The translations under genes and the position numbers were made by a program. From positions 29,425 to 93,424 of the forward strand of contig DYGB01000002.1 in NCBI GenBank assembly GCA_020724905.1: a stretch of DNA of 64,000 nucleotides, read 5' to 3'. Source of the DNA: Candidatus Paceibacter sp. (GTDB taxonomy: Bacteria; Patescibacteriota; Minisyncoccia; UBA6257; JAGOQP01). Below, piece by piece: positions 1 through 64,000 of the stretch. Every line of letters starts with the position of its first letter. The stretch's first letter is position 1. The notes beneath the pieces were generated by a model, which was not told the DNA's origin, searched no databases, and saw nothing but the letters and a program-made list of their open reading frames with translations.

Positions 1-299
1 GAGATACGGGAGCTATGGCGCTGGGAATTACCATGGGGGTTATTGCGCTCCTTACCAATACCGTACTTTTTCTTCCTCTCTTTGCTCCTATTCTTGTTAT
101 TGAATCACTCTCAGTTATTATTCAAATGTTTTCAAAGAAAGTTTTTAAGAGAAAGATATTTCTTTCCACTCCTATTCATCATCACTTTGAAGCGTTGGGA
201 TGGCATGAGACACGGGTAACGATGCGTTTTTGGATTATTACCGTTGTGGCTAATGGAATTGGTCTTGTGATCTTCTTTCTTTCACGTATGAGTTCATAA
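1..299 (+). CDS. mraY: phospho-N-acetylmuramoyl-pentapeptide transferase MraY, C-terminal fragment (5' end outside window)
   Basis: C-terminal signature PIHHHFE..GW.E..V..RFWII typical of MraY; reading frame open to window start. Confidence 0.8.
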   Translation, partial: DTGAMALGITMGVIALLTNTVLFLPLFAPILVIESLSVIIQMFSKKVFKRKIFLSTPIHHHFEALGWHETRVTMRFWIITVVANGIGLVIFFLSRMSS

Positions 300-301
300 C
301 T

Positions 302-1801
302 ATGATACGACTTTTTAAAAATGTACGCGTTGTTGATGGAACAGGAGGAGCTATCATCCAAGGGGATGTACTTGTGCGAGATGATACTATTATGGCGGTA
401 GGGAGTTTTCCTTCGTACCGTGCCGATGAAGTTATTTATGGACATGAGGGATATCTTACCCCTGGATTTATCGATCCTCATGTTAATTCTGACAAATACC
501 TTACAATATTTTCTTCACCTGAAGCGAGTGATTTTCTTAAACAAGGAGTGACCAGTGGTATTATGGGACACTGTGGATTTTCTCTTGCCCCACTTCTCTA
601 TGATGATCTGCTTTCTCATGCAAGATGGAGTAAAGATGCATTAAATATCAGCTGGAAGAGTATTGGGGAGTTTCTTTCTATGCTTGATAGTATGCATGTA
701 GGGATTAATATTGGTACCTTGGTGGGACATCACATGTTACGAGATAGTATCGTTCATAATCCTGAGATGTTTTCAAAATTGAGTGCCAATGAGTTGCGTA
801 TTGCACGTTCTCTGCTTACCTCATCTCTTGATGAAGGAGCACTTGGATTTTCTTTGGGACTTGGATACAAACCATATACTGATACTTCATACTATGAAGC
901 TCGAGCACTGTGTGATGTTGCTTCGGGGAAGAAACGTGTGTGTGGAGTGCATCTTCGTAATGAAAAGGAAGATGTTGAAACATCAATACAGGAAGTTATT
1001 CGTTTGTCTCGTGATACTTCAGCACAGATGGTAGTGAGTCATTTTCGTCCCTTTAAGGGATTTGAAAGTTCTTTTGAGCGAGCACGAGATCTTCTTGTGG
1101 GTGCATTTGAAAAAGAACATATTTTTGCAAGTATTAATCCATTTCCACATAGCTCAGTGGGGATTGATGAGATTCTTCCTCCAGATCTTCATGATGATGA
1201 TCGAGGAGCATTTGTTCATCGACTTAAAGATGAAACATTTGCAAAGAAAGTTGAACGGTATTTCCCTCCTATTGATGCCGATACGACATATATTGTTTCA
1301 GTTCCTCATATGGATTTTCTTAATGGTGTTCCTCTTTACAACTTTGCAAAAGAACGAGAGTTGAGTACTGCAGGAGCGTTGGTTGAGTTGATGCGCATTA
1401 GTCGTCTTAAAGCAGTAATGCTCTATGAGAACCTTTCTCAGGATCATATTGATGATATGCTTTTTTCTCCTTATACCTTGATTGCATCAAATAGTCCTCA
1501 TATTGATTCTATTCGTATGCATAAGCCACCACGAGCGTATGCAACGTTTTCAGGGTATCTTGCAAAGGCTCAGGAACGGGGAGAGGCTCTTGAAGAGGTA
1601 ATCTACAAGGTTACAGGACTTCCTGCACGTCTGTATCGTCTTTCACGACGTGGTGTTATCAAGAGTGGTGCTCGAGCTGATCTTGTTCTGTTTTCACGAG
1701 ATATGAAGGTTCAGAAAGTATATGTAAATGGAGAGTGTGTGGTAGAGGAGGGGAATTATATTGGAAAGGAAGGAATGGGAAGAGTACTTGAATCATCATG
1801 A
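302..1801 (+). CDS. amidohydrolase-family protein (D-aminoacylase / N-acyl-D-amino-acid deacylase-like)
   Basis: N-terminal pattern ...VVDGTGG...GDVLVRDDTIMAVG...GYLTPGFIDPH... characteristic of the amidohydrolase superfamily; 2-nt gap after mraY, ATGA overlap with ftsW. Confidence 0.65.
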   Translation: MIRLFKNVRVVDGTGGAIIQGDVLVRDDTIMAVGSFPSYRADEVIYGHEGYLTPGFIDPHVNSDKYLTIFSSPEASDFLKQGVTSGIMGHCGFSLAPLLYDDLLSHARWSKDALNISWKSIGEFLSMLDSMHVGINIGTLVGHHMLRDSIVHNPEMFSKLSANELRIARSLLTSSLDEGALGFSLGLGYKPYTDTSYYEARALCDVASGKKRVCGVHLRNEKEDVETSIQEVIRLSRDTSAQMVVSHFRPFKGFESSFERARDLLVGAFEKEHIFASINPFPHSSVGIDEILPPDLHDDDRGAFVHRLKDETFAKKVERYFPPIDADTTYIVSVPHMDFLNGVPLYNFAKERELSTAGALVELMRISRLKAVMLYENLSQDHIDDMLFSPYTLIASNSPHIDSIRMHKPPRAYATFSGYLAKAQERGEALEEVIYKVTGLPARLYRLSRRGVIKSGARADLVLFSRDMKVQKVYVNGECVVEEGNYIGKEGMGRVLESS

Positions 1802-2964
1802 GATTATTTTCTCAAAAACTTCGGATACTTGGACATGCTCCTGATGGTGCATTTCTTTTTGCTATTCTTTTTTTAGTGGTAGGAGGACTCTTTGCGCTTG
1901 CTTCTGCATCATCTGATATTGCTGCAATTCGATATGGTACTCCTTCCTATTTTCTTCTAGGACAGATTCTTAAAGGATTGCTTCCTGGAATTGTTGGATT
2001 TTTTATTGGGTATGTTGTGTATTATCGACGATGGAAACGAGTTTCCTTTTTCCTCTTTGCACTTAATATTGTACTACTTCTTTTGGTATTTACTCCCTTT
2101 GGCTATGCAGCCAAAGGGTCACATCGATGGATTGAATTGGGGCCTCTTTCATTTCAACCCTCTGAGCTTTTAAAGATTACTTTTGTACTTTATCTTGCAT
2201 CACTTTTTTCAAGTACTCATGTTCGTTCTATGAAAGGTTCTTGGAAAATGGCACTTGTCTTTATGGGGTTAAGTGCATTAGTGGGGGGACTTATCTTTCT
2301 TCAGCCTGCAACAACAATGGCGGTAGTGATTTTGTCTTCAGGGTTTATTATGTTTGTCTTTAGTGGTGCACGAGCAAAACATATTATTTCAGTACTTGTG
2401 CTTGCTGGGGTTGTTGTTGGATCTCTTGTTGCTTTGACTCCGTATCGATTTGATCGGTTCGTGCCGTTTTGGAATCAGATTATTGCCATACCGTTTCCTT
2501 CACTTGCTATTGATGATATTGAAGTTGATTCATTTCATGTGAATCAGTCTCGTATCTCTATTGGTGCAGGAGGAATTAGTGGTGTGGGGTTTGGAGAATC
2601 AACGAGTAAATATAGCGTGCTTCCAGAACCAATGGGGGACAGTATTTTTTCTGTTATCGCTGAAGAGTTTGGATTTATCGGATCGATGGTGGTAATGGTG
2701 CTCTATGGCATTGTGTTTTGGCGAGGAACTGACATTGTTAAAAAGAGTCGTGATGATTTTGCTCGGTTGGTAACACTTGGATTTGTGAGTATTATTACCA
2801 TACAAACACTGATTCATATTGGAGCAAATAGTGGAATTGTTCCCTTTACTGGGATTCCACTTCCGTTTGTAAGTTATGGAGGAACAGCGCTTGCTATCTC
2901 TTTGACTATGATTGGTGTGATTGCTAACATATCCAGACACACAGGGAAACATTCATCGTTATAA
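1798..2964 (+). CDS. ftsW: SEDS-family peptidoglycan glycosyltransferase FtsW/RodA
   Basis: Polytopic membrane protein with FtsW/RodA motifs (ELLKITFVLYLAS; GIPLPFVSYGGTALAI); dcw position before murG. Confidence 0.85.
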   Translation: MRLFSQKLRILGHAPDGAFLFAILFLVVGGLFALASASSDIAAIRYGTPSYFLLGQILKGLLPGIVGFFIGYVVYYRRWKRVSFFLFALNIVLLLLVFTPFGYAAKGSHRWIELGPLSFQPSELLKITFVLYLASLFSSTHVRSMKGSWKMALVFMGLSALVGGLIFLQPATTMAVVILSSGFIMFVFSGARAKHIISVLVLAGVVVGSLVALTPYRFDRFVPFWNQIIAIPFPSLAIDDIEVDSFHVNQSRISIGAGGISGVGFGESTSKYSVLPEPMGDSIFSVIAEEFGFIGSMVVMVLYGIVFWRGTDIVKKSRDDFARLVTLGFVSIITIQTLIHIGANSGIVPFTGIPLPFVSYGGTALAISLTMIGVIANISRHTGKHSSL

Positions 2965-2965
2965 T

Positions 2966-4090
2966 ATGAAACAACAAGATACTCGTATTGTCGTATGTGG
3001 TGGGGGAACAGGGGGGCACATCTACCCACTTCTTTCTGTTATCGATGAGATAAAGCGAATTGCCTCAGATGCGTCACTTTTCTACGTTGGAGCAAAGAGT
3101 ACTTATGGAGCTGAGTTTGTTTCTCGGGGAGTGGCGGTAAAGACAATTGGTGCGGTGAAACTTCGTCGTTATTTTTCTTTACTTAACATTATTGATATCA
3201 TTCGGTTTCCATTCGTATTTCTTCATGCACTCTGGCATCTCTTTTGGATTATGCCCGATGCTGTGTTTTCAAAAGGAGGGACAAGTTCACTTCCGGTAGT
3301 TTGTGCAGCGTGGCTCTTTCGTATTCCTTTGGTGGTACACGAGTCCGACTCTCTTCCAGGGTTAAGTAATAGCATTGCATTTCGTGTGGCTGCTCGTATC
3401 GGTCTTGCATTTCAAAAGACACGTGATCTTGTTTCAGGGTCCCATGTTGCTGTTGTGGGAAATCCAATTCGTTCATTTCTTTTACGGAGTGATGAGGATA
3501 TTAAAAAACCACAGGCACAGAAATTATTTGGATTTTCAGCTGACCTTCCTCTCATTCTTATCCTAGGAGGATCACAAGGATCAGTTCGTATCAATCAATT
3601 TCTCTTAGATATTGCTCCAGAACTTGTTGAGAACTATCAGATACTCCATCAGACAGGAGCAGATCATTTTGAACGATTTAAAAGAGAGCTTTTAGTGACA
3701 CTGAAAGATCTTTCTCCTCAGAAACGTGATCGGTATCATGTTATTAATTTCTTTTCAAAAGATTTAAAGGAAGCACTTATTGCAAGTGATTGTGCAGTGA
3801 CACGTGCAGGGAGTGGAACGTTACATGAGCTTGCCTACTATCATATCCCTTCTCTTATCATTCCTCTTGAAGAGTCTGCTCGATCACATCAAACATACAA
3901 TGCCTATGAATTTGCAGAACGGTTCAAAGACACCTTTCGTGTCATTGAGGAGGGGAATTTATCCGATTCTATCTTTTTTTCTCAGTTAGAGAAGCTTTTG
4001 AAGCAAAAGGGGACTGAGAGAGCTCCACTGGTAGAGGATACTACAGCACGTATACTTGCCTCAGAGATCGTTTCAATCGCACGAGGATAG
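2966..4090 (+). CDS. murG: undecaprenyldiphospho-muramoylpentapeptide beta-N-acetylglucosaminyltransferase MurG
   Basis: N-terminal G-loop IVVCGGGTGGHIYP and GT28 C-terminal domain; start taken at ATG 2966 immediately after the ftsW stop (the longer ORF from 2921 overlaps ftsW). Confidence 0.85.
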   Translation: MKQQDTRIVVCGGGTGGHIYPLLSVIDEIKRIASDASLFYVGAKSTYGAEFVSRGVAVKTIGAVKLRRYFSLLNIIDIIRFPFVFLHALWHLFWIMPDAVFSKGGTSSLPVVCAAWLFRIPLVVHESDSLPGLSNSIAFRVAARIGLAFQKTRDLVSGSHVAVVGNPIRSFLLRSDEDIKKPQAQKLFGFSADLPLILILGGSQGSVRINQFLLDIAPELVENYQILHQTGADHFERFKRELLVTLKDLSPQKRDRYHVINFFSKDLKEALIASDCAVTRAGSGTLHELAYYHIPSLIIPLEESARSHQTYNAYEFAERFKDTFRVIEEGNLSDSIFFSQLEKLLKQKGTERAPLVEDTTARILASEIVSIARG

Positions 4091-4140
4091 AGGGCTATTT
4101 CATTTGTTTTTAGCTATTTTTGGGGGTATACTTATGATGT

Positions 4141-5595
4141 ATGAATAGGCCTGTTCGTGTACGAATTGCCCCTTCTCCTACTGGATATCTCCATTTAGGG
4201 ACCGTTCGTACCGCATTATTTAACTACTTATTTGCCAAACAACATGATGGCCAATTTGTTGTGCGTATTGAAGATACTGATCGGGGACGTTCCCTTCCTA
4301 TCTATGAACAGGATATTCTAGAAGGGTTAAAGGACATCAATCTTGCCTGGGATGAGGGGCCTGATATTGGAGGTCCTCATGGTCCATATCGTCAGAGCGA
4401 GAGAGGAGAAATCTATGAGCGGTATACAAAAAAACTTCTTGATGAGAAAAAAGCATACTGGTGTTTTTGTTCAAAAGAAGATCTTGATGCTGAGAGAAAA
4501 GCTATGTTAGCTCAGGGACTTTTTCCTAAGTATAGTGGAAGGTGTCGTTCTCTTCCTCGAGAAGATGCAGAAAAGAAACGAGCAGCAGGAGAAAAAGCAG
4601 TCTTACGTTTATATGTATCTGATGGACGAACGGTATCTTTTTCTGATCTTATCCGTGGAGAGGTAAGTGTGAAGAGTGGCTCTATTGGAGATTTTGTTAT
4701 CGCAAAAAGTGAGAAAGAACTTCTCTACAACCTTGCTGTTGTTATTGATGATTATGAAATGGAGATATCACATGTGATTCGTGGAGAAGATCATATTTCA
4801 AATACACCACGACAAATCCTTATTCATGAGGCATTGGGGATTGAGCCTCCTGTCTATGCACATCTTCCTCTTATTCTCTCACCTGACAAGAGTAAATTAT
4901 CTAAGCGAGCCTTAGAGACATCGTTTCGAGAATACCTGTCTCAGGGGTATTTACCCCAAGCCCTTGTTAACTTCCTTGTGTTGTTAGGGTGGCATCCTGA
5001 TGATGAACAGGAAATCTTTTCATTGGATGAAATGATACAGGAGTTTAGTCTTAAACGGGTAAGTAAGAGTGGTGCAGTGTTTTCACTTGATAAGTTGGAA
5101 TGGTTTAATGCTCACTATATTAAACATCTTCCCTTTAAAGAACTTCTTGAAGTACTCTGGGATTTTATTCCTCCTGTGTGGAAGGAACAAAAAGAGCGTG
5201 TTGAAAAGATTCTTGCTATAGAAAGGACACGCCTTAAAACCTTGTCTGAATTTGAAAAACTCGCATCATTTTTCTTTGTTCCAGAAGAGTATGATACAGA
5301 ACTTCTTGTATGGCAGAAAATGAACCTAGAAGAAGTGAAAGAAAAGCTCACTGCGGTACTAGGTCTCCTTGCGAATGTATCAGTATTTGATATTGAGACA
5401 CTTGAGGCTGCGCTTATGCCCTATGCTCAGGAGCAGGGGAGGGGTGAGGTGCTCTGGCCACTTCGTGTTGCACTTTCTGGACGAAAGAAATCTCCAAGTC
5501 CTTTTGAGATTATGAGTGTGCTTGGGAAAGAAGAAACGATAAAGCGCATTACCCGTGCCTGTGAAAAAATAGATGCTTATGAAACAGCAACATAA
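4141..5595 (+). CDS. gltX: glutamyl-tRNA synthetase
   Basis: Class I aaRS motifs: HLGT (HIGH) in VRVRIAPSPTGYLHLGTVRTALFNY, and KLSKR (KMSKS). Confidence 0.9.
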   Translation: MNRPVRVRIAPSPTGYLHLGTVRTALFNYLFAKQHDGQFVVRIEDTDRGRSLPIYEQDILEGLKDINLAWDEGPDIGGPHGPYRQSERGEIYERYTKKLLDEKKAYWCFCSKEDLDAERKAMLAQGLFPKYSGRCRSLPREDAEKKRAAGEKAVLRLYVSDGRTVSFSDLIRGEVSVKSGSIGDFVIAKSEKELLYNLAVVIDDYEMEISHVIRGEDHISNTPRQILIHEALGIEPPVYAHLPLILSPDKSKLSKRALETSFREYLSQGYLPQALVNFLVLLGWHPDDEQEIFSLDEMIQEFSLKRVSKSGAVFSLDKLEWFNAHYIKHLPFKELLEVLWDFIPPVWKEQKERVEKILAIERTRLKTLSEFEKLASFFFVPEEYDTELLVWQKMNLEEVKEKLTAVLGLLANVSVFDIETLEAALMPYAQEQGRGEVLWPLRVALSGRKKSPSPFEIMSVLGKEETIKRITRACEKIDAYETAT

Positions 5596-6841
5596 TATAC
5601 AAAGATTTTTTATTATACTACAGATATGTGCACTCCTCGCTGGGGGTGTTTCATTTGTGTCTGCTGATGAAGCTCTTGATGCACAGATTCGAGAAAAGAA
5701 CCAAGAGTTACAGGAAATTCAACAACAAATTCTTCAACAGCAACAACTTTTAGAGCAGACGCAACGAGAGAAACGAACTGTTGAAACTGAATTGAGTCGT
5801 GTAAACGCACAGATTCGACAGATTGATTTGGGAATTCGTTCAAGTCGTTTAACAGTTGATAAGCTTGATCTTGAAATCTCTTCTCTTCAAGAAGAACTGG
5901 TAAAAGCTCAAGAATCTATTAACCAAAAAGCAGAAACGGTGACTGATGTGTTACGACAGGTACAAGAACGTGATACTGATAGTATGTTGGTAGTACTTTT
6001 AAAACACAACAGTCTTTCCGAGAGTTTATTTGAAATGCAGGCACTCAGTGATCTTAATGTGAATCTTTTAGGGCGCATTGCTGAGCTTGAGGAGGCTCAG
6101 CGGAATCTTTCACGTGTTCTTGAAGATGCAACAGAGGCACGACGCAAGAAATCTATTGAACAGGCAACACTTGAAAACAAACGTGTTATATCAGAAGAAC
6201 TTCAAGGAGAAAAAAAACAGATCCTTTCTCTTACTGAAAGCCAAGAACAAGCCTTTGAGAAGAATCTCAGTGAACTTGAGGAACGTCAACTTGAAATTGC
6301 TCAAGAGATTGTAGAGATTGAATCTCGTCTTCAAAATCAAATTGACTTTACGACACTTCCAGATAAACTTCCTGGCCTCTTGGCAAATCCTGTTCCTGAG
6401 CGTTATACCATTACACAGCTCTATGGAAGAACACCTGATGCTGTTCGTTTTTATAAGAGTGGTTTTCATAACGGTATTGACCTTGCCGCTCCTGTAGGGA
6501 CAAAGATTGTTGCTGCTGAGGATGGTGTTGTGCTTGCTGCTGCGAATCAAGATCTCTATTGTCGACGAGGTGCGTATGGAAAGTTTGTTTTAATACAGCA
6601 CCCAACACTTGGTCTTGCTACTCTGTATGCTCATCTTTCATATATTTCAGTTAAAAAAGGGGATATAGTCAAGAGAGGGGATTTGATAGGGAATATGGGG
6701 AACACAGGACTTTCAACAGGATCGCATCTTCATTTTACCTTGTATGATGCAGCAACGGTTGAAGTGAGAGCATCTCAGTACTGTGGTCCTGAAATGCCAT
6801 ACGGAGGTTCTATTGATCCACGTAATTATGTGTTATTCTAA
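5573..6841 (+). CDS. M23-family metallopeptidase with N-terminal signal peptide and long coiled-coil (EnvC-like murein hydrolase activator)
   Basis: Q/E-rich heptad region followed by M23 motifs HNGIDLAAPVGTKIVAAEDGVV and GNTGLSTGSHLHF; overlaps the gltX 3' end by 23 nt. Confidence 0.8.
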   Translation: MLMKQQHNIQRFFIILQICALLAGGVSFVSADEALDAQIREKNQELQEIQQQILQQQQLLEQTQREKRTVETELSRVNAQIRQIDLGIRSSRLTVDKLDLEISSLQEELVKAQESINQKAETVTDVLRQVQERDTDSMLVVLLKHNSLSESLFEMQALSDLNVNLLGRIAELEEAQRNLSRVLEDATEARRKKSIEQATLENKRVISEELQGEKKQILSLTESQEQAFEKNLSELEERQLEIAQEIVEIESRLQNQIDFTTLPDKLPGLLANPVPERYTITQLYGRTPDAVRFYKSGFHNGIDLAAPVGTKIVAAEDGVVLAAANQDLYCRRGAYGKFVLIQHPTLGLATLYAHLSYISVKKGDIVKRGDLIGNMGNTGLSTGSHLHFTLYDAATVEVRASQYCGPEMPYGGSIDPRNYVLF

Positions 6842-6859
6842 ATAAGTAATATATTTCAT

Positions 6860-7120
6860 ATGGAAACCCTTATACAAATACTGTTGAGTCCGATAAAAAC
6901 CTTTCTTGAGGAGAATGGTCTATGGGATGATATGGTAAACCTTTACCATAAGGCAGAAGGCGTTGTAGAGGCTATTAGTGGATGGTTTGGAGTTGAGACA
7001 TCTGGAGACTCTGATCTATGGGGGTTTATTGTAGGATTTTTTAAACTTCTCTTCCAGATTGTTGTGACCGTCTTTAACGTTATTATTGACCTGATTAATT
7101 GGGTATTGGGGCTCTTTTAA
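6860..7120 (+). CDS. hypothetical small protein (hydrophobic C-terminus)
   Basis: 86-aa ORF followed by a rho-independent terminator; no recognisable family. Confidence 0.4.
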   Translation: METLIQILLSPIKTFLEENGLWDDMVNLYHKAEGVVEAISGWFGVETSGDSDLWGFIVGFFKLLFQIVVTVFNVIIDLINWVLGLF

Positions 7121-7198
7121 AGCACTCCTCTTGAAACAGTATATATAGATGTCGCAAAACATATATTGTGCGACACATAGTTATTCTTTTACTCTCTA

Positions 7199-7226
7199 CT
7201 CCCCTTTGTTTTTAGGGGAGTTTTTT
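7199..7226 (+). terminator. rho-independent terminator
   Basis: CTCCCCT-ttgttttt-AGGGGAG hairpin followed by TTTTTT. Confidence 0.6.
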
Positions 7227-7674
7227 ATAGTGTGATCTTTGTAATATCTTCTACACATATCCATGCGGCACCAATTCCAAATCCTTTCTTGGTAATATGA
7301 AATGGTTTTGAAATCTTTTTAGGATGGGTGAGGGTAAGAAGAACACAGTAGCGGGGTAGTCTCCCCCACTCTTTGGGGGTAGTCTTGGTGAGACAGGCAT
7401 CTTTTGCGTATCTATCAAGAATATCTTGTAATTCTTGAGGGGTATGTATTTCATATTGTGTGACGTTGGATATTGTTGCCTGTGCTGTTATCTTTTCTCC
7501 TGCATTTTTGAAATAAATAGTCTCCCCTTTTTAATACTCTATTCCAGGGGGCTCTTTTTGTTTAATACCATCGTGACTCCACCTTCTTTTCTTTTGAAAG
7601 TATTTTTGGAATGAGTCCCCATGATTTTTTCATGATGGCAATATGATCCATGTCTTTATGTTATAATTGTACAT

Positions 7675-8448
7675 ATGGCAAAACAAGATCCACGAGTATT
7701 CATGGAAGAGTCAGGATATGATATCAATGGTATTTGGTATCCTCGTGTTACTTCTATTGTAGGGATAAAAGCAAAACCAGCGTTGTATCGTTTTTATGGT
7801 GAGTTAAAAAGTTTTGATGAGGGTGAAAAGATAAAAGAGAAGTCAGCCACCGAAGGTACTCTTATTCATGATACCGTTGAAGATTTATTAATTGGAAAAG
7901 ATGTTGCTGTCAATCCTTCAGTTGCTCCTGCTATTGAAGCATTTCAGAAATTTACTGAAACAACACATATCTTTGCTGATAAGGACTATATTGAGAAACG
8001 TATTGCACATACTACTGAACGCTATGCAGGGACTGTTGATGCCCTCGCCCTTATTGATGGCAAGTTTGGTGTCCTTGATATAAAAACATCTCAAGCTATT
8101 TATCGAGACTACAATCTTCAAACAGCAGCCTATATTGCTGCCCTTATCGATGAGCTCCCTACATTACAGACACGCTGGATACTTCGTATTGATCAGCATC
8201 AGGTGTGCTTAGAGTGTGGAGCAAAGAAACGTATGAAAGGTGGACGAGAGAAGATACGACTCCCCTGGCAGTACAGAGAAAAGGCTCGTGCTCAGAATTG
8301 TGAACATCGCTGGGATGATCTTATTGGGGAAATTGAATTACAAGAATTTCCTTTTTGGCGCAGTGATTATCAAGCATTCTTGGGTGCAAAGAAGCTCTGG
8401 GAGTGGGAGTATGAAGAGGTTCTTAAAACAATTGGGTATCTTCTATAG
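7675..8448 (+). CDS. PD-(D/E)xK nuclease superfamily protein (RecB/Cas4-like fold) with C-terminal Cys cluster
   Basis: Motifs GTLIHD, DALALIDGKFGVLDIKTS (D...D/ExK), QTAAYIAAL (RecB-family QxxxY); C-terminal CLEC...C(EH). Confidence 0.6.
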   Translation: MAKQDPRVFMEESGYDINGIWYPRVTSIVGIKAKPALYRFYGELKSFDEGEKIKEKSATEGTLIHDTVEDLLIGKDVAVNPSVAPAIEAFQKFTETTHIFADKDYIEKRIAHTTERYAGTVDALALIDGKFGVLDIKTSQAIYRDYNLQTAAYIAALIDELPTLQTRWILRIDQHQVCLECGAKKRMKGGREKIRLPWQYREKARAQNCEHRWDDLIGEIELQEFPFWRSDYQAFLGAKKLWEWEYEEVLKTIGYLL

Positions 8449-8575
8449 GGAGATACTGTTGAATAATGAGTGGTCCTGGATTTTCTTTTCCAAGAAGGTA
8501 TCCAAGAATAAATGTTATAAAAAAGAGAAGAAACAGAATAAGTACAAGAATAACAATCTTTTTGTTCATAAGTCT

Positions 8576-9271
8576 TTAAAAACGTATGTACTTGTCCCAG
8601 TACTGATAGAGCTCTCCTGTTGAGATAATGTCTCGTGCATTGTATTCAGCAATATCAGCACTCTTTCCTTCTTTAAACAGATTCCATACATCGTTTCCAT
8701 CAACGCCAGCTTCTTTAGGGCTTTCTATTCCAAATGCTTTAGTCCACATATGGAGTGGAAATTTTCTTCGTACTGATCCATAGAAGGTAAGTTGATCAAG
8801 GAGATCGATATGAATAGCATTCCCAGGTTGGTATGAGGTGTATCGATTAGACATAAGATTTTTTGATGGTCGCATACCATGGATGGCTGATCGTACCATC
8901 ATATAGGGAACATCAAATCCCCTTCCATTAAACGAAATAAATTCATCGTACTGTTTTGCAATATCCCAAAACATTTTTAAAATATCTTTCTCACTCCCCT
9001 CTTGTATATCAAGCCCTTGAGATGTTTGTTTGGGAAGGGTTACTCCTTCCTTTGTTTGTATAAAAATAGCTCCTTTTTGTGTTTCTGGGTTTAAAACTCC
9101 AATTGCAACAATTTCTCCAGTGAGAGGATAAAAGCCTGTTTGCTCTTTAATAAGCTCTTTTTCTTCCTCGCTTTCAGCAAATTTGACAAGGTATTCTTGT
9201 GAGATTTCATCGAGCTCATTGAACTCTGTTCCTATGGTTTCAATATCGAATACAAGTGATGCTGTTGACAT
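8576..9271 (-). CDS. DnaQ-like 3'-5' exonuclease (RNase H-like fold)
   Basis: Exo motifs I FDIETIG, II FNGRGFDVPYM, III YNARDI. Confidence 0.65.
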   Translation of the reverse strand: MSTASLVFDIETIGTEFNELDEISQEYLVKFAESEEEKELIKEQTGFYPLTGEIVAIGVLNPETQKGAIFIQTKEGVTLPKQTSQGLDIQEGSEKDILKMFWDIAKQYDEFISFNGRGFDVPYMMVRSAIHGMRPSKNLMSNRYTSYQPGNAIHIDLLDQLTFYGSVRRKFPLHMWTKAFGIESPKEAGVDGNDVWNLFKEGKSADIAEYNARDIISTGELYQYWDKYIRF

Positions 9272-9328
9272 ATAAAATCAGTATATACTATAATGAGGCG
9301 TATTGAAAATATAGTATATTTCTAAGTT

Positions 9329-9613
9329 ATGGCACATACGAAACAGCTCGGTTCGACGAGGAATGGACGAGATTCACGTTCAAAACGACTTGGAGTGAAA
9401 CGTCAACACGGGCAAAAAGTGAATACAGGAGAGATTCTTATTAGGCAACGAGGCACTCGGTATCTTTTTGGTACTAACGTACGACGTGGAGCTGATGATA
9501 CTCTGTATGCATCTACAGCTGGAGTTGTTGCTTTTAAGACGGTAAAGAAAGAAACGTTTAATGGAAAGATTCGATACGCAACAATGGTAGATGTTGTTCC
9601 TCAGACTTCATAA
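9329..9613 (+). CDS. rpmA: 50S ribosomal protein L27
   Basis: [16 protein letters not shown]... canonical L27 N-terminus. Confidence 0.95.
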
Positions 9614-9635
9614 GTGAGTGTTTGAAAAGAAATAA

Positions 9636-9668
9636 GAAGAGATGGAATAATCCATCTCTTTTTTTATT
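9636..9668. terminator. bidirectional rho-independent terminator between convergent rpmA and rplI
   Basis: GAAGAGATGGA-ataa-TCCATCTCTT hairpin followed by a T-run. Confidence 0.6.
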
Positions 9669-10131
9669 CTTTTTCTATGGTGATAGAAAGAGAAAGAGGA
9701 GTGATATAGTCCTCTCTTCCTATGCGGAGTGGGATCTCATGCTCTCCTAATTCCTTTATCGGTTTTATATCGATGTGTACATCTTTTTCTCCAAACGATG
9801 TGTCTTGTGAAGAAAGAAACGTTGCAACTTTCTTTTTTATATCTTCTCCATGAAGTGAGGTGAAGAGTTCTCCCCCCTCCCCTCCTTTGAGAGTAAATAC
9901 AAATGATTCATTCTTTAATTTTTTTGCGAGTGTTTGGATATGAGCAGCTTTTGTATCATGCTCTTGTTTCTTTTCTTGCTGTATTTTTTCAAAGCGAGCG
10001 ATAAGGTCAGGAGTCGCTATTTTTGCTTTTCCTTTAAGGATGAGAGCATTTTTTGCATATCCTGGTGATACATCAACAATATCTCCTTTATTTCCTAATT
10101 TTTCTATATGGGTGAGAAGTTGTATTTTCAT
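9664..10131 (-). CDS. rplI: 50S ribosomal protein L9
   Basis: MKIQLLTHIEKLGNKGDIVDVSPGYAKN... L9 N-domain signature. Confidence 0.9.
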   Translation of the reverse strand: MKIQLLTHIEKLGNKGDIVDVSPGYAKNALILKGKAKIATPDLIARFEKIQQEKKQEHDTKAAHIQTLAKKLKNESFVFTLKGGEGGELFTSLHGEDIKKKVATFLSSQDTSFGEKDVHIDIKPIKELGEHEIPLRIGREDYITPLSLSITIEKE

Positions 10132-10135
10132 GGTG

Positions 10136-11416
10136 TTACTGAGTTATTTTTTGGTTAAGTGTATCGACAGCTTTTTTGATCCATGAATCAGTTCCAGCGG
10201 TATAGGTGGGGGTTGTTGGATCTTGGGTTGCGTCTTTTTCAAGGGTAATGTCTGGGGTGATACCATTCCCATCAATCTGATGTCCTTGAGGAGTGAGCCA
10301 ATGAGCTATGGTTACTTTTACCATTGCTTTTCCACTGAGTGGAACAAGTTCTTGGACTGTTCCTTTCCCAAATGATGTTTCTCCTATGATAGTCGCATTA
10401 TTTTGTTCTTTGAGGGCTCCTGCAACAATTTCTGATGCTGATGCTGATCCTTTGTTGATAAGGATGGTGATGGGTTTTGAGGAAAGGAGTGAGGGTCCTT
10501 GGGAAGTAAATGTTTGTGTTGCAAGGGGTTCTCTGAATTCTTCTTGTACGATAACCTCTCCTTTTTCAACAAACCATCCTCCAATAAAGGTTGCGGCATG
10601 AAGGTATCCTCCTGGATTATTTCTTAAATCAAGCACAATTCCTTTTGAGCCGTAGAGAAGTGCTTTGAGGGCTGCTTGTTGAAATTCAAATGGTGATTGT
10701 TCGTAGAAATTATAGATACGGATATAGGCGATATCTCCGTTTTCATCTTCATCTCCTTCTCTATTGAGACGTTTAAAATCAAGTGTAGGAAGATCGATAC
10801 GTGCTCGTGTAATGGTAATATCTTTTTCTCCTTCTCCCTCTCTAAAGATACTTAGGACAACATCTGTTCCTATTTCTCCTCGAATCTTCTGTACTGCTTG
10901 AGCTGTGTTAAGTCCTCGTGTTGTTTCCCCGTCAATTTCAAGGATATAGTCCCCTGCTTGTATACCTGCTTTTTCTGCAGGGGTATTTGCAAGAGGAGCA
11001 ACGATGATAAGTTGTCTGTTTTCATCAAGTCCAATCTCTGCTCCAATGCCACTAAAGTGTCCTTCTATTTCATTGGTGAATTCTTGTGCATCTTCTGGAG
11101 GGAAGAATACAGAATTTTGGTCTCCGAGGGATGCAACGAGTCCTTGGATTGCTCCATAGACAAGCGCTTGATTGTCATCTACTTTTTCAGATGATACATA
11201 TTTCGATTTAAGAACATTCCATGTTTCCCAGAAAAGGTTAAAATCTGCAACATCCTCTTCGTGTTCGAGGTTTGCTACTCCTGAAATTTCTATGTTCTTT
11301 GTTTGTTCAAATCCACTTTTAAATCCAAGTGTGTAGACAAGAAAAAGGACTCCGATGGCAATGACTATGGAGACACCAATAATTCCTATTCTTTTTATAC
11401 TCTGCATCTGTTTCAT
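10136..11416 (-). CDS. ctpA: carboxyl-terminal processing protease (S41) with PDZ domain
   Basis: PDZ (GIQAGDYILEIDGE) plus S41 catalytic region (GSASASEIVAGAL...GETSFGKGTVQ); N-terminal TM anchor. Confidence 0.85.
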   Translation of the reverse strand: MKQMQSIKRIGIIGVSIVIAIGVLFLVYTLGFKSGFEQTKNIEISGVANLEHEEDVADFNLFWETWNVLKSKYVSSEKVDDNQALVYGAIQGLVASLGDQNSVFFPPEDAQEFTNEIEGHFSGIGAEIGLDENRQLIIVAPLANTPAEKAGIQAGDYILEIDGETTRGLNTAQAVQKIRGEIGTDVVLSIFREGEGEKDITITRARIDLPTLDFKRLNREGDEDENGDIAYIRIYNFYEQSPFEFQQAALKALLYGSKGIVLDLRNNPGGYLHAATFIGGWFVEKGEVIVQEEFREPLATQTFTSQGPSLLSSKPITILINKGSASASEIVAGALKEQNNATIIGETSFGKGTVQELVPLSGKAMVKVTIAHWLTPQGHQIDGNGITPDITLEKDATQDPTTPTYTAGTDSWIKKAVDTLNQKITQ

Positions 11417-11490
11417 AGGGTTCTGTTGAAAAAGTGTATCATAGCGGTGGTAAAAAATATAGGCCTTTTTGCTTCTTTTTTGTATAATAG

Positions 11491-14091
11491 ATGCATATGC
11501 ATACTAATCCGTGGACGCTTGATCAGGGACATATTTTTTCTCACTACAAGACAGGAGAAAAAGGGCTTCTAGAATCTCAGGTTGATGAGCGACGAAGCAC
11601 GTATGGAAAGAATGTTATCAAGACAAAACGTCAACGAGGACCACTACAGATATTTCTCTCTCAGTTTAAAAGTCCTCTTATCTTTATTCTTATTATTGCT
11701 GGGATTGTAACACTTTTTTTAAGGGAGTGGATCGATGCGTGTGTTATCTTTCTTGCCATCTTTGTGAATGCAGCACTTGGATTTTATCAAGAGTCACGTG
11801 CAGAAAAATCACTTGAACTTCTTAAATCATATGTGAATGACAGGGCTCGTGTTATTCGAGATGGTGTTGAGATAGAGATTGATGCACGAGAATTAGTTGT
11901 TGGGGATCTTTTACATCTTTCTTACGGGTCTCGTGTTCCTGCTGATGCTCGCATTCTTTCATGTAAAGATTTTTCTGTTGATGAGTCTATCCTTACAGGA
12001 GAATCTCTTACAATTACCAAACAAAGTACTTCACTTCCTGCTGCCACTCCCCTTCCTGAACGAACGAATATGGTGTTCAGTGGCACATTAATTACTGAAG
12101 GATATGCAACAGCTATTGTTACTGCGGTAGGAGAACATACAGAATTTGGATCACTTGCTTCATTGGTATCAGAGACAGAGCGAGCCCAAACACCCCTGCA
12201 AAAGTCTGTTGGTCGTCTTGCCCGTTTTATCGCTATCTTTTTTATACTTTTTGTTATTGTTATTTTTGCTCTTGGAGTATGGAGGGGTGAGTCTATTGTT
12301 GATATGTTTGTTCTTTCTGCTGCTGTTGCGGTTGGTGCTATCCCTGAAGCACTTCCTATTGCACTTACTGTTGTGTTAACTATCGGTGTTGAGCGCATTG
12401 CTCGTCGGAAAGGTATTATGAGAAATCTTTCTGCTGCTGAAACGTTAGGGTCTACCACACTTATTATGACTGACAAGACAGGAACCCTTACCGAAGGAAA
12501 TCTTCAGTTCTTGGCGTCTCGTTCCTATGCTAACGCGTATTCTGATGTCCAGATGCTTCGGTTAGCTTCATATAATACTGATGTATTTGTTGAACACAGG
12601 AATCGTCCTCTTTTAGAATGGAATGTAACGGGGAAACCTTTAGAAGTAGGAGTTATTCGTGCCCTTATCAAACAGAATGATCATACGTTTCTTGGGGAGT
12701 ATGTTTCTTCTGATGCATTTCGTGTCATTCTCCCATTTAACTCAACAAACAAGTTTTCTGTTTCAGTGTATGAGGCAACTTCTCAGAAGTGGATTGAGGG
12801 GATCGATTCTTCTCTTGTGTTTGTGGGAGCTCCTGATATTCTTTTGGGAAAATCATCACTACAAGGTAAAGAAAAAGCATTAATTGAGAAAGAAATCGAA
12901 GCGTTGAGTAGTGAAGGGAAACGTATCTTAGGGGTCGGAATACATACGCTCCCCTCCTCTCTTGATCCTACAAAAGTACGTGATATAGAGGGTATTACAT
13001 TTGTGGGGTTATTGTTGTTTCATGATCCGGTTAGAGAAAGTGTTCCCGCTTCTATTGCTGATATGGAGAAACACTATGGGATTCGTGTTGTTATGGCAAC
13101 AGGAGATCTTCCAGGGACAGCGCTTGCTGTTGCGCATCAGTTAGGATGGGATGTTGATGCTTCTTCTGTGATGACAGGAAAAGAAGTTACCCTTCTTTCT
13201 GATGAGGAATTATTAATGAGACTTCCCTCTATACGTGTGTTTGCTCGCGTTACTCCTCAGGATAAGTTGCGCATTGGGCTTTTATACAAACAACAAGGAG
13301 AAATTGTTGGTATGACGGGAGATGGGGTGAATGATGCTCCATCTCTTAAGGCTGTTGATATTGGTATTGCGGTAGGGTCAGGAAGTGATGTAAGTAAAGA
13401 TGTTGCTGATTTAGTGTTACTTGATGATAATTTTACTACCATTGTGTCTGCTATTGAGGAAGGAAAACGTGTTCTTGCCAACATGAAAAAATCTTTTGTC
13501 TATCTCATGTCTAATTCTCTTGATGAGGTAGCCCTTATTGGACTAAGCTTATTTGCAGGACTTCCTCTCCCCCTTAGTGCGCTTCAGATTATTTGGGTTA
13601 ATTTCTTTACTGGAAGTATTCCCTCTCTTTCATTTGCCTTTGATTCAATCATTGATACACAAAAGAACCCTAAAAAAACACAAGGAAATATTCTTGATGG
13701 TGAGGTGAGGTTTTTAGTGTTAGGGATTGGTGTACTTACCTCACTTCTTCTTTTTGCTATCTATTGGGTACTTCTTGATCATGGATATGATGAAACCATT
13801 GTTCGATCATTTATTTTTACTTGTTTCTCTTCGTATATTTTGTTTGGAGCTTTTTCATTTAGGAGTCTCAAAAAACCTCTTTTCTCGTACAATATCTTTT
13901 CGAATACATTACTTAACATAGGAGTGGGAATTGGTATTCTTCTTATTATTGGCTCACTCTACGTTCCTTTTCTCGCATCTCTTTTTGGTGTGGTTCCCCT
14001 TTCTCTTCCATGGATTGGTGGAGTGATACTGTGGGGTATTGTTTCAGTCTTTCTTATCGAAAGTGCCAAGTGGATGTATCGAAATCGATAG
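11491..14091 (+). CDS. cation-translocating P-type ATPase (P2-type, Ca2+/Mg2+-like)
   Basis: DKTGTLT phosphorylation motif, TGES actuator motif, GDGVNDAPSLK hinge; 10 TM topology. Confidence 0.85.
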   Translation: MHMHTNPWTLDQGHIFSHYKTGEKGLLESQVDERRSTYGKNVIKTKRQRGPLQIFLSQFKSPLIFILIIAGIVTLFLREWIDACVIFLAIFVNAALGFYQESRAEKSLELLKSYVNDRARVIRDGVEIEIDARELVVGDLLHLSYGSRVPADARILSCKDFSVDESILTGESLTITKQSTSLPAATPLPERTNMVFSGTLITEGYATAIVTAVGEHTEFGSLASLVSETERAQTPLQKSVGRLARFIAIFFILFVIVIFALGVWRGESIVDMFVLSAAVAVGAIPEALPIALTVVLTIGVERIARRKGIMRNLSAAETLGSTTLIMTDKTGTLTEGNLQFLASRSYANAYSDVQMLRLASYNTDVFVEHRNRPLLEWNVTGKPLEVGVIRALIKQNDHTFLGEYVSSDAFRVILPFNSTNKFSVSVYEATSQKWIEGIDSSLVFVGAPDILLGKSSLQGKEKALIEKEIEALSSEGKRILGVGIHTLPSSLDPTKVRDIEGITFVGLLLFHDPVRESVPASIADMEKHYGIRVVMATGDLPGTALAVAHQLGWDVDASSVMTGKEVTLLSDEELLMRLPSIRVFARVTPQDKLRIGLLYKQQGEIVGMTGDGVNDAPSLKAVDIGIAVGSGSDVSKDVADLVLLDDNFTTIVSAIEEGKRVLANMKKSFVYLMSNSLDEVALIGLSLFAGLPLPLSALQIIWVNFFTGSIPSLSFAFDSIIDTQKNPKKTQGNILDGEVRFLVLGIGVLTSLLLFAIYWVLLDHGYDETIVRSFIFTCFSSYILFGAFSFRSLKKPLFSYNIFSNTLLNIGVGIGILLIIGSLYVPFLASLFGVVPLSLPWIGGVILWGIVSVFLIESAKWMYRNR

Positions 14092-14394
14092 TTGTCAGAC
14101 CTTTTGTTCTGTTGTATTCTTTTTTATATGATAGACAAGAAAGAATATAGCGATCTTTTGCATGCACGAAAAAAAGAAAGTAGAGTGTATCAATCATTTC
14201 AGGCAACAGCACTTGCTCTTGCTGAGATTCTTGAAGACAAAGAACACGTGTCGTTGTACATGAGGCTTGCCAAGAAATATAACAATCAGGATTTGATACG
14301 TATTGCCAAAACAGTTGCAGAGAAAAAAGAGATTGAAAACAAAGGAGGGTACTTTATGACTGTCCTTAAAAAAAGTGATTTTTTTAACACGTAG
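14092..14394 (+). CDS. hypothetical protein
   Basis: 100-aa ORF immediately downstream of the ATPase; no recognised motif. Confidence 0.35.
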   Translation: MSDLLFCCILFYMIDKKEYSDLLHARKKESRVYQSFQATALALAEILEDKEHVSLYMRLAKKYNNQDLIRIAKTVAEKKEIENKGGYFMTVLKKSDFFNT

Positions 14395-14395
14395 T

Positions 14396-14917
14396 ATGTC
14401 ATATATCGAAAAAGAAAATCTTCATATGTGGGTAAAAGGAAATCCTCTCCAGGAGGCATTTTTGCGTACCCCTACTCCCCTGTTTGATTTTTCTTCTTCA
14501 AGAAAGGAGGATCGAGAAGAACTTATTGCTCATATGGAAAAGATGATGAGAACACATTATGGTGTTGGACTCTCTGCAAATCAGATTGGACTTCCTTTAC
14601 GTGTTTTTATTGCACGTCTTCCTGGAAGTGGAAGGTCACGATATCAAGGACCACTCTATGTTGTATTTAATCCTTCATTTTCTCACACATCATTCTTAAA
14701 AGAATGGGGTGAGGAAGGATGTTTGAGCATTCCCGGTGTCTATGGAGAAGTGAAACGATACAAGAAGGTAACACTTGTAGGGCAAGATGTATCAGGAAAG
14801 GATATAGAGATTGCTGCTGATGGATTTTTAGCACGCATTTTTCAACATGAACTTGATCATCTAAATGGTATTCTTTTTACCGATAAAGCACGAAATATTG
14901 TAACAAGACATGACTAA
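14396..14917 (+). CDS. def: peptide deformylase
   Basis: Motifs GVGLSANQIG, EGCLSIPG, QHELDHLNG; start placed at ATG 14396 directly after the upstream stop. Confidence 0.9.
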   Translation: MSYIEKENLHMWVKGNPLQEAFLRTPTPLFDFSSSRKEDREELIAHMEKMMRTHYGVGLSANQIGLPLRVFIARLPGSGRSRYQGPLYVVFNPSFSHTSFLKEWGEEGCLSIPGVYGEVKRYKKVTLVGQDVSGKDIEIAADGFLARIFQHELDHLNGILFTDKARNIVTRHD

Positions 14918-15740
14918 CATTCCTTATATTTTTTTTGGTACTCCTCGATTTGCTCAGATTGTTCTCTCTGAGCTATGTGAGAAGGGTATGGCTCCTACAC
15001 ATGTTGTGTGTAATCCTGATAGGCCACAGGGACGAAGTGGTATACTTACCCCTCCTCCCGTAAAGGTCTATGCTCAGCAGCAGAATATTCCTGTATTACA
15101 ACCAGAAAATTCAGAGCAACTTACTGTGATGCTTTCTGAGCTTTCTGTCTCCTATGGCGTTGTTGCTGCTTATAGTATGATCATTCCTTCTTCTGTGCTT
15201 TCACTTTTTAAAGCTGTGTTAGGGGTGCATCCTTCCCTCCTTCCTCTCTATAGAGGTTCCTCCCCTATCCAATACGCCCTTCTTGATGGGGTAGAGACAA
15301 CAGGAGTGAGTATCTATCTTTTAGATAAGAAGATGGATCATGGGCCCCTGATTGCATCAGAGGAGATTGTAGTAACTGATACTGATACTTACAGCTCTCT
15401 TGAAGAAAAACTTGCCTCCCTTGGGGGATCTCTTCTTGTATCTTCTTTTCCCTCATTTGTGAAAGGATCTTTGATACCCCAGGAACAGAACCATGAGGAT
15501 GCAACATATACGAAAAAAATACATACCGATGATGGGTATGTTGACCTTACAAAAGACAATCCAGAAGATGTGTACAGGAAGATACGAGCCTTCTATCCTG
15601 AACCTGGGGTCTATACCCTTATTGAAGGAAAACGCACTAAACTTCTCTCAGCCCATAGAGAAGAAAACGGTATTGTTATTGATGCTATTCTTCCTGAAGG
15701 GAAGAAAAAAAAAGAGGCACGTATTGAGTTGTGGAAATAA
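14910..15740 (+). CDS. fmt: methionyl-tRNA formyltransferase (short form)
   Basis: N-terminal formyltransferase domain IFFGTPRFA..; classic def-fmt operon with 8-nt overlap. Confidence 0.85.
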   Translation: MTNIPYIFFGTPRFAQIVLSELCEKGMAPTHVVCNPDRPQGRSGILTPPPVKVYAQQQNIPVLQPENSEQLTVMLSELSVSYGVVAAYSMIIPSSVLSLFKAVLGVHPSLLPLYRGSSPIQYALLDGVETTGVSIYLLDKKMDHGPLIASEEIVVTDTDTYSSLEEKLASLGGSLLVSSFPSFVKGSLIPQEQNHEDATYTKKIHTDDGYVDLTKDNPEDVYRKIRAFYPEPGVYTLIEGKRTKLLSAHREENGIVIDAILPEGKKKKEARIELWK

Positions 15741-15839
15741 TGAGAGTAAGGGTTATAACTTGACCTGTATATAAATATATGTAATAATATATCTATATAG
15801 GTCTTTTACATATTTTATATAAAACAAAAGAGGTGGAAA

Positions 15840-16319
15840 ATGAAAAAGTACCAACATTTCACAGTTACTAGTCAAAATATTCAAATTCCTCAGCAAACCT
15901 TCAGTAAAAATGAATTTTTCAAAAAAAAATTCATTTGGATGTCAGATAATTTTGGAAAAGACATCCTTCCTGAAATTGAAGAAATTATTACTCCGGCATC
16001 TTATGTCCTTACTTCTCTTAAACTAAACAGATCCCTCTCCGACTCTTCTATTAGAAAAATTCTTGGTAAGGATGAGGTTGTATCACTTCATCAGTGGGCG
16101 CAAGAAACATGTGCACTGATGGAAGAACAAAGTGAGGGGCAAGCCGGTCCATTGCTCACCGACGGATATGCAAATGTCCGATACGTACAATCTAGCAGTG
16201 GGACCATTCTTGCTATAGGTGTGCTCTGGATCGATGGGGTTCGTCAGTGGTATTGTTGCGCATGGGAGTTGGATATAAGCCTTTGGAGTGATGATTGTGG
16301 GTTTTTTATTAGAAGTTAG
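15840..16319 (+). CDS. hypothetical protein
   Basis: 159-aa ORF with upstream AT-rich promoter region; no family recognised. Confidence 0.4.
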   Translation: MKKYQHFTVTSQNIQIPQQTFSKNEFFKKKFIWMSDNFGKDILPEIEEIITPASYVLTSLKLNRSLSDSSIRKILGKDEVVSLHQWAQETCALMEEQSEGQAGPLLTDGYANVRYVQSSSGTILAIGVLWIDGVRQWYCCAWELDISLWSDDCGFFIRS

Positions 16320-16366
16320 TTTTTCTTCTCTCCTTATATATTCTTCTCTTTTTCCCCTTTATTCTT

Positions 16367-16390
16367 ATACCCCCTTTAGGGGGTATTTTT
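16367..16390. terminator. bidirectional terminator hairpin (ATACCCCC-ttta-GGGGGTAT) between convergent genes
   Basis: Perfect GC-clamped inverted repeat followed by TTTTT; abuts the nrdB stop. Confidence 0.55.
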
Positions 16391-17393
16391 ATTCATCCCA
16401 ATCAAGTGATCCTGATTTGTATTCTGTGACACGTGTTTCAAAGAAGTTCTTTTCTTTTTTGAGATCTATAATTTCACTCATCCAGGGAAATGGATTTTTT
16501 GTGTTATATACCTTTGGAAGTCTAATTCTTTCAAGCCTTCTATCAGCAATATATTTAATGTAGTCATGAATAATATCAGCATTAAGTCCTGCAATTCCTT
16601 TTGGAAGAGAATCTTTTGCATAGGCATATTCTAGTGCAACTGCCTTTTTAATATTTTCTACAATGGTATCTTTGAGTTCTTGGTCCCAGGCTTTGGGGTT
16701 TTCATCAGCAATGGTATTTATCAGATCACTTCCAAATGCAAGGTGGACTGATTCATCTCGAAGAATAAATTGAAACTGCTCCCCTACCCCTACCATTTTG
16801 TTTTGTCGTAAGAGTGAGAGCATCATGGCAAATCCTGCATAAAAGAAAATTCCTTCCATGATAACGTAGTATCCAACAAGATCATGGATAAAGCGTCTAA
16901 TATCTTCTGGCGTTTTTGTTTCAAATGAAGGATCAAGAATTGATTTTGTCATATTAACAACAAACTCATCCTTCTCTTTGATGCTTGGTATGGTCAGATA
17001 CATGTTATATACCTCATCAGGATCAAGTCCCAGTGTGTCACAGGTGTAGATAAATGTATCAGTATGGATAGCTTCTTCATAGGCTTGCCTTAAAAGATAC
17101 TGTCTGCACTCTGGATTGGTTATGTGTTTGTAGATAGCAAGGACGATGTTATTTGCAGTAAGGCTCTCTGCTGTTGAGAAGAATCCTAAGTTCCAGAGAA
17201 TCATACGCCTCTCATCTTCACTGAGTGCAGTAGGACTTTTCCACATCTCAACATCTTTTTGCATGTTTACCTCTTCGGGGACCCAGTTATTAGCGACACC
17301 ATCTTTGTAGTGTTTTCGTGCCCAGGTATATTTAATGGGAAGTATTTTATTAGGGTCAGTATTATTACAGTTAAGAATTGTTTTTTTCTCCAT
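16389..17393 (-). CDS. nrdB: class I ribonucleotide reductase small (beta) subunit
   Basis: Ferritin-like R2 fold motifs (EAIHTDTF..., EGIFFYAGFAMM), C-terminal ...DWDE. Confidence 0.9.
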   Translation of the reverse strand: MEKKTILNCNNTDPNKILPIKYTWARKHYKDGVANNWVPEEVNMQKDVEMWKSPTALSEDERRMILWNLGFFSTAESLTANNIVLAIYKHITNPECRQYLLRQAYEEAIHTDTFIYTCDTLGLDPDEVYNMYLTIPSIKEKDEFVVNMTKSILDPSFETKTPEDIRRFIHDLVGYYVIMEGIFFYAGFAMMLSLLRQNKMVGVGEQFQFILRDESVHLAFGSDLINTIADENPKAWDQELKDTIVENIKKAVALEYAYAKDSLPKGIAGLNADIIHDYIKYIADRRLERIRLPKVYNTKNPFPWMSEIIDLKKEKNFFETRVTEYKSGSLDWDE

Positions 17394-17407
17394 AGATGTT
17401 TTTTACA

Positions 17408-20098
17408 TTACTCACATGCTTCACATATATTTTCGCTCACAATGACGTTTTGTGGACGAGAGGTATGGTGCTTATTAATATCAATAGTACTTTTTTCTAT
17501 CGATGATGCTCCAAGCGTTCGTAAATAGTATGTTGTTTTGATTCCTTTCTTCCATGCGGTTTGATAGATGCGTCCAATTTCTGGTCCTGACTGACTTGTG
17601 GTAAAGATATTTAACGATTGACTCTGATCGATCCATTTTGATCTTCGGGCAGCATGTTCGATAATCCAGGATGCATCAATCTCAAATACTTCTTTGTAGG
17701 TATCTCTGATGTGTTGAGGTATTTCTTCTATCTGTTGAATACTTCCTTCATAGTACTTTATCTTCTCAAGCATGTCTTGGTTCCAGAGATTTTCTTTTTT
17801 CAATGCTTCTACAAGGTGTGTGTTAATAACGGTAAACTCTCCACTGAAATTAGACTTAGTATAGAGGTTTTTATATATCGGTTCTATTGAAGGAAGACTT
17901 CCTGAGATATTTGCAATAGTTGCTGTTGGAGCTATTGCTAAACAGTTTGAATTACGCATTCCTTGTGTTGCTACCTTCTGTTTGAGCTCATCCCATGGAA
18001 GAGAGCTTTCCATGTTCACTTTTAAGGGCTCTGAGCGCTCTTTTTCAAGAAGTTTTAGCGTATCAAGGGGAAATATACCCCTTTCCCATTTAGAGCCTTT
18101 ATATGTCTCATATGAGCCCTTTTCTTTGGCAAGATTACTTGATCCTTCTATAGCATGATATGAGATATATTCCATGAGGGTATCGGACAGTGTCACCGCT
18201 TCATTGCTGTCAAATTTCATATTAAGGAGGTAGAGTGCATCCTGCCACCCCATCATCCCCAGCCCTATGGGTCGATGTTGTATATTTGATTTCTGTGCTT
18301 CTGGGGTTGGATAAAAGTTGAGGTTGATAACATTATCAAGCATACGGATAGCGATATGAATTGTTTCTTTAAGATCTTCCCAGTTAAGACTAGAGTCTGT
18401 AACGAAGTGAGGAATGTTAAGAGAACCAAGATTACACACTGCCGTTTCTTCTTTTGAAGTGTTGAGCGTTATTTCTGTACAGAGGTTTGAGCTATGGACC
18501 ACTCCAACATGATCTTGAGGGGATCTAATGTTGCAAGGGTCTTTAAAGGTAATCCAGGGGTGTCCTGTTTCAAAAAGTTGGGTAATCATTTTCCTCCATA
18601 ACTTTTGAGCAGGAATTTTTTTGTACAATGCGATATTCCCCTTTTCTACTTTCTGTTCGTAGTATTCATAGCGTTCTTTAAATGCAGCTCCATAGAGATG
18701 GTGGAGATCTGGGGTTTCGTTAGGAGAAAAGAGTGTCCAGTCTGTATTCTCTGCAACACGTTGCATAAAGAGATCAGGGATCCAATGAGCAGTATTGGTA
18801 TCATGTGTTCGTCTCCTATCATCCCCTGTGTTTTTTCTCAGCTCAATAAAATCTTCAATATCATAGTGCCAGGTTTCAAGATAGACACAGGTTGCTCCCC
18901 TTCTTTTCCCACTTCTGTTAATCGCAGCTGTTGTTGAGTCAACAATTTTTAAAAAAGGAATAACTCCTTGGCTTCCTACATTGGTGCTTTTAATATGAGC
19001 ACCCGTTGCTCTAATGTTGGTCCAATCATTCCCTATTCCTCCTGACCATTTTGCGAGTTGTGCGTTATCTCCAATTGCTTTAAATATGTGGGTTAGATCA
19101 TCTTCTACAGTAGTAAGGTAACAAGAACTCATTTGTGGATGAGTTGTTCCTGCATGAAAGAGTGTTGGGGTTGAGGGAAGATAGCTGAGTGATGACATGG
19201 TGGCATAGAAGGTTTGGGCCCACCTGTCTTTATCGTTTTCTTCAAGTGCTAGTCCCATAGCAATACGCATCCAGAAGTATTGTGGGAGTTCGTATATCTG
19301 TTGTGCATCGTCTTTCATAAAGTATCGGTCATAGAGAGTTTGTGCTCCAAGATACTGAAAGAGTGTGTCACGCTCTGGTGCCAAAGAAGAAGCAAGGGCT
19401 TCTAAATCAAATGAGAGAAGTCTTTTGTCATATCGTCCTAGTGTTACTCCTTTTTTGATACTGTCTTTAAATTTTATTCTGTACTGTTGCTCAAAAGTAG
19501 CATCATGTGATGCTACGCCTAGGATGCTTTCATAGAGATCATCAAAAAGTACACGGGTGGCGGCGTATGAAAGACCTGGTTCTTGTTCGATTCGTGCTCG
19601 AAGAGAGAATATAATGAGCGTTCGTATCTCTGATGCAGGAATATGATGATATACTCCCCTTTTAACTTCATCGATGATATCTGGAATGAGGGAATGGTAT
19701 GAAGGATCTATTGTTACGGACAGGTATGTATGAAGAATTTCTTTACTAAAAGGTTCTTCTTTTCCTTTTCTTTGTATAAAAAGTTGTTTCTGTTGTATTT
19801 GTTTTTCTTTTTCTGCTTCTCGTTTTTGAGTACGTTGCTGTCTATACAGGGTATAGGCATGAGAGACAGTACTATATCCTTTTTCTTCAAGGGTACGCTC
19901 TACTTTGTCTTGTACATATTCAACGGTGGGGGTGTCGGTGGTAATAGTTGCTACTACAGCATCAGTAAGGGTAACAAGAAGATCATGAGTGTGGGGAGTG
20001 TTTGTTGCCTCAAATGCTTTTCCTATCGCACGAGTTATTTTTTCTTTCTCAAAAGGGACCTTTGCTCCTGTTCTTTTTTGTATGTGTGTGATAGGCAT
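17408..20098 (-). CDS. nrdA: class I ribonucleotide reductase large (alpha) subunit with N-terminal ATP-cone
   Basis: ATP-cone start (KRTGAKVPFEKEKITRAI), catalytic NLCTEI motif, 896 aa. Confidence 0.9.
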   Translation of the reverse strand: MPITHIQKRTGAKVPFEKEKITRAIGKAFEATNTPHTHDLLVTLTDAVVATITTDTPTVEYVQDKVERTLEEKGYSTVSHAYTLYRQQRTQKREAEKEKQIQQKQLFIQRKGKEEPFSKEILHTYLSVTIDPSYHSLIPDIIDEVKRGVYHHIPASEIRTLIIFSLRARIEQEPGLSYAATRVLFDDLYESILGVASHDATFEQQYRIKFKDSIKKGVTLGRYDKRLLSFDLEALASSLAPERDTLFQYLGAQTLYDRYFMKDDAQQIYELPQYFWMRIAMGLALEENDKDRWAQTFYATMSSLSYLPSTPTLFHAGTTHPQMSSCYLTTVEDDLTHIFKAIGDNAQLAKWSGGIGNDWTNIRATGAHIKSTNVGSQGVIPFLKIVDSTTAAINRSGKRRGATCVYLETWHYDIEDFIELRKNTGDDRRRTHDTNTAHWIPDLFMQRVAENTDWTLFSPNETPDLHHLYGAAFKERYEYYEQKVEKGNIALYKKIPAQKLWRKMITQLFETGHPWITFKDPCNIRSPQDHVGVVHSSNLCTEITLNTSKEETAVCNLGSLNIPHFVTDSSLNWEDLKETIHIAIRMLDNVINLNFYPTPEAQKSNIQHRPIGLGMMGWQDALYLLNMKFDSNEAVTLSDTLMEYISYHAIEGSSNLAKEKGSYETYKGSKWERGIFPLDTLKLLEKERSEPLKVNMESSLPWDELKQKVATQGMRNSNCLAIAPTATIANISGSLPSIEPIYKNLYTKSNFSGEFTVINTHLVEALKKENLWNQDMLEKIKYYEGSIQQIEEIPQHIRDTYKEVFEIDASWIIEHAARRSKWIDQSQSLNIFTTSQSGPEIGRIYQTAWKKGIKTTYYLRTLGASSIEKSTIDINKHHTSRPQNVIVSENICEACE

Positions 20099-20317
20099 AT
20101 GTTTTTTATGGGGTTAAAAAACTGCCTCCAGAAAGGTATTTCGTAAAAGCAGTTTTTATGTGTACTGTGTGTCGCGACAAACCCGTTTGTTCTTTATAAG
20201 GAGGATCGGACTCTTACCGTTGCGCGTCAGTGATGGAATTACACCACACTTCACTCCTCTAAAGTTCAATTGTTGGTTTAGTATTATGACATACTTTCCA
20301 CTCTTTTCTGTGGATAA

Positions 20318-21037
20318 CTAGCGGTCGATAATAGTCCATCCATCTGGAACATGACATGGGGTTGGAAATTGTCGTACTTCTCCTGTCCCCTCCTGTTGTG
20401 CTGTAACAACAACTTGGATACAGGTTTCATCACTCCCCCACTTTTCTCCTGGTTGTGGGCTATAAAAAGGTATTGGAGTCTGGGATGCCTGAGGTGCTGG
20501 TTCTTTTTCACAGATAAGGGAAAGTTCTCCATTCTCAAGAGTGTAGTATTCTGTTGTTATTTCACTATACAGAGATGCTTCTTGAGGAATATTTTCTTGT
20601 GGGTTAACAATCAAGAGTGTACTTGCTGGATTGTATTGAATGTCAAAGTAACTTACCAAAGGAATTTGAAGAATGGTTCCATCAACTACATCTACAAATG
20701 CATGTCCCTGACAGTTTGTTCCACATCCCCAGCTTGCGATAGCATAAGTTCCTGCAATATCTACTCCCTCTGCTGCTCCTTCACTGATAGCAGTTCGGTA
20801 GGTACGAGCTTCAGGATAGGTTTCAAAGTTTACCTCTGCGATAGCTCCACTATAGACTTCTCCTTGAATAGGATAGTCTGAGAACTGTGGGCTACAGGAT
20901 GCTTGTTGAGACGGTGTTGGGGTCGACTGTTGATCAGTTGGTAATGGAGTTGTTTGATTATCTTGTAGTGATTGGATTACCACATATCCAACTGCGACAA
21001 GGATAATAACTCCTAATATAATAATAATGTTTCTCAT
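20318..21037 (-). CDS. hypothetical secreted/membrane-anchored protein (N-terminal TM, P/T/Q-rich linker, Cys-containing beta-rich domain)
   Basis: N-terminal hydrophobic helix then low-complexity linker; no family recognised. Confidence 0.45.
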   Translation of the reverse strand: MRNIIIILGVIILVAVGYVVIQSLQDNQTTPLPTDQQSTPTPSQQASCSPQFSDYPIQGEVYSGAIAEVNFETYPEARTYRTAISEGAAEGVDIAGTYAIASWGCGTNCQGHAFVDVVDGTILQIPLVSYFDIQYNPASTLLIVNPQENIPQEASLYSEITTEYYTLENGELSLICEKEPAPQASQTPIPFYSPQPGEKWGSDETCIQVVVTAQQEGTGEVRQFPTPCHVPDGWTIIDR

Positions 21038-21108
21038 AGTACTACATAGTATATCATATGTTTTTTATATACAAAAAAGGAGTCTACAATATCGTAGACT
21101 CCCTATAT

Positions 21109-21561
21109 TTATGAGGTGATATGCTTTGAAATTTTATGATTCGTTATAATTGCTATCGCCCCTCGGTGATGAGAGCGTAGAATTGGAGCATGAGGATAGG
21201 TAATTTCTTCTTCATCGAGCGTCATTACCTTCTTTATTTCCCAAGGGACCTTAGAAGAGAATGTTTCAGGCGCTTCTCCTGTCACATGTATTTTATACAT
21301 GTAGTAGGTGTAGTCCTGTTTCATTGCTTCGCTTGTTTTTTCAAGCAGCTGTCTTTGTTTGAAAAAATTAAGTCCGGTTTCTTCGTACAGCTCTCTGAGA
21401 GCTGTATCTTCCGGATTCTTGTCCAGAACCTTTTCTCGTTTTCCTCCGGGGACAGAAAGAAGATCTCTTTCTGCATTGTTTTTTTGTACAAATACTATAC
21501 GCATACGGTCTGACGTATGGTATATGAGATATACTCCTGCATACCAATTTTCTTGTGGCAT
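21109..21561 (-). CDS. NUDIX hydrolase
   Basis: Nudix box GGKREKVLDKNPEDTALRELYEETGL. Confidence 0.8.
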   Translation of the reverse strand: MPQENWYAGVYLIYHTSDRMRIVFVQKNNAERDLLSVPGGKREKVLDKNPEDTALRELYEETGLNFFKQRQLLEKTSEAMKQDYTYYMYKIHVTGEAPETFSSKVPWEIKKVMTLDEEEITYPHAPILRSHHRGAIAIITNHKISKHITS

Positions 21562-21632
21562 TAGTACCTCCTTTATGTAAATGAACTATTATTTTGTAAA
21601 TAGATGGTACAATATATGTACATATTTGTCAA

Positions 21633-22295
21633 CTATGAAGAACGAGGAAATCTTTTTGCTGCAGGAGGGTAGATTATTGTTAATGGATGATGTGTACAGT
21701 CATGTTTTCGAGCAGGACAGATCTCTCGCCCATAGGTTATGAACTGATAGGTAATATAATTCCATTTGTTAGATGGAACAAGTTCCATAAGATCGCGCTC
21801 TATACGAGGAGGATCAGTATAATCGGTAAGATTAAACTTGATAGCGAATCGTCGTACATGAGTATCAACTGCAATCCCCTCGTGTATACCAAATGCATTT
21901 GAAAGTACTACGTTAGCTGTTTTGCGTGCAACTCCAGGAAGTGTAAGTAGTTCTTTCATACTACGAGGAACTCTGTTGTTGTATACCGTGTGAATTCGCT
22001 TCGCACTCGCAAGAATGTGTTTTGCTTTGTTTTTATAAAATCCTGTTGGTCGTATATCCTTTTCAAATTGTTTTTGAGAAACAGAAAGATAGTTCTTAAA
22101 GGTAGGGTATTTTTTAAATAATACACGTGTTACTTCATTTACTTTTTTGTCTGTACACTGTGCTGAGAGCATAACCGCAACAAGAAGTTGCCAGTGCGTT
22201 TTATATGCAAGACTTATCTGTACATGCGGGAATAACGCATCAAGCGTTTTTGATATTTTTTTCATTCGTACCAATCGTTCTTTTTCTTTTGTCAT
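21633..22295 (-). CDS. nth: endonuclease III-like HhH-GPD DNA glycosylase
   Basis: HhH-GPD motif LLTLPGVARKTANVVL; C-terminal Cys residues of an Fe-S loop (divergent). Confidence 0.75.
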   Translation of the reverse strand: MTKEKERLVRMKKISKTLDALFPHVQISLAYKTHWQLLVAVMLSAQCTDKKVNEVTRVLFKKYPTFKNYLSVSQKQFEKDIRPTGFYKNKAKHILASAKRIHTVYNNRVPRSMKELLTLPGVARKTANVVLSNAFGIHEGIAVDTHVRRFAIKFNLTDYTDPPRIERDLMELVPSNKWNYITYQFITYGREICPARKHDCTHHPLTIIYPPAAKRFPRSS

Positions 22296-22402
22296 GATGT
22301 GTATATACTATACCTGCTTGCATAGAGTATAGTATAGTTGACTTGATACTATTTACACAGTATTATATATACTATTGTTTTGTACATTAATAGGAGAATA
22401 TC

Positions 22403-22753
22403 ATGAGCATGCAAAAGACTGAATCATTTCGAAATTTTTTACTCGAACATCTTGACGTTACTGCATCACAAAATATTGTTTCGAGAAATTCTCTTATCGA
22501 ACATTCATTTCACTTTGTATTTGATGAAGTGGGAGAATCATTCTCATGGGAACTGTTTCATGCAGCCCTTGTGGTGTATGCAGATACGTTAGAAGGAAAA
22601 GTTACGCCAAAAGAAATCGCTTCGTGTCATATGGCATATAGTGCATTTTTAAAAAATCACTCTATGAAGATGATGGTTATGGCTGATCTGTTTCCTCTCC
22701 CCTCTGGGAAGAAGCAAGGTCTTCATGTAGTTTTAATTTTCTATCACACATAA
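22403..22753 (+). CDS. hypothetical protein
   Basis: 116-aa ORF with RBS-like AGGAGA upstream. Confidence 0.4.
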   Translation: MSMQKTESFRNFLLEHLDVTASQNIVSRNSLIEHSFHFVFDEVGESFSWELFHAALVVYADTLEGKVTPKEIASCHMAYSAFLKNHSMKMMVMADLFPLPSGKKQGLHVVLIFYHT

Positions 22754-22763
22754 GGAGGTAGGT

Positions 22764-23132
22764 ATGAATAATGATCCAATTTTTGACTTCTTTAAAAAAC
22801 TCCCCCAGGTTATTCCTGGGGTTACTCTTAAGGAAGAAGCTAAAACGATCCTAAGCTCTGATCTTTCTACTGACAATATCATTTTTTCTGTTGATGAATT
22901 TAATGATGAGACATGGGAAGAGATAGAGCGAGGGGTAAGAAATATCTTTGAACCAGCTGTTGTTCAAAGAACATTTCCTGCTACTCCTTCATCAACCGAT
23001 GGAGGAAGAGGGTATATTGTTCGTGCAGATCCCCTTTGGTTTATTACTTTTTCCCGAGCCCTTTCATATAAAAGGGGGAAAACAGAATTGCGTTGCTCAG
23101 TGCAGGGTAATAGGATAAGACCGTCTCAATGA
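22764..23132 (+). CDS. hypothetical protein
   Basis: 122-aa ORF with AAGGAGG RBS 7 nt upstream; its stop lies in a terminator hairpin. Confidence 0.45.
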   Translation: MNNDPIFDFFKKLPQVIPGVTLKEEAKTILSSDLSTDNIIFSVDEFNDETWEEIERGVRNIFEPAVVQRTFPATPSSTDGGRGYIVRADPLWFITFSRALSYKRGKTELRCSVQGNRIRPSQ

Positions 23133-23146
23133 CGGTCTTATTTTCT
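23115..23146. terminator. bidirectional rho-independent terminator
   Basis: ATAAGACCGTC-tcaa-TGACGGTCTTAT hairpin followed by TTTCT; lies between convergent genes. Confidence 0.6.
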
Positions 23147-23698
23147 GAAACATGTTGTTGTGTGGTCATTAACCATTCCTATCGCTTGCATATGTGCATA
23201 GGTGATGGTAGGACCAAAAAATGAAAACCCCCTCTTTTTTAGATTATCTGAGAGTTTTACTGCTTCGTCTATGTATTGAGGATACTGTGTGTGATCTGAG
23301 AATGAATGTTTGAGAGGAGTATTGTTTACAAATGACCACATATAAGAAGAAAACGTGCCAAACTCTTTCTGTATTTGTATAAATGCATGAGCATTTTGTA
23401 TCGTTGCTTCTATCTTCCTTCTATTGCGTATAATGTCTGAATTATTCATAAGTCGCTTTATATCAGCTTCTTTAAACTGAGCAACTTTATAGGGGTCAAA
23501 GTGTTTAAATGCCTTTCTGTATCCTTCTCGTTTGTGAAGGATTGTTTTCCAACTCAACCCTGCTTGAGCACTCTCAAGTACGATAAATTCAAACAGTGTT
23601 TGATCATCATATACGGGAGTCCCCCATTCTGTGTCGTGATAGGCCACATAGAGTGGATCATCGAGGGGAACCCATGAACATCGTAGTATTTCCTTCAT
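23138..23698 (-). CDS. tag: DNA-3-methyladenine glycosylase I
   Basis: YHDTEWG...LFEFIVLESAQAGLSWKTIL signature of Tag. Confidence 0.85.
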   Translation of the reverse strand: MKEILRCSWVPLDDPLYVAYHDTEWGTPVYDDQTLFEFIVLESAQAGLSWKTILHKREGYRKAFKHFDPYKVAQFKEADIKRLMNNSDIIRNRRKIEATIQNAHAFIQIQKEFGTFSSYMWSFVNNTPLKHSFSDHTQYPQYIDEAVKLSDNLKKRGFSFFGPTITYAHMQAIGMVNDHTTTCFRK

Positions 23699-23716
23699 AC
23701 CAAGAGGTTCTTTGTG

Positions 23717-24283
23717 TTACTCATTAGTGGTGAGAGTAACACGTTCTATGACTACATCTTCGAGGGGTTTATCCTGTGGGTCAACAGGAGTAGTGGCGAT
23801 TGCATCTACAACATCCATACCTTCTGTGACATATCCAAATATCGTGTAGTCATACGAAAGTGGGGAATCTTGATGAACGATAAAGAATTGACTCCCATTG
23901 GTATTAGGACCTGCATTTGCCATTGCTAGTGTCCCGCGAACATATCCTTTTTGAGCTATTGGAGAAGATGGGACAAATTCATCATCAAAGCTGTATCCTG
24001 GGCCTCCCATTCCTGTTCCTGTTGGATCTCCTCCCTGAATCATAAATCCTTCAATAACACGATGAAATATAACACCATCGTAAAATCCTTCTTTTGAAAG
24101 TGTTATAAAGTTCTCTACTGTCTTAGGTGCGAGTTCAGGATAGAACTCAAGTGTTATATCTCCTTTGTTTGTGTGTAGTGTTGCTTGCATAGGTGTGGTG
24201 GGGGTATCTGTTGATTGTGAAAAGAGAAGGTAGGCTCCTCCTAGTAGCACAATCGCAATACCAATACTAGTGATAATTTTCAT
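23717..24283 (-). CDS. ppiB: cyclophilin-type peptidyl-prolyl cis-trans isomerase with signal peptide
   Basis: FHRVIEGFMIQGGDPTGTGMGGPGY cyclophilin core. Confidence 0.9.
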   Translation of the reverse strand: MKIITSIGIAIVLLGGAYLLFSQSTDTPTTPMQATLHTNKGDITLEFYPELAPKTVENFITLSKEGFYDGVIFHRVIEGFMIQGGDPTGTGMGGPGYSFDDEFVPSSPIAQKGYVRGTLAMANAGPNTNGSQFFIVHQDSPLSYDYTIFGYVTEGMDVVDAIATTPVDPQDKPLEDVVIERVTLTTNE

Positions 24284-24322
24284 AGAACTAGTGTAACGTT
24301 TTTTTTCTTTTCTGGAAAGTAA

Positions 24323-25564
24323 TTAAGAAACGAAGGTGTATGCTTGTCCTGGTTTTCCTGCTCGTCCAGTACGTCCTATTCTATGAACATATTCTTCTCG
24401 AGTTTTTGGTTGATCAAAGTTAATAACATGACTGACGTTAGGGATATCAAGACCACGTGCTGCAACATCTGTTGCGACAAGAATCTTTACCTTTCCTTTT
24501 TTAAAGGCATCGAGTGCTCGTTGTCGTTGTGGTTGTGTTTTGTTTCCATGAATAGCAATTGCAGAAAATCCATTTTTTGTAAGGGTGTTGGCAAGGTTTT
24601 GTACCCCTCGCTTCATAGCTCCAAAGATAAGTACTTTTTCAAAATGTTGTTGGGACAACATGCGGATAAGTTCTTTTAACTTATCAGCTTCTGAACGTGC
24701 TCGGATAATATCTTGAGCAATGTGTTCCCCTCGTTCACTAGTGCGTACTGATATGGTTTGTGGTTCAGTGAGTAAAGCATCGAGGAATCGTGTTATCTCT
24801 GGTTGCATCGTTGCAGAAAAACAGAGTGATTGTTTCTTTTCTGGAAGTGTTTTTATGATAAAGGTGGTATCTGGTAAGAATCCAATATCAAGCATGTGAT
24901 CAACCTCATCAAGTACGAGTGTTGTGATGCGTTCAGCATTTAATGTATAGCCTCGTGTAATAAGATCTTTGAGACGTCCTGGTGTTCCAATAACAACATG
25001 AGGATTTCTTTTAAGTTCTTTCATCTGTCGTCTAATATTAAGACCTCCTACACAGAGTGTGGTATAGATCTTCATTGAGTGAGAAAATTCTCTAAATTCA
25101 TCTTGTATCTGCTGAGCAAGTTCACGGGTAGGGGTAATAATAAGAGCATGTTCTTTATGCTGACTTTTTATAAGTTTATTAATAATAGGAAGAACAAATG
25201 CTGCTGTTTTTCCACTTCCAGTATTTGCAATCCCTACTACATCTTTTCCTGCAAGAATATGAGGAATTGCTGTGTCTTGGATGCGTGTTGGATGTATGTA
25301 TCCTTTCTTTGCCAGGTTTGTTGTAATCTGAGGATGCAACTTAAAATCAGCAAACGTATGTGTTGGCGTATATGATTCCTCTTCTTGTGTACGAGGATTC
25401 TTGTTGATAAAGGTAGCATCAGTGAGTTTTGATGATGATGCGTATCGTCCTCGTCCTCCTCCTCTTCTAGTGCGATTGTATGGTGAGGAATGGTGTCTTT
25501 TTGTTTGAGTTCGTTTCGCAAAACGACTCCCCCTGTATGAGGGTTTTCTTGTTGATGTATTCAT
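24323..25564 (-). CDS. DEAD-box ATP-dependent RNA helicase with N-terminal basic RGG-like extension
   Basis: Q-motif (FADFKL..PTRIQ), AxxGxGKT, DEVDHML (DEAD), SAT, HRIGRTGRAG. Confidence 0.9.
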   Translation of the reverse strand: MNTSTRKPSYRGSRFAKRTQTKRHHSSPYNRTRRGGGRGRYASSSKLTDATFINKNPRTQEEESYTPTHTFADFKLHPQITTNLAKKGYIHPTRIQDTAIPHILAGKDVVGIANTGSGKTAAFVLPIINKLIKSQHKEHALIITPTRELAQQIQDEFREFSHSMKIYTTLCVGGLNIRRQMKELKRNPHVVIGTPGRLKDLITRGYTLNAERITTLVLDEVDHMLDIGFLPDTTFIIKTLPEKKQSLCFSATMQPEITRFLDALLTEPQTISVRTSERGEHIAQDIIRARSEADKLKELIRMLSQQHFEKVLIFGAMKRGVQNLANTLTKNGFSAIAIHGNKTQPQRQRALDAFKKGKVKILVATDVAARGLDIPNVSHVINFDQPKTREEYVHRIGRTGRAGKPGQAYTFVS

Positions 25565-25668
25565 AGTTGTATATCGCTTTTGAACAGCGATATACTAAGG
25601 AAGTTTATCGAATATCGATATTCAATACGGTATGTGAATAATAGTATAGATGAGACTGAATGTCAAAT

Positions 25669-27486
25669 CTAGTCTTCTTTCTTTTGTTGTCGTACGTGCT
25701 TCTTTCTTTCGTGTTCGGTGAGATATTTCTTTCGAAGTCTCACATCAGTTGGGGTGATTTCAAGGTATTCATCATCGCGCATCATCCCCAATGCTTTTTC
25801 AAGGGTAAGGTCAAATGGTGGGGTAAGTTTTATTGCTTCATCTGATGATGATGCACGCATGTTGGTAAGTTGTTTTCCTTTTGTTGGATTAACTGTCATA
25901 TCCTCTCCTTTAGAGGTATATCCTACCACCATACCTTCATAGACTTCAGTTCCAGGGGTAATGTAGAGTACACCTCGTTCTTGAAGGCCCCCCAGAGCAA
26001 ATGCAAGAGCCTTTCCGTTTGTCATTGATACCATAGAACCATATTCTGTTTTTGTTATCGTACCTGCATAGGGAGCAAATGCATGAAAAATATTGGTAAG
26101 GATTCCCTCTCCTTTGGTGTCGATAACAAACGCATTCCTGTATCCAATCAGACCACGGGTAGGGACATGAAATACACATCGGGTATGACCCTGTTCTGTT
26201 TTCATATCTTTCATGATTCCTTTTCTGTTTCCGATCTTTTCCATAACAGCGCCAAGGTATTGATCGGGAACTAAGATGGTAACTTCTTCAAATGGTTCTG
26301 ATTTCACTCCATCAATCTCTTTGATGATGGTTTGTGGCTGTGAGACAGCCATTTCAAATCCCTCTCGTCTCATATGTTCAAGAAGTACGGCCAAGTGTAA
26401 CTCTCCTCGTCCAAGAATCTTAAATCCTTCTTCGCTTTCAAAATCAATCTGGAGTCCCACATTAATTTCAAGTTCTTTTTCAAGACGTTCTCGTAGTTGT
26501 CGTGAGGTAAGGAATTTTCCTGATTGCCCTGTAAAGGGAGAATCATTTACTACCATGTGGAGAGAAAGTGTTGGTTCATCAACATGAATTGCAGGAAGTG
26601 GTTCTGTGTCTGGGGTATGCATGAGTGTTTGTCCGATAAAGATATCAGGGAGTCCTGCGACCATGACAATATCTCCATTTCCAGCCTGCGCTACTTTTTT
26701 CTTCTCAAATCCTTCAAAGGTAAAGAGCTCTGCCACCTTTCCTTTAAGAAGAGTTCCCTTTGTATCTCTTGCAATAATGTTATCTCCTTTTTTAATCGTT
26801 CCTGCATAAATACGACAAATACCCATACGACCAAGAAAATTATCGTATGCAAGGTTAAATACCTGTGCTTGAAGTGGTTTTTCTGAAAGTGAAGGATCTG
26901 ATGCTGGAGGCACAATTTCAAGAATCATATCAAGAAGTGGGGTGAGATCTTTTCCTTCTTCTTCCATGGTTTTCTTTGCAATCCCCTTTCGTCCATCTGC
27001 ATAGATGGTATGGAAGTCTAGCTGTTCATTAGTTGCTCCTAATTCAAAGAACAGTTCATAGACTTCATCATGAGCTTTTTTCACATCAGCATTTGGTTTA
27101 TCTATTTTGTTTAACACCAAGATAGGATGAAGATTGAGTTCAAGAGATTTTTTGAGAACAAATTTTGTCTGTGGCATAGGGCCTTCTGCTGCATCAACGA
27201 CAAGAAGCACGTTATCAACAGAACGAAGTACTCGTTCTACCTCAGATCCAAAATCAGCATGTCCTGGAGTATCAAGAATGTTTATCTTTGTGTTGTTGTA
27301 GTAGGTAGAGGTGTTTTTTGCATAAATCGTAATACCACGTTCTAGTTCGAGCGCGTTTGAATCCATTGAAACTGTTCCATCCGACATTCCTGTTTGTTTG
27401 AGAATGTTGTCAGTGAGCGTTGTTTTCCCATGGTCAACATGGGCGATAATAGCGATATTTCTAATTTCCATATACAGAAACGTCAA
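25669..27486 (-). CDS. typA: translational GTPase TypA/BipA
   Basis: G-domain [25 protein letters not shown]; 605 aa matching TypA architecture. Confidence 0.9.
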
Positions 27487-27532
27487 TTAAAGCACAGATG
27501 GTGCTTAAAGGGAAGGAGTACTTGTGTATTTG

Positions 27533-27799
27533 TTATTCTTCCGTGTCTTCTTCTATGAGGTATGCAGGAAGCTTTCCACTGGTCATGAGCCACATCATCA
27601 GCCCTACTCCAAGGAAAACAACGCTCATAATGATATATCCTACCGTTCCCATCTCCCCTGCTTGAGAGCTAAAAAACTCCATGTAGGTGATAAATGCCCA
27701 GATAAGGATAAAGAGCGGGGTGATAACGTATCGTTGCCACCTAGGAAGAAATATCTTCTTTGTTTTTTTCATGTAATTGTTTTTGCTTCTTACGAGCAA
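27533..27799 (-). CDS. hypothetical small membrane protein
   Basis: 88 aa with two predicted TM helices. Confidence 0.4.
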   Translation of the reverse strand: MLVRSKNNYMKKTKKIFLPRWQRYVITPLFILIWAFITYMEFFSSQAGEMGTVGYIIMSVVFLGVGLMMWLMTSGKLPAYLIEEDTEE

Positions 27800-27992
27800 T
27801 AAATGTTTGACTTAAAAGAAAAGCGATAAAAAATGCCGCTCCTCCAGCAACAAGTTCCCATGTTGTGAGTGTTTCTTCTCGACTTGATTGAAGCAGCGCA
27901 TAGATTCCTGTATACACACACGCTGCAATAAGAGATGTGATTATTCTTCGTCTCATAGATAGTACTATAACTATTTTTATTGCGTTATACAA
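27741..27992 (-). CDS. hypothetical small membrane protein
   Basis: 83 aa with two predicted TM helices; overlaps its neighbours, operon-like. Confidence 0.4.
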   Translation of the reverse strand: MYNAIKIVIVLSMRRRIITSLIAACVYTGIYALLQSSREETLTTWELVAGGAAFFIAFLLSQTFIARKKQKQLHEKNKEDISS

Positions 27993-28846
27993 TTGGTATA
28001 AGTGAGATCCATTTGGTTGTCTTTCATAACAAGAGCTTCATCCCCTTTACTCCAAAACACAAGTGATTCATCTGTATTTGCATATCGAATACCACTTGCA
28101 GAAATAGTTTGGGATAGTGTTTGTAGGGTTCCATCTAGTAATACCTCAACCTTCCCTGTTGGTGTTGGTGGCTCCCCTGCTTGTGGTGTTGGTGCATCAG
28201 GGCCTTTGTAATATGTGGCATAAATTGTTTTTTGAGCATCACAAACATACGTTGCTGTTGTGATAGGGGTGTAGGCAGGCATAACCTCTTTTCCTTCTTG
28301 TACGGTAAGCGTTTGTAATATTCTATGTACAACTCCGTCTATATCAAATGCTTCTCGTTCATTACTACACACTGTTTGTTGTGGATCATCATAATTTTCA
28401 CACCGTGGATACTGGAGGGTAAACTGAAGGGCGGCAATCATATCATTCCACATAGTTGTATAGGTATAGTCAGTGTATACAGATCCAGCTGCTCCCTCAC
28501 TAATAGCATGTATGCAGTATGTTTTTTGATCAACGAGCCTTTTAGCTATTCGTATTGGAAAACTACTTTCTTGAGGTGTTTCATTACATATAAGTGTATC
28601 TGATGATGTTATGGTAAGTGTCGGTGGCCAGATGGCTGTGCTAATATAGGTAGCTGTTAGCATCTCAGGGTATTGAAACGTTACCTGTTGTTCTGTGTCA
28701 ATCATTGTTTCCCAGGAATCAATAGGTTCTGGTTGGGAAGGGACATCTGTTTCTTCTGGTGTCATTCCTACAAGTATTATAACTATAAGAGATATTCCAA
28801 TAAGAAGCAGTCCTCGTATGAGTTTTGTTTTATGCTGTTGTTTCAT
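27977..28846 (-). CDS. hypothetical secreted protein (N-terminal TM anchor)
   Basis: 289 aa with N-terminal hydrophobic helix; no family recognised. Confidence 0.45.
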   Translation of the reverse strand: MKQQHKTKLIRGLLLIGISLIVIILVGMTPEETDVPSQPEPIDSWETMIDTEQQVTFQYPEMLTATYISTAIWPPTLTITSSDTLICNETPQESSFPIRIAKRLVDQKTYCIHAISEGAAGSVYTDYTYTTMWNDMIAALQFTLQYPRCENYDDPQQTVCSNEREAFDIDGVVHRILQTLTVQEGKEVMPAYTPITTATYVCDAQKTIYATYYKGPDAPTPQAGEPPTPTGKVEVLLDGTLQTLSQTISASGIRYANTDESLVFWSKGDEALVMKDNQMDLTYTNCITQ

Positions 28847-28898
28847 GCATTTAAAGTATACACTTTTTTCTTTTGTTTTATAGGGTCTGTAGCATTAT

Positions 28899-30884
28899 TT
28901 ATAATGTAATACGTTTTAGCGTCATCGCATTTATAACTACGATGACTGTGGAGAGACTCATAAAAAGGGCTCCTATCTCTGGTCGTAGAAAGAATCCCCA
29001 TAGAGCAAACACTCCTGCAGCAGCAGGAATGGCTATGATGTTATATCCAAGGGCCCAGACAAGATTTTGAATCATCTTTACATATACTTTTTTTGATAGC
29101 GATATTAAGCGTGCAACATCTGCGGGATTATTATTCATCAGCACAACATCTCCTGCTTCAACAGCTACATCAGTACCTGCTCCAATTGCAACACCAATAT
29201 CTGCTTGTGTTAGTGCGGGAGCATCATTTACTCCATCTCCTACCATAAGAACTATATTCCCCTGATCTTGGAGTTTTTTAATATGGGTGTATTTATCTTC
29301 TGGAAGTACATTTGCAAAATAAAGATCAATGTCAAGTTGAGTTGATACTTTCTTTGCGACGTGTTCATTATCCCCCGTGAGCATAGCAACATGAATACCC
29401 ATACTGTGAAGATTTTCTATTGCTTGGGAGGATGATTCTTTTATAGCATCAGCAAGTGTAATATATCCCAATAGTTCTTCTTTATCTGCAACAAATACAA
29501 CTGTCTCTGTTATGGTATCTGGAGTACTATGATTGAGTTCGTTCATGAGTTTTTCATTACCGATAGCATAGACTACTCCATCTATTGTTGCCTCTACTCC
29601 CCTTCCTGATTTATTTTTGAAGTGTTCTATCTGAGCGAGTGATATATTCTTTGAACGTGCATGGGAGAGAATAGATTGTCCGATAATGTGAGATGATCCT
29701 TGTTCAAGAGATGCAGCAATACGAAGGATTTCATCTTCATCTTTTGTGCTCATACTTGTAACACCAGTAACTCCAAATACTCCTTCAGTTAAGGTTCCTG
29801 TCTTATCAAATATGACGTAATCAACCTTTTTAATGTGTTCTATTTTAGAAAGATCTTTTATAAAAAATCCATGTTTTACAGCAAGTGATGTTGCAATAGT
29901 GGTAACCGTTGGTATTGCAAGACCAAGTGCATGAGGGCATGCGATAACAAGGACGGTAATTGCTAATGTAATTGCAAATACAAATGTTTCCCCGACAACA
30001 AGTGTCCATATGAGCAATGTTGTAAGGGCGGTAATCCCCGCAATAAAGGTAAGTATAGCCGATGCCTTGTCAGCTATTTTTTGGGAGTGTGGTTTTGTTT
30101 TTCCTGCTTTTTCTATAAGTGTATAGATTTGTCCAACTGTTGAATGTTCTCCAACTCGTGTAAGGGTAATAAGGAGAGAGCCATCTATACAGAGGGAACC
30201 AGCCACAACAGAATCACCCTCTTCCTTTCGTATCGGTTTTGATTCACCACTAATGAGTGATTCATCTATATGTGCAGATCCTTTTGTGATGACTCCATCA
30301 GCAGGTATTTTCTGTCCTGGTTTAACAATAACAGTATCGTGTTCTTTGAGGTCTGATACCTCTACTTCCACCTCTTTTCCCTCTACTTGAGTAAGGGCTT
30401 TTTGAGGGAGGAGTTTTGTAACTTCTTGAAGTGCATTTCCAGCTGCACTACTTGATTTTGCTTCAAGGTAGTGTCCAAACAAAAGTATCCAGATCAAGGT
30501 GGATATCTCAAGATAGAATTCTGCATGGAGTGAAGAGATAAAGGTAGAAGCAACAGAAAATGTATATCCAGCTCCAGTCGCAAGAGAAACGAGTGTCATC
30601 ATTCCGTATTGACGACTTTGTATCTCATGCCATGCATGTTTGAAAAATACTAAAGAGAATCCAAAGATGAGTGTTGCGATACCGAATTGAATCCATGTAT
30701 TTATAGCAATATCAGGAAGAGCAAGTACTTGGGTGACTGTAGGGTGAAGAAGTGTAAGTGGTACCAAGAGAACAGTAACGATCCAGAATCGTTTTAAATA
30801 TGAGGATGCATCCCCATGACCCATTCCGTGTCCATGGGTATTATGTGTATGAGTATGTGTTTGTTTTGTGTGACAACAGTTCAT
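28899..30884 (-). CDS. copB: heavy-metal (copper) translocating P1B-type ATPase, CopB-like with His-rich N-terminus
   Basis: N-terminal HTHTHNTHGHGMGHG, CPH transmembrane metal motif, DKTGTLT, GDGVNDAPAL. Confidence 0.85.
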   Translation of the reverse strand: MNCCHTKQTHTHTHNTHGHGMGHGDASSYLKRFWIVTVLLVPLTLLHPTVTQVLALPDIAINTWIQFGIATLIFGFSLVFFKHAWHEIQSRQYGMMTLVSLATGAGYTFSVASTFISSLHAEFYLEISTLIWILLFGHYLEAKSSSAAGNALQEVTKLLPQKALTQVEGKEVEVEVSDLKEHDTVIVKPGQKIPADGVITKGSAHIDESLISGESKPIRKEEGDSVVAGSLCIDGSLLITLTRVGEHSTVGQIYTLIEKAGKTKPHSQKIADKASAILTFIAGITALTTLLIWTLVVGETFVFAITLAITVLVIACPHALGLAIPTVTTIATSLAVKHGFFIKDLSKIEHIKKVDYVIFDKTGTLTEGVFGVTGVTSMSTKDEDEILRIAASLEQGSSHIIGQSILSHARSKNISLAQIEHFKNKSGRGVEATIDGVVYAIGNEKLMNELNHSTPDTITETVVFVADKEELLGYITLADAIKESSSQAIENLHSMGIHVAMLTGDNEHVAKKVSTQLDIDLYFANVLPEDKYTHIKKLQDQGNIVLMVGDGVNDAPALTQADIGVAIGAGTDVAVEAGDVVLMNNNPADVARLISLSKKVYVKMIQNLVWALGYNIIAIPAAAGVFALWGFFLRPEIGALFMSLSTVIVVINAMTLKRITL

Positions 30885-30895
30885 ATATAGTTATG

Positions 30896-31333
30896 TTACC
30901 AGTTTTTACAGCATGCAACTATTTTTCTTCCCAGAGCATTGATATATGTGTTGTTTCTAAACACATGAATACCAATCATTAAGATCCATAGAAAAGAAAG
31001 AATAATAACTACGCTAGTTGTAATGGTCTTTTCAAGAAGTGCGTATGTAAGTGAGATGAGCGTCAAGAATAAAGGAAGTGTAAAGATTGTATAGCTGGGA
31101 TGTACTTTCTCTCGGAGAAAATAGACAAGACCAACAATACTTCCTCCCATAAGTATTCCTGTGAGTGTGGGGTCTATAGCATGTCCTGTATAGAGCAATA
31201 CGATAAGAATACCCCAGGTTATAGATACTGCTGCACAGAGGGCACAGAGGGGAAGGCTAGTTATTGAGCGAAGTATGAGTACTAGTGTGAAGAGTATAAT
31301 AATACCCAACAGTACAAGTGTAATAAAATCCAT
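30896..31333 (-). CDS. hypothetical polytopic membrane protein of the copper operon
   Basis: 145 aa with 4 predicted TM helices; 1-nt overlap with the upstream gene. Confidence 0.45.
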   Translation of the reverse strand: MDFITLVLLGIIILFTLVLILRSITSLPLCALCAAVSITWGILIVLLYTGHAIDPTLTGILMGGSIVGLVYFLREKVHPSYTIFTLPLFLTLISLTYALLEKTITTSVVIILSFLWILMIGIHVFRNNTYINALGRKIVACCKNW

Positions 31334-31839
31334 TATGATGTTAATTGAATAATAAGCGCTGCTACTATCAAAAGTAGACCAGTAATAAGTATTCCTTGAA
31401 ATGGGATCTGTTTACCTCGTATATTGGTAAGAGCTTTACTGAGTAGTGGAGAAATATACATAATACATGCCCCCATAATAACTCCTAGTAAATAAAGGTT
31501 AATCGTATAGGTTGTTCCATACTCTCCGATAAAAGGAATATAGAGTGGTCCATAGTCTTGTACGAGGGGTAATATTGGAACAACGGTTCCTAAAAACAGT
31601 ATGAGGGTAAGGATGTGCTTTTGAAATGGTATGTATTGCTTTTGTACTATCTTGGAGATCCATAAGCCAAGAGCCAAGGCAAATGCTCCGATACATAATC
31701 CAACAATAACGGAAGAAATCCCCAAAGACGCAGCGAGTACTGCTAAAGCACCGGCTCCAACTGTACAGAGTGGACAATGAGCTGATGCTACTTTTGGGAT
31801 AAGAGCGATAAGTGGAAGAGTTAGAATATATTTTTTCAT
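31333..31839 (-). CDS. hypothetical membrane protein with N-terminal HCPLC motif
   Basis: 168 aa, signal/TM then AHCPLCTVG, multiple TM helices. Confidence 0.45.
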   Translation of the reverse strand: MKKYILTLPLIALIPKVASAHCPLCTVGAGALAVLAASLGISSVIVGLCIGAFALALGLWISKIVQKQYIPFQKHILTLILFLGTVVPILPLVQDYGPLYIPFIGEYGTTYTINLYLLGVIMGACIMYISPLLSKALTNIRGKQIPFQGILITGLLLIVAALIIQLTS

Positions 31840-31841
31840 AC

Positions 31842-32336
31842 TTATATTGTCATAAAGATACTCCCCTTTTCTCCATCATGAGTAATTTCATAGATAACAA
31901 AATCTCCCGTTTTTGGTCCAGGCATACCTGGGGATCCAGCGGGCATTCCTGCCATTCCGATTCCTGCTATGTCTGGTTTTTCAGTGAGTAATTGTATAAT
32001 TGCCTCATTAGGAATATGACCTTCTACTACATAACCACCTATTTCTGCTGTGTGACAACTTTCAACATCATAGGGTACCCTCAATGAACGTTTTACCTCT
32101 CCAAGGTCATGTGTTTCATGTACGGCAACACTGTATCCTTCTTTTTCCATGTACTTACCCCAGACACCACAACATCCACAAGTAGGTGATTTATGAAGAA
32201 CCACCTGTGGTTGATTTGAAGATGCTGTTTTTAGAACATCATTTTTAACAGGGACATCTTTTTCTGACAGGAGTATTCCTCCTAGTCCAATAACTGCAAT
32301 ACCTATACTAGCTATAATAAATATATTTTTATTCAT
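31842..32336 (-). CDS. DUF411-family metal-binding protein (CopG-like, CxCC motif)
   Basis: SPTCGCCGVWGKYMEKEGY... matches the DUF411 family recurrent in copper-resistance loci. Confidence 0.7.
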   Translation of the reverse strand: MNKNIFIIASIGIAVIGLGGILLSEKDVPVKNDVLKTASSNQPQVVLHKSPTCGCCGVWGKYMEKEGYSVAVHETHDLGEVKRSLRVPYDVESCHTAEIGGYVVEGHIPNEAIIQLLTEKPDIAGIGMAGMPAGSPGMPGPKTGDFVIYEITHDGEKGSIFMTI

Positions 32337-32697
32337 GTTTTTGTGAAAGTATTTTTTTTGTGAGAGTGATAATAAGGAGTATCCCTACAAGGAGCCAGAC
32401 AATCATTAGTATTGGCATACCCCAGTACATAAATGATCCAGTTATACCTGTGTGATGTGGATAGTACGTTCCAGTGGACATCATTTGATTGTAGGGCATA
32501 GTATTGTACTCTCCAGAACGCTCCATAAATGACGCCATTTCTTGAAGTTCTGTTTCAGTGAGCTCTTCTCCTTGCATCATGGCATTCATGCTGTTTTGTA
32601 ATTGATCTACGTTTTCTTGATATATCATGTGTGCCTCTGATGTGAATGGAATAATGAGTATCCCAAGGAGTATTATTGAGAATAATATGTTTTTCAT
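32329..32697 (-). CDS. Met-rich membrane-anchored protein (putative periplasmic Cu-binding)
   Basis: Met/His-rich segment (NSMNAMMQGEE...MPYNQMMSTGTYYPHH) between N- and C-terminal hydrophobic helices; start placed at the internal Met to avoid a long overlap with csoR. Confidence 0.45.
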   Translation of the reverse strand: MKNILFSIILLGILIIPFTSEAHMIYQENVDQLQNSMNAMMQGEELTETELQEMASFMERSGEYNTMPYNQMMSTGTYYPHHTGITGSFMYWGMPILMIVWLLVGILLIITLTKKILSQKHE

Positions 32698-32704
32698 AGA
32701 ATAA

Positions 32705-32980
32705 TTATTTTTTATTTGTTTTTTTAAATACAGTAATGATTTCATCTATTGCCATTTGTTCTTTTCCTCCCTTTATTTGTGCAATAACATGCTCTGAGAG
32801 ATGGTTTTCAAGCATGAGATTTTCTACAACCAATAGAGCACTTCGTATAGCTGATGATTGTGTAATGATATCTATACAATATTTTTCTTCAGCGACCATT
32901 TTTTGAAGTCCTCGCACTTGTCCCTCAATTCTTTTGAGACGATTATGTATGCGTTTTTGTATCTCTGTATTCATATACAA
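32705..32980 (-). CDS. csoR: CsoR/RcnR-family metal-sensing transcriptional repressor
   Basis: RLKRIEGQVRGLQKMV...YCIDIITQ...HLSEH signature of the DUF156 CsoR family. Confidence 0.85.
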   Translation of the reverse strand: MYMNTEIQKRIHNRLKRIEGQVRGLQKMVAEEKYCIDIITQSSAIRSALLVVENLMLENHLSEHVIAQIKGGKEQMAIDEIITVFKKTNKK

Positions 32981-32985
32981 TAAAT

Positions 32986-33002
32986 ATACCCCATGGGGGT
33001 AT
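32986..33002. promoter_or_regulatory. candidate CsoR operator (ATACCCC-atg-GGGGTAT inverted repeat)
   Basis: GC-tract palindrome 6 bp upstream of the csoR start; resembles the B. subtilis copZA CsoR box TACCC-N-GGGTA. Confidence 0.6.
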
Positions 33003-33036
33003 ATATTGCAAGAGTGTTTTATAAAATGAAAACGTC

Positions 33037-33366
33037 TTATTGAAGCTTAAAGCGTATAATCTTTACTATTGTATCTGGTCCTACTCTATCTCCATAATAC
33101 TTCTTGTATGTTTGATACATTTCTTCATCGTTTGAAAACTTTTCATGTCCATCAAAATCAGATTCTTCTAAGTCCCCCATTTTCTTTTTCCATACATCAA
33201 GAAGTTTTGCTGTACCAAAAATTTCTCTAGTGTTCCAGTTCATAAGATCTACTACATCTCCTTTTTTAAGATCTTTATCATCAAAAAGACGCCATGTGAG
33301 ATCTTTTTCTCCAGTTAAGACAAGTTGTGCTAAATGATCTCTAAATTTAATTACTTTATGTTCCAT
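33037..33366 (-). CDS. ASCH-domain protein (PUA-like fold)
   Basis: VIKFRDHLAQLVLTGEKDLTWRLFDD...KKGDVVDL pattern typical of ASCH. Confidence 0.6.
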   Translation of the reverse strand: MEHKVIKFRDHLAQLVLTGEKDLTWRLFDDKDLKKGDVVDLMNWNTREIFGTAKLLDVWKKKMGDLEESDFDGHEKFSNDEEMYQTYKKYYGDRVGPDTIVKIIRFKLQ

Positions 33367-33411
33367 ATATATAATTGTATCACAGAATTCTCTCTAAAAC
33401 TTATCACGAAG

Positions 33412-33436
33412 TGGCTGGCGTTCTCGTGTTAGAACC
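33412..33436 (+). repeat. degenerate copy of the tRNA-Gln 3' end (att-like direct repeat A)
   Basis: TGGCTGGCGTTCTCGTGTTAGAACC matches the reverse-complemented tRNA-Gln 3' end (49568-49592) at 18/25 and repeat B at 19/24. Confidence 0.5.
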
Positions 33437-33623
33437 AATCTATCTGCAAGTCAGGTAATGTTTATTTACCACTCCCTTATTGCATCATGTTGACCCTCTT
33501 TGGGCGTATTGAAAAAGTGACAAAAGTGACAGATTTTTAGAGAAAAGTACAGTTAACTATTATTCATTTTTTGGTATTTATAATAATAAAAGGAGTACAT
33601 TTTTGTACTCCTTTTCTATCTTA

Positions 33624-33995
33624 CTACAATACTCCTTTTACTATATATGTTGGATATGAGATATCCCATCCAACAAATCCATTCCCAAAAAGTTTTTTTA
33701 GTGTATCAGTCATTTCTTCAAAATAATCATTATATCGCCTCCTTCCCAGTTTCTCCTTTTCTTGTGGTGAGTTATCGAGGGGGTCGTCAACTGTGAAGGG
33801 AGCAAGTACAAACCCTATTCCATGTTGATCTTTAGAAACTTTTCGGACATAAATTTCTAAATATTCACCATGTTTTCTTAAGATGTCTGAATCTTTCTCC
33901 CATTCTTCAGCAAGATCCAAAAGTTTTTTGAGAGAGACTTTTTTGTCAGAAAATTTCCATATTCCTGTTACCCAAAACTCTTTTACTGCTGGCAT
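33624..33995 (-). CDS. hypothetical protein
   Basis: Start at ATG 33995 preceded by an AAGGAGG RBS; no family recognised. Confidence 0.5.
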   Translation of the reverse strand: MPAVKEFWVTGIWKFSDKKVSLKKLLDLAEEWEKDSDILRKHGEYLEIYVRKVSKDQHGIGFVLAPFTVDDPLDNSPQEKEKLGRRRYNDYFEEMTDTLKKLFGNGFVGWDISYPTYIVKGVL

Positions 33996-34111
33996 AAAAA
34001 ACCTCCTTTTGAAAATGAAATAAAAAATAAATGAAATGAATGTAAAAGAACGAAACACTACATAGTGTGTAGTGTTTATATAGTAAACTCTATATTGCCA
34101 TTAGTCAATAT

Positions 34112-34723
34112 CTACTTTTGAACAAAGAAATAGAGCCAGTGTGTTTTTCTTTCGTCATTCTCTACATGTGTCCCCTGTTCTAAAATAGTAAAGTTATTAA
34201 CTTCTAATATTTTTTTGAATTCTTCTTGGGTGTAGAAAGAGAAATATCGTTCAATACCACCCATTTTTTCTTCTTTAATAATGCCTTCTTCAAGTATCGT
34301 TTTTTCTTTTATAGAGATAAAACCAACCCCCTTTTCTTTTGTTATCCTATATATTTCTTGCAGTACAATATTTATTTCTTTTTTTGGAACATGCAAAAGA
34401 CTCGCTGCTGCCCAAAACCCATCAAAGGTATTATTTGGAAATTCAAGAGTATAAAAATCTATTTGTTTAAAAGTACCTTTTGGAACCCTTTTTTGTGCGA
34501 TAGTAAGCATTCCTTCGGAAGCATCAATTCCTATATATTTATATCTTTCTGCAAGTTGTTCCCCATCTCTTCCTGTTCCACATCCAATGTCGATGATTTT
34601 TCCATGTGATATCAGATTTTTAAATGTTTGTATCTGATCAACCCAAAATAACTCCGCGTTTCTTTGATTAAACTCTTCTGCAATTTTGTTATAAGTGTTT
34701 TTTGTTTTTTCTTTGTGGTTCAT
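34112..34723 (-). CDS. class I SAM-dependent methyltransferase
   Basis: Motif I IIDIGCGTGRDG; small-molecule MTase fold. Confidence 0.75.
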   Translation of the reverse strand: MNHKEKTKNTYNKIAEEFNQRNAELFWVDQIQTFKNLISHGKIIDIGCGTGRDGEQLAERYKYIGIDASEGMLTIAQKRVPKGTFKQIDFYTLEFPNNTFDGFWAAASLLHVPKKEINIVLQEIYRITKEKGVGFISIKEKTILEEGIIKEEKMGGIERYFSFYTQEEFKKILEVNNFTILEQGTHVENDERKTHWLYFFVQK

Positions 34724-34732
34724 ATTATATAT

Positions 34733-35125
34733 TTAATCCTTTTTAATCTTAGGAATATACTCTCTTGATATTTTACGAACCTGTATTTTCTCTATTCCTA
34801 GAATAGTCGCTTTCATAAGACGATGGAGTCCATCAAGGATGAGCCACTTTCCTTTGTTCTCCATAATATCTATTGGGTATGTAAGATCAGCTTCCATTGT
34901 TCTTCTATATTCTTTTTCATATTCTTCTGGATTATCAATAACCTCTTTGGGTTTTAGATTGTATATGTTGTTACCCTCCCAAAGGAAAGGTATATCAAAA
35001 TGCCAAGAAAGTTCTTGAATATCCATATCTTCGATAGGAACATCAAGTTCCCAGACTTTTCTCTCATCCCATCTAAAATCAAAACCGACATCTTTTATAA
35101 TTTGTGGAATTTCTTTTTGGTTCAT
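34733..35125 (-). CDS. hypothetical protein with ParB/Srx-like motif (LILDGLHRL)
   Basis: DGxHR-type motif near the C-terminus; 9-nt gap to the downstream MTase. Confidence 0.35.
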   Translation of the reverse strand: MNQKEIPQIIKDVGFDFRWDERKVWELDVPIEDMDIQELSWHFDIPFLWEGNNIYNLKPKEVIDNPEEYEKEYRRTMEADLTYPIDIMENKGKWLILDGLHRLMKATILGIEKIQVRKISREYIPKIKKD

Positions 35126-35185
35126 GTTGAATAAATCTCTAAAATATGAATCTTATCCTTTCTATTGTCTTCTTTGTTGCTTACA

Positions 35186-35554
35186 CTAATTTCTTACTGC
35201 TACAACATCTATCTCTAAGCTTGCTCCTAAGGGTAATGCGTTAACTTCAATTGCTGTACGAACTGGGAGTGGATGTTTAAAATAATGTAAGTATATTTTA
35301 TTAAGATTAGAAAGATCTTTTAGATCAGTTAGATATAGCTGGACTCTGATTATATCATCGAGGGTAAGCCCAGCTTTTTCTAATAAATTCTTTATATTTG
35401 AAATAATAATATCAAATCTTTCTTCTATAGTGTCTCCCGCCAAATGATCTGAAACCATATGGATTTGCCCAGAAAGAAACACTAAACCGTTTACTTCACA
35501 AGCTCCCGAAAGTGGCGCCCCTGTATCCTGTGAAGATTTATATACTTTTTTCAT
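35186..35554 (-). CDS. ridA: RidA/YjgF-family reactive-intermediate deaminase
   Basis: 122 aa; ...GQIHMV...RVQLYLTD...RTAIEV... typical of YjgF/RidA. Confidence 0.75.
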   Translation of the reverse strand: MKKVYKSSQDTGAPLSGACEVNGLVFLSGQIHMVSDHLAGDTIEERFDIIISNIKNLLEKAGLTLDDIIRVQLYLTDLKDLSNLNKIYLHYFKHPLPVRTAIEVNALPLGASLEIDVVAVRN

Positions 35555-35573
35555 GTACAGATTATACCATAAA

Positions 35574-36269
35574 TTACCTCGGATGTTTTTTCCGAAAATC
35601 TAGAATAAGCAATATAATGCACCATATAGCTACTATCGAAAGCTGAATCATTAATTCCGTCATTCCTCCAGACGTAACTATTGTAAGAGCATCGCTACCG
35701 ATAGAATATACAATAATTCCAACAAGAAAATTCCAGAATAACACGGCAGTAAACGAAGTAATGAAAAATTTTCTAAATGGCATATTTAAGATCCCCGCGG
35801 CTGTGTCTGTAAGGGCGCTCATGCTTGGGAGCCAGTAACTTCCGAAAATAGCCGATGATCCATGTTTGAGAAGTTTTTCTTTAGACTCTTTAATAGATGC
35901 TTTGAGTCCGAATTTTATAAGTAGTTTATGCCATCCATATTTTCCTAGTATATAATTTGCAAGATGTGCGCACATAAGACCGAGTGTACCAATGCATATC
36001 CGTATAAGTGCATCTGAAAGAGAGTTAGCGCTTGCTACGCTCACAAAAATAATGAACACCCCTGGGAAGTATCCGCCAAATAAAAGCATACCCTCAATAC
36101 ATGCGCTTATGAATATAATAATGAGCCCATAAGAATCAAACCATGTGTTGATATGTTCTGTGAGTATTTCTGTGGAAGGAAGATCAAAAAGCCTCCAAGC
36201 AATAAAAAGAGAGAGAAATGTAGCAAGTAGACTAAGGGGTAAGGATAAAAGCTTGAGATAGTATTTCAT
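35574..36269 (-). CDS. DedA/TVP38-family membrane protein
   Basis: Polytopic; GGYFPGVFIIF and SYWLPSMSALTDTAAG motifs resemble DedA. Confidence 0.65.
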   Translation of the reverse strand: MKYYLKLLSLPLSLLATFLSLFIAWRLFDLPSTEILTEHINTWFDSYGLIIIFISACIEGMLLFGGYFPGVFIIFVSVASANSLSDALIRICIGTLGLMCAHLANYILGKYGWHKLLIKFGLKASIKESKEKLLKHGSSAIFGSYWLPSMSALTDTAAGILNMPFRKFFITSFTAVLFWNFLVGIIVYSIGSDALTIVTSGGMTELMIQLSIVAIWCIILLILDFRKKHPR

Positions 36270-36934
36270 TTATTTATTTTTTTACCACTGTGTTGAGGTG
36301 TATATAGTAGAAAAGAATCCTTGTTTTCCTTTGTTTCAGCCAAAAGAAATTGTTCATCAGTTATTGTTCTTGTTTTATACCCGTCGTAAGAAAGACTCTC
36401 TTCTATCTTTGTTAATATAGATTGGTATTTTTCTGATTCCCAGTGGGGAATGATAGAGGTATCTATCATATTTAGTCCCTCATATATTTGTATCGGTGCA
36501 ACAGAAGGGTCGTCTGCAGAGTCAAAGTATTTTAATGTTGGACCAAGAACTATAGCTCCGGCACTATCTCCTCCAACAACAATACCTTCCTCTAGTAATG
36601 CTTTAATCATACCATCAAGTCCACTCTCCTTTAGTGAATATCGAAGCATAAAGGTGTTTCCTCCGTTAAACCACAGAACATCAAATCTTTTTAGGGTTGA
36701 TTCTAGTTCGTTATTATTTTTATAGAAGTTTCTCAAATCTATTTCTTCTACATAAGAGACAATATCTTTAAAGTATAATATCAGCTCTTTTGATTTTTCT
36801 AATCGTTCCTTATCTGGTTTATCATCTTTTGCATTAAGAATAAGGCCTAATTTTATTTTATCTTTGGGTTTATTTATAAAACGTAGGAATGTCTCTACAT
36901 CAGGTATTCTGTATGAAGAAAGGTATAATTTCAT
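36266..36934 (-). CDS. peptidase S51 (dipeptidase E / cyanophycinase-like)
   Basis: FNGGNTF and GGDSAGAIVLG motifs. Confidence 0.7.
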   Translation of the reverse strand: MKLYLSSYRIPDVETFLRFINKPKDKIKLGLILNAKDDKPDKERLEKSKELILYFKDIVSYVEEIDLRNFYKNNNELESTLKRFDVLWFNGGNTFMLRYSLKESGLDGMIKALLEEGIVVGGDSAGAIVLGPTLKYFDSADDPSVAPIQIYEGLNMIDTSIIPHWESEKYQSILTKIEESLSYDGYKTRTITDEQFLLAETKENKDSFLLYTPQHSGKKINK

Positions 36935-36938
36935 AGGT

Positions 36939-37688
36939 TTACTTTAGTTTAAATAAAAATCCATTCCTACTCCAAAACCATAGAGGGGAATGCATGTCTA
37001 TTGGATCTATTCCACTTTTATTTAAAGCCGTTCTCCATTTTTCTGATATATCTTCTCTTTTTAGTTCACTCCCCTCTTTTTCTGTTATTATGCCGAGTTT
37101 TATAGAACATTTTATTATATGTGTATCAGGTGCTATTTCGATCTTATCTCTATTTTTTAGATGTAGGCCGCAATAAGTATCAAGGATAAATGCCCAATAA
37201 TTAAATATTTTAGGACCGGAGAGATACGGGAATTCTTTCTTATGTTTGATTTGAATTTGGTTTTTCAGTGTTAGGAAATCACCTTGTGTTTCTTTTATTA
37301 AATAAGAAAAAGAACCCCAATTTTTTTCTACTGCCTTGGTAATGGATATCCAGGTATCTGTATGCTTATTTGGTTGAAGTGCTAGTTTGTGTTTCAAAAG
37401 AGCTTTCTGGATTTCTCTTCTTTTCTTTTTCTTTATATTTTTTATCTCGAATATAAATTTTGTTGACTTATCATTGTATGTTTTTAACGCAGCCTCCCAA
37501 AGATCATAACTGTTTCTTTGATAATTAAGTGCCATCGGTAACGTGAAATAGGCAATTTTATCTTCCAATTCATTTTTTAAAAATCTTGGATGAGAATCTT
37601 CTGGCATTATTGTTTTTCCCAAATCACCCCTTTTGAATGCCTCTATAAGGATGTGGCATCTATTTTGTAACAATGAGTTATTCTTCAT
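36939..37688 (-). CDS. hypothetical protein (possible HhH-type DNA glycosylase-like)
   Basis: 249 aa; weak resemblance (FPYLSGPKIFNYWAFIL) to HhH glycosylases; not confidently assigned. Confidence 0.35.
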   Translation of the reverse strand: MKNNSLLQNRCHILIEAFKRGDLGKTIMPEDSHPRFLKNELEDKIAYFTLPMALNYQRNSYDLWEAALKTYNDKSTKFIFEIKNIKKKKRREIQKALLKHKLALQPNKHTDTWISITKAVEKNWGSFSYLIKETQGDFLTLKNQIQIKHKKEFPYLSGPKIFNYWAFILDTYCGLHLKNRDKIEIAPDTHIIKCSIKLGIITEKEGSELKREDISEKWRTALNKSGIDPIDMHSPLWFWSRNGFLFKLK

Positions 37689-37692
37689 TTGG

Positions 37693-38238
37693 TTATAATA
37701 GATTCAAGATTTCTGGGAATTCTTTTCCACAAAAATGTCCTTTATCTGAGTATTCGTGGTACGTGGCTTTTGGGAGAGATTTTTTTATTATCTCGAATGA
37801 TGTTAATAGATCCGGAGAGTCGTCTGATGATATAAATACGTGAATCGTGTTAATATCCTGAATGTTAGAGTTTATCGAAAAGTTAAAAAAGTCAGTCGTT
37901 AGTTCGTTTTCAGGATCTAGCCATGGGGCAACAAGGATTATTTTTTCCACCTTAATGTTTGGGTTTTCTGAGAAGAATCGTAGTAAAAACCCGCCTCCAC
38001 AACTGTGTCCGATAACTATACTATTTTTTTCTAATGATTGTTGCTTAAATACCTCAAGCCAATTCTCATATAAAGGATCAAATGGTTTTGGGTACTCAAG
38101 TGCTTGGCATAAACCGTTCTTGAGAGCTATTTGTTTTTGTAACCATGGAAACCAATTTGTATTTGATGGGGATGGTTTTTCTGTTTTATAAAACTCATCT
38201 TTATATGGGGATCCGTGTATAAGTATGGTTTGATTCAT
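37693..38238 (-). CDS. alpha/beta hydrolase, YdeN/RBBP9-like serine hydrolase
   Basis: GHSCGG nucleophile elbow; ~180 aa single-domain hydrolase. Confidence 0.65.
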   Translation of the reverse strand: MNQTILIHGSPYKDEFYKTEKPSPSNTNWFPWLQKQIALKNGLCQALEYPKPFDPLYENWLEVFKQQSLEKNSIVIGHSCGGGFLLRFFSENPNIKVEKIILVAPWLDPENELTTDFFNFSINSNIQDINTIHVFISSDDSPDLLTSFEIIKKSLPKATYHEYSDKGHFCGKEFPEILNLL

Positions 38239-38252
38239 GTTGTCTTGTTACA

Positions 38253-38591
38253 TTAATATAATTTTTCACCGTTGGGAACTTTTTTATCAGGTCTTGCTAT
38301 GACAATATCTCCGTCTTTATCTTTAAAGCCCGTAACTAAACATTCAGAAACATATTTTCCCACTTTTTTTGGTGGAAAGTTAACAACGCCGATGACTTGT
38401 TGTCCCAACAACTCTTCTTTTGTGTAATGATGAGTTATTTGACTACTTGACGTTTTTATTCCAAGTTCTTCTCCAAAATCTATTTTCATTTTATATGCAG
38501 GATCCTTAGCCTCAGGAAAATCTTCTATTTCTACAATAGTTCCAACGCGTAACTCTATGTTCTCAAATTCCTCCCAAGTGATTGTTTTCAT
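38253..38591 (-). CDS. csaA: tRNA-binding protein (CsaA/EMAP-like OB fold)
   Basis: 112 aa; LLGQQVIGVVNFPPKKVGKYVSECLV characteristic of the tRNA_bind domain. Confidence 0.7.
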   Translation of the reverse strand: MKTITWEEFENIELRVGTIVEIEDFPEAKDPAYKMKIDFGEELGIKTSSSQITHHYTKEELLGQQVIGVVNFPPKKVGKYVSECLVTGFKDKDGDIVIARPDKKVPNGEKLY

Positions 38592-38606
38592 GGTATTATT
38601 ATATCA

Positions 38607-39266
38607 TTGATGAAGAATAAATTTCCAACCATTATATTCTGGAGCATCATCACGCTACTTCCCATTCTTGGAATAATTTTTGGCATTCTCGATCCAGAAT
38701 CGTTCGAGCATGGGAAGCAATTAGCACAAGAATATATCATTCCTTTTGGTGTTTTTGCTCCTTTTGTGTTTATCTTTATCCAAGCACTTCAAGTTATTAT
38801 CACTCCCATTAGTCACTATAGCGTTGGTATTATTGGTGGGTTTATTTGGGGACCATACATAGGAGGAGTGTTGAATTGGACTGGTCGTATGATAGGACAT
38901 GCAATTGCATTTATTATTGCTCGGAAAATAGGAAAAAAGCTTGCTTTGAAATTTGTAAGTTCTCAACAGATAGAGAAATATGACAAATATGTTTCTAATA
39001 AATCTCTATTTCTATTTTTGTTTTATTTTCTCCCTCTTTTTCCTGATGATGAATTAAGTTATCTTGCAGGACTTTCAAAAATGAAGGCAAAATCATTTAT
39101 TGTTGCAAATATATTTGGGCATATTGGCGGAAGCTTTAGTCTTGCATATATTGGGGCTGGAATAGATGAGTACAATCCATTTTTCTGGATATTAATTACT
39201 CTCACTTTAATTGGATTTGTTATGTTTTGGTTTGTGGTAATTAGGAATAATAGGTCATTTGAATAA
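38607..39266 (+). CDS. TVP38/TMEM64 (DedA-related) membrane protein
   Basis: Polytopic; conserved ...DDELSYLAGLSKM...FIVANIFGHIGG region. Confidence 0.65.
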   Translation: MMKNKFPTIIFWSIITLLPILGIIFGILDPESFEHGKQLAQEYIIPFGVFAPFVFIFIQALQVIITPISHYSVGIIGGFIWGPYIGGVLNWTGRMIGHAIAFIIARKIGKKLALKFVSSQQIEKYDKYVSNKSLFLFLFYFLPLFPDDELSYLAGLSKMKAKSFIVANIFGHIGGSFSLAYIGAGIDEYNPFFWILITLTLIGFVMFWFVVIRNNRSFE

Positions 39267-39303
39267 AATAAAAGCGCAGATATATTATCCACGCTTTTTT
39301 GCG

Positions 39304-39708
39304 TTATTTCTTCAAGGAATCAGGTAATAGACAAGTATGTGAATCCCAAATCCATATTCTTTTCTTGTTCAAATTAAATACTTTACTAAAGAAACCGCAT
39401 ACGAGTTGACTTTCCGGCTCCTGATCTAATTCAAATTGAATTGAGTTTAGTTTGGTAATGGGGATTGGATTTTCTTTCATATCTAGATATTCAACATTTC
39501 TCAAAATGAAATGTGTGGTGGCTACTATGTCAACTATATCCCCAACCTTAATTTCCTCTATTGTGTTGGTGAGCGTTGCACAAATACGCTTGTAAGGTCT
39601 TGGTACTTCCTCTCTGGGTAATTGTGCTTCTGATATTATGACGATGCTCTCATCATATTCTAGTCTTTCGTTTCCGAAATAATCATAGAAAAACAATTTG
39701 TCTTTCAT
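39304..39708 (-). CDS. hypothetical protein
   Basis: 134-aa ORF; no family recognised. Confidence 0.4.
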   Translation of the reverse strand: MKDKLFFYDYFGNERLEYDESIVIISEAQLPREEVPRPYKRICATLTNTIEEIKVGDIVDIVATTHFILRNVEYLDMKENPIPITKLNSIQFELDQEPESQLVCGFFSKVFNLNKKRIWIWDSHTCLLPDSLKK

Positions 39709-39773
39709 AAATCCTCCTTGATTTTTATTGTGCTATATATTCTATATCATATATGAACATCCTTGTAAATCTA

Positions 39774-40232
39774 TTACAAAAGTTGTTTATCAAGCGGTGG
39801 GTCTGAGAAATATGTTCTTACTATAAAACCTTTTTCCATTAATTCAATCATTTCCATGTAAGGTCTTTTTATAAGCAGAAATTGTGGTTGGGGAAGATAT
39901 TTCTTTTTAAAGTCTTGATAATTAGAAACAGTAAAGTCCGCGTCCCCTCTTTCTGGTTTGGTTACATCAGGAACCCTTATCTTGAGAATTTTTAATATTC
40001 CAGCATTAGTTTCTATATCTCTAATATGATATATATATCCCGATTTTGTTTCTTTTATTCTTTTCCCAATTTTTTTCGTAGCACTTTCCAGTTCTGTATA
40101 TTCAGATTCTGATTGTGAAAATATACACGCATAATTCAAAGATGCATTAACTTCATCTGTGTATTTATCTTTAAGATATGATGCTTGTAAAACTATATTT
40201 TTAACAATGTCTAGTAATTCTTTTTCGTTCAT
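39774..40232 (-). CDS. hypothetical protein
   Basis: 152-aa ORF; no family recognised. Confidence 0.4.
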   Translation of the reverse strand: MNEKELLDIVKNIVLQASYLKDKYTDEVNASLNYACIFSQSESEYTELESATKKIGKRIKETKSGYIYHIRDIETNAGILKILKIRVPDVTKPERGDADFTVSNYQDFKKKYLPQPQFLLIKRPYMEMIELMEKGFIVRTYFSDPPLDKQLL

Positions 40233-40240
40233 ACTATTTT

Positions 40241-40669
40241 TTATTCATCTATTCCCCATTGTACCATTTCTGTGAATCGAATATAGAACCCATGGGGATC
40301 AACAACTCTAAAGTCTTTACTTCCCCATTTCTTTAATGTTAGTTCTTGTGCTATGGGGATTTTTTCTACACTTTTTATAGCTTTCCATAATAGCTCTATA
40401 TTGGATACTGGTATAGTTATTTCAACACCATATCCTCGAGGAGTGTCTTTTGAAATACTTTTGAAATAAGAGTGGCTATATATTTTCTCTGTATTTCCAT
40501 AGAAATTTAGATATGTTGATCCAAGATCATCATTTCTTTCTAGAATGAGGTAATCATTTTTTTCTTCTTTTTCGTTTCTTGCCACAGAGAAACCAAAATG
40601 TGTATAAAATTCAATTGTTTTTTTAAAATCAGGGACGTGGAGTTCTATAACAAGATTATTTTCCAGCAT
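40241..40669 (-). CDS. VOC-family (glyoxalase/bleomycin-resistance fold) protein
   Basis: LVIELHVPDFKKTIEFYTHFGFSV N-terminal beta-alpha-beta-beta-beta module. Confidence 0.5.
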   Translation of the reverse strand: MLENNLVIELHVPDFKKTIEFYTHFGFSVARNEKEEKNDYLILERNDDLGSTYLNFYGNTEKIYSHSYFKSISKDTPRGYGVEITIPVSNIELLWKAIKSVEKIPIAQELTLKKWGSKDFRVVDPHGFYIRFTEMVQWGIDE

Positions 40670-40795
40670 ATCAGTATTAAGTTTATTATATAAATAGTAT
40701 CACACATTATTTCTTTCAATAACTGTATATGTTGACATATATCCATATATGATGTATCATCTCTTTAGACACATTAATAATACAAGGAGCGTATA

Positions 40796-41341
40796 ATGAA
40801 CATTAAAGAGCTTGCTTCAACTGTTACTCAAACTACTTCGATGTTCCACAGTGTTTCATCGTTTGCAACTCGTGTTTTTGGTCTTCTTCTCGTTTTTCAT
40901 CGAGACGTTCTTAAGATGGAGGAGTGGAGTAAGAAAACTGGTGGATATTTTACTCTTGCTCAGGATGATGGAACTCCTCTTCTAACGTTTCGCATTGGAG
41001 CAGTTATTCCAGAAAAGACAGATAAGTATTTTCATCTTTCTTTGGAAAAAGCCAGACGTCTTGGACAAAACAAAAGTCATGGTTCTAGTTTTAAAAGTCG
41101 TGACGGAAGAAAGAGATGGGGAGGAGCTGTTCGTGGAAGAGGTCTTAATAATATTCTTTCGTTTTCTGGATTAACTGAAGTAGGTGATATGATTCTTACG
41201 TATTTTGTAGCAGAAAAACTCGGTTTTAGATCACCAGAAGAAATCAAAGCTCTTGCCGAAGGTGAAAACTTCTATGGAGAATATTCAAGGTTTAAAGATT
41301 TTATCAGTGGTTTTGAAACAACTTTAGATTTTCTACAATAA
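40796..41341 (+). CDS. hypothetical protein
   Basis: 181 aa with AAGGAG RBS and a TTGACA/-10-like promoter upstream; terminator downstream. Confidence 0.5.
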   Translation: MNIKELASTVTQTTSMFHSVSSFATRVFGLLLVFHRDVLKMEEWSKKTGGYFTLAQDDGTPLLTFRIGAVIPEKTDKYFHLSLEKARRLGQNKSHGSSFKSRDGRKRWGGAVRGRGLNNILSFSGLTEVGDMILTYFVAEKLGFRSPEEIKALAEGENFYGEYSRFKDFISGFETTLDFLQ

Positions 41342-41345
41342 GTAT

Positions 41346-41375
41346 AAGCCCCTAATATTACAGGGGCTTTTTTTA
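41346..41375 (+). terminator. rho-independent terminator
   Basis: AAGCCCCT-aatattac-AGGGGCTT followed by TTTTTTT. Confidence 0.65.
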
Positions 41376-41735
41376 AATAAAAACCACCGCATACTACTTT
41401 AGACTATTTTGCGGTGGATGAATTATTTATTCTATTCTTAATCTTTGTTTTTGTTAGAATAAATAACTTTTGGAATAAATGTAGAATAAGAAAATAATTG
41501 AATTTCCAGATTCTTACAAATGTTTTATGAGGATGTGATACTTCTTTCCAAAAACCATTGAGTGAATCAAAGGCTTTCTTTTTAAAATCTTTTTTTAACA
41601 CAAATCCTCCTATGCATTATACTACTTCTATCATACTATACCATACGTTTTCTGTCAATATTTTAAGTACTTTCTAATTATATAGATGGTGTGTTAAAAT
41701 TAATAAATGTTCTTTAATATAATGCGAGGAAATAT

Positions 41736-41915
41736 ATGAAACAGCAAATTCTATACATTGATCCTGAAATGAATCGTTTAATTGGTTTGTTGGCACAGAA
41801 CGCCACTCTTATTAGTGCGTCGGGGGTAGCTTTTCCAATCCCCTACATAAGAATAGAGAAGCGTCTTTTTCGTAAGTCTTTTAATATTATTTTAAAATTT
41901 TTAGAGACATCTTAA
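41736..41915 (+). CDS. hypothetical small protein (59 aa)
   Basis: ORF with GAGGA RBS 6 nt upstream; it falls below the ORF-track length cutoff. Confidence 0.3.
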   Translation: MKQQILYIDPEMNRLIGLLAQNATLISASGVAFPIPYIRIEKRLFRKSFNIILKFLETS

Positions 41916-41925
41916 TGAAAGGAGG

Positions 41926-42114
41926 TTGATTATGTCTGTTACAGTACCCATTCCTGATTGGATTATACAGACTTTGTTCATTGCATTAATCGTTTGTATT
42001 ATTTGTCTCCTTTTAGTTGAGAGATCAAATGATATTTTTGCTATTATTTTCTATATTTCTCACTTTGTTTGTATAGTTATCGTTGGTTGGCTTTCAAAAA
42101 AAGCTGGAGAATAA
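41926..42114 (+). CDS. hypothetical small membrane protein (62 aa, 2 TM)
   Basis: Strong RBS AAAGGAGG, two hydrophobic helices, terminator immediately downstream. Confidence 0.5.
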   Translation: MIMSVTVPIPDWIIQTLFIALIVCIICLLLVERSNDIFAIIFYISHFVCIVIVGWLSKKAGE

Positions 42115-42129
42115 AATAAAAGCCCCTAA

Positions 42130-42164
42130 ATTAATTATAGAAGGGGCTTTTTATATATTTCCTA
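42130..42164. terminator. bidirectional rho-independent terminator
   Basis: AAGCCCCT...AGGGGCTT hairpin followed by a T-run; lies between convergent genes. Confidence 0.6.
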
Positions 42165-42167
42165 TTT

Positions 42168-42689
42168 TTATGTTGATAGATTTATCAGTACTGAGTTAAT
42201 GAATTCAATCTTTCTTGCATAGTATTTTCTAACACTAATTCCATTTCCAGCTTCTTTTAATTCTTTGTATTCTTTTAATGCCCGTGGATTGGATTTGAGA
42301 TAATTTTCAAAGACCAAACTACGTTGCCAGTCAGGGCTACTTTCATTAATAAGAAATACATCAATGTGTTTTTTGTCTACTTCTGTTGCAAAACGAGCTC
42401 TTTTTAAAGGATATAAACTTTTTGGATTACCGAACAATTCCGTTAAAAGTAGCAAGTGGAAGTCGAAAGCCTTTTTAGAAACTGGGATAAATATGTCAAC
42501 TTCGTCTTGACCCGATATTCCTAAACTAGAGGCACCACAATGTTTTATTTCAACATCTTTAAGTTTCGCTTCTATTACAGATTTAATTTTTTCAAATTTA
42601 TTTATACAGGTCGGGTCAAAAGGAATGATTTTAACTACCTTAGTGTTTGATAAATGGTTAATCCATTGTTTTTGATCTTTGGTAAGCAT
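42168..42689 (-). CDS. GrpB-family protein (nucleotidyltransferase fold, UPF0157)
   Basis: IKHCGASSLGISGQDEVDIFI matches the GrpB IEHIGSTSVPGL..DIDI core. Confidence 0.6.
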   Translation of the reverse strand: MLTKDQKQWINHLSNTKVVKIIPFDPTCINKFEKIKSVIEAKLKDVEIKHCGASSLGISGQDEVDIFIPVSKKAFDFHLLLLTELFGNPKSLYPLKRARFATEVDKKHIDVFLINESSPDWQRSLVFENYLKSNPRALKEYKELKEAGNGISVRKYYARKIEFINSVLINLST

Positions 42690-42767
42690 AGTTAATGTAA
42701 TTGTTCTATTTTTATGCTTTCTCTTTAGTTTTTTTGAACATACTTTTCTTTGTGTAGCTTTTATCGT

Positions 42768-43175
42768 TTATGATTTTAATATTTGTTTTAATTCTTCCAA
42801 AGCTTCATCAAATGTGGACACAACTAGTCCTACTTTCTTAACGAAATTAATAGACCATTTAGGATTCCTATTTTCTTGCCAAATAATAATCATTTTGTCA
42901 CAAAAATCACCCGGTTTTTCTGTGTTATTGGCATAGAAATATCCAATTTCAATCCACGTTGCTTCTGACGGTGCGATTCCTGGATTGGCAATGAGAATGT
43001 CCGCGTTCTTAATTCCATTCAGGTCATCGGGGAAATATGTGTTTGGTGAAGTCTGGTCAGAATCAACCTCCCAATCATAAAAGTCACACTCTTGTACTGC
43101 TTTAAAGGGTTTCTTCCAATTACTATCGTGTTCATTGGATTGACCGGCTAGATAAACTTTTAATTTCTTCTTCAT
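42768..43175 (-). CDS. nucleoside 2-deoxyribosyltransferase-family protein
   Basis: VYLAGQ start, catalytic-type ...ILIANPGIAPSEATWIEIGY region. Confidence 0.6.
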   Translation of the reverse strand: MKKKLKVYLAGQSNEHDSNWKKPFKAVQECDFYDWEVDSDQTSPNTYFPDDLNGIKNADILIANPGIAPSEATWIEIGYFYANNTEKPGDFCDKMIIIWQENRNPKWSINFVKKVGLVVSTFDEALEELKQILKS

Positions 43176-43192
43176 TCTAACTTTTAAAGTCG

Positions 43193-43750
43193 TTATTTAA
43201 TTATTTCAAGAATAGCTGATAATGCTTCCGGAAGCTTATCAAAACCTGCTGAACCGTTAAGATGCTTTCCATTTGGAATGAGTATGAGTTTGCCACCAAG
43301 TTTTTCAGCTGTTTCTTTTGCATCAGATACCGGAACGAAAGGATCATTGTCTCCGTGTATTACGATCACTTTTGGTGACTTGTTTTTTATCTTCATCCAA
43401 TCAAAATCGTCTAAAAGAAATTCTCGTATCTTTTCATTTTCATTTTGATGACATGGTGCGCTTGCTATAATAACACCTTTTATATTAGGTGAGTCATATT
43501 TTTCAAGATATCGTAAGATTGCTGTTCCACCCAAAGAATGCCCCACTAGATAAATATCATCTTCTTTGTTTTTTGTAATATGTCTTTCTATTTCTTCTAG
43601 CCATTCACTGAGCTTAGGGGCTTGTGGTGATGGCATTGGGAGCGAACAGGCATAAATGTCCTGTTTTTCGAGTTCGCTCATTAAATATGGTCTCCAGCCT
43701 CCATTTGGAGATCCTTCAAATCCATGGATAAGGAATACTTTTTTATTCAT
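43193..43750 (-). CDS. alpha/beta hydrolase, YdeN/RBBP9-like serine hydrolase (paralog of 37693-38238)
   Basis: GHSLGG nucleophile elbow; same 185-aa architecture. Confidence 0.65.
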   Translation of the reverse strand: MNKKVFLIHGFEGSPNGGWRPYLMSELEKQDIYACSLPMPSPQAPKLSEWLEEIERHITKNKEDDIYLVGHSLGGTAILRYLEKYDSPNIKGVIIASAPCHQNENEKIREFLLDDFDWMKIKNKSPKVIVIHGDNDPFVPVSDAKETAEKLGGKLILIPNGKHLNGSAGFDKLPEALSAILEIIK

Positions 43751-43796
43751 ACGTTTAAATTATACCATAAAATTTTACCTAAATAATATGCATACA

Positions 43797-43828
43797 AATA
43801 AAAAGCCGCTCAGATAATCTTGAGCGGC
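43797..43828 (-). terminator. rho-independent terminator (minus strand)
   Basis: GCCGCTCA-gataatct-TGAGCGGC hairpin followed on the minus strand by a T-run. Confidence 0.6.
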
Positions 43829-43838
43829 GACAAGCTTT

Positions 43839-44366
43839 TTATTGTAAACATAAGAAAAAATGAACTTCTACAGAAGATGCATTAACAGTGGCGTAATGAA
43901 ATCTAAATTCTGCAATACCTTTAAAGAATTTGTTGATTTCTTTCAGCATTTTAAAAATTTCTTTTCCACTTTTCTTTCCTTTCGGATTAAAGTGAAAGTG
44001 AAAAATTGGAATGTCAATGTAAGTTCCTTGGGAGTCATTCCAGAACTCATTATAGTCTGAGGCAGTACCATTAAATGGATCTACATAACTACGAATGAAT
44101 AGTTCCAATAGTCGTTTTGTTTTTCCATCTTGACGAGATTTAAATCTCTTATTCAGGAATGCTCGATGTTTTTTGTATCTCTTCGTTTTGGGAATAAGTG
44201 AAAAGAGATGTCTTATTAGCTTTTTAAGCATTCTCTCTTGAGTGTCTGCGATTTTCACCAAGAACGGTTTTGCACGTTCTTGGTTTTCCTTTATTTTACC
44301 CATTTCTTCTGAAAGTATATCTTTGAAAAATGGATTTTTTTCAGGAATATAGATAAGACGGTTCAT
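43839..44366 (-). CDS. hypothetical basic protein
   Basis: 175 aa, Lys/Arg-rich; no family recognised. Confidence 0.4.
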   Translation of the reverse strand: MNRLIYIPEKNPFFKDILSEEMGKIKENQERAKPFLVKIADTQERMLKKLIRHLFSLIPKTKRYKKHRAFLNKRFKSRQDGKTKRLLELFIRSYVDPFNGTASDYNEFWNDSQGTYIDIPIFHFHFNPKGKKSGKEIFKMLKEINKFFKGIAEFRFHYATVNASSVEVHFFLCLQ

Positions 44367-44736
44367 TCTTATTTCTCCTATGAAGTTGTCAAATACTAGC
44401 TAAAAATAGGATAACATACACAGCAGTATCTGTAAAGGACAAGGAATTTATTTTTCTAAGAACTTTCTTTGGGTTGGCTCTATTTGGCTGGGTTTTTCGT
44501 ATTAGAACTTTATATCTTATCCGCATGTTGAGGATATTTTTCTCTCAGTTTTTCTTTTTCTTCTTGAGAGAGTGACCTAAGTTTAAGACGTCCTCCAATA
44601 TGCTCTGGAAGAGTGAGGTTCTCCGCTGAGGTGAGGGAGTGAAAAGTAAGTATGCCCCCAACCTCCCTTGGGAGCCGTTGGAGAATTTGAAGAGTAGGTT
44701 GATGTTGTTGGATAAGAAGATAATGCTAACTGATTG

Positions 44737-45786
44737 TTAGTTTATCCATATATCAATATTAAGTTTCTGATTAGTAACTTTTTCAAAATAAGTTGCAGCA
44801 ATCGCTATCCCAACAGCACTCAACTGTAACTTATTCATTAAAGTTTTACTAAAGGAGTCAAAAATTTTACTACCTGATTTTGTTTTATTTTTTAAATCTT
44901 CCTCAACTTGCGCTGTAGACGGAATCATTTTTCCGTAAATATCTTTTAATTCTTTCTTGTCTTCTTCACTAAAATTATTCTTATCTAAATAATCTTCTAG
45001 AACTTTTTGGTTTTGTGTTTTTATTACTAAATAATCATCTTCGTTTGTGGTAATAAGCGCTTTTGCTTCATTGGATAGTTTTAATTGATCAATCTTATCT
45101 TTCTCTAATCCTCTCATAAAAGGTAGCGTATAGTTCTTTTGAAAAATCTGAATAAGATTCCTGCTTAAAGCAGAAGATGATGCACATCTTGTATATTCTA
45201 AATATTGAAACTGAGAATTAGTTAAAGATGTTCCAAGAAAAGGAGTCACCATAGTTTCAAGAAAATTATCAAAATCAGCAATAGTATTTACTGGACTATT
45301 TAACGCATATAAACATATAAAAACCATAGCAAGTATATTCAGATGATCTTTAGTCAATTTGTCTGCGGTTTCGATGGACTCGTTAAAAACAATTCTTTTG
45401 ATATCTTCCTTGTCATTAGAAATTCTTTTACCCAAAAGAATGGCGAGGTTCTCATGCAATTCAACTGAGTCACTTCTGCTAGCTGCTAGTGCCGCTTTTT
45501 TAGTGATAAATTGAAAATCTGGACTGTTAATTACACTTTTTACTTCTTCCACATCAGACATGTAAGATTTTAGTTTGTCTTTTAATGCCTCGAGGAAAGA
45601 AGATTGATTTTCTGCGATTTTATCTTTTACAGGTTGGGGCAACTCTCCAAAAACTGAGCTCAGTAATTCTTTGGATAAATCTTCCACAGAACCCACTGTT
45701 AAATTAACTGTCTGATTCACAGCTATGGAATCCGCTTGAATATTAGTGGAATTATCTCTCGTCTTTTGTTTCTTTATCTCTGACAT
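44737..45786 (-). CDS. hypothetical protein (349 aa, helical; N-terminal segment repeats the tail of the upstream small TM protein)
   Basis: Long ORF overlapping the upstream 66-aa TM gene by 35 nt; no catalytic motif recognised. Confidence 0.5.
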   Translation of the reverse strand: MSEIKKQKTRDNSTNIQADSIAVNQTVNLTVGSVEDLSKELLSSVFGELPQPVKDKIAENQSSFLEALKDKLKSYMSDVEEVKSVINSPDFQFITKKAALAASRSDSVELHENLAILLGKRISNDKEDIKRIVFNESIETADKLTKDHLNILAMVFICLYALNSPVNTIADFDNFLETMVTPFLGTSLTNSQFQYLEYTRCASSSALSRNLIQIFQKNYTLPFMRGLEKDKIDQLKLSNEAKALITTNEDDYLVIKTQNQKVLEDYLDKNNFSEEDKKELKDIYGKMIPSTAQVEEDLKNKTKSGSKIFDSFSKTLMNKLQLSAVGIAIAATYFEKVTNQKLNIDIWIN

Positions 45787-45952
45787 TTATATTTAAATTA
45801 TCACTTTGTATGTTTATACTGTTATTTCTACTCCTTTGCTTTTTTATTATTTTATTACCACCCCAAAATAACGTGGCAAATCCAATTAATATACCAACTA
45901 GCGTAAGAAATCCTCCTGCAGTTTTTATATATAAAATTAAATCATCAAACAT
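45752..45952 (-). CDS. hypothetical single-pass membrane protein (66 aa)
   Basis: One TM helix then a basic/Asn-rich tail KKQRSRNNSINIQSDNLNIN. Confidence 0.45.
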   Translation of the reverse strand: MFDDLILYIKTAGGFLTLVGILIGFATLFWGGNKIIKKQRSRNNSINIQSDNLNINVRDKETKDER

Positions 45953-46083
45953 CGTAGTTTTTATATTTTATCAAAAAACTGCCCAGTTGGACAGTTTTTT
46001 GTCTGGCTACAGCTCTCAGCTTATATGCAGTGTCAGAATAGGTTCTTGGGCACACGACCCTCTCAGGTCACTGTGTTTGAAGA

Positions 46084-46107
46084 TACTGGCGTTTCCGTGT
46101 TAGAACT
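46084..46107 (+). repeat. degenerate copy of the tRNA-Gln 3' end (att-like direct repeat B)
   Basis: TACTGGCGTTTCCGTGTTAGAACT matches repeat A at 19/24 and the tRNA-Gln 3' end in the same orientation. Confidence 0.5.
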
Positions 46108-46190
46108 TCTAAGCCATCTGTGGATAAGTGCCTACACTTTCGGTTTCTATTCGTTTATAATATAATTATAGTTAAATAATATTTATAACA

Positions 46191-47762
46191 ATGTCTACTC
46201 TTACAAAAAAACAAAAACAAGTCTTTGATTTTATAAAGAGTTATACATCGGAAAATGGTATCTCCCCTACTATAGAAGAAATCCGTAAAGGATTAAAACT
46301 GAAGGCTGTTTCTACAGTACATGAACATATAAAAACTCTTGAGGTAAAAGGGTTTATTTCAAGAGATGATGATTTTTCTAGGAACTTAAGCATAAAAAAG
46401 AACATTATATCTGTGGTACATATTCCTATCCTTGGTCATATAGCTGCGGGCCAACCAATTGAGGCTATAGAAGATTTTCAGGACACCGTATCTATTGTTG
46501 ATTCAAGAATAAAGAGTTCTGAAGGATATTATGCCCTAAGGGTTGTTGGTAATAGTATGATCGATGAAGGAATTTTTGATGGAGATATTGTTGTTATTAA
46601 AAGACAGTCCGTTGCTGACAATGGACAAACTGTTGTTGCGATAATTGATGAAAATGAGGCAACTCTTAAGAAATTATATAAGGAAAGAAGACGTTTTAGA
46701 TTAGAGCCAAGAAATCCTAATATGGAACCTTTATTTAGAACCCATGTGGAGGTTCGAGGAGTTGTAGTAAAAGTTATTAGTAATATTCAAGATGAAGTTG
46801 AGACAATTGCGAAAACAAAACACGGATTTAGAACATTGGATTTGTTTGCAGGTGTTGGGGGTATACGAATAGGTTTTGAAAATGCGGGGTTTAAAACTGT
46901 ATTTGCAAATGATTTTGAAGAAAAATGTGAATATACGTATAACCTAAATTTTAAAAAAACAAAGCTGGTGGTTGAGGACATAAGGAAAATAGGAATTGAT
47001 GATTTGCCAGAATTTGATTTTTTGTTGGGTGGATTCCCCTGCCAAGCCTTTTCCATCGCAGGTTATAGAGAAGGTTTTAATGATAAAAAAGATCGAGGCA
47101 ATTTATTTTTTGATATAGCAAGGATTATTAAAGCCAAAAGACCCGAAGGATTCTTACTTGAGAATGTTAAGAATTTAAAAAGCCATGATCAAGGAAGAAC
47201 TTTTGAGGTTATAGAAAAAACTTTAAAGGATCTCGGATATCATATTCATACAAAGGTTTTAAACACTATGGAGTATGGGAATATTCCTCAAAATAGAGAA
47301 AGAATTTATATAGTTGGATTTAAAAATAAGAACTATTTCGATAGATTTGAATTCCCCAAACCAATCAAATTAACAAAGAAGGTTGTTGACTTATTAGAGA
47401 AGGATGTTCCTGAAAAATATTACTATAATAACAAACCTCTTTACGAAAGAATAAAAAACGATGTGAAAGATAAAAACAAAGTATATCAATGGAGAAGAAA
47501 GTATGTCAGAGAAAATAAAAGTGGCGTATGTCCCACATTAACAGCAAATATGGGAATGGGTGGACACAATGTTCCAATAATTAGGGATAATAAAGGAATA
47601 CGGAAACTTACTCCATTAGAATGCTTTAGGCTCCAAGGCTTTCCTGAGGATTATAAACTTCCTAATGTTGCTGATTCTGTTTTATATAAGCAAGCTGGTA
47701 ATTCCGTTAGTGTTCCGGTTGTAGAAGCTATAGCGAAACAAATAAAAAAAATTATGAAGTAA
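46191..47762 (+). CDS. LexA repressor (wHTH + S24 autopeptidase) fused in-frame to a DNA cytosine-5 methyltransferase
   Basis: Residues 1-200 align along the whole E. coli LexA (LTKKQKQVFDFI; cleavage site IAAGQP; LRVVGNSM Ser; TVVAIIDENEATLKKLYK Lys). Residues ~205-523 carry C5-MTase motifs I DLFAGVGG, IV GFPCQAFS, VI ENV, VIII QNRERIYIVGF, X GNSV. The ORF is continuous. Confidence 0.8.
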   Translation: MSTLTKKQKQVFDFIKSYTSENGISPTIEEIRKGLKLKAVSTVHEHIKTLEVKGFISRDDDFSRNLSIKKNIISVVHIPILGHIAAGQPIEAIEDFQDTVSIVDSRIKSSEGYYALRVVGNSMIDEGIFDGDIVVIKRQSVADNGQTVVAIIDENEATLKKLYKERRRFRLEPRNPNMEPLFRTHVEVRGVVVKVISNIQDEVETIAKTKHGFRTLDLFAGVGGIRIGFENAGFKTVFANDFEEKCEYTYNLNFKKTKLVVEDIRKIGIDDLPEFDFLLGGFPCQAFSIAGYREGFNDKKDRGNLFFDIARIIKAKRPEGFLLENVKNLKSHDQGRTFEVIEKTLKDLGYHIHTKVLNTMEYGNIPQNRERIYIVGFKNKNYFDRFEFPKPIKLTKKVVDLLEKDVPEKYYYNNKPLYERIKNDVKDKNKVYQWRRKYVRENKSGVCPTLTANMGMGGHNVPIIRDNKGIRKLTPLECFRLQGFPEDYKLPNVADSVLYKQAGNSVSVPVVEAIAKQIKKIMK

Positions 47763-47768
47763 GTTTTT

Positions 47769-48818
47769 CTATTTTTCTGTTTTATAGAATTTATCAAACT
47801 CTTTGATCATTTTATTCGTAGAATCTTTAGCAAATATCTCAAAAGAGTTCTTTATCGCTAGATTCTCATTCCAACTTGAGCTTCTTTTAAATTCTGAAAG
47901 CTCTACTCTTACATAACCTGGGGACACCTTCTTTCCGTTAATAGAAATAGACCTTGGGGTTTTTAAATAAAAAGACCCTTTGTTTTGTTTAATGATTGTA
48001 ACTTCTTTTAAATTACCTTCAATAGCAATTGGTAAAAATTTAGAGTCACGAAAATTATAAGTGAATTTCTTGTTCTCCACTCTTATAGGTTTGCTTTTCC
48101 CTGCCCTTACTACTTTATTTACATTTGAGACACTTTTTACATACCATGGGCTAACCTTTGGCTTACAGGATATAGTATGTTCCAAAATTTGGTTTTTAGT
48201 GTATGTACCTATTAATCTGAAACTTCCTATGGTTTTTGCTGGATGGGGTTCTTCTGGATTTATAATGTTTGAATTCTTATCTGATTTTATAAAGATGGGG
48301 TTAATCTTTAGTAAGTCTAAATTTTTTGGATTAAAAACTTCTTTATCAAAAATAGTAGTTAAATAATCTGGGGATAGATCAGATTCAACGAAAACATAGA
48401 AATCATCAATCATTTGTGGTTGCCTGACTCCCATTAAGTATTGTCCTTTTCTAAATACTTTAACTTCTACTCGAGGACGTTTTTTTATAGTTTCCCATTT
48501 CCCATCGTTGTATTGAACAAAAGGGATTATTCTTCTCTTATCCTTTATCCCAATAACATCTGGCGCATTTTTTTCTGATGAATTGTTGTACAAGAAATAA
48601 TCAGGAATAACACTATATGGTTTATCTTTAAAAAGAACGTCAAAAACGACAGTTTCAGCAAGCTTATTAAGCCACCGTTCGATAAATCCTCCGATTAAAT
48701 CTCTTTTAGAGGAAGTCCCTTGGAGATGAAGTGAATCGGAGTTATATTTCATTAATATGAAATATATTGTTCTAATCAGTTCTTCTTTTGTTACTTCTAT
48801 TTTGGGATATTTACTCAT
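47769..48818 (-). CDS. putative Type II restriction endonuclease (PD-(D/E)xK-like), cognate to the adjacent C5-MTase
   Basis: 349-aa ORF convergent and 6 nt from the MTase stop; PDVIGIKDKR...VEVKVFRK resembles a D...ExK core; no other family. Confidence 0.5.
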   Translation of the reverse strand: MSKYPKIEVTKEELIRTIYFILMKYNSDSLHLQGTSSKRDLIGGFIERWLNKLAETVVFDVLFKDKPYSVIPDYFLYNNSSEKNAPDVIGIKDKRRIIPFVQYNDGKWETIKKRPRVEVKVFRKGQYLMGVRQPQMIDDFYVFVESDLSPDYLTTIFDKEVFNPKNLDLLKINPIFIKSDKNSNIINPEEPHPAKTIGSFRLIGTYTKNQILEHTISCKPKVSPWYVKSVSNVNKVVRAGKSKPIRVENKKFTYNFRDSKFLPIAIEGNLKEVTIIKQNKGSFYLKTPRSISINGKKVSPGYVRVELSEFKRSSSWNENLAIKNSFEIFAKDSTNKMIKEFDKFYKTEK

Positions 48819-49064
48819 TAAGATAGAGCATATACCCTTATTGACATAAAATCAATTTAGCAGTAAAGAATCACCTTCTTTAAAGTATGCATGGGCAGTA
48901 TAAATGACTTGCTTCCGTTTTGTTTTACGTACTCATATTAAACCTATTCTATCTTTAACAAGCTCTAGGGGTTGTAAATTAGTTTGTCCGTTCGGAATTA
49001 TTTGAGTGGTAAACAAATTATCCCTTCCCTAATTCATATTACCATTAATAAAACCAGCAACAGT

Positions 49065-49529
49065 TTATGTTTCTTCTATGATTTTTTTAACAACTTTTTT
49101 GGATATGTTTAATAAGGGGCTGAGATTCAACCAGTATTTTCCATCTTCGCGTTGAGAAAGTATCTCTAATTCACCAAAACCAATTCTTAGTCCAATCCCA
49201 ATTTCCATGTAACTATTATGAGTAAGTTTGTTCCTATATCCATTTCTTAGTGTTTCGACTTGGTCATTTGAAAGACTCAGATTGTAGTAACTAGGATCAT
49301 TCAAAATTTGGAAATGTGTCTTTGTATCATTCCCACCTCCTTTTATAATACTACCAATATTGTCTACTATTGAAAGAAGAATTAACGCCGATGGATATCC
49401 ATAACATCCAGTATATCCATTCCAGCGAGGATCGGAAGATTTATCAAAATTTATACAATATTCCGCAACTTCAATCAGCTCTTTTAGAGCTTCCTTCTGC
49501 ATCTCTGACTTTGATAAATGAAGTGCCAT
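49065..49529 (-). CDS. hypothetical protein
   Basis: Start placed at Met 49529. The longer track ORF (to 49649) is read-through across the tRNA-Gln gene. Confidence 0.45.
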   Translation of the reverse strand: MALHLSKSEMQKEALKELIEVAEYCINFDKSSDPRWNGYTGCYGYPSALILLSIVDNIGSIIKGGGNDTKTHFQILNDPSYYNLSLSNDQVETLRNGYRNKLTHNSYMEIGIGLRIGFGELEILSQREDGKYWLNLSPLLNISKKVVKKIIEET

Positions 49530-49567
49530 ATTAACGTATCTCGTGTAGGATTGTTCCTTGCACGACT

Positions 49568-49641
49568 TGGCTGCCGGACTAGGATTCGAACCTAGATACC
49601 ATGCTCCAGAGGCATGTGTCCTGCCATTAGACGATCCGGCA
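49568..49641 (-). tRNA. tRNA-Gln (anticodon CUG), CCA encoded
   Basis: Cloverleaf: acceptor UGCCGGA/UCCGGCA with U1:A72 and G73 (GlnRS identity elements), D-stem GUCU/GGAC, anticodon stem CAUGC/GCAUG with loop CUCUGGA, T-arm CUAGG-UUCGAAU-CCUAG. Confidence 0.85.
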
Positions 49642-49694
49642 AAATACAAAGCTTATTGTAATGAAAATACTTCTATTATGCAATTATCTTATAT

Positions 49695-50627
49695 TTAGAG
49701 AATTGAAAATGTGGTGTAGGGAGAAACTATCTTTCCTATACTACATTCACATTTCTTAACCATTGATGAATGAGGGCCTTTTTCTACATTTGGAAGAAAA
49801 TATTGTATCGCTTCTTTTTCTCCCTGTGCACAAATAGAGACACTTCCATCATTGTTATTTCTAACAAATCCTTTGAGGTTATATTGTTGAGCTCTTTTTT
49901 CTATGAAACGTCTCATTCCAACACCTTGTACAATTCCTTCTAGATGAGCTGATAGTTCCAAAGGATCATTAAGAAATTCTTCTAGGGAAAGTGACCTTTC
50001 TATAGTGTAGTCTCCTATAGCTGTTCTTGTAAGAGCAGAGAGATATCCTTTAGATGAAAGTCTTTCTCCTAGATCTCTTGCCAAACTCCTCACATAGAAT
50101 CCTGAAGATACAAAGATATCAAGTATAAGTGTATAGGTCTCGTCTTCATTCTTTTGAAGAGATTGTATGGTATATGAATAAAAAGATACTATACGAGGCT
50201 GAGGTGATACTTCTTTCCCTTCTCGAGCTTTTTTATATGCAGCCACACCTCCCCTCTTTATTGCTGAGTATATAGGAGGTATCTGTTGTGTCTGATCTTT
50301 AAGACGTTCAAGCTCTCTTTGTATATCTTTTTTATCTATAGGAGGCACCTTTGTATCTTTGATAACTGTTCCTGTTATATCGTCAGTATCTGATGAGGCT
50401 CCAATACATATATGAGCTCTGTATGACTTATCTTTTCCTCGTAGGATAGTATCTAGTTGTTTTGTGTATTCTCTCCCTATCCCCACCATCAATACTCCTT
50501 CTGCGAATGGATCAAGTGTTCCTCCATGTCCTATCCTTTCCTTTGTTTTGAGTTCTCTTTGAATACTACGTAAAAACCCAGCAGAGCTAGGGCCTTTGGG
50601 TTTGTTCATGATAAAAAGACCACGCAT
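49695..50627 (-). CDS. truB: tRNA pseudouridine(55) synthase TruB fused to a C-terminal acylphosphatase-like domain
   Basis: TruB catalytic motif GHGGTLDP; the C-terminal 85 aa carry both acylphosphatase signatures (IVQGVGMRRF; GFVRNNNDGSV) in place of the usual PUA domain. Confidence 0.8.
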   Translation of the reverse strand: MRGLFIMNKPKGPSSAGFLRSIQRELKTKERIGHGGTLDPFAEGVLMVGIGREYTKQLDTILRGKDKSYRAHICIGASSDTDDITGTVIKDTKVPPIDKKDIQRELERLKDQTQQIPPIYSAIKRGGVAAYKKAREGKEVSPQPRIVSFYSYTIQSLQKNEDETYTLILDIFVSSGFYVRSLARDLGERLSSKGYLSALTRTAIGDYTIERSLSLEEFLNDPLELSAHLEGIVQGVGMRRFIEKRAQQYNLKGFVRNNNDGSVSICAQGEKEAIQYFLPNVEKGPHSSMVKKCECSIGKIVSPYTTFSIL

Positions 50628-50694
50628 AGTATATATAGTGTATCAGATTTATATCAAAGAATATAAAAACCCCCTCGTCTGAGGGGGTTTTAAA

Positions 50695-51606
50695 CTAGTT
50701 TGCCTTAAGATACTTCCCTATCGCGATAAAACTTGATATGAGCCCCAAGATACTTCCAAAGAGTAACTGATAGATAAGGAGTGTTGGGAGATGATCAGTG
50801 AAATAGACCCAGAGATCTAGTTCTGGAACAAGAACATTGCTGTATGGAGAAATAAGGTAAATAAGAGGAGCAATAATGAGTAAACTGATAACAGCAGCAA
50901 GGATACCATAGATAATTCCTTCAATAAGGAATGGACCCCTAATAAAGAAGTTAGATCCCCCTACAAGTCGCATAATCATGATACTATCCTTACTTGAATA
51001 GATAGCAAGACGAATGGTATTAAAGGTAATTAAAACAGCAATAAGAGCCATAAAGATAGTAAGAGCAAATCCTCCCTGTTCTGCAATATTAAGGATAGTA
51101 TTGAGCCTTTCTATCACGGTAGCATTCTGACCATAGGTAACTCGCTCTGTATACTGTTTAATGGACTCATTCTCAAGATAAGCTGCAATTTGTGCATACT
51201 GCTCTGAGTCTTGTGCCTTAATATTAAGAGATGCAAGAAGAGGGTTTTCGCTTAACTGTTGGAGAGCCTGAGAAATTGTTTCATCATCTCCATGTCGTTC
51301 TTTAAAGATCTCAAGTGCTTGATCTTTTGATATATACTGCGTTGCTTTTACTTCTTCAAGTTCTTGTACTGAAGTTTGAATACGAAGAATTTCATCTTCT
51401 GGGGTATCTGCGGTAAAGAAGATACTAATATCAATTTTATCTTGAATATTTTCAATAATAGTTGTAGTGGTCACATTGAAAATATTAAGTCCCGCAAAGA
51501 CTGAAAGTGCGAGCACCATGACTAAGATAGTTGCCGTTGAAAGCCATACATTTCGTTTGAAATGTTGAAAGGCATATTTGATAAGACGTATACCGGTAGT
51601 AATCAT
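50695..51606 (-). CDS. ftsX: cell-division ABC transporter permease FtsX
   Basis: N-terminal TM, periplasmic domain, C-terminal 3-TM FtsX-like permease region. Confidence 0.8.
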   Translation of the reverse strand: MITTGIRLIKYAFQHFKRNVWLSTATILVMVLALSVFAGLNIFNVTTTTIIENIQDKIDISIFFTADTPEDEILRIQTSVQELEEVKATQYISKDQALEIFKERHGDDETISQALQQLSENPLLASLNIKAQDSEQYAQIAAYLENESIKQYTERVTYGQNATVIERLNTILNIAEQGGFALTIFMALIAVLITFNTIRLAIYSSKDSIMIMRLVGGSNFFIRGPFLIEGIIYGILAAVISLLIIAPLIYLISPYSNVLVPELDLWVYFTDHLPTLLIYQLLFGSILGLISSFIAIGKYLKAN

Positions 51607-51609
51607 AAA

Positions 51610-52302
51610 TTAAGCAAGTATATATTTTCCCTTTTCCTCATCGCGTATAATCTTTCCATCTTCAAGACTAATAACACGACGAGCAATACTATTAATGACA
51701 TCTCTATTATGTGTCGCAAGAATAATTGTTGTCCCCAGTTCGTTAATCTTTAATAACAGGTTTAAAATTTCATCAGTATTAACTGGATCAAGGTTTCCTG
51801 TTGGCTCATCAGCGATAATAACATCAGGATTATTAATCATTGCTCGTGCAATAGCGATACGTTGTTTTTCTCCTCCTGATATTTCTCGAGGGAAGTTATC
51901 TGTCTTACTTCCAAGTCCTACAATTTCAAGTGCTTTTGGAACGAGCTCATCAATTTCATTCTGTGGACGTCCTGCTACTTCAAGAGCAAAGGCAACGTTT
52001 TCATATGCTGTCTTTTCAGGAAGTAATTTAAAGTCTTGGAATACCGTTCCAATATGACGCCTCATCTTGTAGAGCTCATTTTCTTTTAAACGATTTACTT
52101 CATAGGAACCAAATACAACACGACCCTTACTTGGTCGTTCTTCTCCAATGAGGAGTTTTATAATCGTTGATTTCCCTGCTCCTGATTTACCCACCAGCGA
52201 GACAAACTCTTTCGGGTTGATCTTGAAACTGACATCCTCAAGAGCAACTGACTTTCGTTTATTTCCTTTATATATCTTGCTGACGTTCTGAAAAATAATC
52301 AT
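51610..52302 (-). CDS. ftsE: cell-division ABC transporter ATPase FtsE
   Basis: Walker A GKSGAGKST, signature LSGGEKQRIAIARA, Walker B IIADEPTGNLD. Confidence 0.9.
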   Translation of the reverse strand: MIIFQNVSKIYKGNKRKSVALEDVSFKINPKEFVSLVGKSGAGKSTIIKLLIGEERPSKGRVVFGSYEVNRLKENELYKMRRHIGTVFQDFKLLPEKTAYENVAFALEVAGRPQNEIDELVPKALEIVGLGSKTDNFPREISGGEKQRIAIARAMINNPDVIIADEPTGNLDPVNTDEILNLLLKINELGTTIILATHNRDVINSIARRVISLEDGKIIRDEEKGKYILA

Positions 52303-52362
52303 ATACAGGTATAAGTATAGTACATTTAGCGTATAAAAAGAAGAGAGGTGTGGATAATTTTT

Positions 52363-53445
52363 TTATTTCGTTTCTTGGCGAAAATGAGTAAGCTCGGCTT
52401 CTATAAATCCATCTAAATCCCCTCCTTCAAGTACCGGTTCTACCGTTCGTGTTTCATGATCTGTACGATGATCTTTTATTAATTTATAGGGGTTAAGTAC
52501 GTATGAACGAATCTGGCTCCCCCATTCTGGCTTTGCATTACTCTTCAGGTCATCAAGTTTTTCAACACGTTGTTGTTCCATAAAGTTAACGAGTTTTGCT
52601 TCAAGAACACGGAGTGCTCGTTCCCTATTAGCGCTCTGTGATCGTTCTGCTTGTGAGGCTGCACTGATACCGGTAGGGATATGTACAATACGAACAGCTG
52701 TTTCTACCTTGTTAACGTTTTGTCCTCCAGGACCAGATGATCGAGAAAACTCTACTTTAATATCATCATCTTTAATATCAAGTGTTGGTTCATCAAACTG
52801 AGGTAATACATCAACAAGAGCAAATGATGTATGACGCAATTGTTGTGATGAGAAAGGTGAGACACGAACTAATCGATGCACTCCTGACTCATACTTGAGA
52901 TACCCAAATGCATATGCTCCTGCAACTTCAAAGGTAATATGTTTAAGAGGTTTTCGTCCTGTTTTTGATTGAAACGATTCTTCAGTGATATCAATAACAA
53001 CAACGTTCCATTTTTTTCTTTGTGCCTAGGCACTATACATCTCATAGAGCATATGTACCCAATCAGCTGCATCATCTCCTCCTGCACCTGCAGAGATAGA
53101 AATAATTGCATTCTTTTTATCATAGGGCCCTAAGAACAGTTGTTCCCGTTCTAGTTCTTTTACATCTTTTTTTATCACCGCCAAAAGATCTTCATCATGT
53201 GTTTCTTTTAATTTCTTGAGACCTTCAAGAACTTCAGTATAGGTTGTGATACATCCTTGAAGTTCTCCCAGTTCTTTGAGGGTTGGTTCAACTCCTTCAC
53301 GATCTTTCCAGATATCAGGGTCTTGAAGAAGGAACTCTATCTCTTGTATTCGTTGTTTTTTCTTCTCAATAGCAAGATACTCTTCTAAATATGAGAGTTT
53401 ATCTTCTATATCACCTACGAATTGTTCGTATTCTTTTTCTATCAT
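52363..53445 (-). CDS. prfB: peptide chain release factor 2, single reading frame interrupted by one in-frame TAG at 53026-53028; no canonical +1 frameshift site
   Basis: N-part and C-part (GGQ motif SGPGGQNVNKVETAVR) are in the same frame; translation across the TAG gives ...EMYSA*AQRKKWNVVVIDITE... colinear with E. coli ...ERMYLRWAESRGFKTEIIE... Confidence 0.8.
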
Positions 53446-53450
53446 ATATG

Positions 53451-53523
53451 AGCCAGCGAGAGGATTTGAACCCCCAACCTCTCCCTTACGAAGGGATTGC
53501 TCTACCATTAAAGCTACGCTGGC
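53451..53523 (-). tRNA. tRNA-Thr (anticodon CGU)
   Basis: Acceptor GCCAGCG/CGCUGGC, D-arm GCUU/GAGC, anticodon stem-loop AUCCC-UUCGUAA-GGGAG, T-arm GGGGG-UUCAAAU-CCUCU, discriminator U. Confidence 0.85.
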
Positions 53524-53636
53524 AGAAACATCAATAGGATAGCATATATCGTATGTTTCGTTCTATTGACCAAATATATATTATATTGTATTCTCTTGGC
53601 AAGAGTATATTAACAATTTAAAAAGGAGGAATTCTC

Positions 53637-54185
53637 ATGGCACCGTTTATCTATGATAAAAAGACAAACAAAAGTATTATGAAATTGACGCTTGTCTTTG
53701 TAGTAATACTTATCGTATTTTTCTTTGTATTTAGGTACGTCCTTTTTCCAAATGATGATTCTTACAATCCGATAGATACAACATATCTAACTTCATTTGA
53801 AAATTTTGCGTTTGACATTAATGCATATTTCTATGGGGATATGTGTATTGTCCGATCAATAGAGGCGTATCACCCTTCACACTATACCTTTGTTTCTGCG
53901 CAGTACCATTTCTATCCGTTAGTTTCATCAGATGGAAGTATTGTCTACAGGCTCTATGACAGCAATGCCCGTGGTTCAGATAATACCTCCTACATGATCA
54001 TCACATTTTATGATGAGAAGCAACATGTAGAGAGGAGTATTATCATGAGCATGGAAGACGTGCTTGATTTCTCTCCTCAAGAAATGGGTCTTCCTATACA
54101 AGTGGAAGATAAATCATTTTCTATCCATAGGGCATACCTTGAGCCTGGTGGGGAGATAGTTTTTAGAATGAACTCCTTAGAATAA
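53637..54185 (+). CDS. hypothetical membrane-anchored protein
   Basis: 182 aa, N-terminal TM helix, GGAGG RBS, terminator downstream. Confidence 0.5.
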   Translation: MAPFIYDKKTNKSIMKLTLVFVVILIVFFFVFRYVLFPNDDSYNPIDTTYLTSFENFAFDINAYFYGDMCIVRSIEAYHPSHYTFVSAQYHFYPLVSSDGSIVYRLYDSNARGSDNTSYMIITFYDEKQHVERSIIMSMEDVLDFSPQEMGLPIQVEDKSFSIHRAYLEPGGEIVFRMNSLE

Positions 54186-54195
54186 TAAAAGTGAA

Positions 54196-54221
54196 AGGAC
54201 ATCGTGTGATGTCCTTTTTTT
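54196..54221. terminator. bidirectional rho-independent terminator
   Basis: AGGACAT-cgtgtg-ATGTCCT followed by TTTTTTT. Confidence 0.65.
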
Positions 54222-56475
54222 ATGCTCTTAATCGTCTCATAATCCCCTCCTCTATCTCTTTGTATGTCTTGGTATGTTTTTGTAGGGCATAGTCATAGAG
54301 ACGCTGAGCAGCATCTTTATCAGATGGTCTGTAGGGAAGGGTCTCAATACTAAAGGGTTCGGTTACCTTTCCATGATTTAACATCTTTACATAGGCGTGG
54401 AATGCGTTGAGGTTTCCAATATCATGAGCACTAAAGATAGGGTCAAATTCTTTTTCAAGTACTTGAGCATCTTCATTTCCTGTACGAAATACAATCATAG
54501 ATCCAACGTTTCCAAAAACTGCTTTTTTGATATCTTCATCAAGTTGTCCAATAAATTGATGTGCAATGGTAAGGTTTAGTTTGTACTTTCGTGCTTCAGA
54601 GAGAATGGTAGCGATACCATCAGTTGCAACATTATGAAATTCATCGATAAAGAGATTAAAATCAGTTCTTTTTTCAAATGGTATATCTCCTCGTGAAAAT
54701 GCTCCCAAAACCAACTTTCCAATCACTAACATTCCAAGGAGTGCTGCATTCATTTCTCCCAACTTTCCTTTACTGAGATTAACCAGGATAATCTTGTTTT
54801 CATCCATGGCCTTTCTAAATTGAATAGATGAAACTTCTTGTCCGATAATAGGGCGGATAAAGTCATTAGCGATAAATCCATTAAACTTAGAGGTAATATA
54901 GGGGGTAATATTTGCAAGTGACCCTTCTCCTCCAGCTTTTGCAACTTCTTTTGTCCAAAAATCAATAACAACAGGGTTTGTGATTCGTGCTAGTTTTCTC
55001 TGTCTAAATTCAGCATCGGTAAAGACACGAGGAACCTCTATTAATGTTGCTGGTTCATTAACACTATCTTCCAAGAGCAATAGAAGTGCATTGCGCATAT
55101 ACTGTTCAAACATAGGACCCATAGTTTCCTGTGAGAACAGCCTGTTAAAAATGCTTTGAATTTCATTAACGATAAAGGTCTTTTGTTCAGGATGAGCTGG
55201 ATCATATTCAAGCATGTTAATCCCCACAGGATGCTCGAGGTATGAGGGGTCAATGATAATAAGGTCATCTTTTCGTTTTTCTGGAATACATCCTGCAATA
55301 TGTTCAACAAGATCTCCATGAGGATCAATAACACAGACTCCTTTCCCGCGCTCTATATCTTGTGAGGCCAATTGTGTTAAAAGACCTGACTTTCCTGTAC
55401 CTGTTTGCCCGATAATGTAGAGATGACGAGAACGATCCTCATCACTGATATAGATGGGTTTACTTTCTCCACGAGCAGAGCTTTCTCCAATACAGAGTCC
55501 TGAGGTAGGAAGGTTAAGAGGAATGTTACTTTTCTTTGAGGTGACCCATTGTACTGTTGGGCTCAGGGTATCTGCGGTAGGGAAATGAAAGAGGCTTGCA
55601 AGTTCTTCAGTATTAAGAATCATTCCTTTTTTCTCATTGAATTGTCTAAATACAGTGTCATATGCCAATGTTTTAAGAGATCGTTCCTTTTGAATTGAAA
55701 GAAGAGGTCCTTCTGAGGTGGTAAACTGAGAAAATGATTCTGAAATATCATTAAAGATACTTTCTGTTTGAAAATCATTATCAGTTGAAACAATAATACG
55801 AGCATTAACCCAAAGAAGTGGTTTTTTAGCTTTCTTTTGAATATCTTCTTTTGGAGCGATGGTGGTATTTTCCGTTTCTTCTTCATCTGCTTTTTTCTTT
55901 TTCTTTAAGTATGAACGGAGCTGTTTTTTGTATGAGTCAGGAGCTTTTTTAATTAAAAATTGTATGACAACTCCTTCTCCAATGTGTTGAATCTTTGAGA
56001 GTGTGGTAATAATAGGGGCAAAGGTGTCTCGATCCATATCTTTGTAGGTATCGAGAGGAAATGAAAAATGTTTTGTTTGTTGAATATACCCTCCTTTGTG
56101 TACTCCTTCATGTTGGAAAATATTATATTCAGGAACATCTTGAATCTGAATTCCTGGGAAGAGTCCTTCTAGTTCACGTTGGATAAAGGCATGTTTCTCT
56201 TCTGGAAGAGAAAGATAGAAGTTAAGTTCTTCTCCAATATGATGTACTGCAATCTCACATGAAAGGGGTTGGGAGAATTGAGTAAGTGTTGAGAAAAAGT
56301 GTTCTGTTTTTTCAATTGCACTTCTGTCTTCCTGCCTGGGAAGACGAACAAGAAGCAACGTTCGTTTTAATGATTTTTGTATTCTTTGAAGTCGTACTCT
56401 TCGTGCAACAAAAAATATTCCTATACCGATGACGATAAGGAGAATAATTCCTGAACTAATAATAAGTGCGTCCAT
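54220..56475 (-). CDS. TraD/VirD4-like type IV coupling-protein-family ATPase (membrane-anchored)
   Basis: N-terminal TM; Walker A YIIGQTGTGKSG, Walker B LFIDEFHNV; C-terminal ARKYKLNLTIAHQFIGQL...FRTGNEDAQ typical of TrwB/TraD-type DNA-binding ATPases. Confidence 0.55.
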   Translation of the reverse strand: MDALIISSGIILLIVIGIGIFFVARRVRLQRIQKSLKRTLLLVRLPRQEDRSAIEKTEHFFSTLTQFSQPLSCEIAVHHIGEELNFYLSLPEEKHAFIQRELEGLFPGIQIQDVPEYNIFQHEGVHKGGYIQQTKHFSFPLDTYKDMDRDTFAPIITTLSKIQHIGEGVVIQFLIKKAPDSYKKQLRSYLKKKKKADEEETENTTIAPKEDIQKKAKKPLLWVNARIIVSTDNDFQTESIFNDISESFSQFTTSEGPLLSIQKERSLKTLAYDTVFRQFNEKKGMILNTEELASLFHFPTADTLSPTVQWVTSKKSNIPLNLPTSGLCIGESSARGESKPIYISDEDRSRHLYIIGQTGTGKSGLLTQLASQDIERGKGVCVIDPHGDLVEHIAGCIPEKRKDDLIIIDPSYLEHPVGINMLEYDPAHPEQKTFIVNEIQSIFNRLFSQETMGPMFEQYMRNALLLLLEDSVNEPATLIEVPRVFTDAEFRQRKLARITNPVVIDFWTKEVAKAGGEGSLANITPYITSKFNGFIANDFIRPIIGQEVSSIQFRKAMDENKIILVNLSKGKLGEMNAALLGMLVIGKLVLGAFSRGDIPFEKRTDFNLFIDEFHNVATDGIATILSEARKYKLNLTIAHQFIGQLDEDIKKAVFGNVGSMIVFRTGNEDAQVLEKEFDPIFSAHDIGNLNAFHAYVKMLNHGKVTEPFSIETLPYRPSDKDAAQRLYDYALQKHTKTYKEIEEGIMRRLRA

Positions 56476-56478
56476 GAA

Positions 56479-56844
56479 CTAAAGAAGTCCTTTACGTTTC
56501 ATTTCTTCGTGAAGTTTCTCGACAAGTGCATCATGGTACATATCAAGAATAAAAGGATCTTTTTTCTTTGCTTCCCTGATTCCTTCAAGAAGTCCTTTTT
56601 CAAATGTGTGATTGATAAGGGTGGTCACTTCTTTCTTTACTTCTTCTGAGGCATCAGCTGCATAGGAAGGAAGTGAGTCGTTTGTTTTTCTCTGTTGGTC
56701 TTCTTCTGTTTGGGAGGTATAGTGAGTATGGATGACCTGTTTGAGGGCAGGAATATGGTTGTTTTCTACCTGTTCATGCTGTTCAAATGTTTGTTGAACT
56801 TCTTTTGTTTCTTGAGCAAGTTTTTCGTAGTTGATACTATCCAT
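56479..56844 (-). CDS. hypothetical protein (co-operonic with the TraD-like ATPase)
   Basis: 121-aa acidic helical ORF, 3-nt gap to the downstream gene. Confidence 0.4.
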   Translation of the reverse strand: MDSINYEKLAQETKEVQQTFEQHEQVENNHIPALKQVIHTHYTSQTEEDQQRKTNDSLPSYAADASEEVKKEVTTLINHTFEKGLLEGIREAKKKDPFILDMYHDALVEKLHEEMKRKGLL

Positions 56845-56846
56845 AT

Positions 56847-58280
56847 ATGAAAGATAAAAAGAATATGAAATTGTATATTCTTGGTATTGTTCTGATTATA
56901 TCAGCGTTCTTTTTCTTTTACAATTTAGATACGCTTCCTCCTGGACTCTATATTGATGAGGCTATGAATGGACTCGATGCACAATCAGGAGAGTTAAAAG
57001 TAGTGTATCCAGAAAATGGAGGGCGTGAGGGGCTCTTTATTATTCTTCAATCACTTGTTCTTAGTATCGTTGGGATAGTAGAGCCATGGGTACTTCGCAT
57101 GGTGAGTGGCATTATTGGACTAGTGGGTATTGGAGGAATGTTTTTCTTCCTCTCAAGACTCTTCTATCGTATTGAGAAGAAATATCATTACTGGTGGGCT
57201 GGGATAGGGTCTGCGCTACTTGGTATGAGTCTGTGGTATAGCATTCTTTCTCGTGTAGGGTTTCGAGCCCTTCTGTCTTCAACTATTCTTATTTGGACAC
57301 TTGTACTTCTTGAAAAAGCAGTTGATAAAAAACATCCATGGTTATATATCATTGCTGGTGTCATAGGGGGAATAGGGATGTATTCGTATAGTGCATATTA
57401 TATCACTCCTTTTATTTTTCTATTGTATCTGTGGGTAGAAAAACAGATAGCACAAGAATCGTTTAGGTTCTTTATAAAACAGGTGTGGTACTTTGTTTCT
57501 TCTTTTGTTGTGGTGAGTATTCCTCTCTTTATTTCTCTTTCTTCTGTTTCTCGTTTTAATGAAGTATCTGTTTTTTCTCAAGAGAGTCCTTTTCTTCGTA
57601 TTATAGAAAACATTATTAAAACAGGAGGTATGTTGTTTTTTAAGGGAGATATGAATGCACGGCATAATATTCCTGGTCTTGCACAACTCTCTCCCCTTCT
57701 TGGTATCTTTTTTATTGGTATGCTTGTCTACTACATTCTTGCTCGTACAGGAAAAAAGCGATCATTTCTCATTTCATATACTCCGTTTCTTTTCGGATGG
57801 ATTATTCTTGCTTCCCTTCCCGCTCTATTTTCATCAGAGGGACTTCCTCATGCTTTGCGTAGTGTATTGATGCTTATCCCAAGTGTGATACTGAGTGTTT
57901 TTGGAATCTATGTCGTATACACCTTTCTGAAGAAACGATTTTCTTTTCGTACAGTAGTACTTGGAGGAGGGATACTCTTTTTTGTGTTTAGTATCTCTCA
58001 GGGATTTCTCTTGTTTGGTGTGTGGGGAACATCTTCTGATACGTGGAATGCATTTAGTTCTGATGTGTTAGAAACAGCATATGCGATAGAAACGATTGAT
58101 GCCTCTATTCCTGTGTATGTTGTTGTGTATCGAAACCCTGACCAGCTGTACAAAGAAATACCACGTTCTGTAACCCCTCTTGCATTTATGAACCCCAAGA
58201 GAGATATCATATACGTGTATGATGATACTGATATTCCTTCTGGGGCCGCAGTCTTTTATGTTGGAGAGAAGGAATTATAA
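56847..58280 (+). CDS. GT-C fold glycosyltransferase (GT39/ArnT-PMT-like)
   Basis: N-terminal TM then the YIDEAMNG loop motif (DE) and multi-TM topology. Confidence 0.55.
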   Translation: MKDKKNMKLYILGIVLIISAFFFFYNLDTLPPGLYIDEAMNGLDAQSGELKVVYPENGGREGLFIILQSLVLSIVGIVEPWVLRMVSGIIGLVGIGGMFFFLSRLFYRIEKKYHYWWAGIGSALLGMSLWYSILSRVGFRALLSSTILIWTLVLLEKAVDKKHPWLYIIAGVIGGIGMYSYSAYYITPFIFLLYLWVEKQIAQESFRFFIKQVWYFVSSFVVVSIPLFISLSSVSRFNEVSVFSQESPFLRIIENIIKTGGMLFFKGDMNARHNIPGLAQLSPLLGIFFIGMLVYYILARTGKKRSFLISYTPFLFGWIILASLPALFSSEGLPHALRSVLMLIPSVILSVFGIYVVYTFLKKRFSFRTVVLGGGILFFVFSISQGFLLFGVWGTSSDTWNAFSSDVLETAYAIETIDASIPVYVVVYRNPDQLYKEIPRSVTPLAFMNPKRDIIYVYDDTDIPSGAAVFYVGEKEL

Positions 58281-58356
58281 AGGAGCTTTTTGAATTTTTA
58301 GAGAAAATGTTTTAGGCTTAGAGTATCGGTTCATTAATAATATAAGGGGGTTAGCT

Positions 58357-58749
58357 ATGACACTCTCATCAATCAGTGAAAAGATACGAGACTGGTCTTT
58401 TTATAGTCTTATTGGTTTTCTGTTGTGGAGCCTTGTTCTTATTAGCGCACTTCATTCAACAATGATTTCCTTGGTACTGGTCATTGCCAGTTTGTGTGTT
58501 ATAAATCGGTATTTTTCTCATTCATTGCATGGAATGATTATCCGAACAGGCATGGGAACAATTCTCTTCTTTGTTGCATTTATGTATGGTGGTCTTAAGC
58601 AGTTTCCCAAAGACTTTTCTTTACTTCTTATGATGTATGCATTTAGCATACTTATTGCTATCGTGTTTTCCTATATCATCGTAAAACATTCACTTGAAAA
58701 GGATGATGCTACTGATTCAGATCATTCTTCTCCCCCTCTCTTGTATTAA
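58357..58749 (+). CDS. hypothetical membrane protein
   Basis: 130 aa, 4 predicted TM helices, GGGG RBS-like upstream. Confidence 0.45.
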   Translation: MTLSSISEKIRDWSFYSLIGFLLWSLVLISALHSTMISLVLVIASLCVINRYFSHSLHGMIIRTGMGTILFFVAFMYGGLKQFPKDFSLLLMMYAFSILIAIVFSYIIVKHSLEKDDATDSDHSSPPLLY

Positions 58750-58778
58750 AAAGGGAGCTTTTTAAAAGCTCCCTTTTC
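58748..58778. terminator. bidirectional terminator (perfect palindrome AAAAGGGAGCTTTTTAAAAGCTCCCTTTT)
   Basis: GC-clamped stem flanked by A-run and T-run, between convergent genes. Confidence 0.65.
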
Positions 58779-59789
58779 TTATCCATGACGAATGACCATA
58801 ACATCTCCATCCTGTACCACATATTCTTTTCCTTCAATACGGAGCTTTCCTTTTTGTTTTGCGCTTCCCCATCCTCCTGCTGCGACAAAATCATCATAGG
58901 CGACGACTTCAGCACGGATAAATTTGTCTTCAAAATCAGTATGAATGGTACCTGCTGCTTGTGGAGCTTTACTCCCCTTCTCAATTGTCCAGGCACGGGT
59001 TTCATCTTCTCCGGTGGTGAAAAAGCTAATGAGGTTAAGAATAGCATAGGCCTTGGTAATAACATCAGAAATATCAGTGGTGAGAGAAAGATCAAGGATA
59101 ATGTATGTTGCATTGAGTGATGCTATCTTTTCTTTTGTTTCATCAGATACATCTTGCTCTGATCCATTTAAAATAAAGATCTGAGGTTTTGCCGTTAAAA
59201 GATTGAGTTCTTTAAGGGGTTCGGTTTCAAGTTCTTCATGGGTATAGACCATGTATGGCATCGTTTCTTTTTCCAAGACGTCTTTTACATGACGAAGTGC
59301 ATCAAGTTCTTTTTTCTTTGCCTTATCTCCAGTACGTGCTTCTCCTTCTACCTTGTTGAGGCGTTTCTCAACGAGTTCAAGGTCTTTGAGGATAAGTTCA
59401 TGGTTAATGGTATCAATATCACGAGCAGGATGAGGACTTTGTTCAACGTGCGTAATATCACTATTTTCAAAACAGCGTACGACATGTGCTATCGCATGTA
59501 CTTCTTTTATATGAGAAAGAAATTGATTCCCCAGCCCCTGTCCTGTACTTGCTCCTCGTACCAGTCCCGCAATATCATAGAATTCAACAATGGCAGGGAT
59601 AGTTTTTTTAGATTCACTGAGTTGGGTAAGGGTTTGGAGGCGTGAATCAGGGACTTCAACGATCCCTACATTAGGGTCTATTGTTGCAAAGGGATAGTTT
59701 GCGATATGGATATCTTGACGTGTGAGCGACTTAAAGAGTGTTGACTTTCCTACGTTAGGAAGTCCCACAATACCAACAGAGAGTTTCAT
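58779..59789 (-). CDS. ychF: ribosome-binding ATPase YchF (Obg-like)
   Basis: G1 GIVGLPNVGKST, YPFATIDPN, C-terminal TGS domain. Confidence 0.9.
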   Translation of the reverse strand: MKLSVGIVGLPNVGKSTLFKSLTRQDIHIANYPFATIDPNVGIVEVPDSRLQTLTQLSESKKTIPAIVEFYDIAGLVRGASTGQGLGNQFLSHIKEVHAIAHVVRCFENSDITHVEQSPHPARDIDTINHELILKDLELVEKRLNKVEGEARTGDKAKKKELDALRHVKDVLEKETMPYMVYTHEELETEPLKELNLLTAKPQIFILNGSEQDVSDETKEKIASLNATYIILDLSLTTDISDVITKAYAILNLISFFTTGEDETRAWTIEKGSKAPQAAGTIHTDFEDKFIRAEVVAYDDFVAAGGWGSAKQKGKLRIEGKEYVVQDGDVMVIRHG

Positions 59790-59791
59790 AG

Positions 59792-61024
59792 TTATTTATA
59801 TTGAATAGTGAAGAAATGCTTTTTCCCTAGACGCATTGTCCCTTGAGGAAGTTCATCAAATGGTTCCAGGGATTGTTCGTCTGGTTCTATCATACGTATT
59901 CCTCCTTCAAGTGCAAGGCGTTTTATTTCACTCTTGCTGAAGGCAAGATCTTTGCGAGATGCGATAAATTCAATAACGGTTGTTCCTTTTTCTACCTGAT
60001 AGACTGTAACATCAGAAAAATCTTGTTGTGAGAATGTTTTTTCAAATGATTCACGTTCTTTGTGTGCTGTTTGCTCTGATCCTGTTGTGATATAGACAAG
60101 AAACATTCCAAGAATCTTTTTCATTTCAAGAGGATCTTGTTGTATGAGTTCTTGTATCTCTTCTATCTCTGAGGTACGAATATCAGCAAATGAGATGAGG
60201 TATGAGAGAATAAGGGTATCGGGGATAGAAAGAATCTTTCCAAAGATATCTTGTGGTGAGGCATGTAGAGAGATATAGTTTTCTAGACTTTTACTCATTT
60301 TAGCTCCATCTCCATGAATTCCTTCAAGGACAGGGGTAGTCAGAGCAACTTCAGGTGTGAGTCCGTGAAGTTTCATAAGGTCTCGTGCTTGGGCAAAGTT
60401 AAGGAGTTGATCTCGTCCTCCTATTTCAATATCTGGTTTAATCTCAAGAGAGTCTACTCCTTGAGCGTATGCGTAGAGGAGTTCGGCGATACTTAACGGA
60501 TGTCCTGTTTCAATACGTTTTCTAAAGTCATCTCGTTGCAATACTTCTGAGATGGAGATGTGTTGCAGATCAGAGAGAATACTTTCAAAAGAATGTTTTT
60601 TTAACCATTTCTTGTTGTGATGAATTTTTGTCTTTCTCACATTAATAAATGGTCGTATCTGTGAAAGATACGTTTTTTTGTTTTTCTCTATTTCTTTTTC
60701 AGAAAGAAGTGTTCTTTCTGATGTTCTCCCACTTGGGTCTCCAATGCGAGCGGTAAAATCTCCAATAACAAAATGAATGGCATGTCCTGCCCTTTGAAAG
60801 AGCCGTAAGATCATAATAGGAAGAAGATGACCAAGGTGAATATCAGGACCAGTTGGGTCAATACCAAATTTCACTACAAGCTTGTCTTTTTTCAGTGCTT
60901 TTTGAAGTTCTTCTTGAGTGATAACTTGATCTATCTTTGGTGCAAGTACATCGTACAATTCACCAGGTGCAAGTGGTGCTGTGTAACGCTCTTTTAATTC
61001 TGTGAATAGTGTCTCTTTGTTCAT
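59792..61024 (-). CDS. tyrS: tyrosyl-tRNA synthetase
   Basis: HIGH-type HLGHLL, IGDPSGRTSER, KMSKS (GAKMSKS), C-terminal S4-like domain. Confidence 0.85.
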   Translation of the reverse strand: MNKETLFTELKERYTAPLAPGELYDVLAPKIDQVITQEELQKALKKDKLVVKFGIDPTGPDIHLGHLLPIMILRLFQRAGHAIHFVIGDFTARIGDPSGRTSERTLLSEKEIEKNKKTYLSQIRPFINVRKTKIHHNKKWLKKHSFESILSDLQHISISEVLQRDDFRKRIETGHPLSIAELLYAYAQGVDSLEIKPDIEIGGRDQLLNFAQARDLMKLHGLTPEVALTTPVLEGIHGDGAKMSKSLENYISLHASPQDIFGKILSIPDTLILSYLISFADIRTSEIEEIQELIQQDPLEMKKILGMFLVYITTGSEQTAHKERESFEKTFSQQDFSDVTVYQVEKGTTVIEFIASRKDLAFSKSEIKRLALEGGIRMIEPDEQSLEPFDELPQGTMRLGKKHFFTIQYK

Positions 61025-61419
61025 ATAGATGAGAGTGCTTCTTCTATTTCTTGTACCATCATATCAGGAAGTGGTTGTGATGGTTTTGTTTTTCCAGGAT
61101 ATCTCCATGCAGAGATAATGACAATAGTGCTATCTTTTTTTGTTTGGTACATAACCCATATCTCTTGATTCCATGTACGTTTTCCATTCTTTTGTTTATA
61201 TGATGAGGGTTGCATTGCAGCCTGGGTTCCTTCTGCTATTCCCTCCTCTCTTCTGAGGGGTGTTTTTATAACTCGTCGTATTCTACTCTCTGAAAGTTTA
61301 TAGTAATGGATCTTTCCTTGTGCGTGTCGTGTCCATTGATATTTCCTTTGTGAGAGTATGTCAGTTTGAGCCTTCCCCATAACATGTATTATAATATAGC
61401 AGACACTATATGTATACAC
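61021..61419 (-). CDS. hypothetical protein
   Basis: 132-aa ORF overlapping the tyrS start by 4 nt; start uncertain. Confidence 0.35.
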   Translation of the reverse strand: MYTYSVCYIIIHVMGKAQTDILSQRKYQWTRHAQGKIHYYKLSESRIRRVIKTPLRREEGIAEGTQAAMQPSSYKQKNGKRTWNQEIWVMYQTKKDSTIVIISAWRYPGKTKPSQPLPDMMVQEIEEALSSI

Positions 61420-63275
61420 AGAAACGTTTGTTTATCTGGATTTCCTTGGGAATTATCTGTTGTGCTTCCTTTCTTCTTATGTGGAATGCAGCATCTCAGG
61501 AATCTGCCATTGTTGATGAACTCGCTCATATTCCAGCGGGGTACTCATATGTGCATGAACTTGATTATCGTTTAAATCCAGAACACCCCCCTCTTCTCAA
61601 AGCCCTTTCAGGGCTCTTTTTACTTCCTCTCTCTCCTCATTTCCCCACAACGGATACTTCTTGGATTGTGGGGAGTAACGATCAATGGCGGATGGGAATA
61701 CTATTTTTTTCAGAAAATATTTCTGAGATAGATAGTATTCTTCTTACTGCTCGTCTTGTTCCCATGCTCTTTATGTTAGGGCTTATTCTTATGACCTTCT
61801 TTCTTGCTCGAAAGGTTATGGATGAGTTCTGGGCACTGTTCCCTGCTCTCTTTGTTGCTCTGTCCCCACATTTTCTTGCCCATGGACACTATGTGACAAC
61901 TGATGTTCCTTTGGCATTTGGCATTGTCTTTGCTATGTTTTTCTTTCTTATCTATCTTCAGGAACGAACTACAAAACATCTCATCTATGCAGGGATAAGT
62001 CTTGGTATTGCTCTTTTGTTAAAATTCTCTGCACTTATCTTACTTCCTATTTTCCTTATTGGAGGTGGTATCTATATCTTTGCGCATACCCAAAGAGAAT
62101 GGTGGAAGAGTATTGGTTCATGGATACTTTCATTTTTGAAACTAGGAGGTGTTGCATTTCTTGTGATTATGAGTATCTACACCCTCTTTACCATTAACCT
62201 TCCTTTAGAGAAACAATCTCTTGACACTTCCTTTCTTTTAACCCGTTATCTTCAAGATGCTCCGTATTCACGAGGGGTAGGGTGTTTTGGATCACTTCTT
62301 TCCTGTGTTGCAGATCTTACCCAAGAACTTTCTGACATTCCTGTTATTCGTTCTCTTGCGCACTATGTCACAGGCATTCTTATGGTTTCTGAGCGATCAG
62401 CATATGGAAATCCCGTCTATTTCCTTGGAGAGGTAGGGACAGGATGGTGGTATTACTTCCCTGTTGTCTTTCTCTTAAAAGAGCCTCTCCCCCTTATTGT
62501 CGTTATTATCTGGGGACTATGGGTAGGGATGAAAAGATTATTTCAGAATAGAAAGAGACCAGTATCTGAATATATTCTTCTCCATACCCCTGAATTTCTC
62601 ATGATACTGTTTGTGTTGGTCTATGGGTATATGAGTATGCGGAGCGCTCTTAACATTGGATTTCGACACATTCTTCCTGTCCTTCCCTTTGTGTATATTC
62701 TTTCAGTTTCTTCTCTGTATCGAGGATACAAGAAAAAAGAAATATCATATGGATTTGCCTTAACACGGCTCATACGAGAAACAATGGCACGTCTATGGCC
62801 ACAACCTAAAACGATACGTATTATTCTTTTAAGTGTATTGAGTGGAATACTAGTGTTAGAAACACTTCTTGTATCTCCCTATTTCCTTTCATACTTTAAT
62901 GAGTTAGGGGGTGGTGTTTGGAATGGGTGGAAGTATGTTGTTGATTCTAACTATGATTGGGGACAAGATCTTTTGCATCTTAAAACATTTGTTAAAGAGA
63001 ATAATATAAAACAAATTGCTATTGATTATTTTGGGGGTGGATATCCAAGTTTTTATATTGATGAAGCTTCTGTTCCCTGGACATATGAAGGTTCCTCCCC
63101 TGCTGATAGTGGTATTGAATGGTTTGCTGTTTCTGTGCACAACCTTCAGTTGTATCGTCACGGATCACAAAATGGATATGCGTGGCTTTCTTCTATTGAG
63201 TATCCCTATGCACGAGTTGGAACATCACTCTTTGTATTTAGGCTCCCACCTAGTGAAACAAATCTTGACAGATAA
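61410..63275 (+). CDS. GT-C fold glycosyltransferase (GT39/ArnT-PMT-like), 621 aa
   Basis: AIVDELAH...HPPLLKAL N-terminal loop motif typical of the ArnT/PMT family; >10 TM helices. Confidence 0.55.
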   Translation: MYTQKRLFIWISLGIICCASFLLMWNAASQESAIVDELAHIPAGYSYVHELDYRLNPEHPPLLKALSGLFLLPLSPHFPTTDTSWIVGSNDQWRMGILFFSENISEIDSILLTARLVPMLFMLGLILMTFFLARKVMDEFWALFPALFVALSPHFLAHGHYVTTDVPLAFGIVFAMFFFLIYLQERTTKHLIYAGISLGIALLLKFSALILLPIFLIGGGIYIFAHTQREWWKSIGSWILSFLKLGGVAFLVIMSIYTLFTINLPLEKQSLDTSFLLTRYLQDAPYSRGVGCFGSLLSCVADLTQELSDIPVIRSLAHYVTGILMVSERSAYGNPVYFLGEVGTGWWYYFPVVFLLKEPLPLIVVIIWGLWVGMKRLFQNRKRPVSEYILLHTPEFLMILFVLVYGYMSMRSALNIGFRHILPVLPFVYILSVSSLYRGYKKKEISYGFALTRLIRETMARLWPQPKTIRIILLSVLSGILVLETLLVSPYFLSYFNELGGGVWNGWKYVVDSNYDWGQDLLHLKTFVKENNIKQIAIDYFGGGYPSFYIDEASVPWTYEGSSPADSGIEWFAVSVHNLQLYRHGSQNGYAWLSSIEYPYARVGTSLFVFRLPPSETNLDR

Positions 63276-63484
63276 CGTTATATTATACATACCCTAATTA
63301 TATGAAACAGTATTGTCACAACACAATGAATCGAAATACCATCCTTTTCTCAAAAGGCTATTTTTCTGTTGAGACAATCTTTGTAATGAACCTCCTCCCC
63401 TAACTAGTTATAGTATTTCATTGTAAAAACTGTCTCATCAACGAGACAGTTTTTAGTTCATTAACAATTATATGGAGGTGAGTC

Positions 63485-64000
63485 ATGCATGCACCACACA
63501 ACACACCAACTATCTTTCTTGAGGGAAAAAAGACGATCCTTCGTCCCCTTAACAAAGAAACTGATATTCCTTCTCTTGTTACCTGGATCAATGATCCTGA
63601 TATTCGAAGGTTTATCGCAAATTATCTTCCCTTTACTATCTCTATGGAAGAGCAGTGGTTTGAGTCTCGTAGCAAGGATACACATCATCATATTGTCCTA
63701 GGTATCGAAGCACGTGTTGATGATGAGTATGTCTTTATCGGTACCATGGGACTACACAATATTGATTGGAAGCATCGCTTCCTCACCACAGGTGCCATGA
63801 TTGGAGAAAAGAAGTATTGGGGACAAGGCTTTGGAACTGATGCAAAAATGACTATATTAGATTATGTGTTTAATACACTCAATATGCATAAAGTATGTTC
63901 TGATGTTATCTCCTACAATAAACGAAGTCTCAACTATTCACTACACTGTGGGTACAACGTTGAGGGAGTTCGAAAAAAACATTTTTTCCAACAGGGAAGA
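63485..64000 (+). CDS. GNAT-family N-acetyltransferase (RimJ/RimL-like), 3' end outside window
   Basis: GGAGG RBS 5 nt upstream of ATG 63485; ...KKYWGQGFGTDA...LHCGYNVEGVRK motifs; frame open to the window end, so absent from the ORF track. Confidence 0.65.
   Translation, partial: MHAPHNTPTIFLEGKKTILRPLNKETDIPSLVTWINDPDIRRFIANYLPFTISMEEQWFESRSKDTHHHIVLGIEARVDDEYVFIGTMGLHNIDWKHRFLTTGAMIGEKKYWGQGFGTDAKMTILDYVFNTLNMHKVCSDVISYNKRSLNYSLHCGYNVEGVRKKHFFQQGR

Follow-up and report, generated by a model that had tools for sequence, protein, structure and literature searches.

Integrative elements that probably accumulated in tandem, and decayed, beside tRNA-Gln(CUG) in a Candidatus Paceibacter genome

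How does accessory DNA come to accumulate beside a single tRNA gene in a small patescibacterial genome? The window analysed here is a stretch of 64,000 nucleotides from Candidatus Paceibacter sp. (GCA_020724905.1 DYGB01000002.1:29425-93424), and the question is raised by its segment between about 33.4 and 49.6 kb, where GC content was 0.32-0.33, compared with 0.38-0.39 in the core. A first-pass annotation had placed tRNA-Gln(CUG) on the minus strand at 49568-49641, which ARAGORN and Rfam (RF00005, 59.6 bits) bore out, and had proposed that islands had integrated successively into the 3' end of this gene. The low GC of the region counts in favour of such an array. Codon usage does not mark the island genes as foreign, because their GC3 (0.255) is close to that of the core (0.271), and this core-like GC3 counts against it. 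On the other side of tRNA-Gln the chromosome is conserved, with prfB-ftsE-ftsX-truB synteny kept in the related loci L005, L014 and L016. We consider it likely that the region is a decayed tandem array of integrative elements that entered serially by site-specific recombination at the tRNA-Gln 3' end, with a large serine recombinase (LSR) as the most likely agent.

A repeat search of the window returned, as its top family (D1), four 28-mers in the same orientation: r1 at 33408-33435, r3 at 44481-44508, r2 at 46079-46106 and the tRNA 3' end at 49564-49591. The first-pass annotation had counted two degenerate copies between the tRNA and the far boundary; r1 and r2 were indeed found where it had put them, but r3 had been missed, and three internal copies imply three modules, not two. 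All three are intergenic. Counting confirmed the reported identities of ~72% between r1 and the tRNA (18/25) and of 19/24 between r1 and r2, but the ~72% given for r2 and the tRNA was overstated, only about 13 of 24 positions being shared. In 25-mer comparison r1 and r3 agreed at 20/25. With the r1 28-mer as query, r2 scored 23/28, r3 21/28 and the tRNA 19/28. None of 400 shuffles reached 21/28 against r1 (shuffle maximum 20), and because r2 and r3 thereby exceed every shuffle, the r1/r2/r3 family is well above chance. The likeness to the tRNA, on the other hand, is near chance: its 19/28 was equalled by 10% of shuffles, and the best non-self match of the tRNA 25-mer in the window, which is r1, has a score (18/25) reached by 4% of 300 dinucleotide shuffles. 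The link between r1-r3 and the tRNA end rests on comparative data rather than on similarity within the window.

The three copies are not simply decayed tRNA 3' ends. Each joins a conserved arm of element origin (GTTCTAAYACGRRAAMSCC) to a trailer by way of a short core that is common to the junction and the last ~8 nt of the tRNA. The best-preserved distal att junction is r1 (minus strand, 33375-33438; nhmmer and three-genome alignment A3), which reads GGTTCTAACACGAGAACGCCAGCCA followed by CTTCGTGATAAG... and was found at E=3.7e-10 by an nhmmer model built only from L013a, L013b and L009_r. The remnant r2 (minus strand, 46079-46106), 82% identical to r1, has an r1-type arm and a degraded core in which CCA is replaced by TAT; r3 (minus strand, 44481-44508) reads AGTTCTAATACGAAAAACCCAGCCA. 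This model ranked r3 third at a non-significant E=0.27 and did not recover r2 (E=18), results that count against a tandem array. The proximal att junction is the tRNA 3' end itself, GGCAGCCA (plus strand TGGCTGCC, 49568-49575). An attL-like junction comprising the 3' part of the tRNA and a trailer (AGTCGTG...CACGAG) was detected on the minus strand at 49533-49594 by the nhmmer repeat model (E=3.4e-10) and by a model built without window sequences (E=5e-9); its trailer departs from those of relatives after 7 nt.

Other identities for the copies were considered. Pseudo-tRNAs were rejected, as Rfam gave no tRNA at r1-r3 even at E<=1 and the r1 arm, on inspection, could neither form a T-arm nor pair with the tRNA 5' acceptor strand; Rfam and other structured-RNA searches likewise gave no match there. 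An integron cassette array was set aside because there is no IntI-type integrase and because only three sites lie in 16 kb, bounding multi-gene modules; nor, on inspection, did the sites fit the R''/R' consensus of attC. Exact-pattern searches of IMG/VR for the r1-type arm and for the L005 trailer returned no match, and this absence of the att motif counts against the favoured explanation. The two genome contigs that matched the r1-type arm, from Phascolarctobacterium and Burkholderiaceae, belong to unrelated taxa and were taken as chance.

Comparison with relatives located the junctions more exactly. The TruB proteins of L003 and of L005/L006 are 96% and 86% identical to that of the window in amino acid sequence, and both genomes align with it as far as position 49561, 7 nt past the tRNA, before running into unrelated DNA. 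Three genomes carry three unrelated contents, all beginning at this point. L003 has 2.7 kb with ORFs of 427, 175 and 180 aa, while L005 has an HTH_17 gene, a type I restriction-modification system and an LSR, and the proteins of the L005 island are without homologues in the window. At the far end, the window and L003 are near-identical through ...AACGCCAGCCA and diverge beyond it, and L003 and L013 are unrelated before GCCAGCCA and about 94% identical after it (alignment A3). Read in this alignment, r1 is a recombination junction whose partners switch exactly at GCCAGCCA (plus strand TGGCTGGC, 33412-33419), which matches the tRNA 3' end GGCAGCCA. In L003 the tRNA end plus trailer (CAGCCAACTCGTGAYAGGTCTCAAAGAGG) recurs at r1 as a direct repeat of 29-31 nt, and L013 4087-4116 equals L003 593-622 at 30/30 positions. 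The left arm of L013a differs (GGTACGGTACCGTGACAGCC), which implies that the site is used by at least two element families. Arms of the r1 type are also present in L013 and, in the distant metagenome-assembled genome (MAG) L009, one gene downstream of tRNA-Gln.

Content thus differs among close relatives, with the tRNA-side and r1 breakpoints falling on the att core. A further breakpoint between the window and L003, at 34725, coincides with the start codon of the SAM-MTase gene and has no att copy; not all flux is therefore site-specific, and this counts against the favoured explanation. So does the failure to find a relative with an empty site (truB-tRNA-ASCH). ASCH was rejected as the chromosomal flank of such a site, its homologues (60-80% identical) being widespread in Paceibacteria in unrelated, variable neighbourhoods. 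A scan of genome contigs with TruB found no relative.

The relatives also point to a recombinase. The LSR of the island at tRNA-Gln in L005 is of the phage type, with Resolvase, Recombinase and Zn_ribbon_recom domains; it matches the SPbeta YokA and TP901-1 integrases and has 13 relatives in IMG/VR. In one IMG/VR contig, L026, 117 nt separate the end of a homologous LSR gene from the 3' end of a tRNA-Gln(CUG), and the L026 and L005 element termini are 80% identical. Window positions 45995-46041, which adjoin r2, matched L005 3199-3245 by blastn (78.7% over 47 nt, E=3.5e-5), and a three-way alignment with the L005 and L026 termini (A4) extended the resemblance to 45964-46051 (minus strand), with the pattern TTCTGA..GCATA..GCTGAGAGC.GT..AGACA plus a terminator hairpin. 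This segment lies directly tRNA-distal of r2, marks the start of a module (B, below), and is homologous to the left termini of LSR-bearing elements. As for the other terminus, the far end of L030, an LSR-bearing IMG/VR contig, has an r1-type arm, and the region next to r1 (33436-33600, minus strand; TGAATAATAGT ... TGTCACTTTTGTCACTTTTT ...) can be aligned collinearly with that end (A5). The collinearity is suggestive, not conclusive: blastn returned only a 20-nt match (95%, E=0.017), a weakness that counts against the favoured explanation. Genes of terminase-like and phage type are present in both L026 and L030. A search for the far junction of the L005 island, whose locus ends inside the island, did not find it, which also counts against; the best candidate, CTAGTCCCGGCTGCTA, which follows the LSR, was discarded because its score did not surpass that of shuffles. 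Element-terminus models recovered little besides their own training sequences. Taken with the three contents at 49561 and the switch within r1, the LSR elements of relatives support the earlier proposal of successive site-specific integrations that left att remnants.

In our reading, three modules without integrases, of 3.5, 1.6 and 11 kb, make up a decayed tandem array at 33.4-49.6 kb. That no integrase was visible had been noted before, and Pfam, PHROG, NCBIfam and PADLOC searches agreed, none of the region's ORFs matching an integrase or recombinase family; the array is called decayed or integrase-less for this reason. An LSR gene (Resolvase, Recombinase and Zn ribbon) is absent from the window, and the lack of any recombinase in its modules counts against the favoured explanation. 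Module A (46107-49560, minus strand; 3.45 kb, GC 0.320), defined by Pfam, PADLOC and GC, has ORFs of 154 aa (49065-49529) and 349 aa (47769-48818) on the minus strand and, on the plus strand at 46191-47762, a fusion of LexA (DNA-binding and S24 domains) to a C5 DNA methyltransferase (Pfam; PADLOC MTase_II, 2.4e-126). The restriction-modification system previously annotated in this tRNA-proximal segment is borne out for the methyltransferase, but the 349-aa ORF, which matched no family or PDB entry, is a putative restriction enzyme by position only. Module B (44509-46078, minus strand; 1.57 kb, GC 0.330), defined by NCBIfam, PHROG and GC, carries three minus-strand features: an ORF of 66 aa (45752-45952), an LPO_1073/Vpar_1526-family gene (44737-45786; NCBIfam NF045477, 4.2e-57; phrog_19542) and the C-terminal remnant of a gene (44509-44644). 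This remnant shares 76% identity with the 3' end of the gene for a 563-aa protein in L013 and ends at its own stop codon abutting r3; a truncated gene at this position counts in favour of an array.

Module C (33436-44480, minus strand; 11 kb, GC 0.327) was defined by Pfam, PHROG and NCBIfam searches, GC and blastn against L003, with which it has only the distal 1.3 kb (33362-34725) in common. It holds about 18 cargo genes, mostly on the minus strand. Family searches recovered most of the content listed by the first-pass annotation, namely two PF06821 Ser_hydrolase proteins, two VTT/DedA proteins, GrpB, S51, RidA, SAM-MTase, VOC and a CsaA-like tRNA_bind protein, but the match of the deoxyribosyltransferase-like protein fell below the Pfam cut-off. 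Further genes encode a ParB/Srx-like protein of 130 aa and proteins of 175, 249 and 144 aa. Exact-sequence lookup of the LPO_1073 protein and of the 144-aa ORF gave no record.

Could classical tyrosine integrases, since lost, have made the islands, with the LSR elements of relatives being unrelated users of the same hotspot? The identical core of 29-31 nt shared by the tRNA end with its trailer and r1 in L003 is typical of the att cores of such enzymes; it is also longer than classical LSR systems leave, which counts against attribution to an LSR. SCCmec/Ccr-type and Dehalococcoides elements, however, do have repeats of 15-20 bp. The divergent left arm of L013a and the lack of an LSR in the window point the same way. 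However, no tyrosine recombinase was found in any locus examined at tRNA-Gln, where LSRs were the only recombinases; the DNA beside r2 matches an LSR element terminus, and an LSR-bearing contig has an r1-type arm at its far end. We therefore regard a tyrosine integrase as unlikely. Very unlikely, in our view, is a hypervariable accessory zone owing its shape chiefly to exchange between strains by homologous or illegitimate recombination, in which the att-like repeats would be old relics that do not explain present differences. It would account for the repeat-less breakpoint at 34725, for a variable block at 27961-33366 that has no att copy in the window, and for core-like GC3, but breakpoints lying exactly on the att core, both at 49561 in three genomes and at the r1 switch, are not expected by chance.

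That the repeats are regulatory sites, either operators of the LexA-domain methyltransferase or terminators, is highly improbable. The imperfect inverted repeat that r1 holds around its switch point (CACGA(G)-N13-TCGTG) and the position of r2, 85 nt upstream of the LexA-methyltransferase gene, are consistent with operators; r1 and r3, however, lie away from that gene, r2 and r3 have an imperfect palindrome or none, and the motif occurs at homology switch points and beside tRNA-Gln in unrelated gene contexts. The operator reading was rejected on these grounds. Chance similarity in AT-rich DNA would suffice for r1 and the tRNA taken alone, a match reached by 4-10% of shuffles, and other repeat families of the window (3 copies, 71-77%) do look like noise. 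It is effectively refuted for r1-r3 by the shuffles, none of which attained the r2 or r3 scores, by the independent recovery of r1 and by the junctions in the three-genome alignment.

Under the favoured explanation of serial, site-specific entry, elements would have arrived in succession at the tRNA-Gln(CUG) 3' end. On arrival each would have recombined at or beside the terminal GGCAGCCA, restoring the tRNA and pushing earlier elements outward. In the resulting three-part junctions r2, r3 and r1, a short core would link one element's right arm (GTTCTAAYACGRRAAMSCC) either to the next element's left arm or to the old trailer. We infer that the recombinase which made these junctions was most likely a phage-type LSR of the family now sitting at tRNA-Gln in relatives. 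The three modules would since have lost the LSR and any phage genes, leaving cargo that may be fixed, and so immobile at present, or mobilisable only in trans: the methyltransferase module, the LPO_1073-family gene and some 18 small genes of metabolic or unknown role. The modules would have been altered further by ordinary deletion and replacement.

The closest analogues are the ssrA islands of Dehalococcoides and the tycheposons of Prochlorococcus. The former are tandem serine-recombinase islands whose 20-bp repeats are directly preceded by a conserved element motif; for some of them, which lack an integration module, a cis-mobilizable or fixed state was proposed (McMurdie et al. 2011, PMC3146451). 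The present locus resembles them in having several tandem low-GC islands downstream of one small-RNA gene, bounded by the 3' end of that gene and direct repeats of it; in an element-derived motif directly upstream of each repeat that cannot be aligned with the RNA gene; and in a serine recombinase integrase, here in the elements of relatives, with some islands devoid of an integration module. It is an analogue only and not an ssrA island: the target there is tmRNA, with crossover in the T-loop, whereas here it is tRNA-Gln(CUG), with crossover at the very 3' terminus (discriminator/CCA); the locus has no six-gene integration module (DsiB/DsiA etc.), its repeats have degenerated much further, and the host belongs to Patescibacteria, where related active elements look like prophages with terminase genes. 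Most tycheposons use tyrosine recombinases and replication modules, a minority using LSRs (Hackl et al., bioRxiv 10.1101/2020.12.28.424599). Common to both systems are a streamlined host genome, integration at tRNA genes, newcomers that displace older elements (inward, in tycheposons), and degenerated remnants and partial tRNAs scattered through islands; tyrosine recombinases and replication modules were not seen here, and the window has no intact element.

Similarity to the SPbeta SprA/YokA, TP901-1 and A118 class is a property of the relatives, not of the window: the L005 recombinase has the same domains, and its gene lies at the element end beside the attachment site. The usual targets of textbook LSR phages are protein-coding genes, with identity limited to 2 bp, whereas a tRNA 3' end is targeted here and the shared core is longer. 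CIMEs, in the accretion of IMEs and ICEs, are integrase-less, att-bounded stretches lying in tandem with other elements at one site, as the modules do; the att sites here, by contrast, are degenerate, and mobilisation in trans is hypothetical.

The array is a familiar kind of genomic island, of a well-known type of system, in an unusual host, a small genome of the candidate phyla radiation. In Patescibacteria, whose genomes are tiny, few mobile elements have been recognised, and here about 16-22 kb beside one tRNA turns over between near-identical strains. The LSR family and the reconstructed attB and attP, the latter (r1 arm plus L005 left arm) being GGTTCTAACACGAGAACGCCAGCCAACTCGTGATAGGTTATCGCGCACGAG, offer a testable pair, and the r1-type arm may serve as a marker for accessory DNA in such MAGs. 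Att-like duplicates or LSR elements occur at the tRNA-Gln(CUG) end in lineages whose TruB proteins are only about 40% identical. It is conceivable, though we think it rather unlikely, that this 3' end is a lineage-wide gene-capture platform of Paceibacteria, into which LSR prophages insert and where arm-bounded integrase-less modules, some as small as one gene (as in L009), are still moved in trans by those LSRs; if so, it would give organisms whose genomes are very small a cassette-like system of exchange.

Outside the array, the variable block at 27961-33366 (minus strand; blastn against L013 and gene lists) has a core-like GC of 0.374 and carries genes for ASCH, CsoR, DUF411, a membrane protein, a CopA-type ATPase and an MliC-domain protein. 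Homology between L013 and the window resumes at 27960 by blastn, and the zone that varies between them reaches about that point. In place of the block L013 has a SET-GT2-563aa-MFS-Exo_endo_phos-epimerase series with two further att-like copies.

Repeats in the region next to tRNA-Gln(CUG) were sought by a blind repeat search over 32-51 kb of the window. ARAGORN and Rfam agree on the tRNA (49568-49641, minus strand), as the first-pass annotation had placed it. The first-ranked family comprised four 28-mers in the same orientation: the copy at the tRNA 3' end (49564-49591) and three att-like copies, all intergenic, r1 (33408-33435), r3 (44481-44508) and r2 (46079-46106). The first-pass annotation had correctly located r1 and r2 and overlooked r3, leaving its count of two internal copies one short; its figure of ~72% identity to the tRNA holds for r1 (18/25 with the tRNA 3' 25-mer, the top non-self match in the window) and fails for r2 (~13/24). 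With the r1 28-mer as query, r2 scored 23/28 and r3 21/28, above all of 400 shuffles, none of which exceeded 20; r1, r2 and r3 are therefore a genuine repeat family. The resemblance to the tRNA is closer to chance: the 18/25 score was also attained by 4% of 300 dinucleotide shuffles, and the 19/28 of the r1 28-mer against the tRNA by 10%, so similarity within the window does not by itself connect the family to the tRNA. A profile built only from att-like copies in two relatives' loci (L013a and L013b in L013, L009_r in L009) recovered r1 (E=3.7e-10). A second profile drew on seven copies from other genomes, including the two true tRNA ends in L003 and L005; it ranked r3 third (E=0.27) and did not recover r2.

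The window corresponds to contig Ga0246236_1000152 of JGI metagenome 3300029893. Relatives' loci were compared using TruB, TypA and ASCH homologues, which their sources label as Paceibacteria/Patescibacteria. L003 (NPIE01026612; TruB 96% amino acid identity) matches the window at 50165-49561 (97.5%) and 34725-33362 (96%); the 14.8 kb that separate these blocks in the window correspond in L003 to 2.7 kb of unrelated genes. In L005/L006 (Logan; TruB 86%) the match ends at the same base, 49561; the island there encodes HTH_17, a type I R-M system, a 145-aa ORF and a 441-aa phage-type large serine recombinase (LSR), and no homologue of any island protein occurs in the window. Beyond the first 7 nt after the tRNA, each of the three genomes thus carries a different content. 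At 34725, where the window and L003 part, there is no att copy, a sign that processes other than site-specific integration also act here. Compared with L013, ASCH and the copper cluster also fall within the variable zone, which reaches 27960; the window has no further att copy between 27960 and 33.4 kb. The core-like ASCH-CsoR-DUF411-CopA-MliC block (27961-33366, GC 0.374) is replaced as a whole in L013 by SET-GT2-563aa-MFS-Exo_endo_phos-epimerase, with an att-like copy on either side (L013 4067 and 8505), so the variable zone exceeds the low-GC island. An empty site, truB-tRNA-ASCH, was not found among the relatives examined; ASCH homologues are widespread, in unrelated gene contexts.

The relatives also bear on r1 itself. 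In L003 the tRNA end and trailer (CAGCCAACTCGTGAYAGGTCTCAAAGAGG) are repeated at the r1 copy, and in L013 (TypA 92%) the identical 30 nt lie upstream of the SET gene, preceded by a different arm. In a three-way alignment, the window and L003 are near-identical through ...GGTTCTAACACGAGAACGCCAGCCA and diverge immediately beyond; L003 and L013 are unrelated until GCCAGCCA, which corresponds to GGCAGCCA in the tRNA, and ~94% identical beyond. Such a partner switch at GCCAGCCA is characteristic of site-specific exchange there and identifies r1 as a recombination junction.

The L005 LSR matches the SPbeta YokA and TP901-1 integrases and has 13 IMG/VR relatives (59-81% identity). On IMG/VR contig L026, 117 nt separate the end of an LSR gene from the 3' end of a tRNA-Gln(CUG); the gene on the other side of this tRNA has an end that, read from translated sequence, resembles CTP synthase. 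The tRNA-to-LSR DNA shares 80% identity with L005 3198-3272. Window positions 45995-46041, just tRNA-distal of r2, match this terminus (78.7% over 47 nt, E=3.5e-5). DNA matching an LSR-element terminus thus adjoins r2, as a tandem array predicts for a site formed by one element's right arm and the next one's left arm. At the far end of contig L030 (LSR 77% identical) lies GGTTCTAGCTCGAGGAAGCCAGC, oriented as expected, with TGAATAATAGT and TGTCACTTTTGTCAYTTTTT upstream, collinear with window 33436-33600, a match that is weak by itself (E=0.017). Both L030 and L026 have terminase-like, ParB-MTase and VRR-NUC genes, so active relatives resemble prophages. Two further LSR genes (L020 and L024, 74% and 60% identical to that of L005) lie in the same orientation ~17 kb apart in IMGVR_UViG_3300014205_009253 (25.6 kb) and may represent two tandem elements; neither a tRNA nor an att copy turned up on that contig.

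We propose that the attP of incoming elements, in which a short core joins an r1-type arm to a left arm, would have recombined with the 3' end and trailer of tRNA-Gln, successive events piling up modules A (46107-49560), B (44509-46078) and C (33436-44480), and that recombinase and phage genes would have been lost afterwards. A tandem site-specific origin of the array as a whole is probable, and the relatives tip the balance slightly towards an LSR as the maker of the junctions. The 49561 breakpoints and the r1 partner switch support, with the corrections made here, the original reading of decayed islands left by successive tRNA 3'-end integrations. The nearest analogues are the Dehalococcoides ssrA islands, which are tandem, with a serine recombinase and, ahead of each repeat, a conserved element motif (PMC3146451), and the Prochlorococcus tycheposon islands, with successive tRNA integrations, remnants and partial tRNAs (bioRxiv 10.1101/2020.12.28.424599). 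A tandem tRNA-linked island array is an already known kind of system; full-text literature searches gave no paper on such islands in Patescibacteria.

Similar arrangements occur more widely. The distant Paceibacterota MAG L009 has, in order, tRNA-Gln, a single 169-aa gene and an r1-type copy, and its tRNA trailer (GTTATCGCGCACGAG) matches that of L005. Over 111 nt, the right side of the second L013 copy (8505) shares 79% identity with the left end of the L003 island, as in an attP-like junction. The TruB proteins of L014 and L016 are 42% and ~42% identical to the window's. In L014, 14 nt of the tRNA-Gln 3' end recur as an exact direct repeat (AAGTCCCGCAGCCA, 17757-17770), 165 nt past the end of the tRNA and ahead of an R-M module; L016 has a pseudo T-arm/acceptor 3' half, judged by eye, ~50 nt after tRNA-Gln (~12838-12863).

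Family searches revealed no recombinase among the gene products of the 33.4-49.6 kb region, as first annotated. Pfam bore out the cargo families (Ser_hydrolase and VTT/DedA, two each, GrpB, S51, RidA, SAM-MTase, VOC and tRNA_bind); the deoxyribosyltransferase match scored under the cut-off, and the 349-aa putative 'restriction enzyme' had no match in family or PDB searches. The compositional contrast held for GC, lower in the three segments (0.320-0.330) than in the flanks (0.393 and 0.378), and not for GC3, nearly equal in island and core genes (0.255 vs 0.271). An unannotated C-terminal gene fragment (44509-44644, minus strand), whose stop codon directly adjoins r3, is 76% identical in DNA to the end of a gene in L013 encoding the 563-aa full-length counterpart; this fragment and the loss of CCA from r2 are signs of decay. 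Two minus-strand products, a 130-aa ParB/Srx-like protein (34733-35125; phrog_17560) and an LPO_1073/Vpar_1526-family protein (44737-45786; NF045477, phrog_19542), match families that also occur in phages, which fits a phage-derived origin of the modules.

Pfam also revealed a type II C5 DNA methyltransferase joined to a complete LexA (DNA-binding domain and S24 autopeptidase; 46191-47762, plus strand). In L014, a distant Paceibacteria MAG, the R-M-like module immediately following tRNA-Gln is similar and includes LexA fused to an N6/N4 methyltransferase (19233-20687, minus strand). The domain content of these fusions suggests modification under SOS- or autocleavage-linked control; full-text literature searches gave no paper on them. 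Beyond the tRNA, all on the minus strand, TruB carries a C-terminal acylphosphatase domain (49695-50627), a fusion kept in many related Patescibacteria with matches down to ~36% identity. Release factor 2 (52363-53508) appears divided between two overlapping ORFs (53026-53508 and 52363-52881), the pattern expected where prfB undergoes its programmed +1 frameshift. As annotated, the upstream one overlaps tRNA-Thr(CGU) (53450-53523), so its true start lies further in. A TraG/VirD4-like coupling ATPase (DUF87, T4SS-DNA_transf; 54220-56475) lies in a block syntenic in L014 and L016 (DUF8128 + DUF87) and looks like a core gene, not part of a mobile element.

Follow-up and report, generated by a model that had tools for sequence, protein, structure and literature searches.

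A motif shared by a small membrane protein and a Vpar_1526-family protein marks a candidate sensor–effector module in Patescibacteria

Why should a small membrane protein end in a copy of the peptide with which the protein encoded just downstream of it begins? The question is raised by two minus-strand genes in the window, a stretch of 64,000 nt from a Candidatus Paceibacter sp. assembly (contig DYGB01000002.1). The 66-residue protein ends in ...IKKQRSRNNSINIQSDNLNINVRDKETKDER and the 349-residue protein starts with MSEIKKQKTRDNSTNIQADSIAVN; the two segments share 11 identities in 20 positions, or 12 in 21 when the preceding Ile is included. Both the 11 identities and the 35-nt overlap of the genes, as claimed in the first-pass annotation, were reproduced at the coordinates in Table 1. 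The overlap suggests that translation of the two genes is coupled. In other lineages, the spacing varies from a 17-nt overlap to a gap of about 100 nt, with the small-gene stop mostly no more than 25 nt from the large-gene start. A possible extended −10 element upstream of the small gene was not called in a consensus promoter scan. The proximal sequence GATAAAAT..AAAACTA.G is common to a 95%-identical relative (L042) and the surroundings differ, and an intergenic palindrome near the pair (45979..45994) was found at none of the other loci.

Table 1. Features of the two-gene locus (positions within the window)
Feature	Position	Strand	Basis or remark
Small gene, 66 aa	45752..45952	minus	ORF listing
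Large gene, 349 aa	44737..45786	minus	ORF listing; LPO_1073/Vpar_1526 family
Overlap of small and large gene, 35 nt	45752..45786		ORF listing; reading frames offset by one
Motif copy 1, small-protein residues 36-56, IKKQRSRNNSINIQSDNLNIN	45785..45847	minus	alignment
Motif copy 2, large-protein residues 4-24, IKKQKTRDNSTNIQADSIAVN	45715..45777	minus	family's conserved N-terminal motif
Predicted transmembrane helix, small-protein residues 11-32 (TAGGFLTLVGILIGFATLFWGG), Gly-rich	45857..45922	minus	Kyte-Doolittle
Vpar_1526 domain body, large-protein residues 29-348	44743..45702	minus	all-α; conserved C-terminal LTSVGIAIA...IDIWIN
Possible extended −10 element, TGaTAAAAT	45965..45973	minus	13-21 nt upstream of small-gene ATG; putative, read from sequence

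A BLOSUM62 local alignment of the small and the large protein scored 69, compared to 29.7±4.7 when the small protein was shuffled (2000 shuffles), 30.7±4.5 when the large protein was shuffled (2000 shuffles), and 25.1±4.8 when only the tail and the initial 40 residues were compared (5000 shuffles). None of the shuffles reached a score of 69, and the motif match thus does not come from composition. Together with the conservation of the motif in orthologues of many phyla, the shuffles ruled out a chance low-complexity match, a possibility that the first-pass annotation had itself raised. At the DNA level, 35 of 60 positions (58%) are identical between the two copies, and Ser is encoded by AGT in one copy and by TCC in the other. 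What is preserved is thus the protein sequence, and a recent DNA duplication is not the source of the likeness. The coding segments of the copies lie 70 nt apart, and a shifted reading frame therefore cannot account for either copy. The spacing, the DNA identity and the different Ser codon families thus ruled out both a frame artefact and a recent duplication, and the two-gene module, its arrangement conserved at other loci, is no artefact, as had been claimed. Of the duplication proposed earlier, the shared peptide stood and a local event in this genome did not, as the motif is ancient and defines most of the large family together with its partner.

The N-terminal motif of the family's large proteins reads Q-K-S-G-D-N-S-x-N-I-Q-x-G-G-x-I, and the family consensus is QKSGDNSTNxQAGGxIvvN. 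Co-occurrence, suggested earlier as a check on the pair, bears it out: in 22 of 22 distinct loci examined where the Vpar_1526 protein starts with the motif, a same-strand ORF of 57-126 aa lies upstream, its product combining one or two membrane helices with a copy of the motif at the C-terminus, and in a clade without the motif the small gene is absent in nine loci. The pair was found in Saccharibacteria, Roizman-, Moranii-, Magasanikii- and Gracilibacteria and Melainabacteria, and further in Fusobacteriaceae, Mucilaginibacter, Chitinophaga, Burkholderiales, Paraburkholderia and Streptomyces and also in E. coli. Motif identity was 0.433 within pairs compared to 0.352 between pairs, a value reached in 0 of 20000 permutations, and by these alignments the two motif copies co-vary. 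A Fusobacteriaceae locus has an identical one-residue insertion in both copies, Streptomyces and Paraburkholderia have NYQ in both, and in the lineage of this window GGA has changed to AGA in both. In some lineages the small protein carries pseudo-repeats of the motif where the large protein has one copy. In composition, the motif is enriched for N (×3.9), Q (×3.2), I (×1.6), K (×1.44) and G (×1.4), with V at ×0.85, L at ×0.24 and P at 0; the Lys enrichment sits in its N-terminal flank. In this window, Arg replaces the family's Gly in both copies, an observation that counts against the reading favoured below.

The large protein belongs to the LPO_1073/Vpar_1526 family. It matched NF045477 with an E-value of 4.2e-57 and 193.7 bits against a cutoff of 45, with residues 29-348 aligned to positions 2-257 of the 257 in the model. 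PF28206 was found on all homologues of the large protein, and the protein also matched phrog_19542 (E 8.8e-16). The family counts 3021 cluster representatives (50% identity) at E≤1e-3 and stands under a placeholder name without assigned function (NF045477, PF28206), with no solved structure and no match in the defence databases searched. NF045477 was the sole match in Pfam and NCBIfam, and these searches gave no NTPase, TPR or PIN domain and no domain of an NLR (NB-ARC, NACHT) or TGP receptor; as far as can be recognised, the protein is without an NTPase or other oligomerisation engine. Residues 6-29 were modelled by AlphaFold2 as four short β-strands with low confidence (pLDDT <50), and structural searches with the large protein returned nothing pointing to function. 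For the pair, Pfam, PADLOC and PHROGs gave nothing informative beyond NF045477 and phrog_19542. In PADLOC-DB v2, neither protein of the pair was matched, nor was the large E. coli protein; one family member, P0024, weakly matches PDC-S47 (PADLOC, E 4e-4). A tblastn search of 50,697 phage records gave no match to the pair, and in a literature search on Vpar_1526/LPO_1073 and the motif strings the partner gene or the shared motif was nowhere described.

The small protein has an N-terminal membrane helix, then a basic juxtamembrane stretch and then the C-terminal motif copy. Its Kyte-Doolittle maximum is 2.09 (17-residue window), and the AlphaFold2 monomer has a helix at residues 2-31 with a pLDDT of about 80 and a disordered tail. 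From the basic stretch NKIIKKQRSR after the helix, the positive-inside rule predicts a cytoplasmic tail. The protein matched no domain of Pfam, NCBIfam or PADLOC, and AlphaFold2 and domain searches revealed in its 66 residues no helical domain of the Bell/HeLo type that sheathes an N-terminal pore-forming helix. The helix looks constitutively inserted in the membrane. The family of small proteins is unannotated, with lengths of 57-105 aa. A profile built from 23 orthologues retrieved 120 small-protein clusters, none of which had a Pfam assignment; a hydrophobic helix was present in 118 and the motif in 117. Compared with the 95%-identical relative, the small gene outside the overlap has 5, 3 and 10 nucleotide differences at the first, second and third codon positions, respectively.

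Other architectures occur in the family. Among 171 large family proteins that were collected, about 10 have a fused membrane helix with one or two motif copies (natural fusions are P0011, P0029, P0032, P0050, P0085, P0093, P0111, P0164 and P0169), and in at least 16 an HNH nuclease occupies this N-terminal position and a membrane helix is absent. The fused HNH matches PDB 9om4 (E 2e-13) and Cap5 7rwm (E 1e-7), and also the PADLOC models for the CBASS endonuclease, SduA and PDC-M68A. Since these members have no membrane helix, the body can do without a membrane, and the module at its N-terminus behaves like an effector that can be swapped. The motif segment is kept in both the membrane-helix and the HNH fusions, which need recruit no partner, and there it may have a role in self-assembly or be a mere linker. 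Proteins of clade b have no anchor at all.

The setting of the genes was surveyed across 34 loci, and a homologue of a DNA methyltransferase flanks 13 of them, mostly on the same strand and less than 1 kb upstream. Patescibacteria generally have many R-M systems, and part of this adjacency could therefore be background. The pair in this window lies in a low-GC island adjoining a tRNA gene. The E. coli copies were found in 6 of 5426 complete genomes, and in the two contexts examined the pair was a movable cassette in the gpA–gpQ hotspot of P2-like prophages, a defence hotspot defined in PMC9122126; a 3HP system adjoins the pair in one of the two. One such hotspot pair is WP_000687980.1 with WP_000490525.1, at positions 12537-13649 of NZ_CP148400. 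The defence-type setting pointed to in the first-pass annotation thus recurs, in the flanking methyltransferases and in the hotspot location.

Taking together what is established (a two-gene module with a conserved motif, two copies of it that co-vary, fusions to alternative effectors, and the genomic setting), we hold with moderate confidence that the pair would be a self-contained two-gene conflict module of the phage-defence type, in which a sensor and an effector are connected via the shared β-motif. We propose that the 349-residue protein is a cytoplasmic sensor or regulator. The 66-residue protein would be the effector, crossing the membrane once and carrying in its cytoplasmic tail a second copy of the sensor's motif; this motif has about 20 residues, with many N, Q, G and S and no proline. 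The two motif copies would pair homotypically as β-strands. Upon a trigger, the sensor would assemble and its N-terminal motifs would take on an ordered β-structure, which would recruit or template the tails of the small proteins. The recruited tails would bring the Gly-rich membrane helices into clusters that permeabilise the membrane, and the infected cell would stop growing or die. From these features we infer a function in defence, motif–motif binding and membrane damage, and amyloid-like templating as in Bab/Agp and HET-S/NWD2 is the least certain part. The sensor–effector pair that had been suggested fits with the family members in which either a membrane helix or a Cap5-like HNH is fused at one and the same N-terminal site, and the decoy variant of the suggestion found no supporting evidence.

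A constitutive tether is possible but rather doubtful. The small protein would then do no more than hold the Vpar_1526 protein at the membrane's inner face, through motifs that pair as β-strands, and the large protein would be the active part, for example by perturbing lysis timing or the membrane as is thought for Abi-alpha. Natural fusions that join a membrane helix straight to the Vpar_1526 body are consistent with an anchor, as is the occurrence of Vpar_1526 itself among the proteins in V. parvula subcellular-fractionation tables. There is also a weak Abi_alpha match in one relative, the clade-b protein P0031, which passes PF14337 with 31 bits against a threshold of 29 over about 150 residues and which also speaks for the defence reading above; PF14337 and PF28206 occur together in P0031 and in P0376. 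In family-wide Pfam scans, an Abi_alpha match at E≤0.01 was found in only 2 of 124 members, the 349-residue protein gave no match at E≤0.1, and a third homologue search returned no stand-alone Abi_alpha sequences; judged from these searches, homology between Vpar_1526 and Abi_alpha is not established. The members with a Cap5-like HNH in place of the membrane helix, and the clade-b proteins that lack any anchor, argue against a role limited to tethering.

It is improbable that the pair works like a toxin and its antitoxin, with the small peptide as a holin-like or type-I-like toxin and the large protein sequestering its tail via the motif until stress or infection releases it. The small size and hydrophobicity of the peptide and its Gly-rich helix would suit a toxin, as would its place ahead of its partner in a seemingly translationally coupled pair, and its E. 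coli homologue weakly matches the CBASS 2TM effector model (E 0.017, PADLOC). However, covalent fusions of helix and body are hard to square with a sequestered toxin, the HNH fusions indicate a regulator that activates and does not neutralise, and no known toxin–antitoxin family was matched in Pfam, PADLOC, PHROGs or NCBIfam.

Equally unlikely is a membrane-associated role outside defence, in envelope or housekeeping regulation, with the motif as a generic oligomerisation or linker segment. Some loci do lie amid housekeeping genes, with ribonucleotide reductase and tRNA synthetases at one (L007) and Dus and RuvB at another (L008), and no PADLOC defence model matched the pair. Against this stand the patchy, accessory distribution exemplified by E. 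coli, the prophage hotspot in the two contexts examined there, the low-GC island by a tRNA gene in this window, and the nuclease fusions and frequent R-M linkage of the family. A split or decaying gene, in which a 70-nt duplication and a frameshift broke a membrane-helix–Vpar_1526 gene and left the small ORF functionless, would suit the copy offset (no multiple of 3, with frames that differ by one) and the fused single-gene forms, but it was effectively ruled out by the intact pairs in 22 distinct loci of many phyla and the 120 small-protein clusters, and the divergent DNA of the copies with their different Ser codon families and the concentration of close-relative differences at third codon positions also speak against it.

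Within the sensor–effector reading, we tentatively consider a more specific possibility, which we would not rate as probable: a widespread, minimal β-templating (amyloid-like) abortive-infection system, in which the 20-residue N-terminus of the sensor would propagate a cross-β fold to the tail that follows a bare membrane helix, and a pore would result. Because the module is often co-transcribed behind R-M genes, it may serve as a back-up that is triggered once restriction has been evaded or blocked, like PrrC or PARIS. Activation would differ from that of HET-S/Bab, since there is no Bell/HeLo-like domain and the helix looks constitutively inserted. If the motif couples the sensor to a bare helix, it would be the simplest known receptor–effector link in bacterial immunity, and motif signalling of the HET-S/Bab type would need neither NLRs nor Bell domains and would reach beyond multicellular bacteria. 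If the amyloid reading is true, amyloid signalling would extend to ultra-small unicellular Patescibacteria and to an NTPase-less class of receptors. The defence repertoire of candidate-phyla-radiation bacteria is poorly known, and these bacteria would gain a frequent new system that often comes joined to R-M operons. With copies in P2-like prophages of E. coli, the idea can be put to the test directly.

Several known systems resemble the pair in part. Like CBASS Cap5 (SAVED–HNH) and the membrane effectors of CBASS and Pycsar, the Vpar_1526 family appears to combine a regulatory domain with an interchangeable HNH or membrane-helix effector, and the HNH of its fused members is Cap5-like. Unlike CBASS and Pycsar, it has no cyclase and no SAVED or cyclic-nucleotide-binding domain, the effector is N-terminal in the family, and the effector here would be a separate polypeptide linked only through the shared motif. 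For Abi-alpha (EF2833, PF14337), a role in abortive infection through premature lysis has been demonstrated experimentally (PMC6356687). This protein is likewise α-helical and carried by prophages, and its lysis phenotype involves the membrane; in contrast to the pair, it works as one gene (272 aa), for which neither a membrane partner nor a shared motif has been described (PMC6356687), and PF14337 did not match the 349-residue protein.

The closest likenesses are to amyloid-signalling pairs, a parallel that the first-pass annotation did not draw. In the Bell/NLR pairs BASS1-10 (Dyrka et al. 2020, bioRxiv 10.1101/2020.01.06.895854) and in fungal HET-S/NWD2, the genes are collinear and often overlap, and a motif of about 20-25 residues is located at the effector C-terminus and the receptor N-terminus, as it is here. 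The composition agrees in part with that of the BASS motifs, in that N, Q, G and I are up and P and L are down, and in some lineages pseudo-repeats on the effector side face a single receptor copy; 'all-in-one' fusions also occur. The BASS motifs are described there as Lys-depleted and enriched for Q, N, G, V and I, whereas here Lys is enriched in the flank and V stands at ×0.85. The pair also differs in that it has no NB-ARC/NACHT receptor and no Bell/HeLo domain, and its distribution is centred on unicellular, ultra-small Patescibacteria, while that of the Bell/NLR pairs, by the same text, is centred on filamentous Actinobacteria and Cyanobacteria. The amyloid-signalling abortive-infection system BASS11, Bab/Agp of E. 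coli ECOR25 (bioRxiv 10.1101/2024.11.07.622273), is described as two adjacent genes. Its small protein has a hydrophobic helix at the N-terminus and a motif of about 20 residues at the C-terminus, and the large partner, which is no NLR, carries the motif again at its own N-terminus. Like the E. coli copies of our pair, Bab/Agp occupies a prophage defence hotspot, and it has an N/Q/G-rich motif that is disordered until assembled, a property that for our motif is read from sequence and a monomer model. In contrast to Bab, the effector here has 57-105 aa and consists of a bare membrane helix with no four-helix Babybell sheath, and the motif sequence is different, judged from the text of the preprint. 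Thus, receptor family, minimal effector and motif differ from those in the available descriptions, but by analogy the pair looks wired like the amyloid-signalling pairs.

The two-gene module that the first-pass annotation had placed in this stretch was confirmed by the ORFs, which lie in different frames and share 35 nt. The tail of the small protein reads IKKQRSRNNSINIQSDNLNIN(VRDKETKDER) and the large protein starts with MSE-IKKQKTRDNSTNIQADSIAVN, giving 12 identities over 21 aligned positions (11/20 in the span originally noted). The resemblance is far from chance, as the BLOSUM62 local score of 69 compares with ~30±5 for composition-preserving shuffles of either protein and was reached by 0 of 2000, 2000 and 5000 shuffles. 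The coding DNA of the two motif copies is offset by 70 nt, so neither copy is the other-frame reading of its twin, and the earlier assertion that the likeness is not a frame artefact held. The copies are identical at only 35 of 60 nucleotides and draw their Ser codons from different families (AGT vs TCC), so the likeness is kept at the protein level and does not stem from a recent duplication. Of the duplication originally proposed, the shared peptide stands, but it is an ancient family-wide motif and not a new or local copy.

Features of the pair, its neighbourhood and related loci (L, homologous loci with flanking DNA; P, collected family proteins)
Feature	Source	Position	Strand	Remark
Small ORF, 66 aa	window	45752..45952	-
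Large ORF, 349 aa	window	44737..45786	-
Small codon 42	window	45827..45829
Large codon 10	window	45757..45759
Palindrome	window	45979..45994
LexA DNA-binding–S24 peptidase–C5 cytosine methyltransferase (Dcm), 523 aa	window	46191..47762	+	unusual fusion
Convergent gene, 349 aa	window	47769..48818	-
Low-GC stretch	window	roughly 32000..50000		~18 kb
GrpB-, nucleoside-deoxyribosyltransferase-like and serine-hydrolase genes	window	42168..43750
ORF, 175 aa	window	43839..44366		faint matches only
tRNA-Gln	window	49568..49641	-
tRNA-Thr	window	53450..53523	-
HARE-HTH/PDDEXK_5-like gene	L003	7054..7824
HARE-HTH/PDDEXK_5-like gene	L016	7058..7795
HARE-HTH/PDDEXK_5-like gene	L023	7013..7750
N6_N4 methyltransferase + MutH-like enzyme	L003-5			ahead of module
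N6_N4 methyltransferase + DpnII	L011			ahead of module
Type I/IIG-like methyltransferase–specificity proteins + ResIII helicase	L023, L024			ahead of module
E. coli pair with adjoining 3HP system	L044	2687..5437		PADLOC Hp1-3, E down to 1e-248
P0011, 399 aa	L002	215..1414
Membrane-helix fusions	P0011, P0029, P0032, P0050, P0085, P0093, P0111, P0164, P0169
Cap5-like HNH–Vpar_1526 fusions	P0030, P0040, P0041, P0051, P0074, P0080, P0088, P0089, P0095, P0109-P0113, P0124, P0125, P0147			460-490 aa

The large protein is a full-length representative of NF045477, the NCBIfam family 'LPO_1073/Vpar_1526' (E 4e-57, 193.7 bits vs a cutoff of 45), which is Pfam PF28206 in precomputed annotation, and it also matches PHROG 19542, an entry with no assigned function. 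The family name is a placeholder. In the searchable literature Vpar_1526 was found in one paper only, a proteome study of the Veillonella outer membrane that lists it in its subcellular-fractionation tables, and no description of its pairing with a small gene was found. Clustered at 50% identity, the family has 3021 representatives with E ≤ 1e-3, of which 1093 reach E ≤ 1e-30, and the nearest relative in a named genome belongs to a Candidatus Saccharibacteria MAG (70% identity). Structure prediction by AlphaFold2, suggested earlier as a check on this protein, gave a confident all-α body (pLDDT 82, pTM 0.79) and drew residues 1-35 at low confidence as four short β-strands, but Foldseek against PDB and BFVD returned nothing significant and a profile search of PDB sequences found no relative with a solved structure. 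A link to Abi_alpha (PF14337) would depend on two relatives, P0031 and P0376, that match this entry as well, one of them at 31 bits where the cutoff is 29. PF14337 was not matched by the window protein, and none of the PADLOC models matched the pair.

Homologues from very different bacteria share the N-terminal consensus Q-K-S-G-D-N-S-T-N-[LI]-Q-A-G-G-x-I-v-v-N. When the DNA flanking homologues was retrieved and the upstream regions were scanned for small ORFs, a same-strand ORF of 57-126 aa was present in 22 of 22 distinct loci with a motif-starting large protein, its stop usually ≤~25 nt from the large-gene start or overlapping it. These ORFs encode one hydrophobic helix, then basic residues and then a C-terminal motif copy, as in Streptomyces (small tail ...QVQKSGNDSINYQAGGNMRV; large start MSQRQTSGDNSTNYQVAGD...), Chitinophaga (...QKQKSGSHSNNIQAGGNINK; ...QEQKSGSDSTNIQAGGDVNF) and Gracilibacteria (...QKQKSGDNSSNIQIGNIN; ...QKTKSGDNSTTVQAETVN); the separately retrieved E. 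coli small protein has two hydrophobic helices. A small-protein profile search collected 120 clusters that span 36-151 aa and fall within 57-105 aa in 117 cases, with the motif in 117, a hydrophobic helix in 118, and a Pfam domain or name in none. The possibility raised at the outset, that the motif is noise absent from orthologues, was thus tested and the motif proved to be conserved in them: the shared peptide is the conserved N-terminal motif of the family, and the small gene, which co-occurs with it in other genomes, is a conserved partner. A second clade, nine loci with an N-terminus of the type 'SWFKNIIEKIKI...NSPSLKIEN', lacks both motif and small gene. In the Vpar_1526 proteins without a small partner (L008-L010, L023-L029, L031; P0020, P0022, P0031), the 'SWFKNIIEKIKI' stretch is an amphipathic helix and 'NSPSLKIEN...QIGQVNIQQGL' comes after it; the first may bind the membrane as an inbuilt anchor and the second may be a degenerate motif. 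The two proteins with an Abi_alpha match, P0031 and P0376, belong to this clade.

The two copies co-vary. Mean motif identity was 0.433 within pairs, a value reached by 0 of 20000 permutations, vs 0.352 across pairs, whereas independent divergence since an ancient duplication would leave a protein no closer to its own partner than to others. The Fusobacteriaceae pair has a one-residue insertion common to both copies, N-Y-Q replaces N-I-Q in both copies of the Streptomyces and Paraburkholderia pairs, and an IKKQ prefix is found on both copies in the window's lineage. Small codon 42 and large codon 10 are both AGA (Arg) in the window and both GGA (Gly, the family consensus) in L042, the locus of a 95%-identical relative; this parallel GGA→AGA change at homologous positions has a rough chance of a few percent and is anecdotal. 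The within-pair likeness and the common lineage-specific features point to selection for matching copies, as a homotypic interaction would predict, and we infer direct binding of the two proteins.

Around the pair in the window, G+C drops to 0.33 from ~0.39. This low-GC stretch ends near tRNA-Gln and is in keeping with an acquired island, which GrpB-like and other genes (table) share with the pair. The pair is transcribed divergently from the LexA–S24–Dcm fusion gene. The convergent gene following the fusion had no family match, and its product may be the restriction enzyme. L042 also has this fusion methyltransferase linked to its Vpar_1526 pair, but arranged differently. The intergenic DNA separating the small gene from the LexA-Dcm gene holds an imperfect palindrome, CTGCCCAGTTGGACAG, with an A-run and a T-run on its flanks. 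It occurs once in the window (0 expected) and is shaped like a LexA/SOS box (CTGT-N8-xCAG). A TGaTAAAAT element follows 5 nt downstream of it and the small-gene ATG 27 nt downstream, and it was found in no other locus. The LexA-domain methyltransferase may use it as an operator, in which case the pair would fall under SOS-like control.

Elsewhere the module is often directly behind same-strand R-M genes, with gaps of 3-11 nt, and a DNA methyltransferase homologue was found in the retrieved flank of 13 of 34 loci. In three loci a HARE-HTH/PDDEXK_5-like gene, absent from the window, comes right after the Vpar_1526 gene (4-nt overlap to 3-nt gap). It is a possible third component in certain lineages. 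Of 5426 complete E. coli genomes, 6 carry the pair, whose members are 81 aa (tail ...SQSVGDNSTAVQARGDIKID) and 285 aa (start MFSDKQKQQIGNNSYAIQAGNNVNV) long. In both contexts examined (plasmid NZ_CP148400, L044; chromosome NZ_CM168005, L045) it falls within P2-like elements, in the interval from gpA/DinI to the portal gene gpQ, which was defined as a defence hotspot by Rousset et al. (PMC9122126). It adjoins 3HP, a validated three-gene system, in L044 and two unrelated hypothetical genes in L045, behaving as a two-gene cassette of its own.

Of the 171 large family proteins collected, 107 had the split form with the motif at the extreme N-terminus. About 10 were membrane fusions with one or two helices ahead of one or two motif copies. 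P0011 has the small-protein N-terminus and helix running into the large protein with one motif copy and looks like a natural deletion fusion, although an assembly error is possible because its source is a lone 1.6-kb contig. At least 16 carried a ~125-aa domain ahead of an N/Q/G-rich joining segment (e.g. TNSGSGQQNNYQANSIVIKN) and the body. This domain matched 9om4 'HNH endonuclease' (E 2e-13) and Cap5 SAVED–HNH 7rwm (E 1e-7) in the PDB, and the PADLOC models for a CBASS endonuclease-effector, SduA and PDC-M68A, which identifies it by homology as a Cap5-type HNH nuclease. A constant sensor or regulatory domain with exchangeable effectors is usual in CBASS, Pycsar, Thoeris and Avs. By analogy, a nuclease or a membrane helix at one position on a constant body would be the usual signature of interchangeable effectors.

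The fusions bear on the alternatives. The membrane-helix fusions would suit a constitutive tether, in which the small protein anchors and the large protein acts, but the HNH fusions speak against it. A membrane role outside defence is possible and in keeping with loci that lie among housekeeping genes, yet the accessory distribution and the nuclease fusions fit it poorly. The fusions also make it difficult to accept a toxin–antitoxin-like arrangement, with the large protein sequestering the small peptide. Conservation refutes a split pseudogene. A sensor–effector pair putatively acting in defence, as first proposed, is the best-supported reading; we infer a defence function.

Amyloid-signalling pairs, as outlined by Dyrka et al. 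2020, have collinear, often overlapping genes. A motif of ~20-25 residues lies C-terminally in the effector, which targets the membrane, and N-terminally in its receptor; N, Q, G and β-branched residues abound in it, P and L are scarce, and effectors sometimes carry pseudo-repeats of it. The Vpar_1526 pair resembles such pairs in gene layout and motif placement. Its motif is enriched in N (×3.9), Q (×3.2), S (×1.9), I (×1.6) and G (×1.4), with L at ×0.24 and no Pro; in a departure from such pairs, Lys is enriched in its N-terminal flank. Several Patescibacteria small proteins have extra AGGDI(K/S) pseudo-repeats, and the small-protein tail is disordered in the monomer model. From this architecture, together with the composition, pseudo-repeats and disordered tail, we propose a mechanism driven by sensor assembly. 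The Vpar_1526 body would sense an infection-related cue and then assemble, the N-terminal motifs of the assembled sensor would form an ordered β-structure that recruits the small protein's cytoplasmic tails or, most tentatively, templates them in an amyloid-like manner, and the clustered Gly-rich helices would breach the membrane. The motif segment is kept even in covalent membrane-helix and HNH fusions, so it may serve first of all to let the sensor self-assemble, into an assembly that the small protein also enters.

Unlike amyloid-signalling effectors, the small protein is without a Bell or Babybell sheath and its helix is probably always membrane-inserted, so that activation would come by clustering and not by release of a buried helix. 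Unlike amyloid-signalling receptors, the proposed Vpar_1526 receptor is without an NTPase, TPR or other known oligomerisation module. For the E. coli BASS11 pair Bab/Agp, the shared-motif arrangement was shown to mediate abortive infection with a non-NLR receptor in the work described in bioRxiv 10.1101/2024.11.07.622273. The E. coli Vpar_1526 pair makes the proposed mechanism directly testable. Compared by published description, the pair is best classed as a new shared-motif receptor/effector variant of amyloid signalling, on a large uncharacterised family.

Follow-up and report, generated by a model that had tools for sequence, protein, structure and literature searches.

A LexA repressor joined to a cytosine-5 methyltransferase in a Patescibacteria restriction–modification cassette: a candidate self-cleaving autorepressor

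How a Type II restriction–modification (R-M) system avoids killing its own cell when methylation lags, as upon DNA damage, during repair synthesis or in a new host, is a long-standing question. To our knowledge, none of the known answers (C proteins, autoregulating methyltransferases and antisense RNAs) senses DNA damage. In a 64-kb stretch of a Candidatus Paceibacter contig (hereafter, the window), one gene encodes LexA followed by a C5 methyltransferase (MTase), and a second gene faces it (Table 1). The locus raises the questions of whether such a fusion is real, what its LexA part binds and what its cleavage would bring about.

Table 1. Features of the fusion gene, its promoter and the convergent endonuclease gene (window positions)
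Feature	Position	Strand	Remarks
DnaA-like box TGTGGATAA(g)	46119..46127	+	Reverse complement of DnaA-box consensus TTATCCACA; just upstream of -35 region
Putative -35 hexamer TACACT	46133..46138	+	Assigned from family consensus TTGnCn
Putative operator TTTCGG-ttcta-(A)TTCGT	46138..46154	+	Direct repeat with 11-bp period; fills -35/-10 spacer
-10 hexamer TATAAT	46156..46161	+	Nearly all family promoters have TATAAT or TATACT
LexA-S24-C5 MTase fusion gene	46191..47762	+	One 523-aa ORF
Winged helix, aa 1-64	46191-46382		PF01726 at 9e-18
S24 domain, aa 79-193	46425-46769	+	
Ala86-Gly87, putative cleavage site	46446-46451	+	Alignment with E. coli LexA
Ser122, S24 domain	46554-46556	+	Aligns with E. 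coli S119
Lys160, S24 domain	46668-46670	+	Aligns with E. coli K156
Variable linker, aa 197-212	46779-46826		Between S24 and MTase
MTase domain, aa 213-520	46827-47750		PF00145 full length
Catalytic Cys284 of PCQ, MTase domain	47040-47042	+	
ENV motif, MTase domain	47160-47168	+	
Probable Type II restriction endonuclease gene, 349 aa	47769..48818	-	PD-(D/E)XK domain
PD-(D/E)XK domain, N-terminal ~170 aa of endonuclease	about 48309-48818	-	
D87, endonuclease	48558-48560	-	
E118, endonuclease	48465-48467	-	
K120, endonuclease	48459-48461	-	
Endonuclease upstream region	48819..49064	-	Without LexA-type operator, without C-protein gene

Domains and recurrence of the fusion gene

The preliminary description had reported a single ORF joining LexA to a complete Dcm-type MTase, with the cleavage site and catalytic dyad of LexA in place, and this proved accurate: the ORF is uninterrupted. 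Its N-terminus scores 184 bits against TIGR00498, the NCBIfam LexA equivalog (cut-off 111), and residues 1-196 are matched by LexA structures in the PDB, including that of T. maritima (3k2z, 2e-30). By alignment, A84-G85, S119 and K156 of E. coli LexA correspond to A86-G87, S122 and K160 of the fusion. In 59 diverse representatives, at most about 50-57% identical, and 192 family members, the cleavage-site Gly and both the Ser and the Lys were invariant, and the Ala was at least 90% conserved. The self-cleavage machinery is intact and under selection, and self-cleavage is predicted.

The C-terminal domain of LexA is a dimerisation domain, and autoregulation of C5 MTases through N-terminal DNA-binding regions, as in M.SsoII, needs no cleavage (PMC3978073, PMC6100179). 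The S24 domain might accordingly be kept merely for dimerisation in an SsoII-like autoregulating MTase, with no physiological cleavage and no link to DNA damage. Residues that serve catalysis only would drift were cleavage unused, and their conservation across the representatives and family members makes this reading distinctly unlikely.

Judged by its sequence, the C5 MTase half is complete: it covers positions 1-324 of the 324 in PF00145 (3e-94), also matches TIGR00675, aligns end to end with M.HhaI (3e-62) and has the PCQ and ENV motifs, which are invariant in the family. The best PADLOC match of the fusion is MTase_II (2e-126). An AlphaFold model of the full fusion was poor (pLDDT 57.9), because the alignment was shallow at 74-86% identity, and the domain arrangement is not readable from it.

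Independent Patescibacteria assemblies from NCBI, JGI, ENA and Logan contained more than 190 distinct full-length relatives with 65-97% identity, and in all of these the architecture was uninterrupted. The best 120 clusters all showed the fusion (120/120), and 80 species genomes contained 78 intact ORFs. This recurrence rules out a mis-assembly or chimeric join, a concern raised when the locus was first described, and the chance that an assembly or frameshift artefact joins a lexA gene to a dcm gene is vanishingly small. Viral contigs contained no full fusion, only a stand-alone MTase (65% identical) and a stand-alone LexA (53%). The L020 locus is carried by OZ246398.1.

Public databases annotate the family as 'transcriptional repressor LexA' (PGAP) or 'DNA (cytosine-5)-methyltransferase 1'. 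In a full-text literature search, no paper on the LexA-MTase design was found; the Patescibacteria SOS-network paper (Sanchez-Osuna, Barbe and Erill 2017, Environ Microbiol 19:3465) lies outside this scope. The earlier suggestion that such fusions are undescribed thus holds for the literature searched, but sequence databases contain the architecture in very many entries.

A direct repeat in the promoter and its covariation with the recognition helix

The family promoter is kept at the nucleotide level, with a DnaA-box-like TGTGGATAAC followed by a TTTCGG-N5-TTCGG direct repeat that fills the stretch between -35 and -10. The period is always 11, and the repeat either occupies this spacer or, in inverted orientation, directly follows the -10 hexamer. 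The window copy is degenerate in its second half-repeat (ATTCGT), as is its putative -35 hexamer, 17 nt upstream of TATAAT; the L079 promoter has a perfect TTGACA-N17-TAAACT. A PWM for the operator, derived from 74 family promoters, scored 23.6 at the window M promoter. Across 762 kb of flanking DNA it matched 72 own promoters and just 2 sites elsewhere; in the 64-kb window its only match beyond the own promoter was a chance one inside a gene.

The repeat covaries with the recognition helix. Across 126 promoters, those whose protein has E or Q at residue 45 (H-E/Q-H helix), which aligns with Glu45 of E. coli LexA, carried TTCGG (89/89), and those with F, Y or H (H-F/Y/H-H/Y helix) carried TTCTA or TTCGA (37/37). 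The F/Y/H class falls into at least four separate blocks of a rough NJ tree. Computationally, the promoter has what is expected of an autoregulatory LexA operator: a repeat in the spacer, its confinement to own promoters and covariation with the helix. The fused LexA appears to bind the direct repeat in its own promoter, this binding being predicted.

The preliminary description had cast LexA as the controller and had suggested looking for an operator common to the M and R genes. The conserved, covarying repeat in the M promoter argues for the controller role; a common operator was not supported. Only the M promoter has the repeat; the best PWM score in the R upstream region was -1.6, and the two regions have no 8-mer in common. 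A search of both upstream regions for a shared operator or a conserved AT-rich palindrome found none, and the AT-rich TAAATA-A-TATTTA at 46173-46185 is peculiar to the window, without conservation across the family. No Rfam family matched the GC-rich stretch at 45960-46160, and folding of its minus strand gave a z-score of just -2.1.

About 60 of 80 family promoters have the DnaA-like box at the corresponding position. We rejected TGTGGATAAC as the LexA operator: it accompanies both helix and operator classes, in either orientation, and is also found at unrelated intergenic sites, namely at 20309 (upstream of a ribonucleotide reductase gene) and 52349 (upstream of ftsE). Its presence with both operator classes and at other intergenic sites points to a site for a separate factor, whose identity we infer from the consensus.

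Endonuclease partners and the LexA clade

The claim that a nuclease gene adjoins the fusion gene was also correct. The 349-aa PD-(D/E)XK enzyme is encoded convergently across a gap of 6 nt, which makes the pair a two-gene Type II R-M cassette with predicted endonuclease activity. The C-terminal domain of the enzyme is beta-rich, and the protein belongs to neither Pfam RE_Bsp6I nor RE_NgoFVII_C. Its upstream region contains no ORF of at least 50 aa and hence no C-protein gene, which places the cassette outside the C-protein-controlled class; an XRE ORF lies just upstream of R in about 17 of 75 sister loci, the window having none.

In sister loci, the MTase is kept and its convergent partner is exchanged among at least seven unrelated families, including RE_Bsp6I (27 loci), RE_NgoFVII_C (10), PDDEXK_5 (7) and the window type (13); in nearly all loci the partner adjoins the M gene within -22 to +11 nt. 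Near-identical MTases beside unrelated endonucleases represent an unusually clean natural case of endonuclease replacement. The specificities of Bsp6I and NgoFVII, whose endonuclease families thus stand beside the same MTase, are GCNGC and GCSGC, respectively, and our guess from these partners is that the cassette recognizes GCNGC/GCSGC. Observed/expected ratios of GCNGC, GCSGC and GCGC in the window were 1.18, 1.43 and 1.21, showing no depletion in what is a small, 64-kb sample.

Most close relatives of the LexA part are joined to, or lie directly beside, N4, N6 and C5 MTases that belong to other Type II systems. Among its 60 closest 50%-identity representatives, 48 exceeded 250 aa and had an N-terminal LexA, and all 59 that were scanned had LexA and S24. 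The C-terminal MTase domains were N6_N4_Mtase (31), Eco57I-type (7), D12 (5), N6_Mtase (5), MmeI-type (4) and C5 (3). Fusion was seen in 55 of 59 complete ORFs in metagenomes; at least three of the four unfused LexAs, as well as that of L058, lay directly upstream of an MTase gene. Endonuclease partners of other LexA-MTase fusions were of the MvaI/BcnI, TaqI and BsaWI families. The design is shown by hundreds of Patescibacteria genomes and many MTase classes. By its gene context, this LexA clade is dedicated to MTases.

These observations bear on whether the fusion is instead the master SOS LexA of the cell, repressing its own gene and SOS genes across the genome and carrying an MTase by happenstance. 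Its score above the equivalog cut-off, its PGAP name and the lack of a second LexA gene in the window would fit such a role. The operator repeat, however, is essentially confined to the fusion's own promoter, and no second operator that would speak for a multi-gene SOS regulon was found in the 64-kb window or the 762 kb of flanks. Single contigs carry two LexA modules (L058, L136, L013/L048); the clade accompanies every MTase class and mobile, swapped R-M cassettes in non-syntenic contexts, and the operator classes vary among cassettes, as expected of private controllers. We regard a master SOS role as very unlikely. Like canonical LexA (E. coli; T. maritima 3K2Z), the fusion has an operator in the promoter of its own gene; the two also share the domain order, the Ala-Gly site and the Ser/Lys dyad. 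It differs in being covalently joined to an MTase, other clade members being in an operon with one, and in having no regulon beyond its own gene in the DNA scanned; canonical LexAs of ~200 aa are also distinct from its similarity group of mostly fused proteins.

Proposed control of methylation

We propose, with a probability of roughly 60%, that the cassette has a C5 MTase carrying LexA as a built-in, self-cleaving autorepressor for control of the MTase. The fusion protein would dimerise via its S24 domain, and its winged-helix domains would bind TTTCGG-N5-TTCGG in the spacer of its own promoter, repressing MTase synthesis. In a naive cell the promoter would be fully active because no repressor is present, and the genome would be methylated first. 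RecA-ssDNA filaments would most likely provoke self-cleavage, since the Ala-Gly site and the Ser/Lys dyad are conserved; possible triggers are DNA damage, phage attack and self-restriction of under-methylated chromosomal sites. Cleavage would free the DNA-binding domain and derepress the gene, yielding more methyltransferase, with the endonuclease gene driven by its own, unrelated promoter. In effect, damage would set off 'restriction alleviation', or anti-autoimmunity feedback. From these features we infer that the protein binds DNA and is cleaved, what sets off the cleavage and in which direction the physiology is affected, and with them that methylation is inducible by DNA damage. A motif search of the 64-kb window found no recA, uvrA or other SOS gene, so the link to RecA rests on family knowledge.

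Besides the absence of SOS genes from the window, the degenerate half-repeat and -35 hexamer and the undepleted GCNGC and GCGC, two further points weigh against this mechanism. The putative operator is a direct repeat, whereas LexA dimers usually bind palindromes. Direct-repeat LexA sites are documented only for some lineages, e.g., the GTTC-N7-GTTC of Alphaproteobacteria (PMC8565304), whose geometry resembles that of the repeat found here. In addition, degradation of the S24-MTase fragment after cleavage would reverse the outcome. In E. coli, proteases degrade both LexA cleavage fragments, and the predicted N-terminal fragment of the fusion, ending in ...Ile-Ala-Ala, resembles the E. coli LexA fragment degron. 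With its cleavage machinery conserved and R production predicted to continue from a promoter without a LexA operator, the fusion could serve damage-triggered suicide, as the preliminary description had suggested, or abortive infection, in which cleavage destabilises, mislocalises or inactivates the MTase and the endonuclease kills the damaged or infected cell on unmethylated new DNA. We consider this unlikely, and less parsimonious than protection. Loss of the DNA-binding domain would derepress M and replenish full-length enzyme; the MTase, separated from S24 by a variable linker, should remain active after a cut 125 residues upstream; and a hair-trigger device at a single-copy MTase in hundreds of tiny-genome symbionts seems costly. 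Because the operator lies within the promoter of M, cleavage would most simply raise the MTase supply and so protect, not kill.

Autoregulation is familiar among C5 methyltransferases, M.EcoRII, M.MspI and M.ScrFIA being examples. M.SsoII/M.Ecl18kI-type enzymes also bind their own promoter, through an N-terminal region connected by a flexible linker, and repress M (PMC3978073, PMC6100179, PMC3695355). The fusion is likewise a Type II C5 MTase with an N-terminal regulator on its own promoter and predicted M autorepression, in which it resembles the SsoII-like group without belonging to it. The SsoII-type regulator, a ~70-aa helix-turn-helix, binds an inverted repeat located between M and R genes that diverge, and it activates R as well. 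The fusion has a full ~200-aa LexA with a catalytic S24 domain; its direct repeat fills the promoter spacer, M and R converge, and the R side lacks an operator site. Unlike SsoII-type C5 enzymes, the LexA-MTase design also covers N4 and N6 MTases.

C proteins (C.PvuII, C.AhdI), like the fused LexA, are dedicated R-M transcription factors with private operators, and the operator specificity classes of LexA-MTases, comparable to C-protein incompatibility groups, would limit cross-talk. C proteins, however, are ~80-aa XRE-type helix-turn-helix proteins that usually time R expression and have no signal-sensing domain, whereas the fused LexA has S24. Lambda CI and SetR of SXT are S24-family repressors of mobile elements, and like them the fusion would put a mobile or selfish module, not repair genes, under a RecA*-cleavable repressor. 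Those repressors stand alone and control lysogeny or transfer, whereas the fused LexA is part of the enzyme that it regulates, in an R-M module.

More tentatively, with a somewhat less than even chance of holding, a Patescibacteria-wide LexA branch would be a standard controller of Type II R-M systems, with helix-matched private operators, reading RecA* directly so that breakage boosts methylation. The helix/operator code (E/Q45 with TTCGG; F/Y/H45 with TTCTA or TTCGA) offers a ready-made specificity code for LexA-type winged helices on direct repeats. Where family proteins are counted as SOS regulators, inference on the Patescibacteria SOS response may be distorted. If the proposed control is true, Type II systems would have a built-in anti-autoimmunity or restriction-alleviation circuit, of which we know no equivalent, and the RecA*-cleavable LexA-MTase would, as one polypeptide, couple methylation capacity to a universal signal of damage.

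Architecture and recurrence of the LexA-methyltransferase fusion

To the preliminary description of a continuous LexA-methyltransferase ORF, Pfam and NCBIfam gave a consistent answer: the 523-aa protein carries three successive domains (Table), scores 184 bits against the LexA equivalog TIGR00498 (cut-off 111) and also matches TIGR00675 (dcm). Solved LexA structures matched the LexA part (best 2e-30), and M.HhaI was alignable with the methyltransferase domain over its whole length (3e-62). The Ala-Gly site and Ser/Lys dyad claimed earlier were recovered by alignment to E. coli LexA, which places a putative cleavage site at Ala86-Gly87, the nucleophile at Ser122 and the general base at Lys160. 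The convergent 349-aa gene was likewise found six nt past the end of the fusion; it had no match in Pfam, NCBIfam or PADLOC.

Features of the cassette and its surroundings
Feature	Position	Basis or remark
Fusion	46191-47762 (+)	single unbroken ORF
LexA_DNA_bind	aa 1-64	Pfam
Peptidase_S24	aa 79-193	Pfam
DNA_methylase	aa 213-520	Pfam
PCQ motif	aa 283-285	C5 methyltransferase motif
ENV motif	aa 324-326	C5 methyltransferase motif
TGTGGATAAC box	46119-46127	family promoter alignment; intergenic TGTGGATAA copy
Putative -35 (TTGnCn)	46133-46138	family promoter alignment
Direct repeat, putative operator	46138-46154	family promoter alignment; 11-bp period
TATAAT	46156-46161	family promoter alignment
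Partner gene	47769-48818 (-)	349-aa ORF
Divergent upstream neighbour	44737-45786 (-)	349 aa
TGTGGATAA copy	20309-20317	intergenic; 211 nt 5' of ribonucleotide reductase large-subunit gene (17408-20098, minus strand)
TGTGGATAA copy	52349-52357	intergenic; 47 nt 5' of ftsE
Hairpin and GC-rich stretch	45972-46140	
Low-GC block	33000-49500	16 kb; 31-35% GC, 38-41% elsewhere in window
tRNA-Gln(ctg)	49568-49641 (-)	next to the end of the low-GC block
truB	49695-50627 (-)	C-terminal acylphosphatase domain (source's Pfam annotation)

The protein-database search for a LexA-PCQ methyltransferase architecture proposed earlier returned it in all of the best 120 clusters, each about 525 aa long, with the three domains listed above and 73-100% identity, from NCBI, JGI, ENA and Logan assemblies. 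A species-level scan (one genome per species) gave at least 556 confirmed stretches; the best 80, which were examined further, each matched over the full length and came from MAGs of Patescibacteria (Nomura-, Zambryskii-, Vogel-, Giovannoni-, Taylor-, Staskawicz-, Moran-, Uhr- and Shapirobacteria), with intact ORFs in 78. Relatives are annotated at source as 'transcriptional repressor LexA' or 'DNA (cytosine-5)-methyltransferase 1'. Mean conservation, taken as the averaged per-position frequency of the commonest residue among 192 distinct members, was 0.83 in the winged helix, 0.82 in S24 and 0.88 in the methyltransferase including its target-recognition region, and just 0.55 in the linker (aa 200-212). 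The join is not an artefact.

The LexA part alone (aa 1-205) was then used as query in an exhaustive HMMER search ranked by 50%-identity representatives. The nearest relatives were mainly long proteins carrying LexA N-terminally: 35 of the best 60 have at least 400 aa and 13 have 250-399 aa, and ranks 91-150 are nearly all LexAs of about 200 aa. LexA_DNA_bind and Peptidase_S24 were found by Pfam in all 59 long representatives scanned, followed by N6_N4_Mtase (31), Eco57I-type (7), D12 Dam-type (5), N6_Mtase (5), MmeI-type (4), C5 (3) or TaqI_C (2) domains; the Gly of the Ala-Gly site, the Ser and the Lys are invariant among them. Scanning metagenomes with a LexA-domain alignment added 80 loci with 59 complete ORFs, 55 of them fused to DPPY, SPPY, NPPY or PCQ methyltransferases. 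A separate methyltransferase gene lies directly downstream of at least three of the four unfused ORFs, and of the second LexA-like gene of L058, a sister locus. Judged from these domain matches, LexA-methyltransferase is a general design across all methyltransferase classes.

Two modules, fused or split, occur on single contigs (L136, 2630-4228 and 5272-7095; L058, 170-2368 and 4983-6569; L013/L048, on one Vogelbacteria contig), which suggests that a genome can harbour several of these cassettes.

Promoter and covariation with the recognition helix

About 90 nt 5' of the fusion are conserved in the family at the nucleotide level, in the order cTGTGGATAAC, about 6 nt, TTGnCn, TTTCGG-N5-(T)TTCGG, TATAAT and a leader of about 30 nt; the repeat occupies the whole -35/-10 spacer. 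The AT-rich operator element suggested previously did not hold up, as its palindrome (46173-46185) is not conserved in the family.

A direct repeat of 11-bp period was present in all LexA-methyltransferase promoters compared, either in the spacer or inverted directly after the -10, and its sequence follows recognition-helix residue 45. The aligned residue of E. coli LexA, Glu45, contacts operator bases. Helices of the form S-T-x-H-(E/Q)-H accompany TTCGG (89/89), and S-T-x-H-(F/Y/H)-(H/Y) accompanies TTCTA or TTCGA (37/37); finer variants covary too, GTTCGG pairing with K-S-T-x-H-Q-H. A rough NJ tree splits the F/Y/H class into four or more distinct blocks, so the association is not one inherited event. 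This covariation is our best evidence for the inferred binding of the repeat by the fused LexA domain and for autoregulation of the gene.

That the fusion is instead the master SOS repressor is improbable: several contigs have two modules, and no trace of a wider regulon was found in the window or in 762 kb of flanking DNA. Within the flanks, a weight matrix built on the repeat matched 72 own promoters and just two further sites, and in the window it gave a single additional match, intragenic in murG. The window contains no recA.

The TGTGGATAAC box matches the DnaA-box consensus, TTATCCACA, whose reverse complement TGTGGATAA has three window copies (chance expectation 0.69). Further copies of the box are intergenic in 13 of 19 cases. 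Since it occurs in unrelated intergenic regions and in both orientations, we ascribe it to a different factor; in these genomes TGTGGATAA seems to be a regulatory site of general use.

Many LexA-methyltransferase genes have GTCAA(T) shortly before the ATG without a Shine-Dalgarno sequence (L097-L176, 8-20 nt before the start), where the C5 family has GCAAT. Upstream of the fusion lies a perfect hairpin, AAAAAACTGCCCAGTTGGACAGTTTTTT, a possible terminator for both directions of transcription. After it comes a GC-rich unannotated stretch of about 115 nt, flanked by two AT-rich gene starts. This region had no Rfam match (minus-strand fold z-score, -2.1) and may be a small RNA or a cassette edge.

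Exchange of partner genes

In nearly all loci the fusion directly borders another gene at its 3' end (-22 to +11 nt), convergent except in two. These partners fall into at least seven families without mutual relationship: RE_Bsp6I (~187 aa, 27 loci), RE_NgoFVII_C (~388 aa, 10), PDDEXK_5 (~150 aa, 7) and four without a Pfam match, namely the window type (~350 aa, 13) and those of 280-320 aa (9), ~280 aa (6) and ~348 aa (5). An IS element occupies the position at one further locus. Fusions 95-97% identical adjoin unrelated partners at the same tail-to-tail junction (L026/L030, L061/L067, L063/L071 and L019/L033), and just 24 of 76 share the partner family of their nearest neighbour, indicating that the endonuclease is often replaced beside a fixed methyltransferase. 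At the metagenome loci, 48 of 50 had a tightly adjacent second gene (40 convergent); sampled partners were MvaI/BcnI-, TaqI- or BsaWI-family endonucleases or a second methyltransferase.

Flanking genes differ between loci, from which we conclude that the cassette is mobile. The divergent neighbour, Vpar_1526 in the source's precomputed Pfam annotation, had no match in our Pfam or PADLOC scans and is not kept beside the fusion elsewhere. The closest relative of the fusion, P0004, also lies within a few kb of a truB gene. The low-GC block may represent an integrated island; besides the cassette it holds numerous small hypothetical genes.

A LexA-type operator common to both upstream regions, as first envisaged, was not recovered: the endonuclease side has no operator-like repeat (best matrix score, -1.6) and no 8-mer in common with the methyltransferase promoter. 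About 17 sister loci (including L017, L020, L023, L026, L028, L030, L033, L038, L039, L046 and L076) have a conserved XRE-type, C-protein-like HTH ORF ending in QSYVSKIESGQRRFDVLQLKEFAKLYKKSLDFF directly upstream of endonucleases of several unrelated families; it is absent from the window. Regulation in those cassettes is therefore twofold, by LexA for the methyltransferase and by a C protein for the endonuclease.

Predicted control and precedents

The architecture, conserved catalytic residues, covarying repeat and restriction-modification context are consistent with a dimeric fusion that would repress its own promoter until RecA*-stimulated self-cleavage at Ala86-Gly87 frees the winged helix. 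Methyltransferase expression would then be derepressed and methylation capacity raised, which would help both when the cassette establishes itself in a new host and when cells need rescue from self-restriction. In the opposite case, cleavage would cost the cell its methyltransferase and kill it; this hinges on the fate of the fragments, and we consider it unlikely, though less so than a master-repressor role.

The nearest functional precedent is M.SsoII/M.Ecl18kI, a C5 methyltransferase that represses its own promoter through its first 71 residues (PMC3978073, PMC6100179, PMC3695355). Unlike that system, the fusion has a full LexA with predicted self-cleavage as controller, convergent genes, a direct repeat as putative operator, and a design found across all methyltransferase classes. 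The alphaproteobacterial LexA operator, GTTC-N7-GTTC, is also a direct repeat (PMC8565304). A full-text literature search found no description of LexA-methyltransferase fusions, which are common in databases and apparently unrecognised. Their high interest lies in making damage-coupled control of restriction-modification directly testable.
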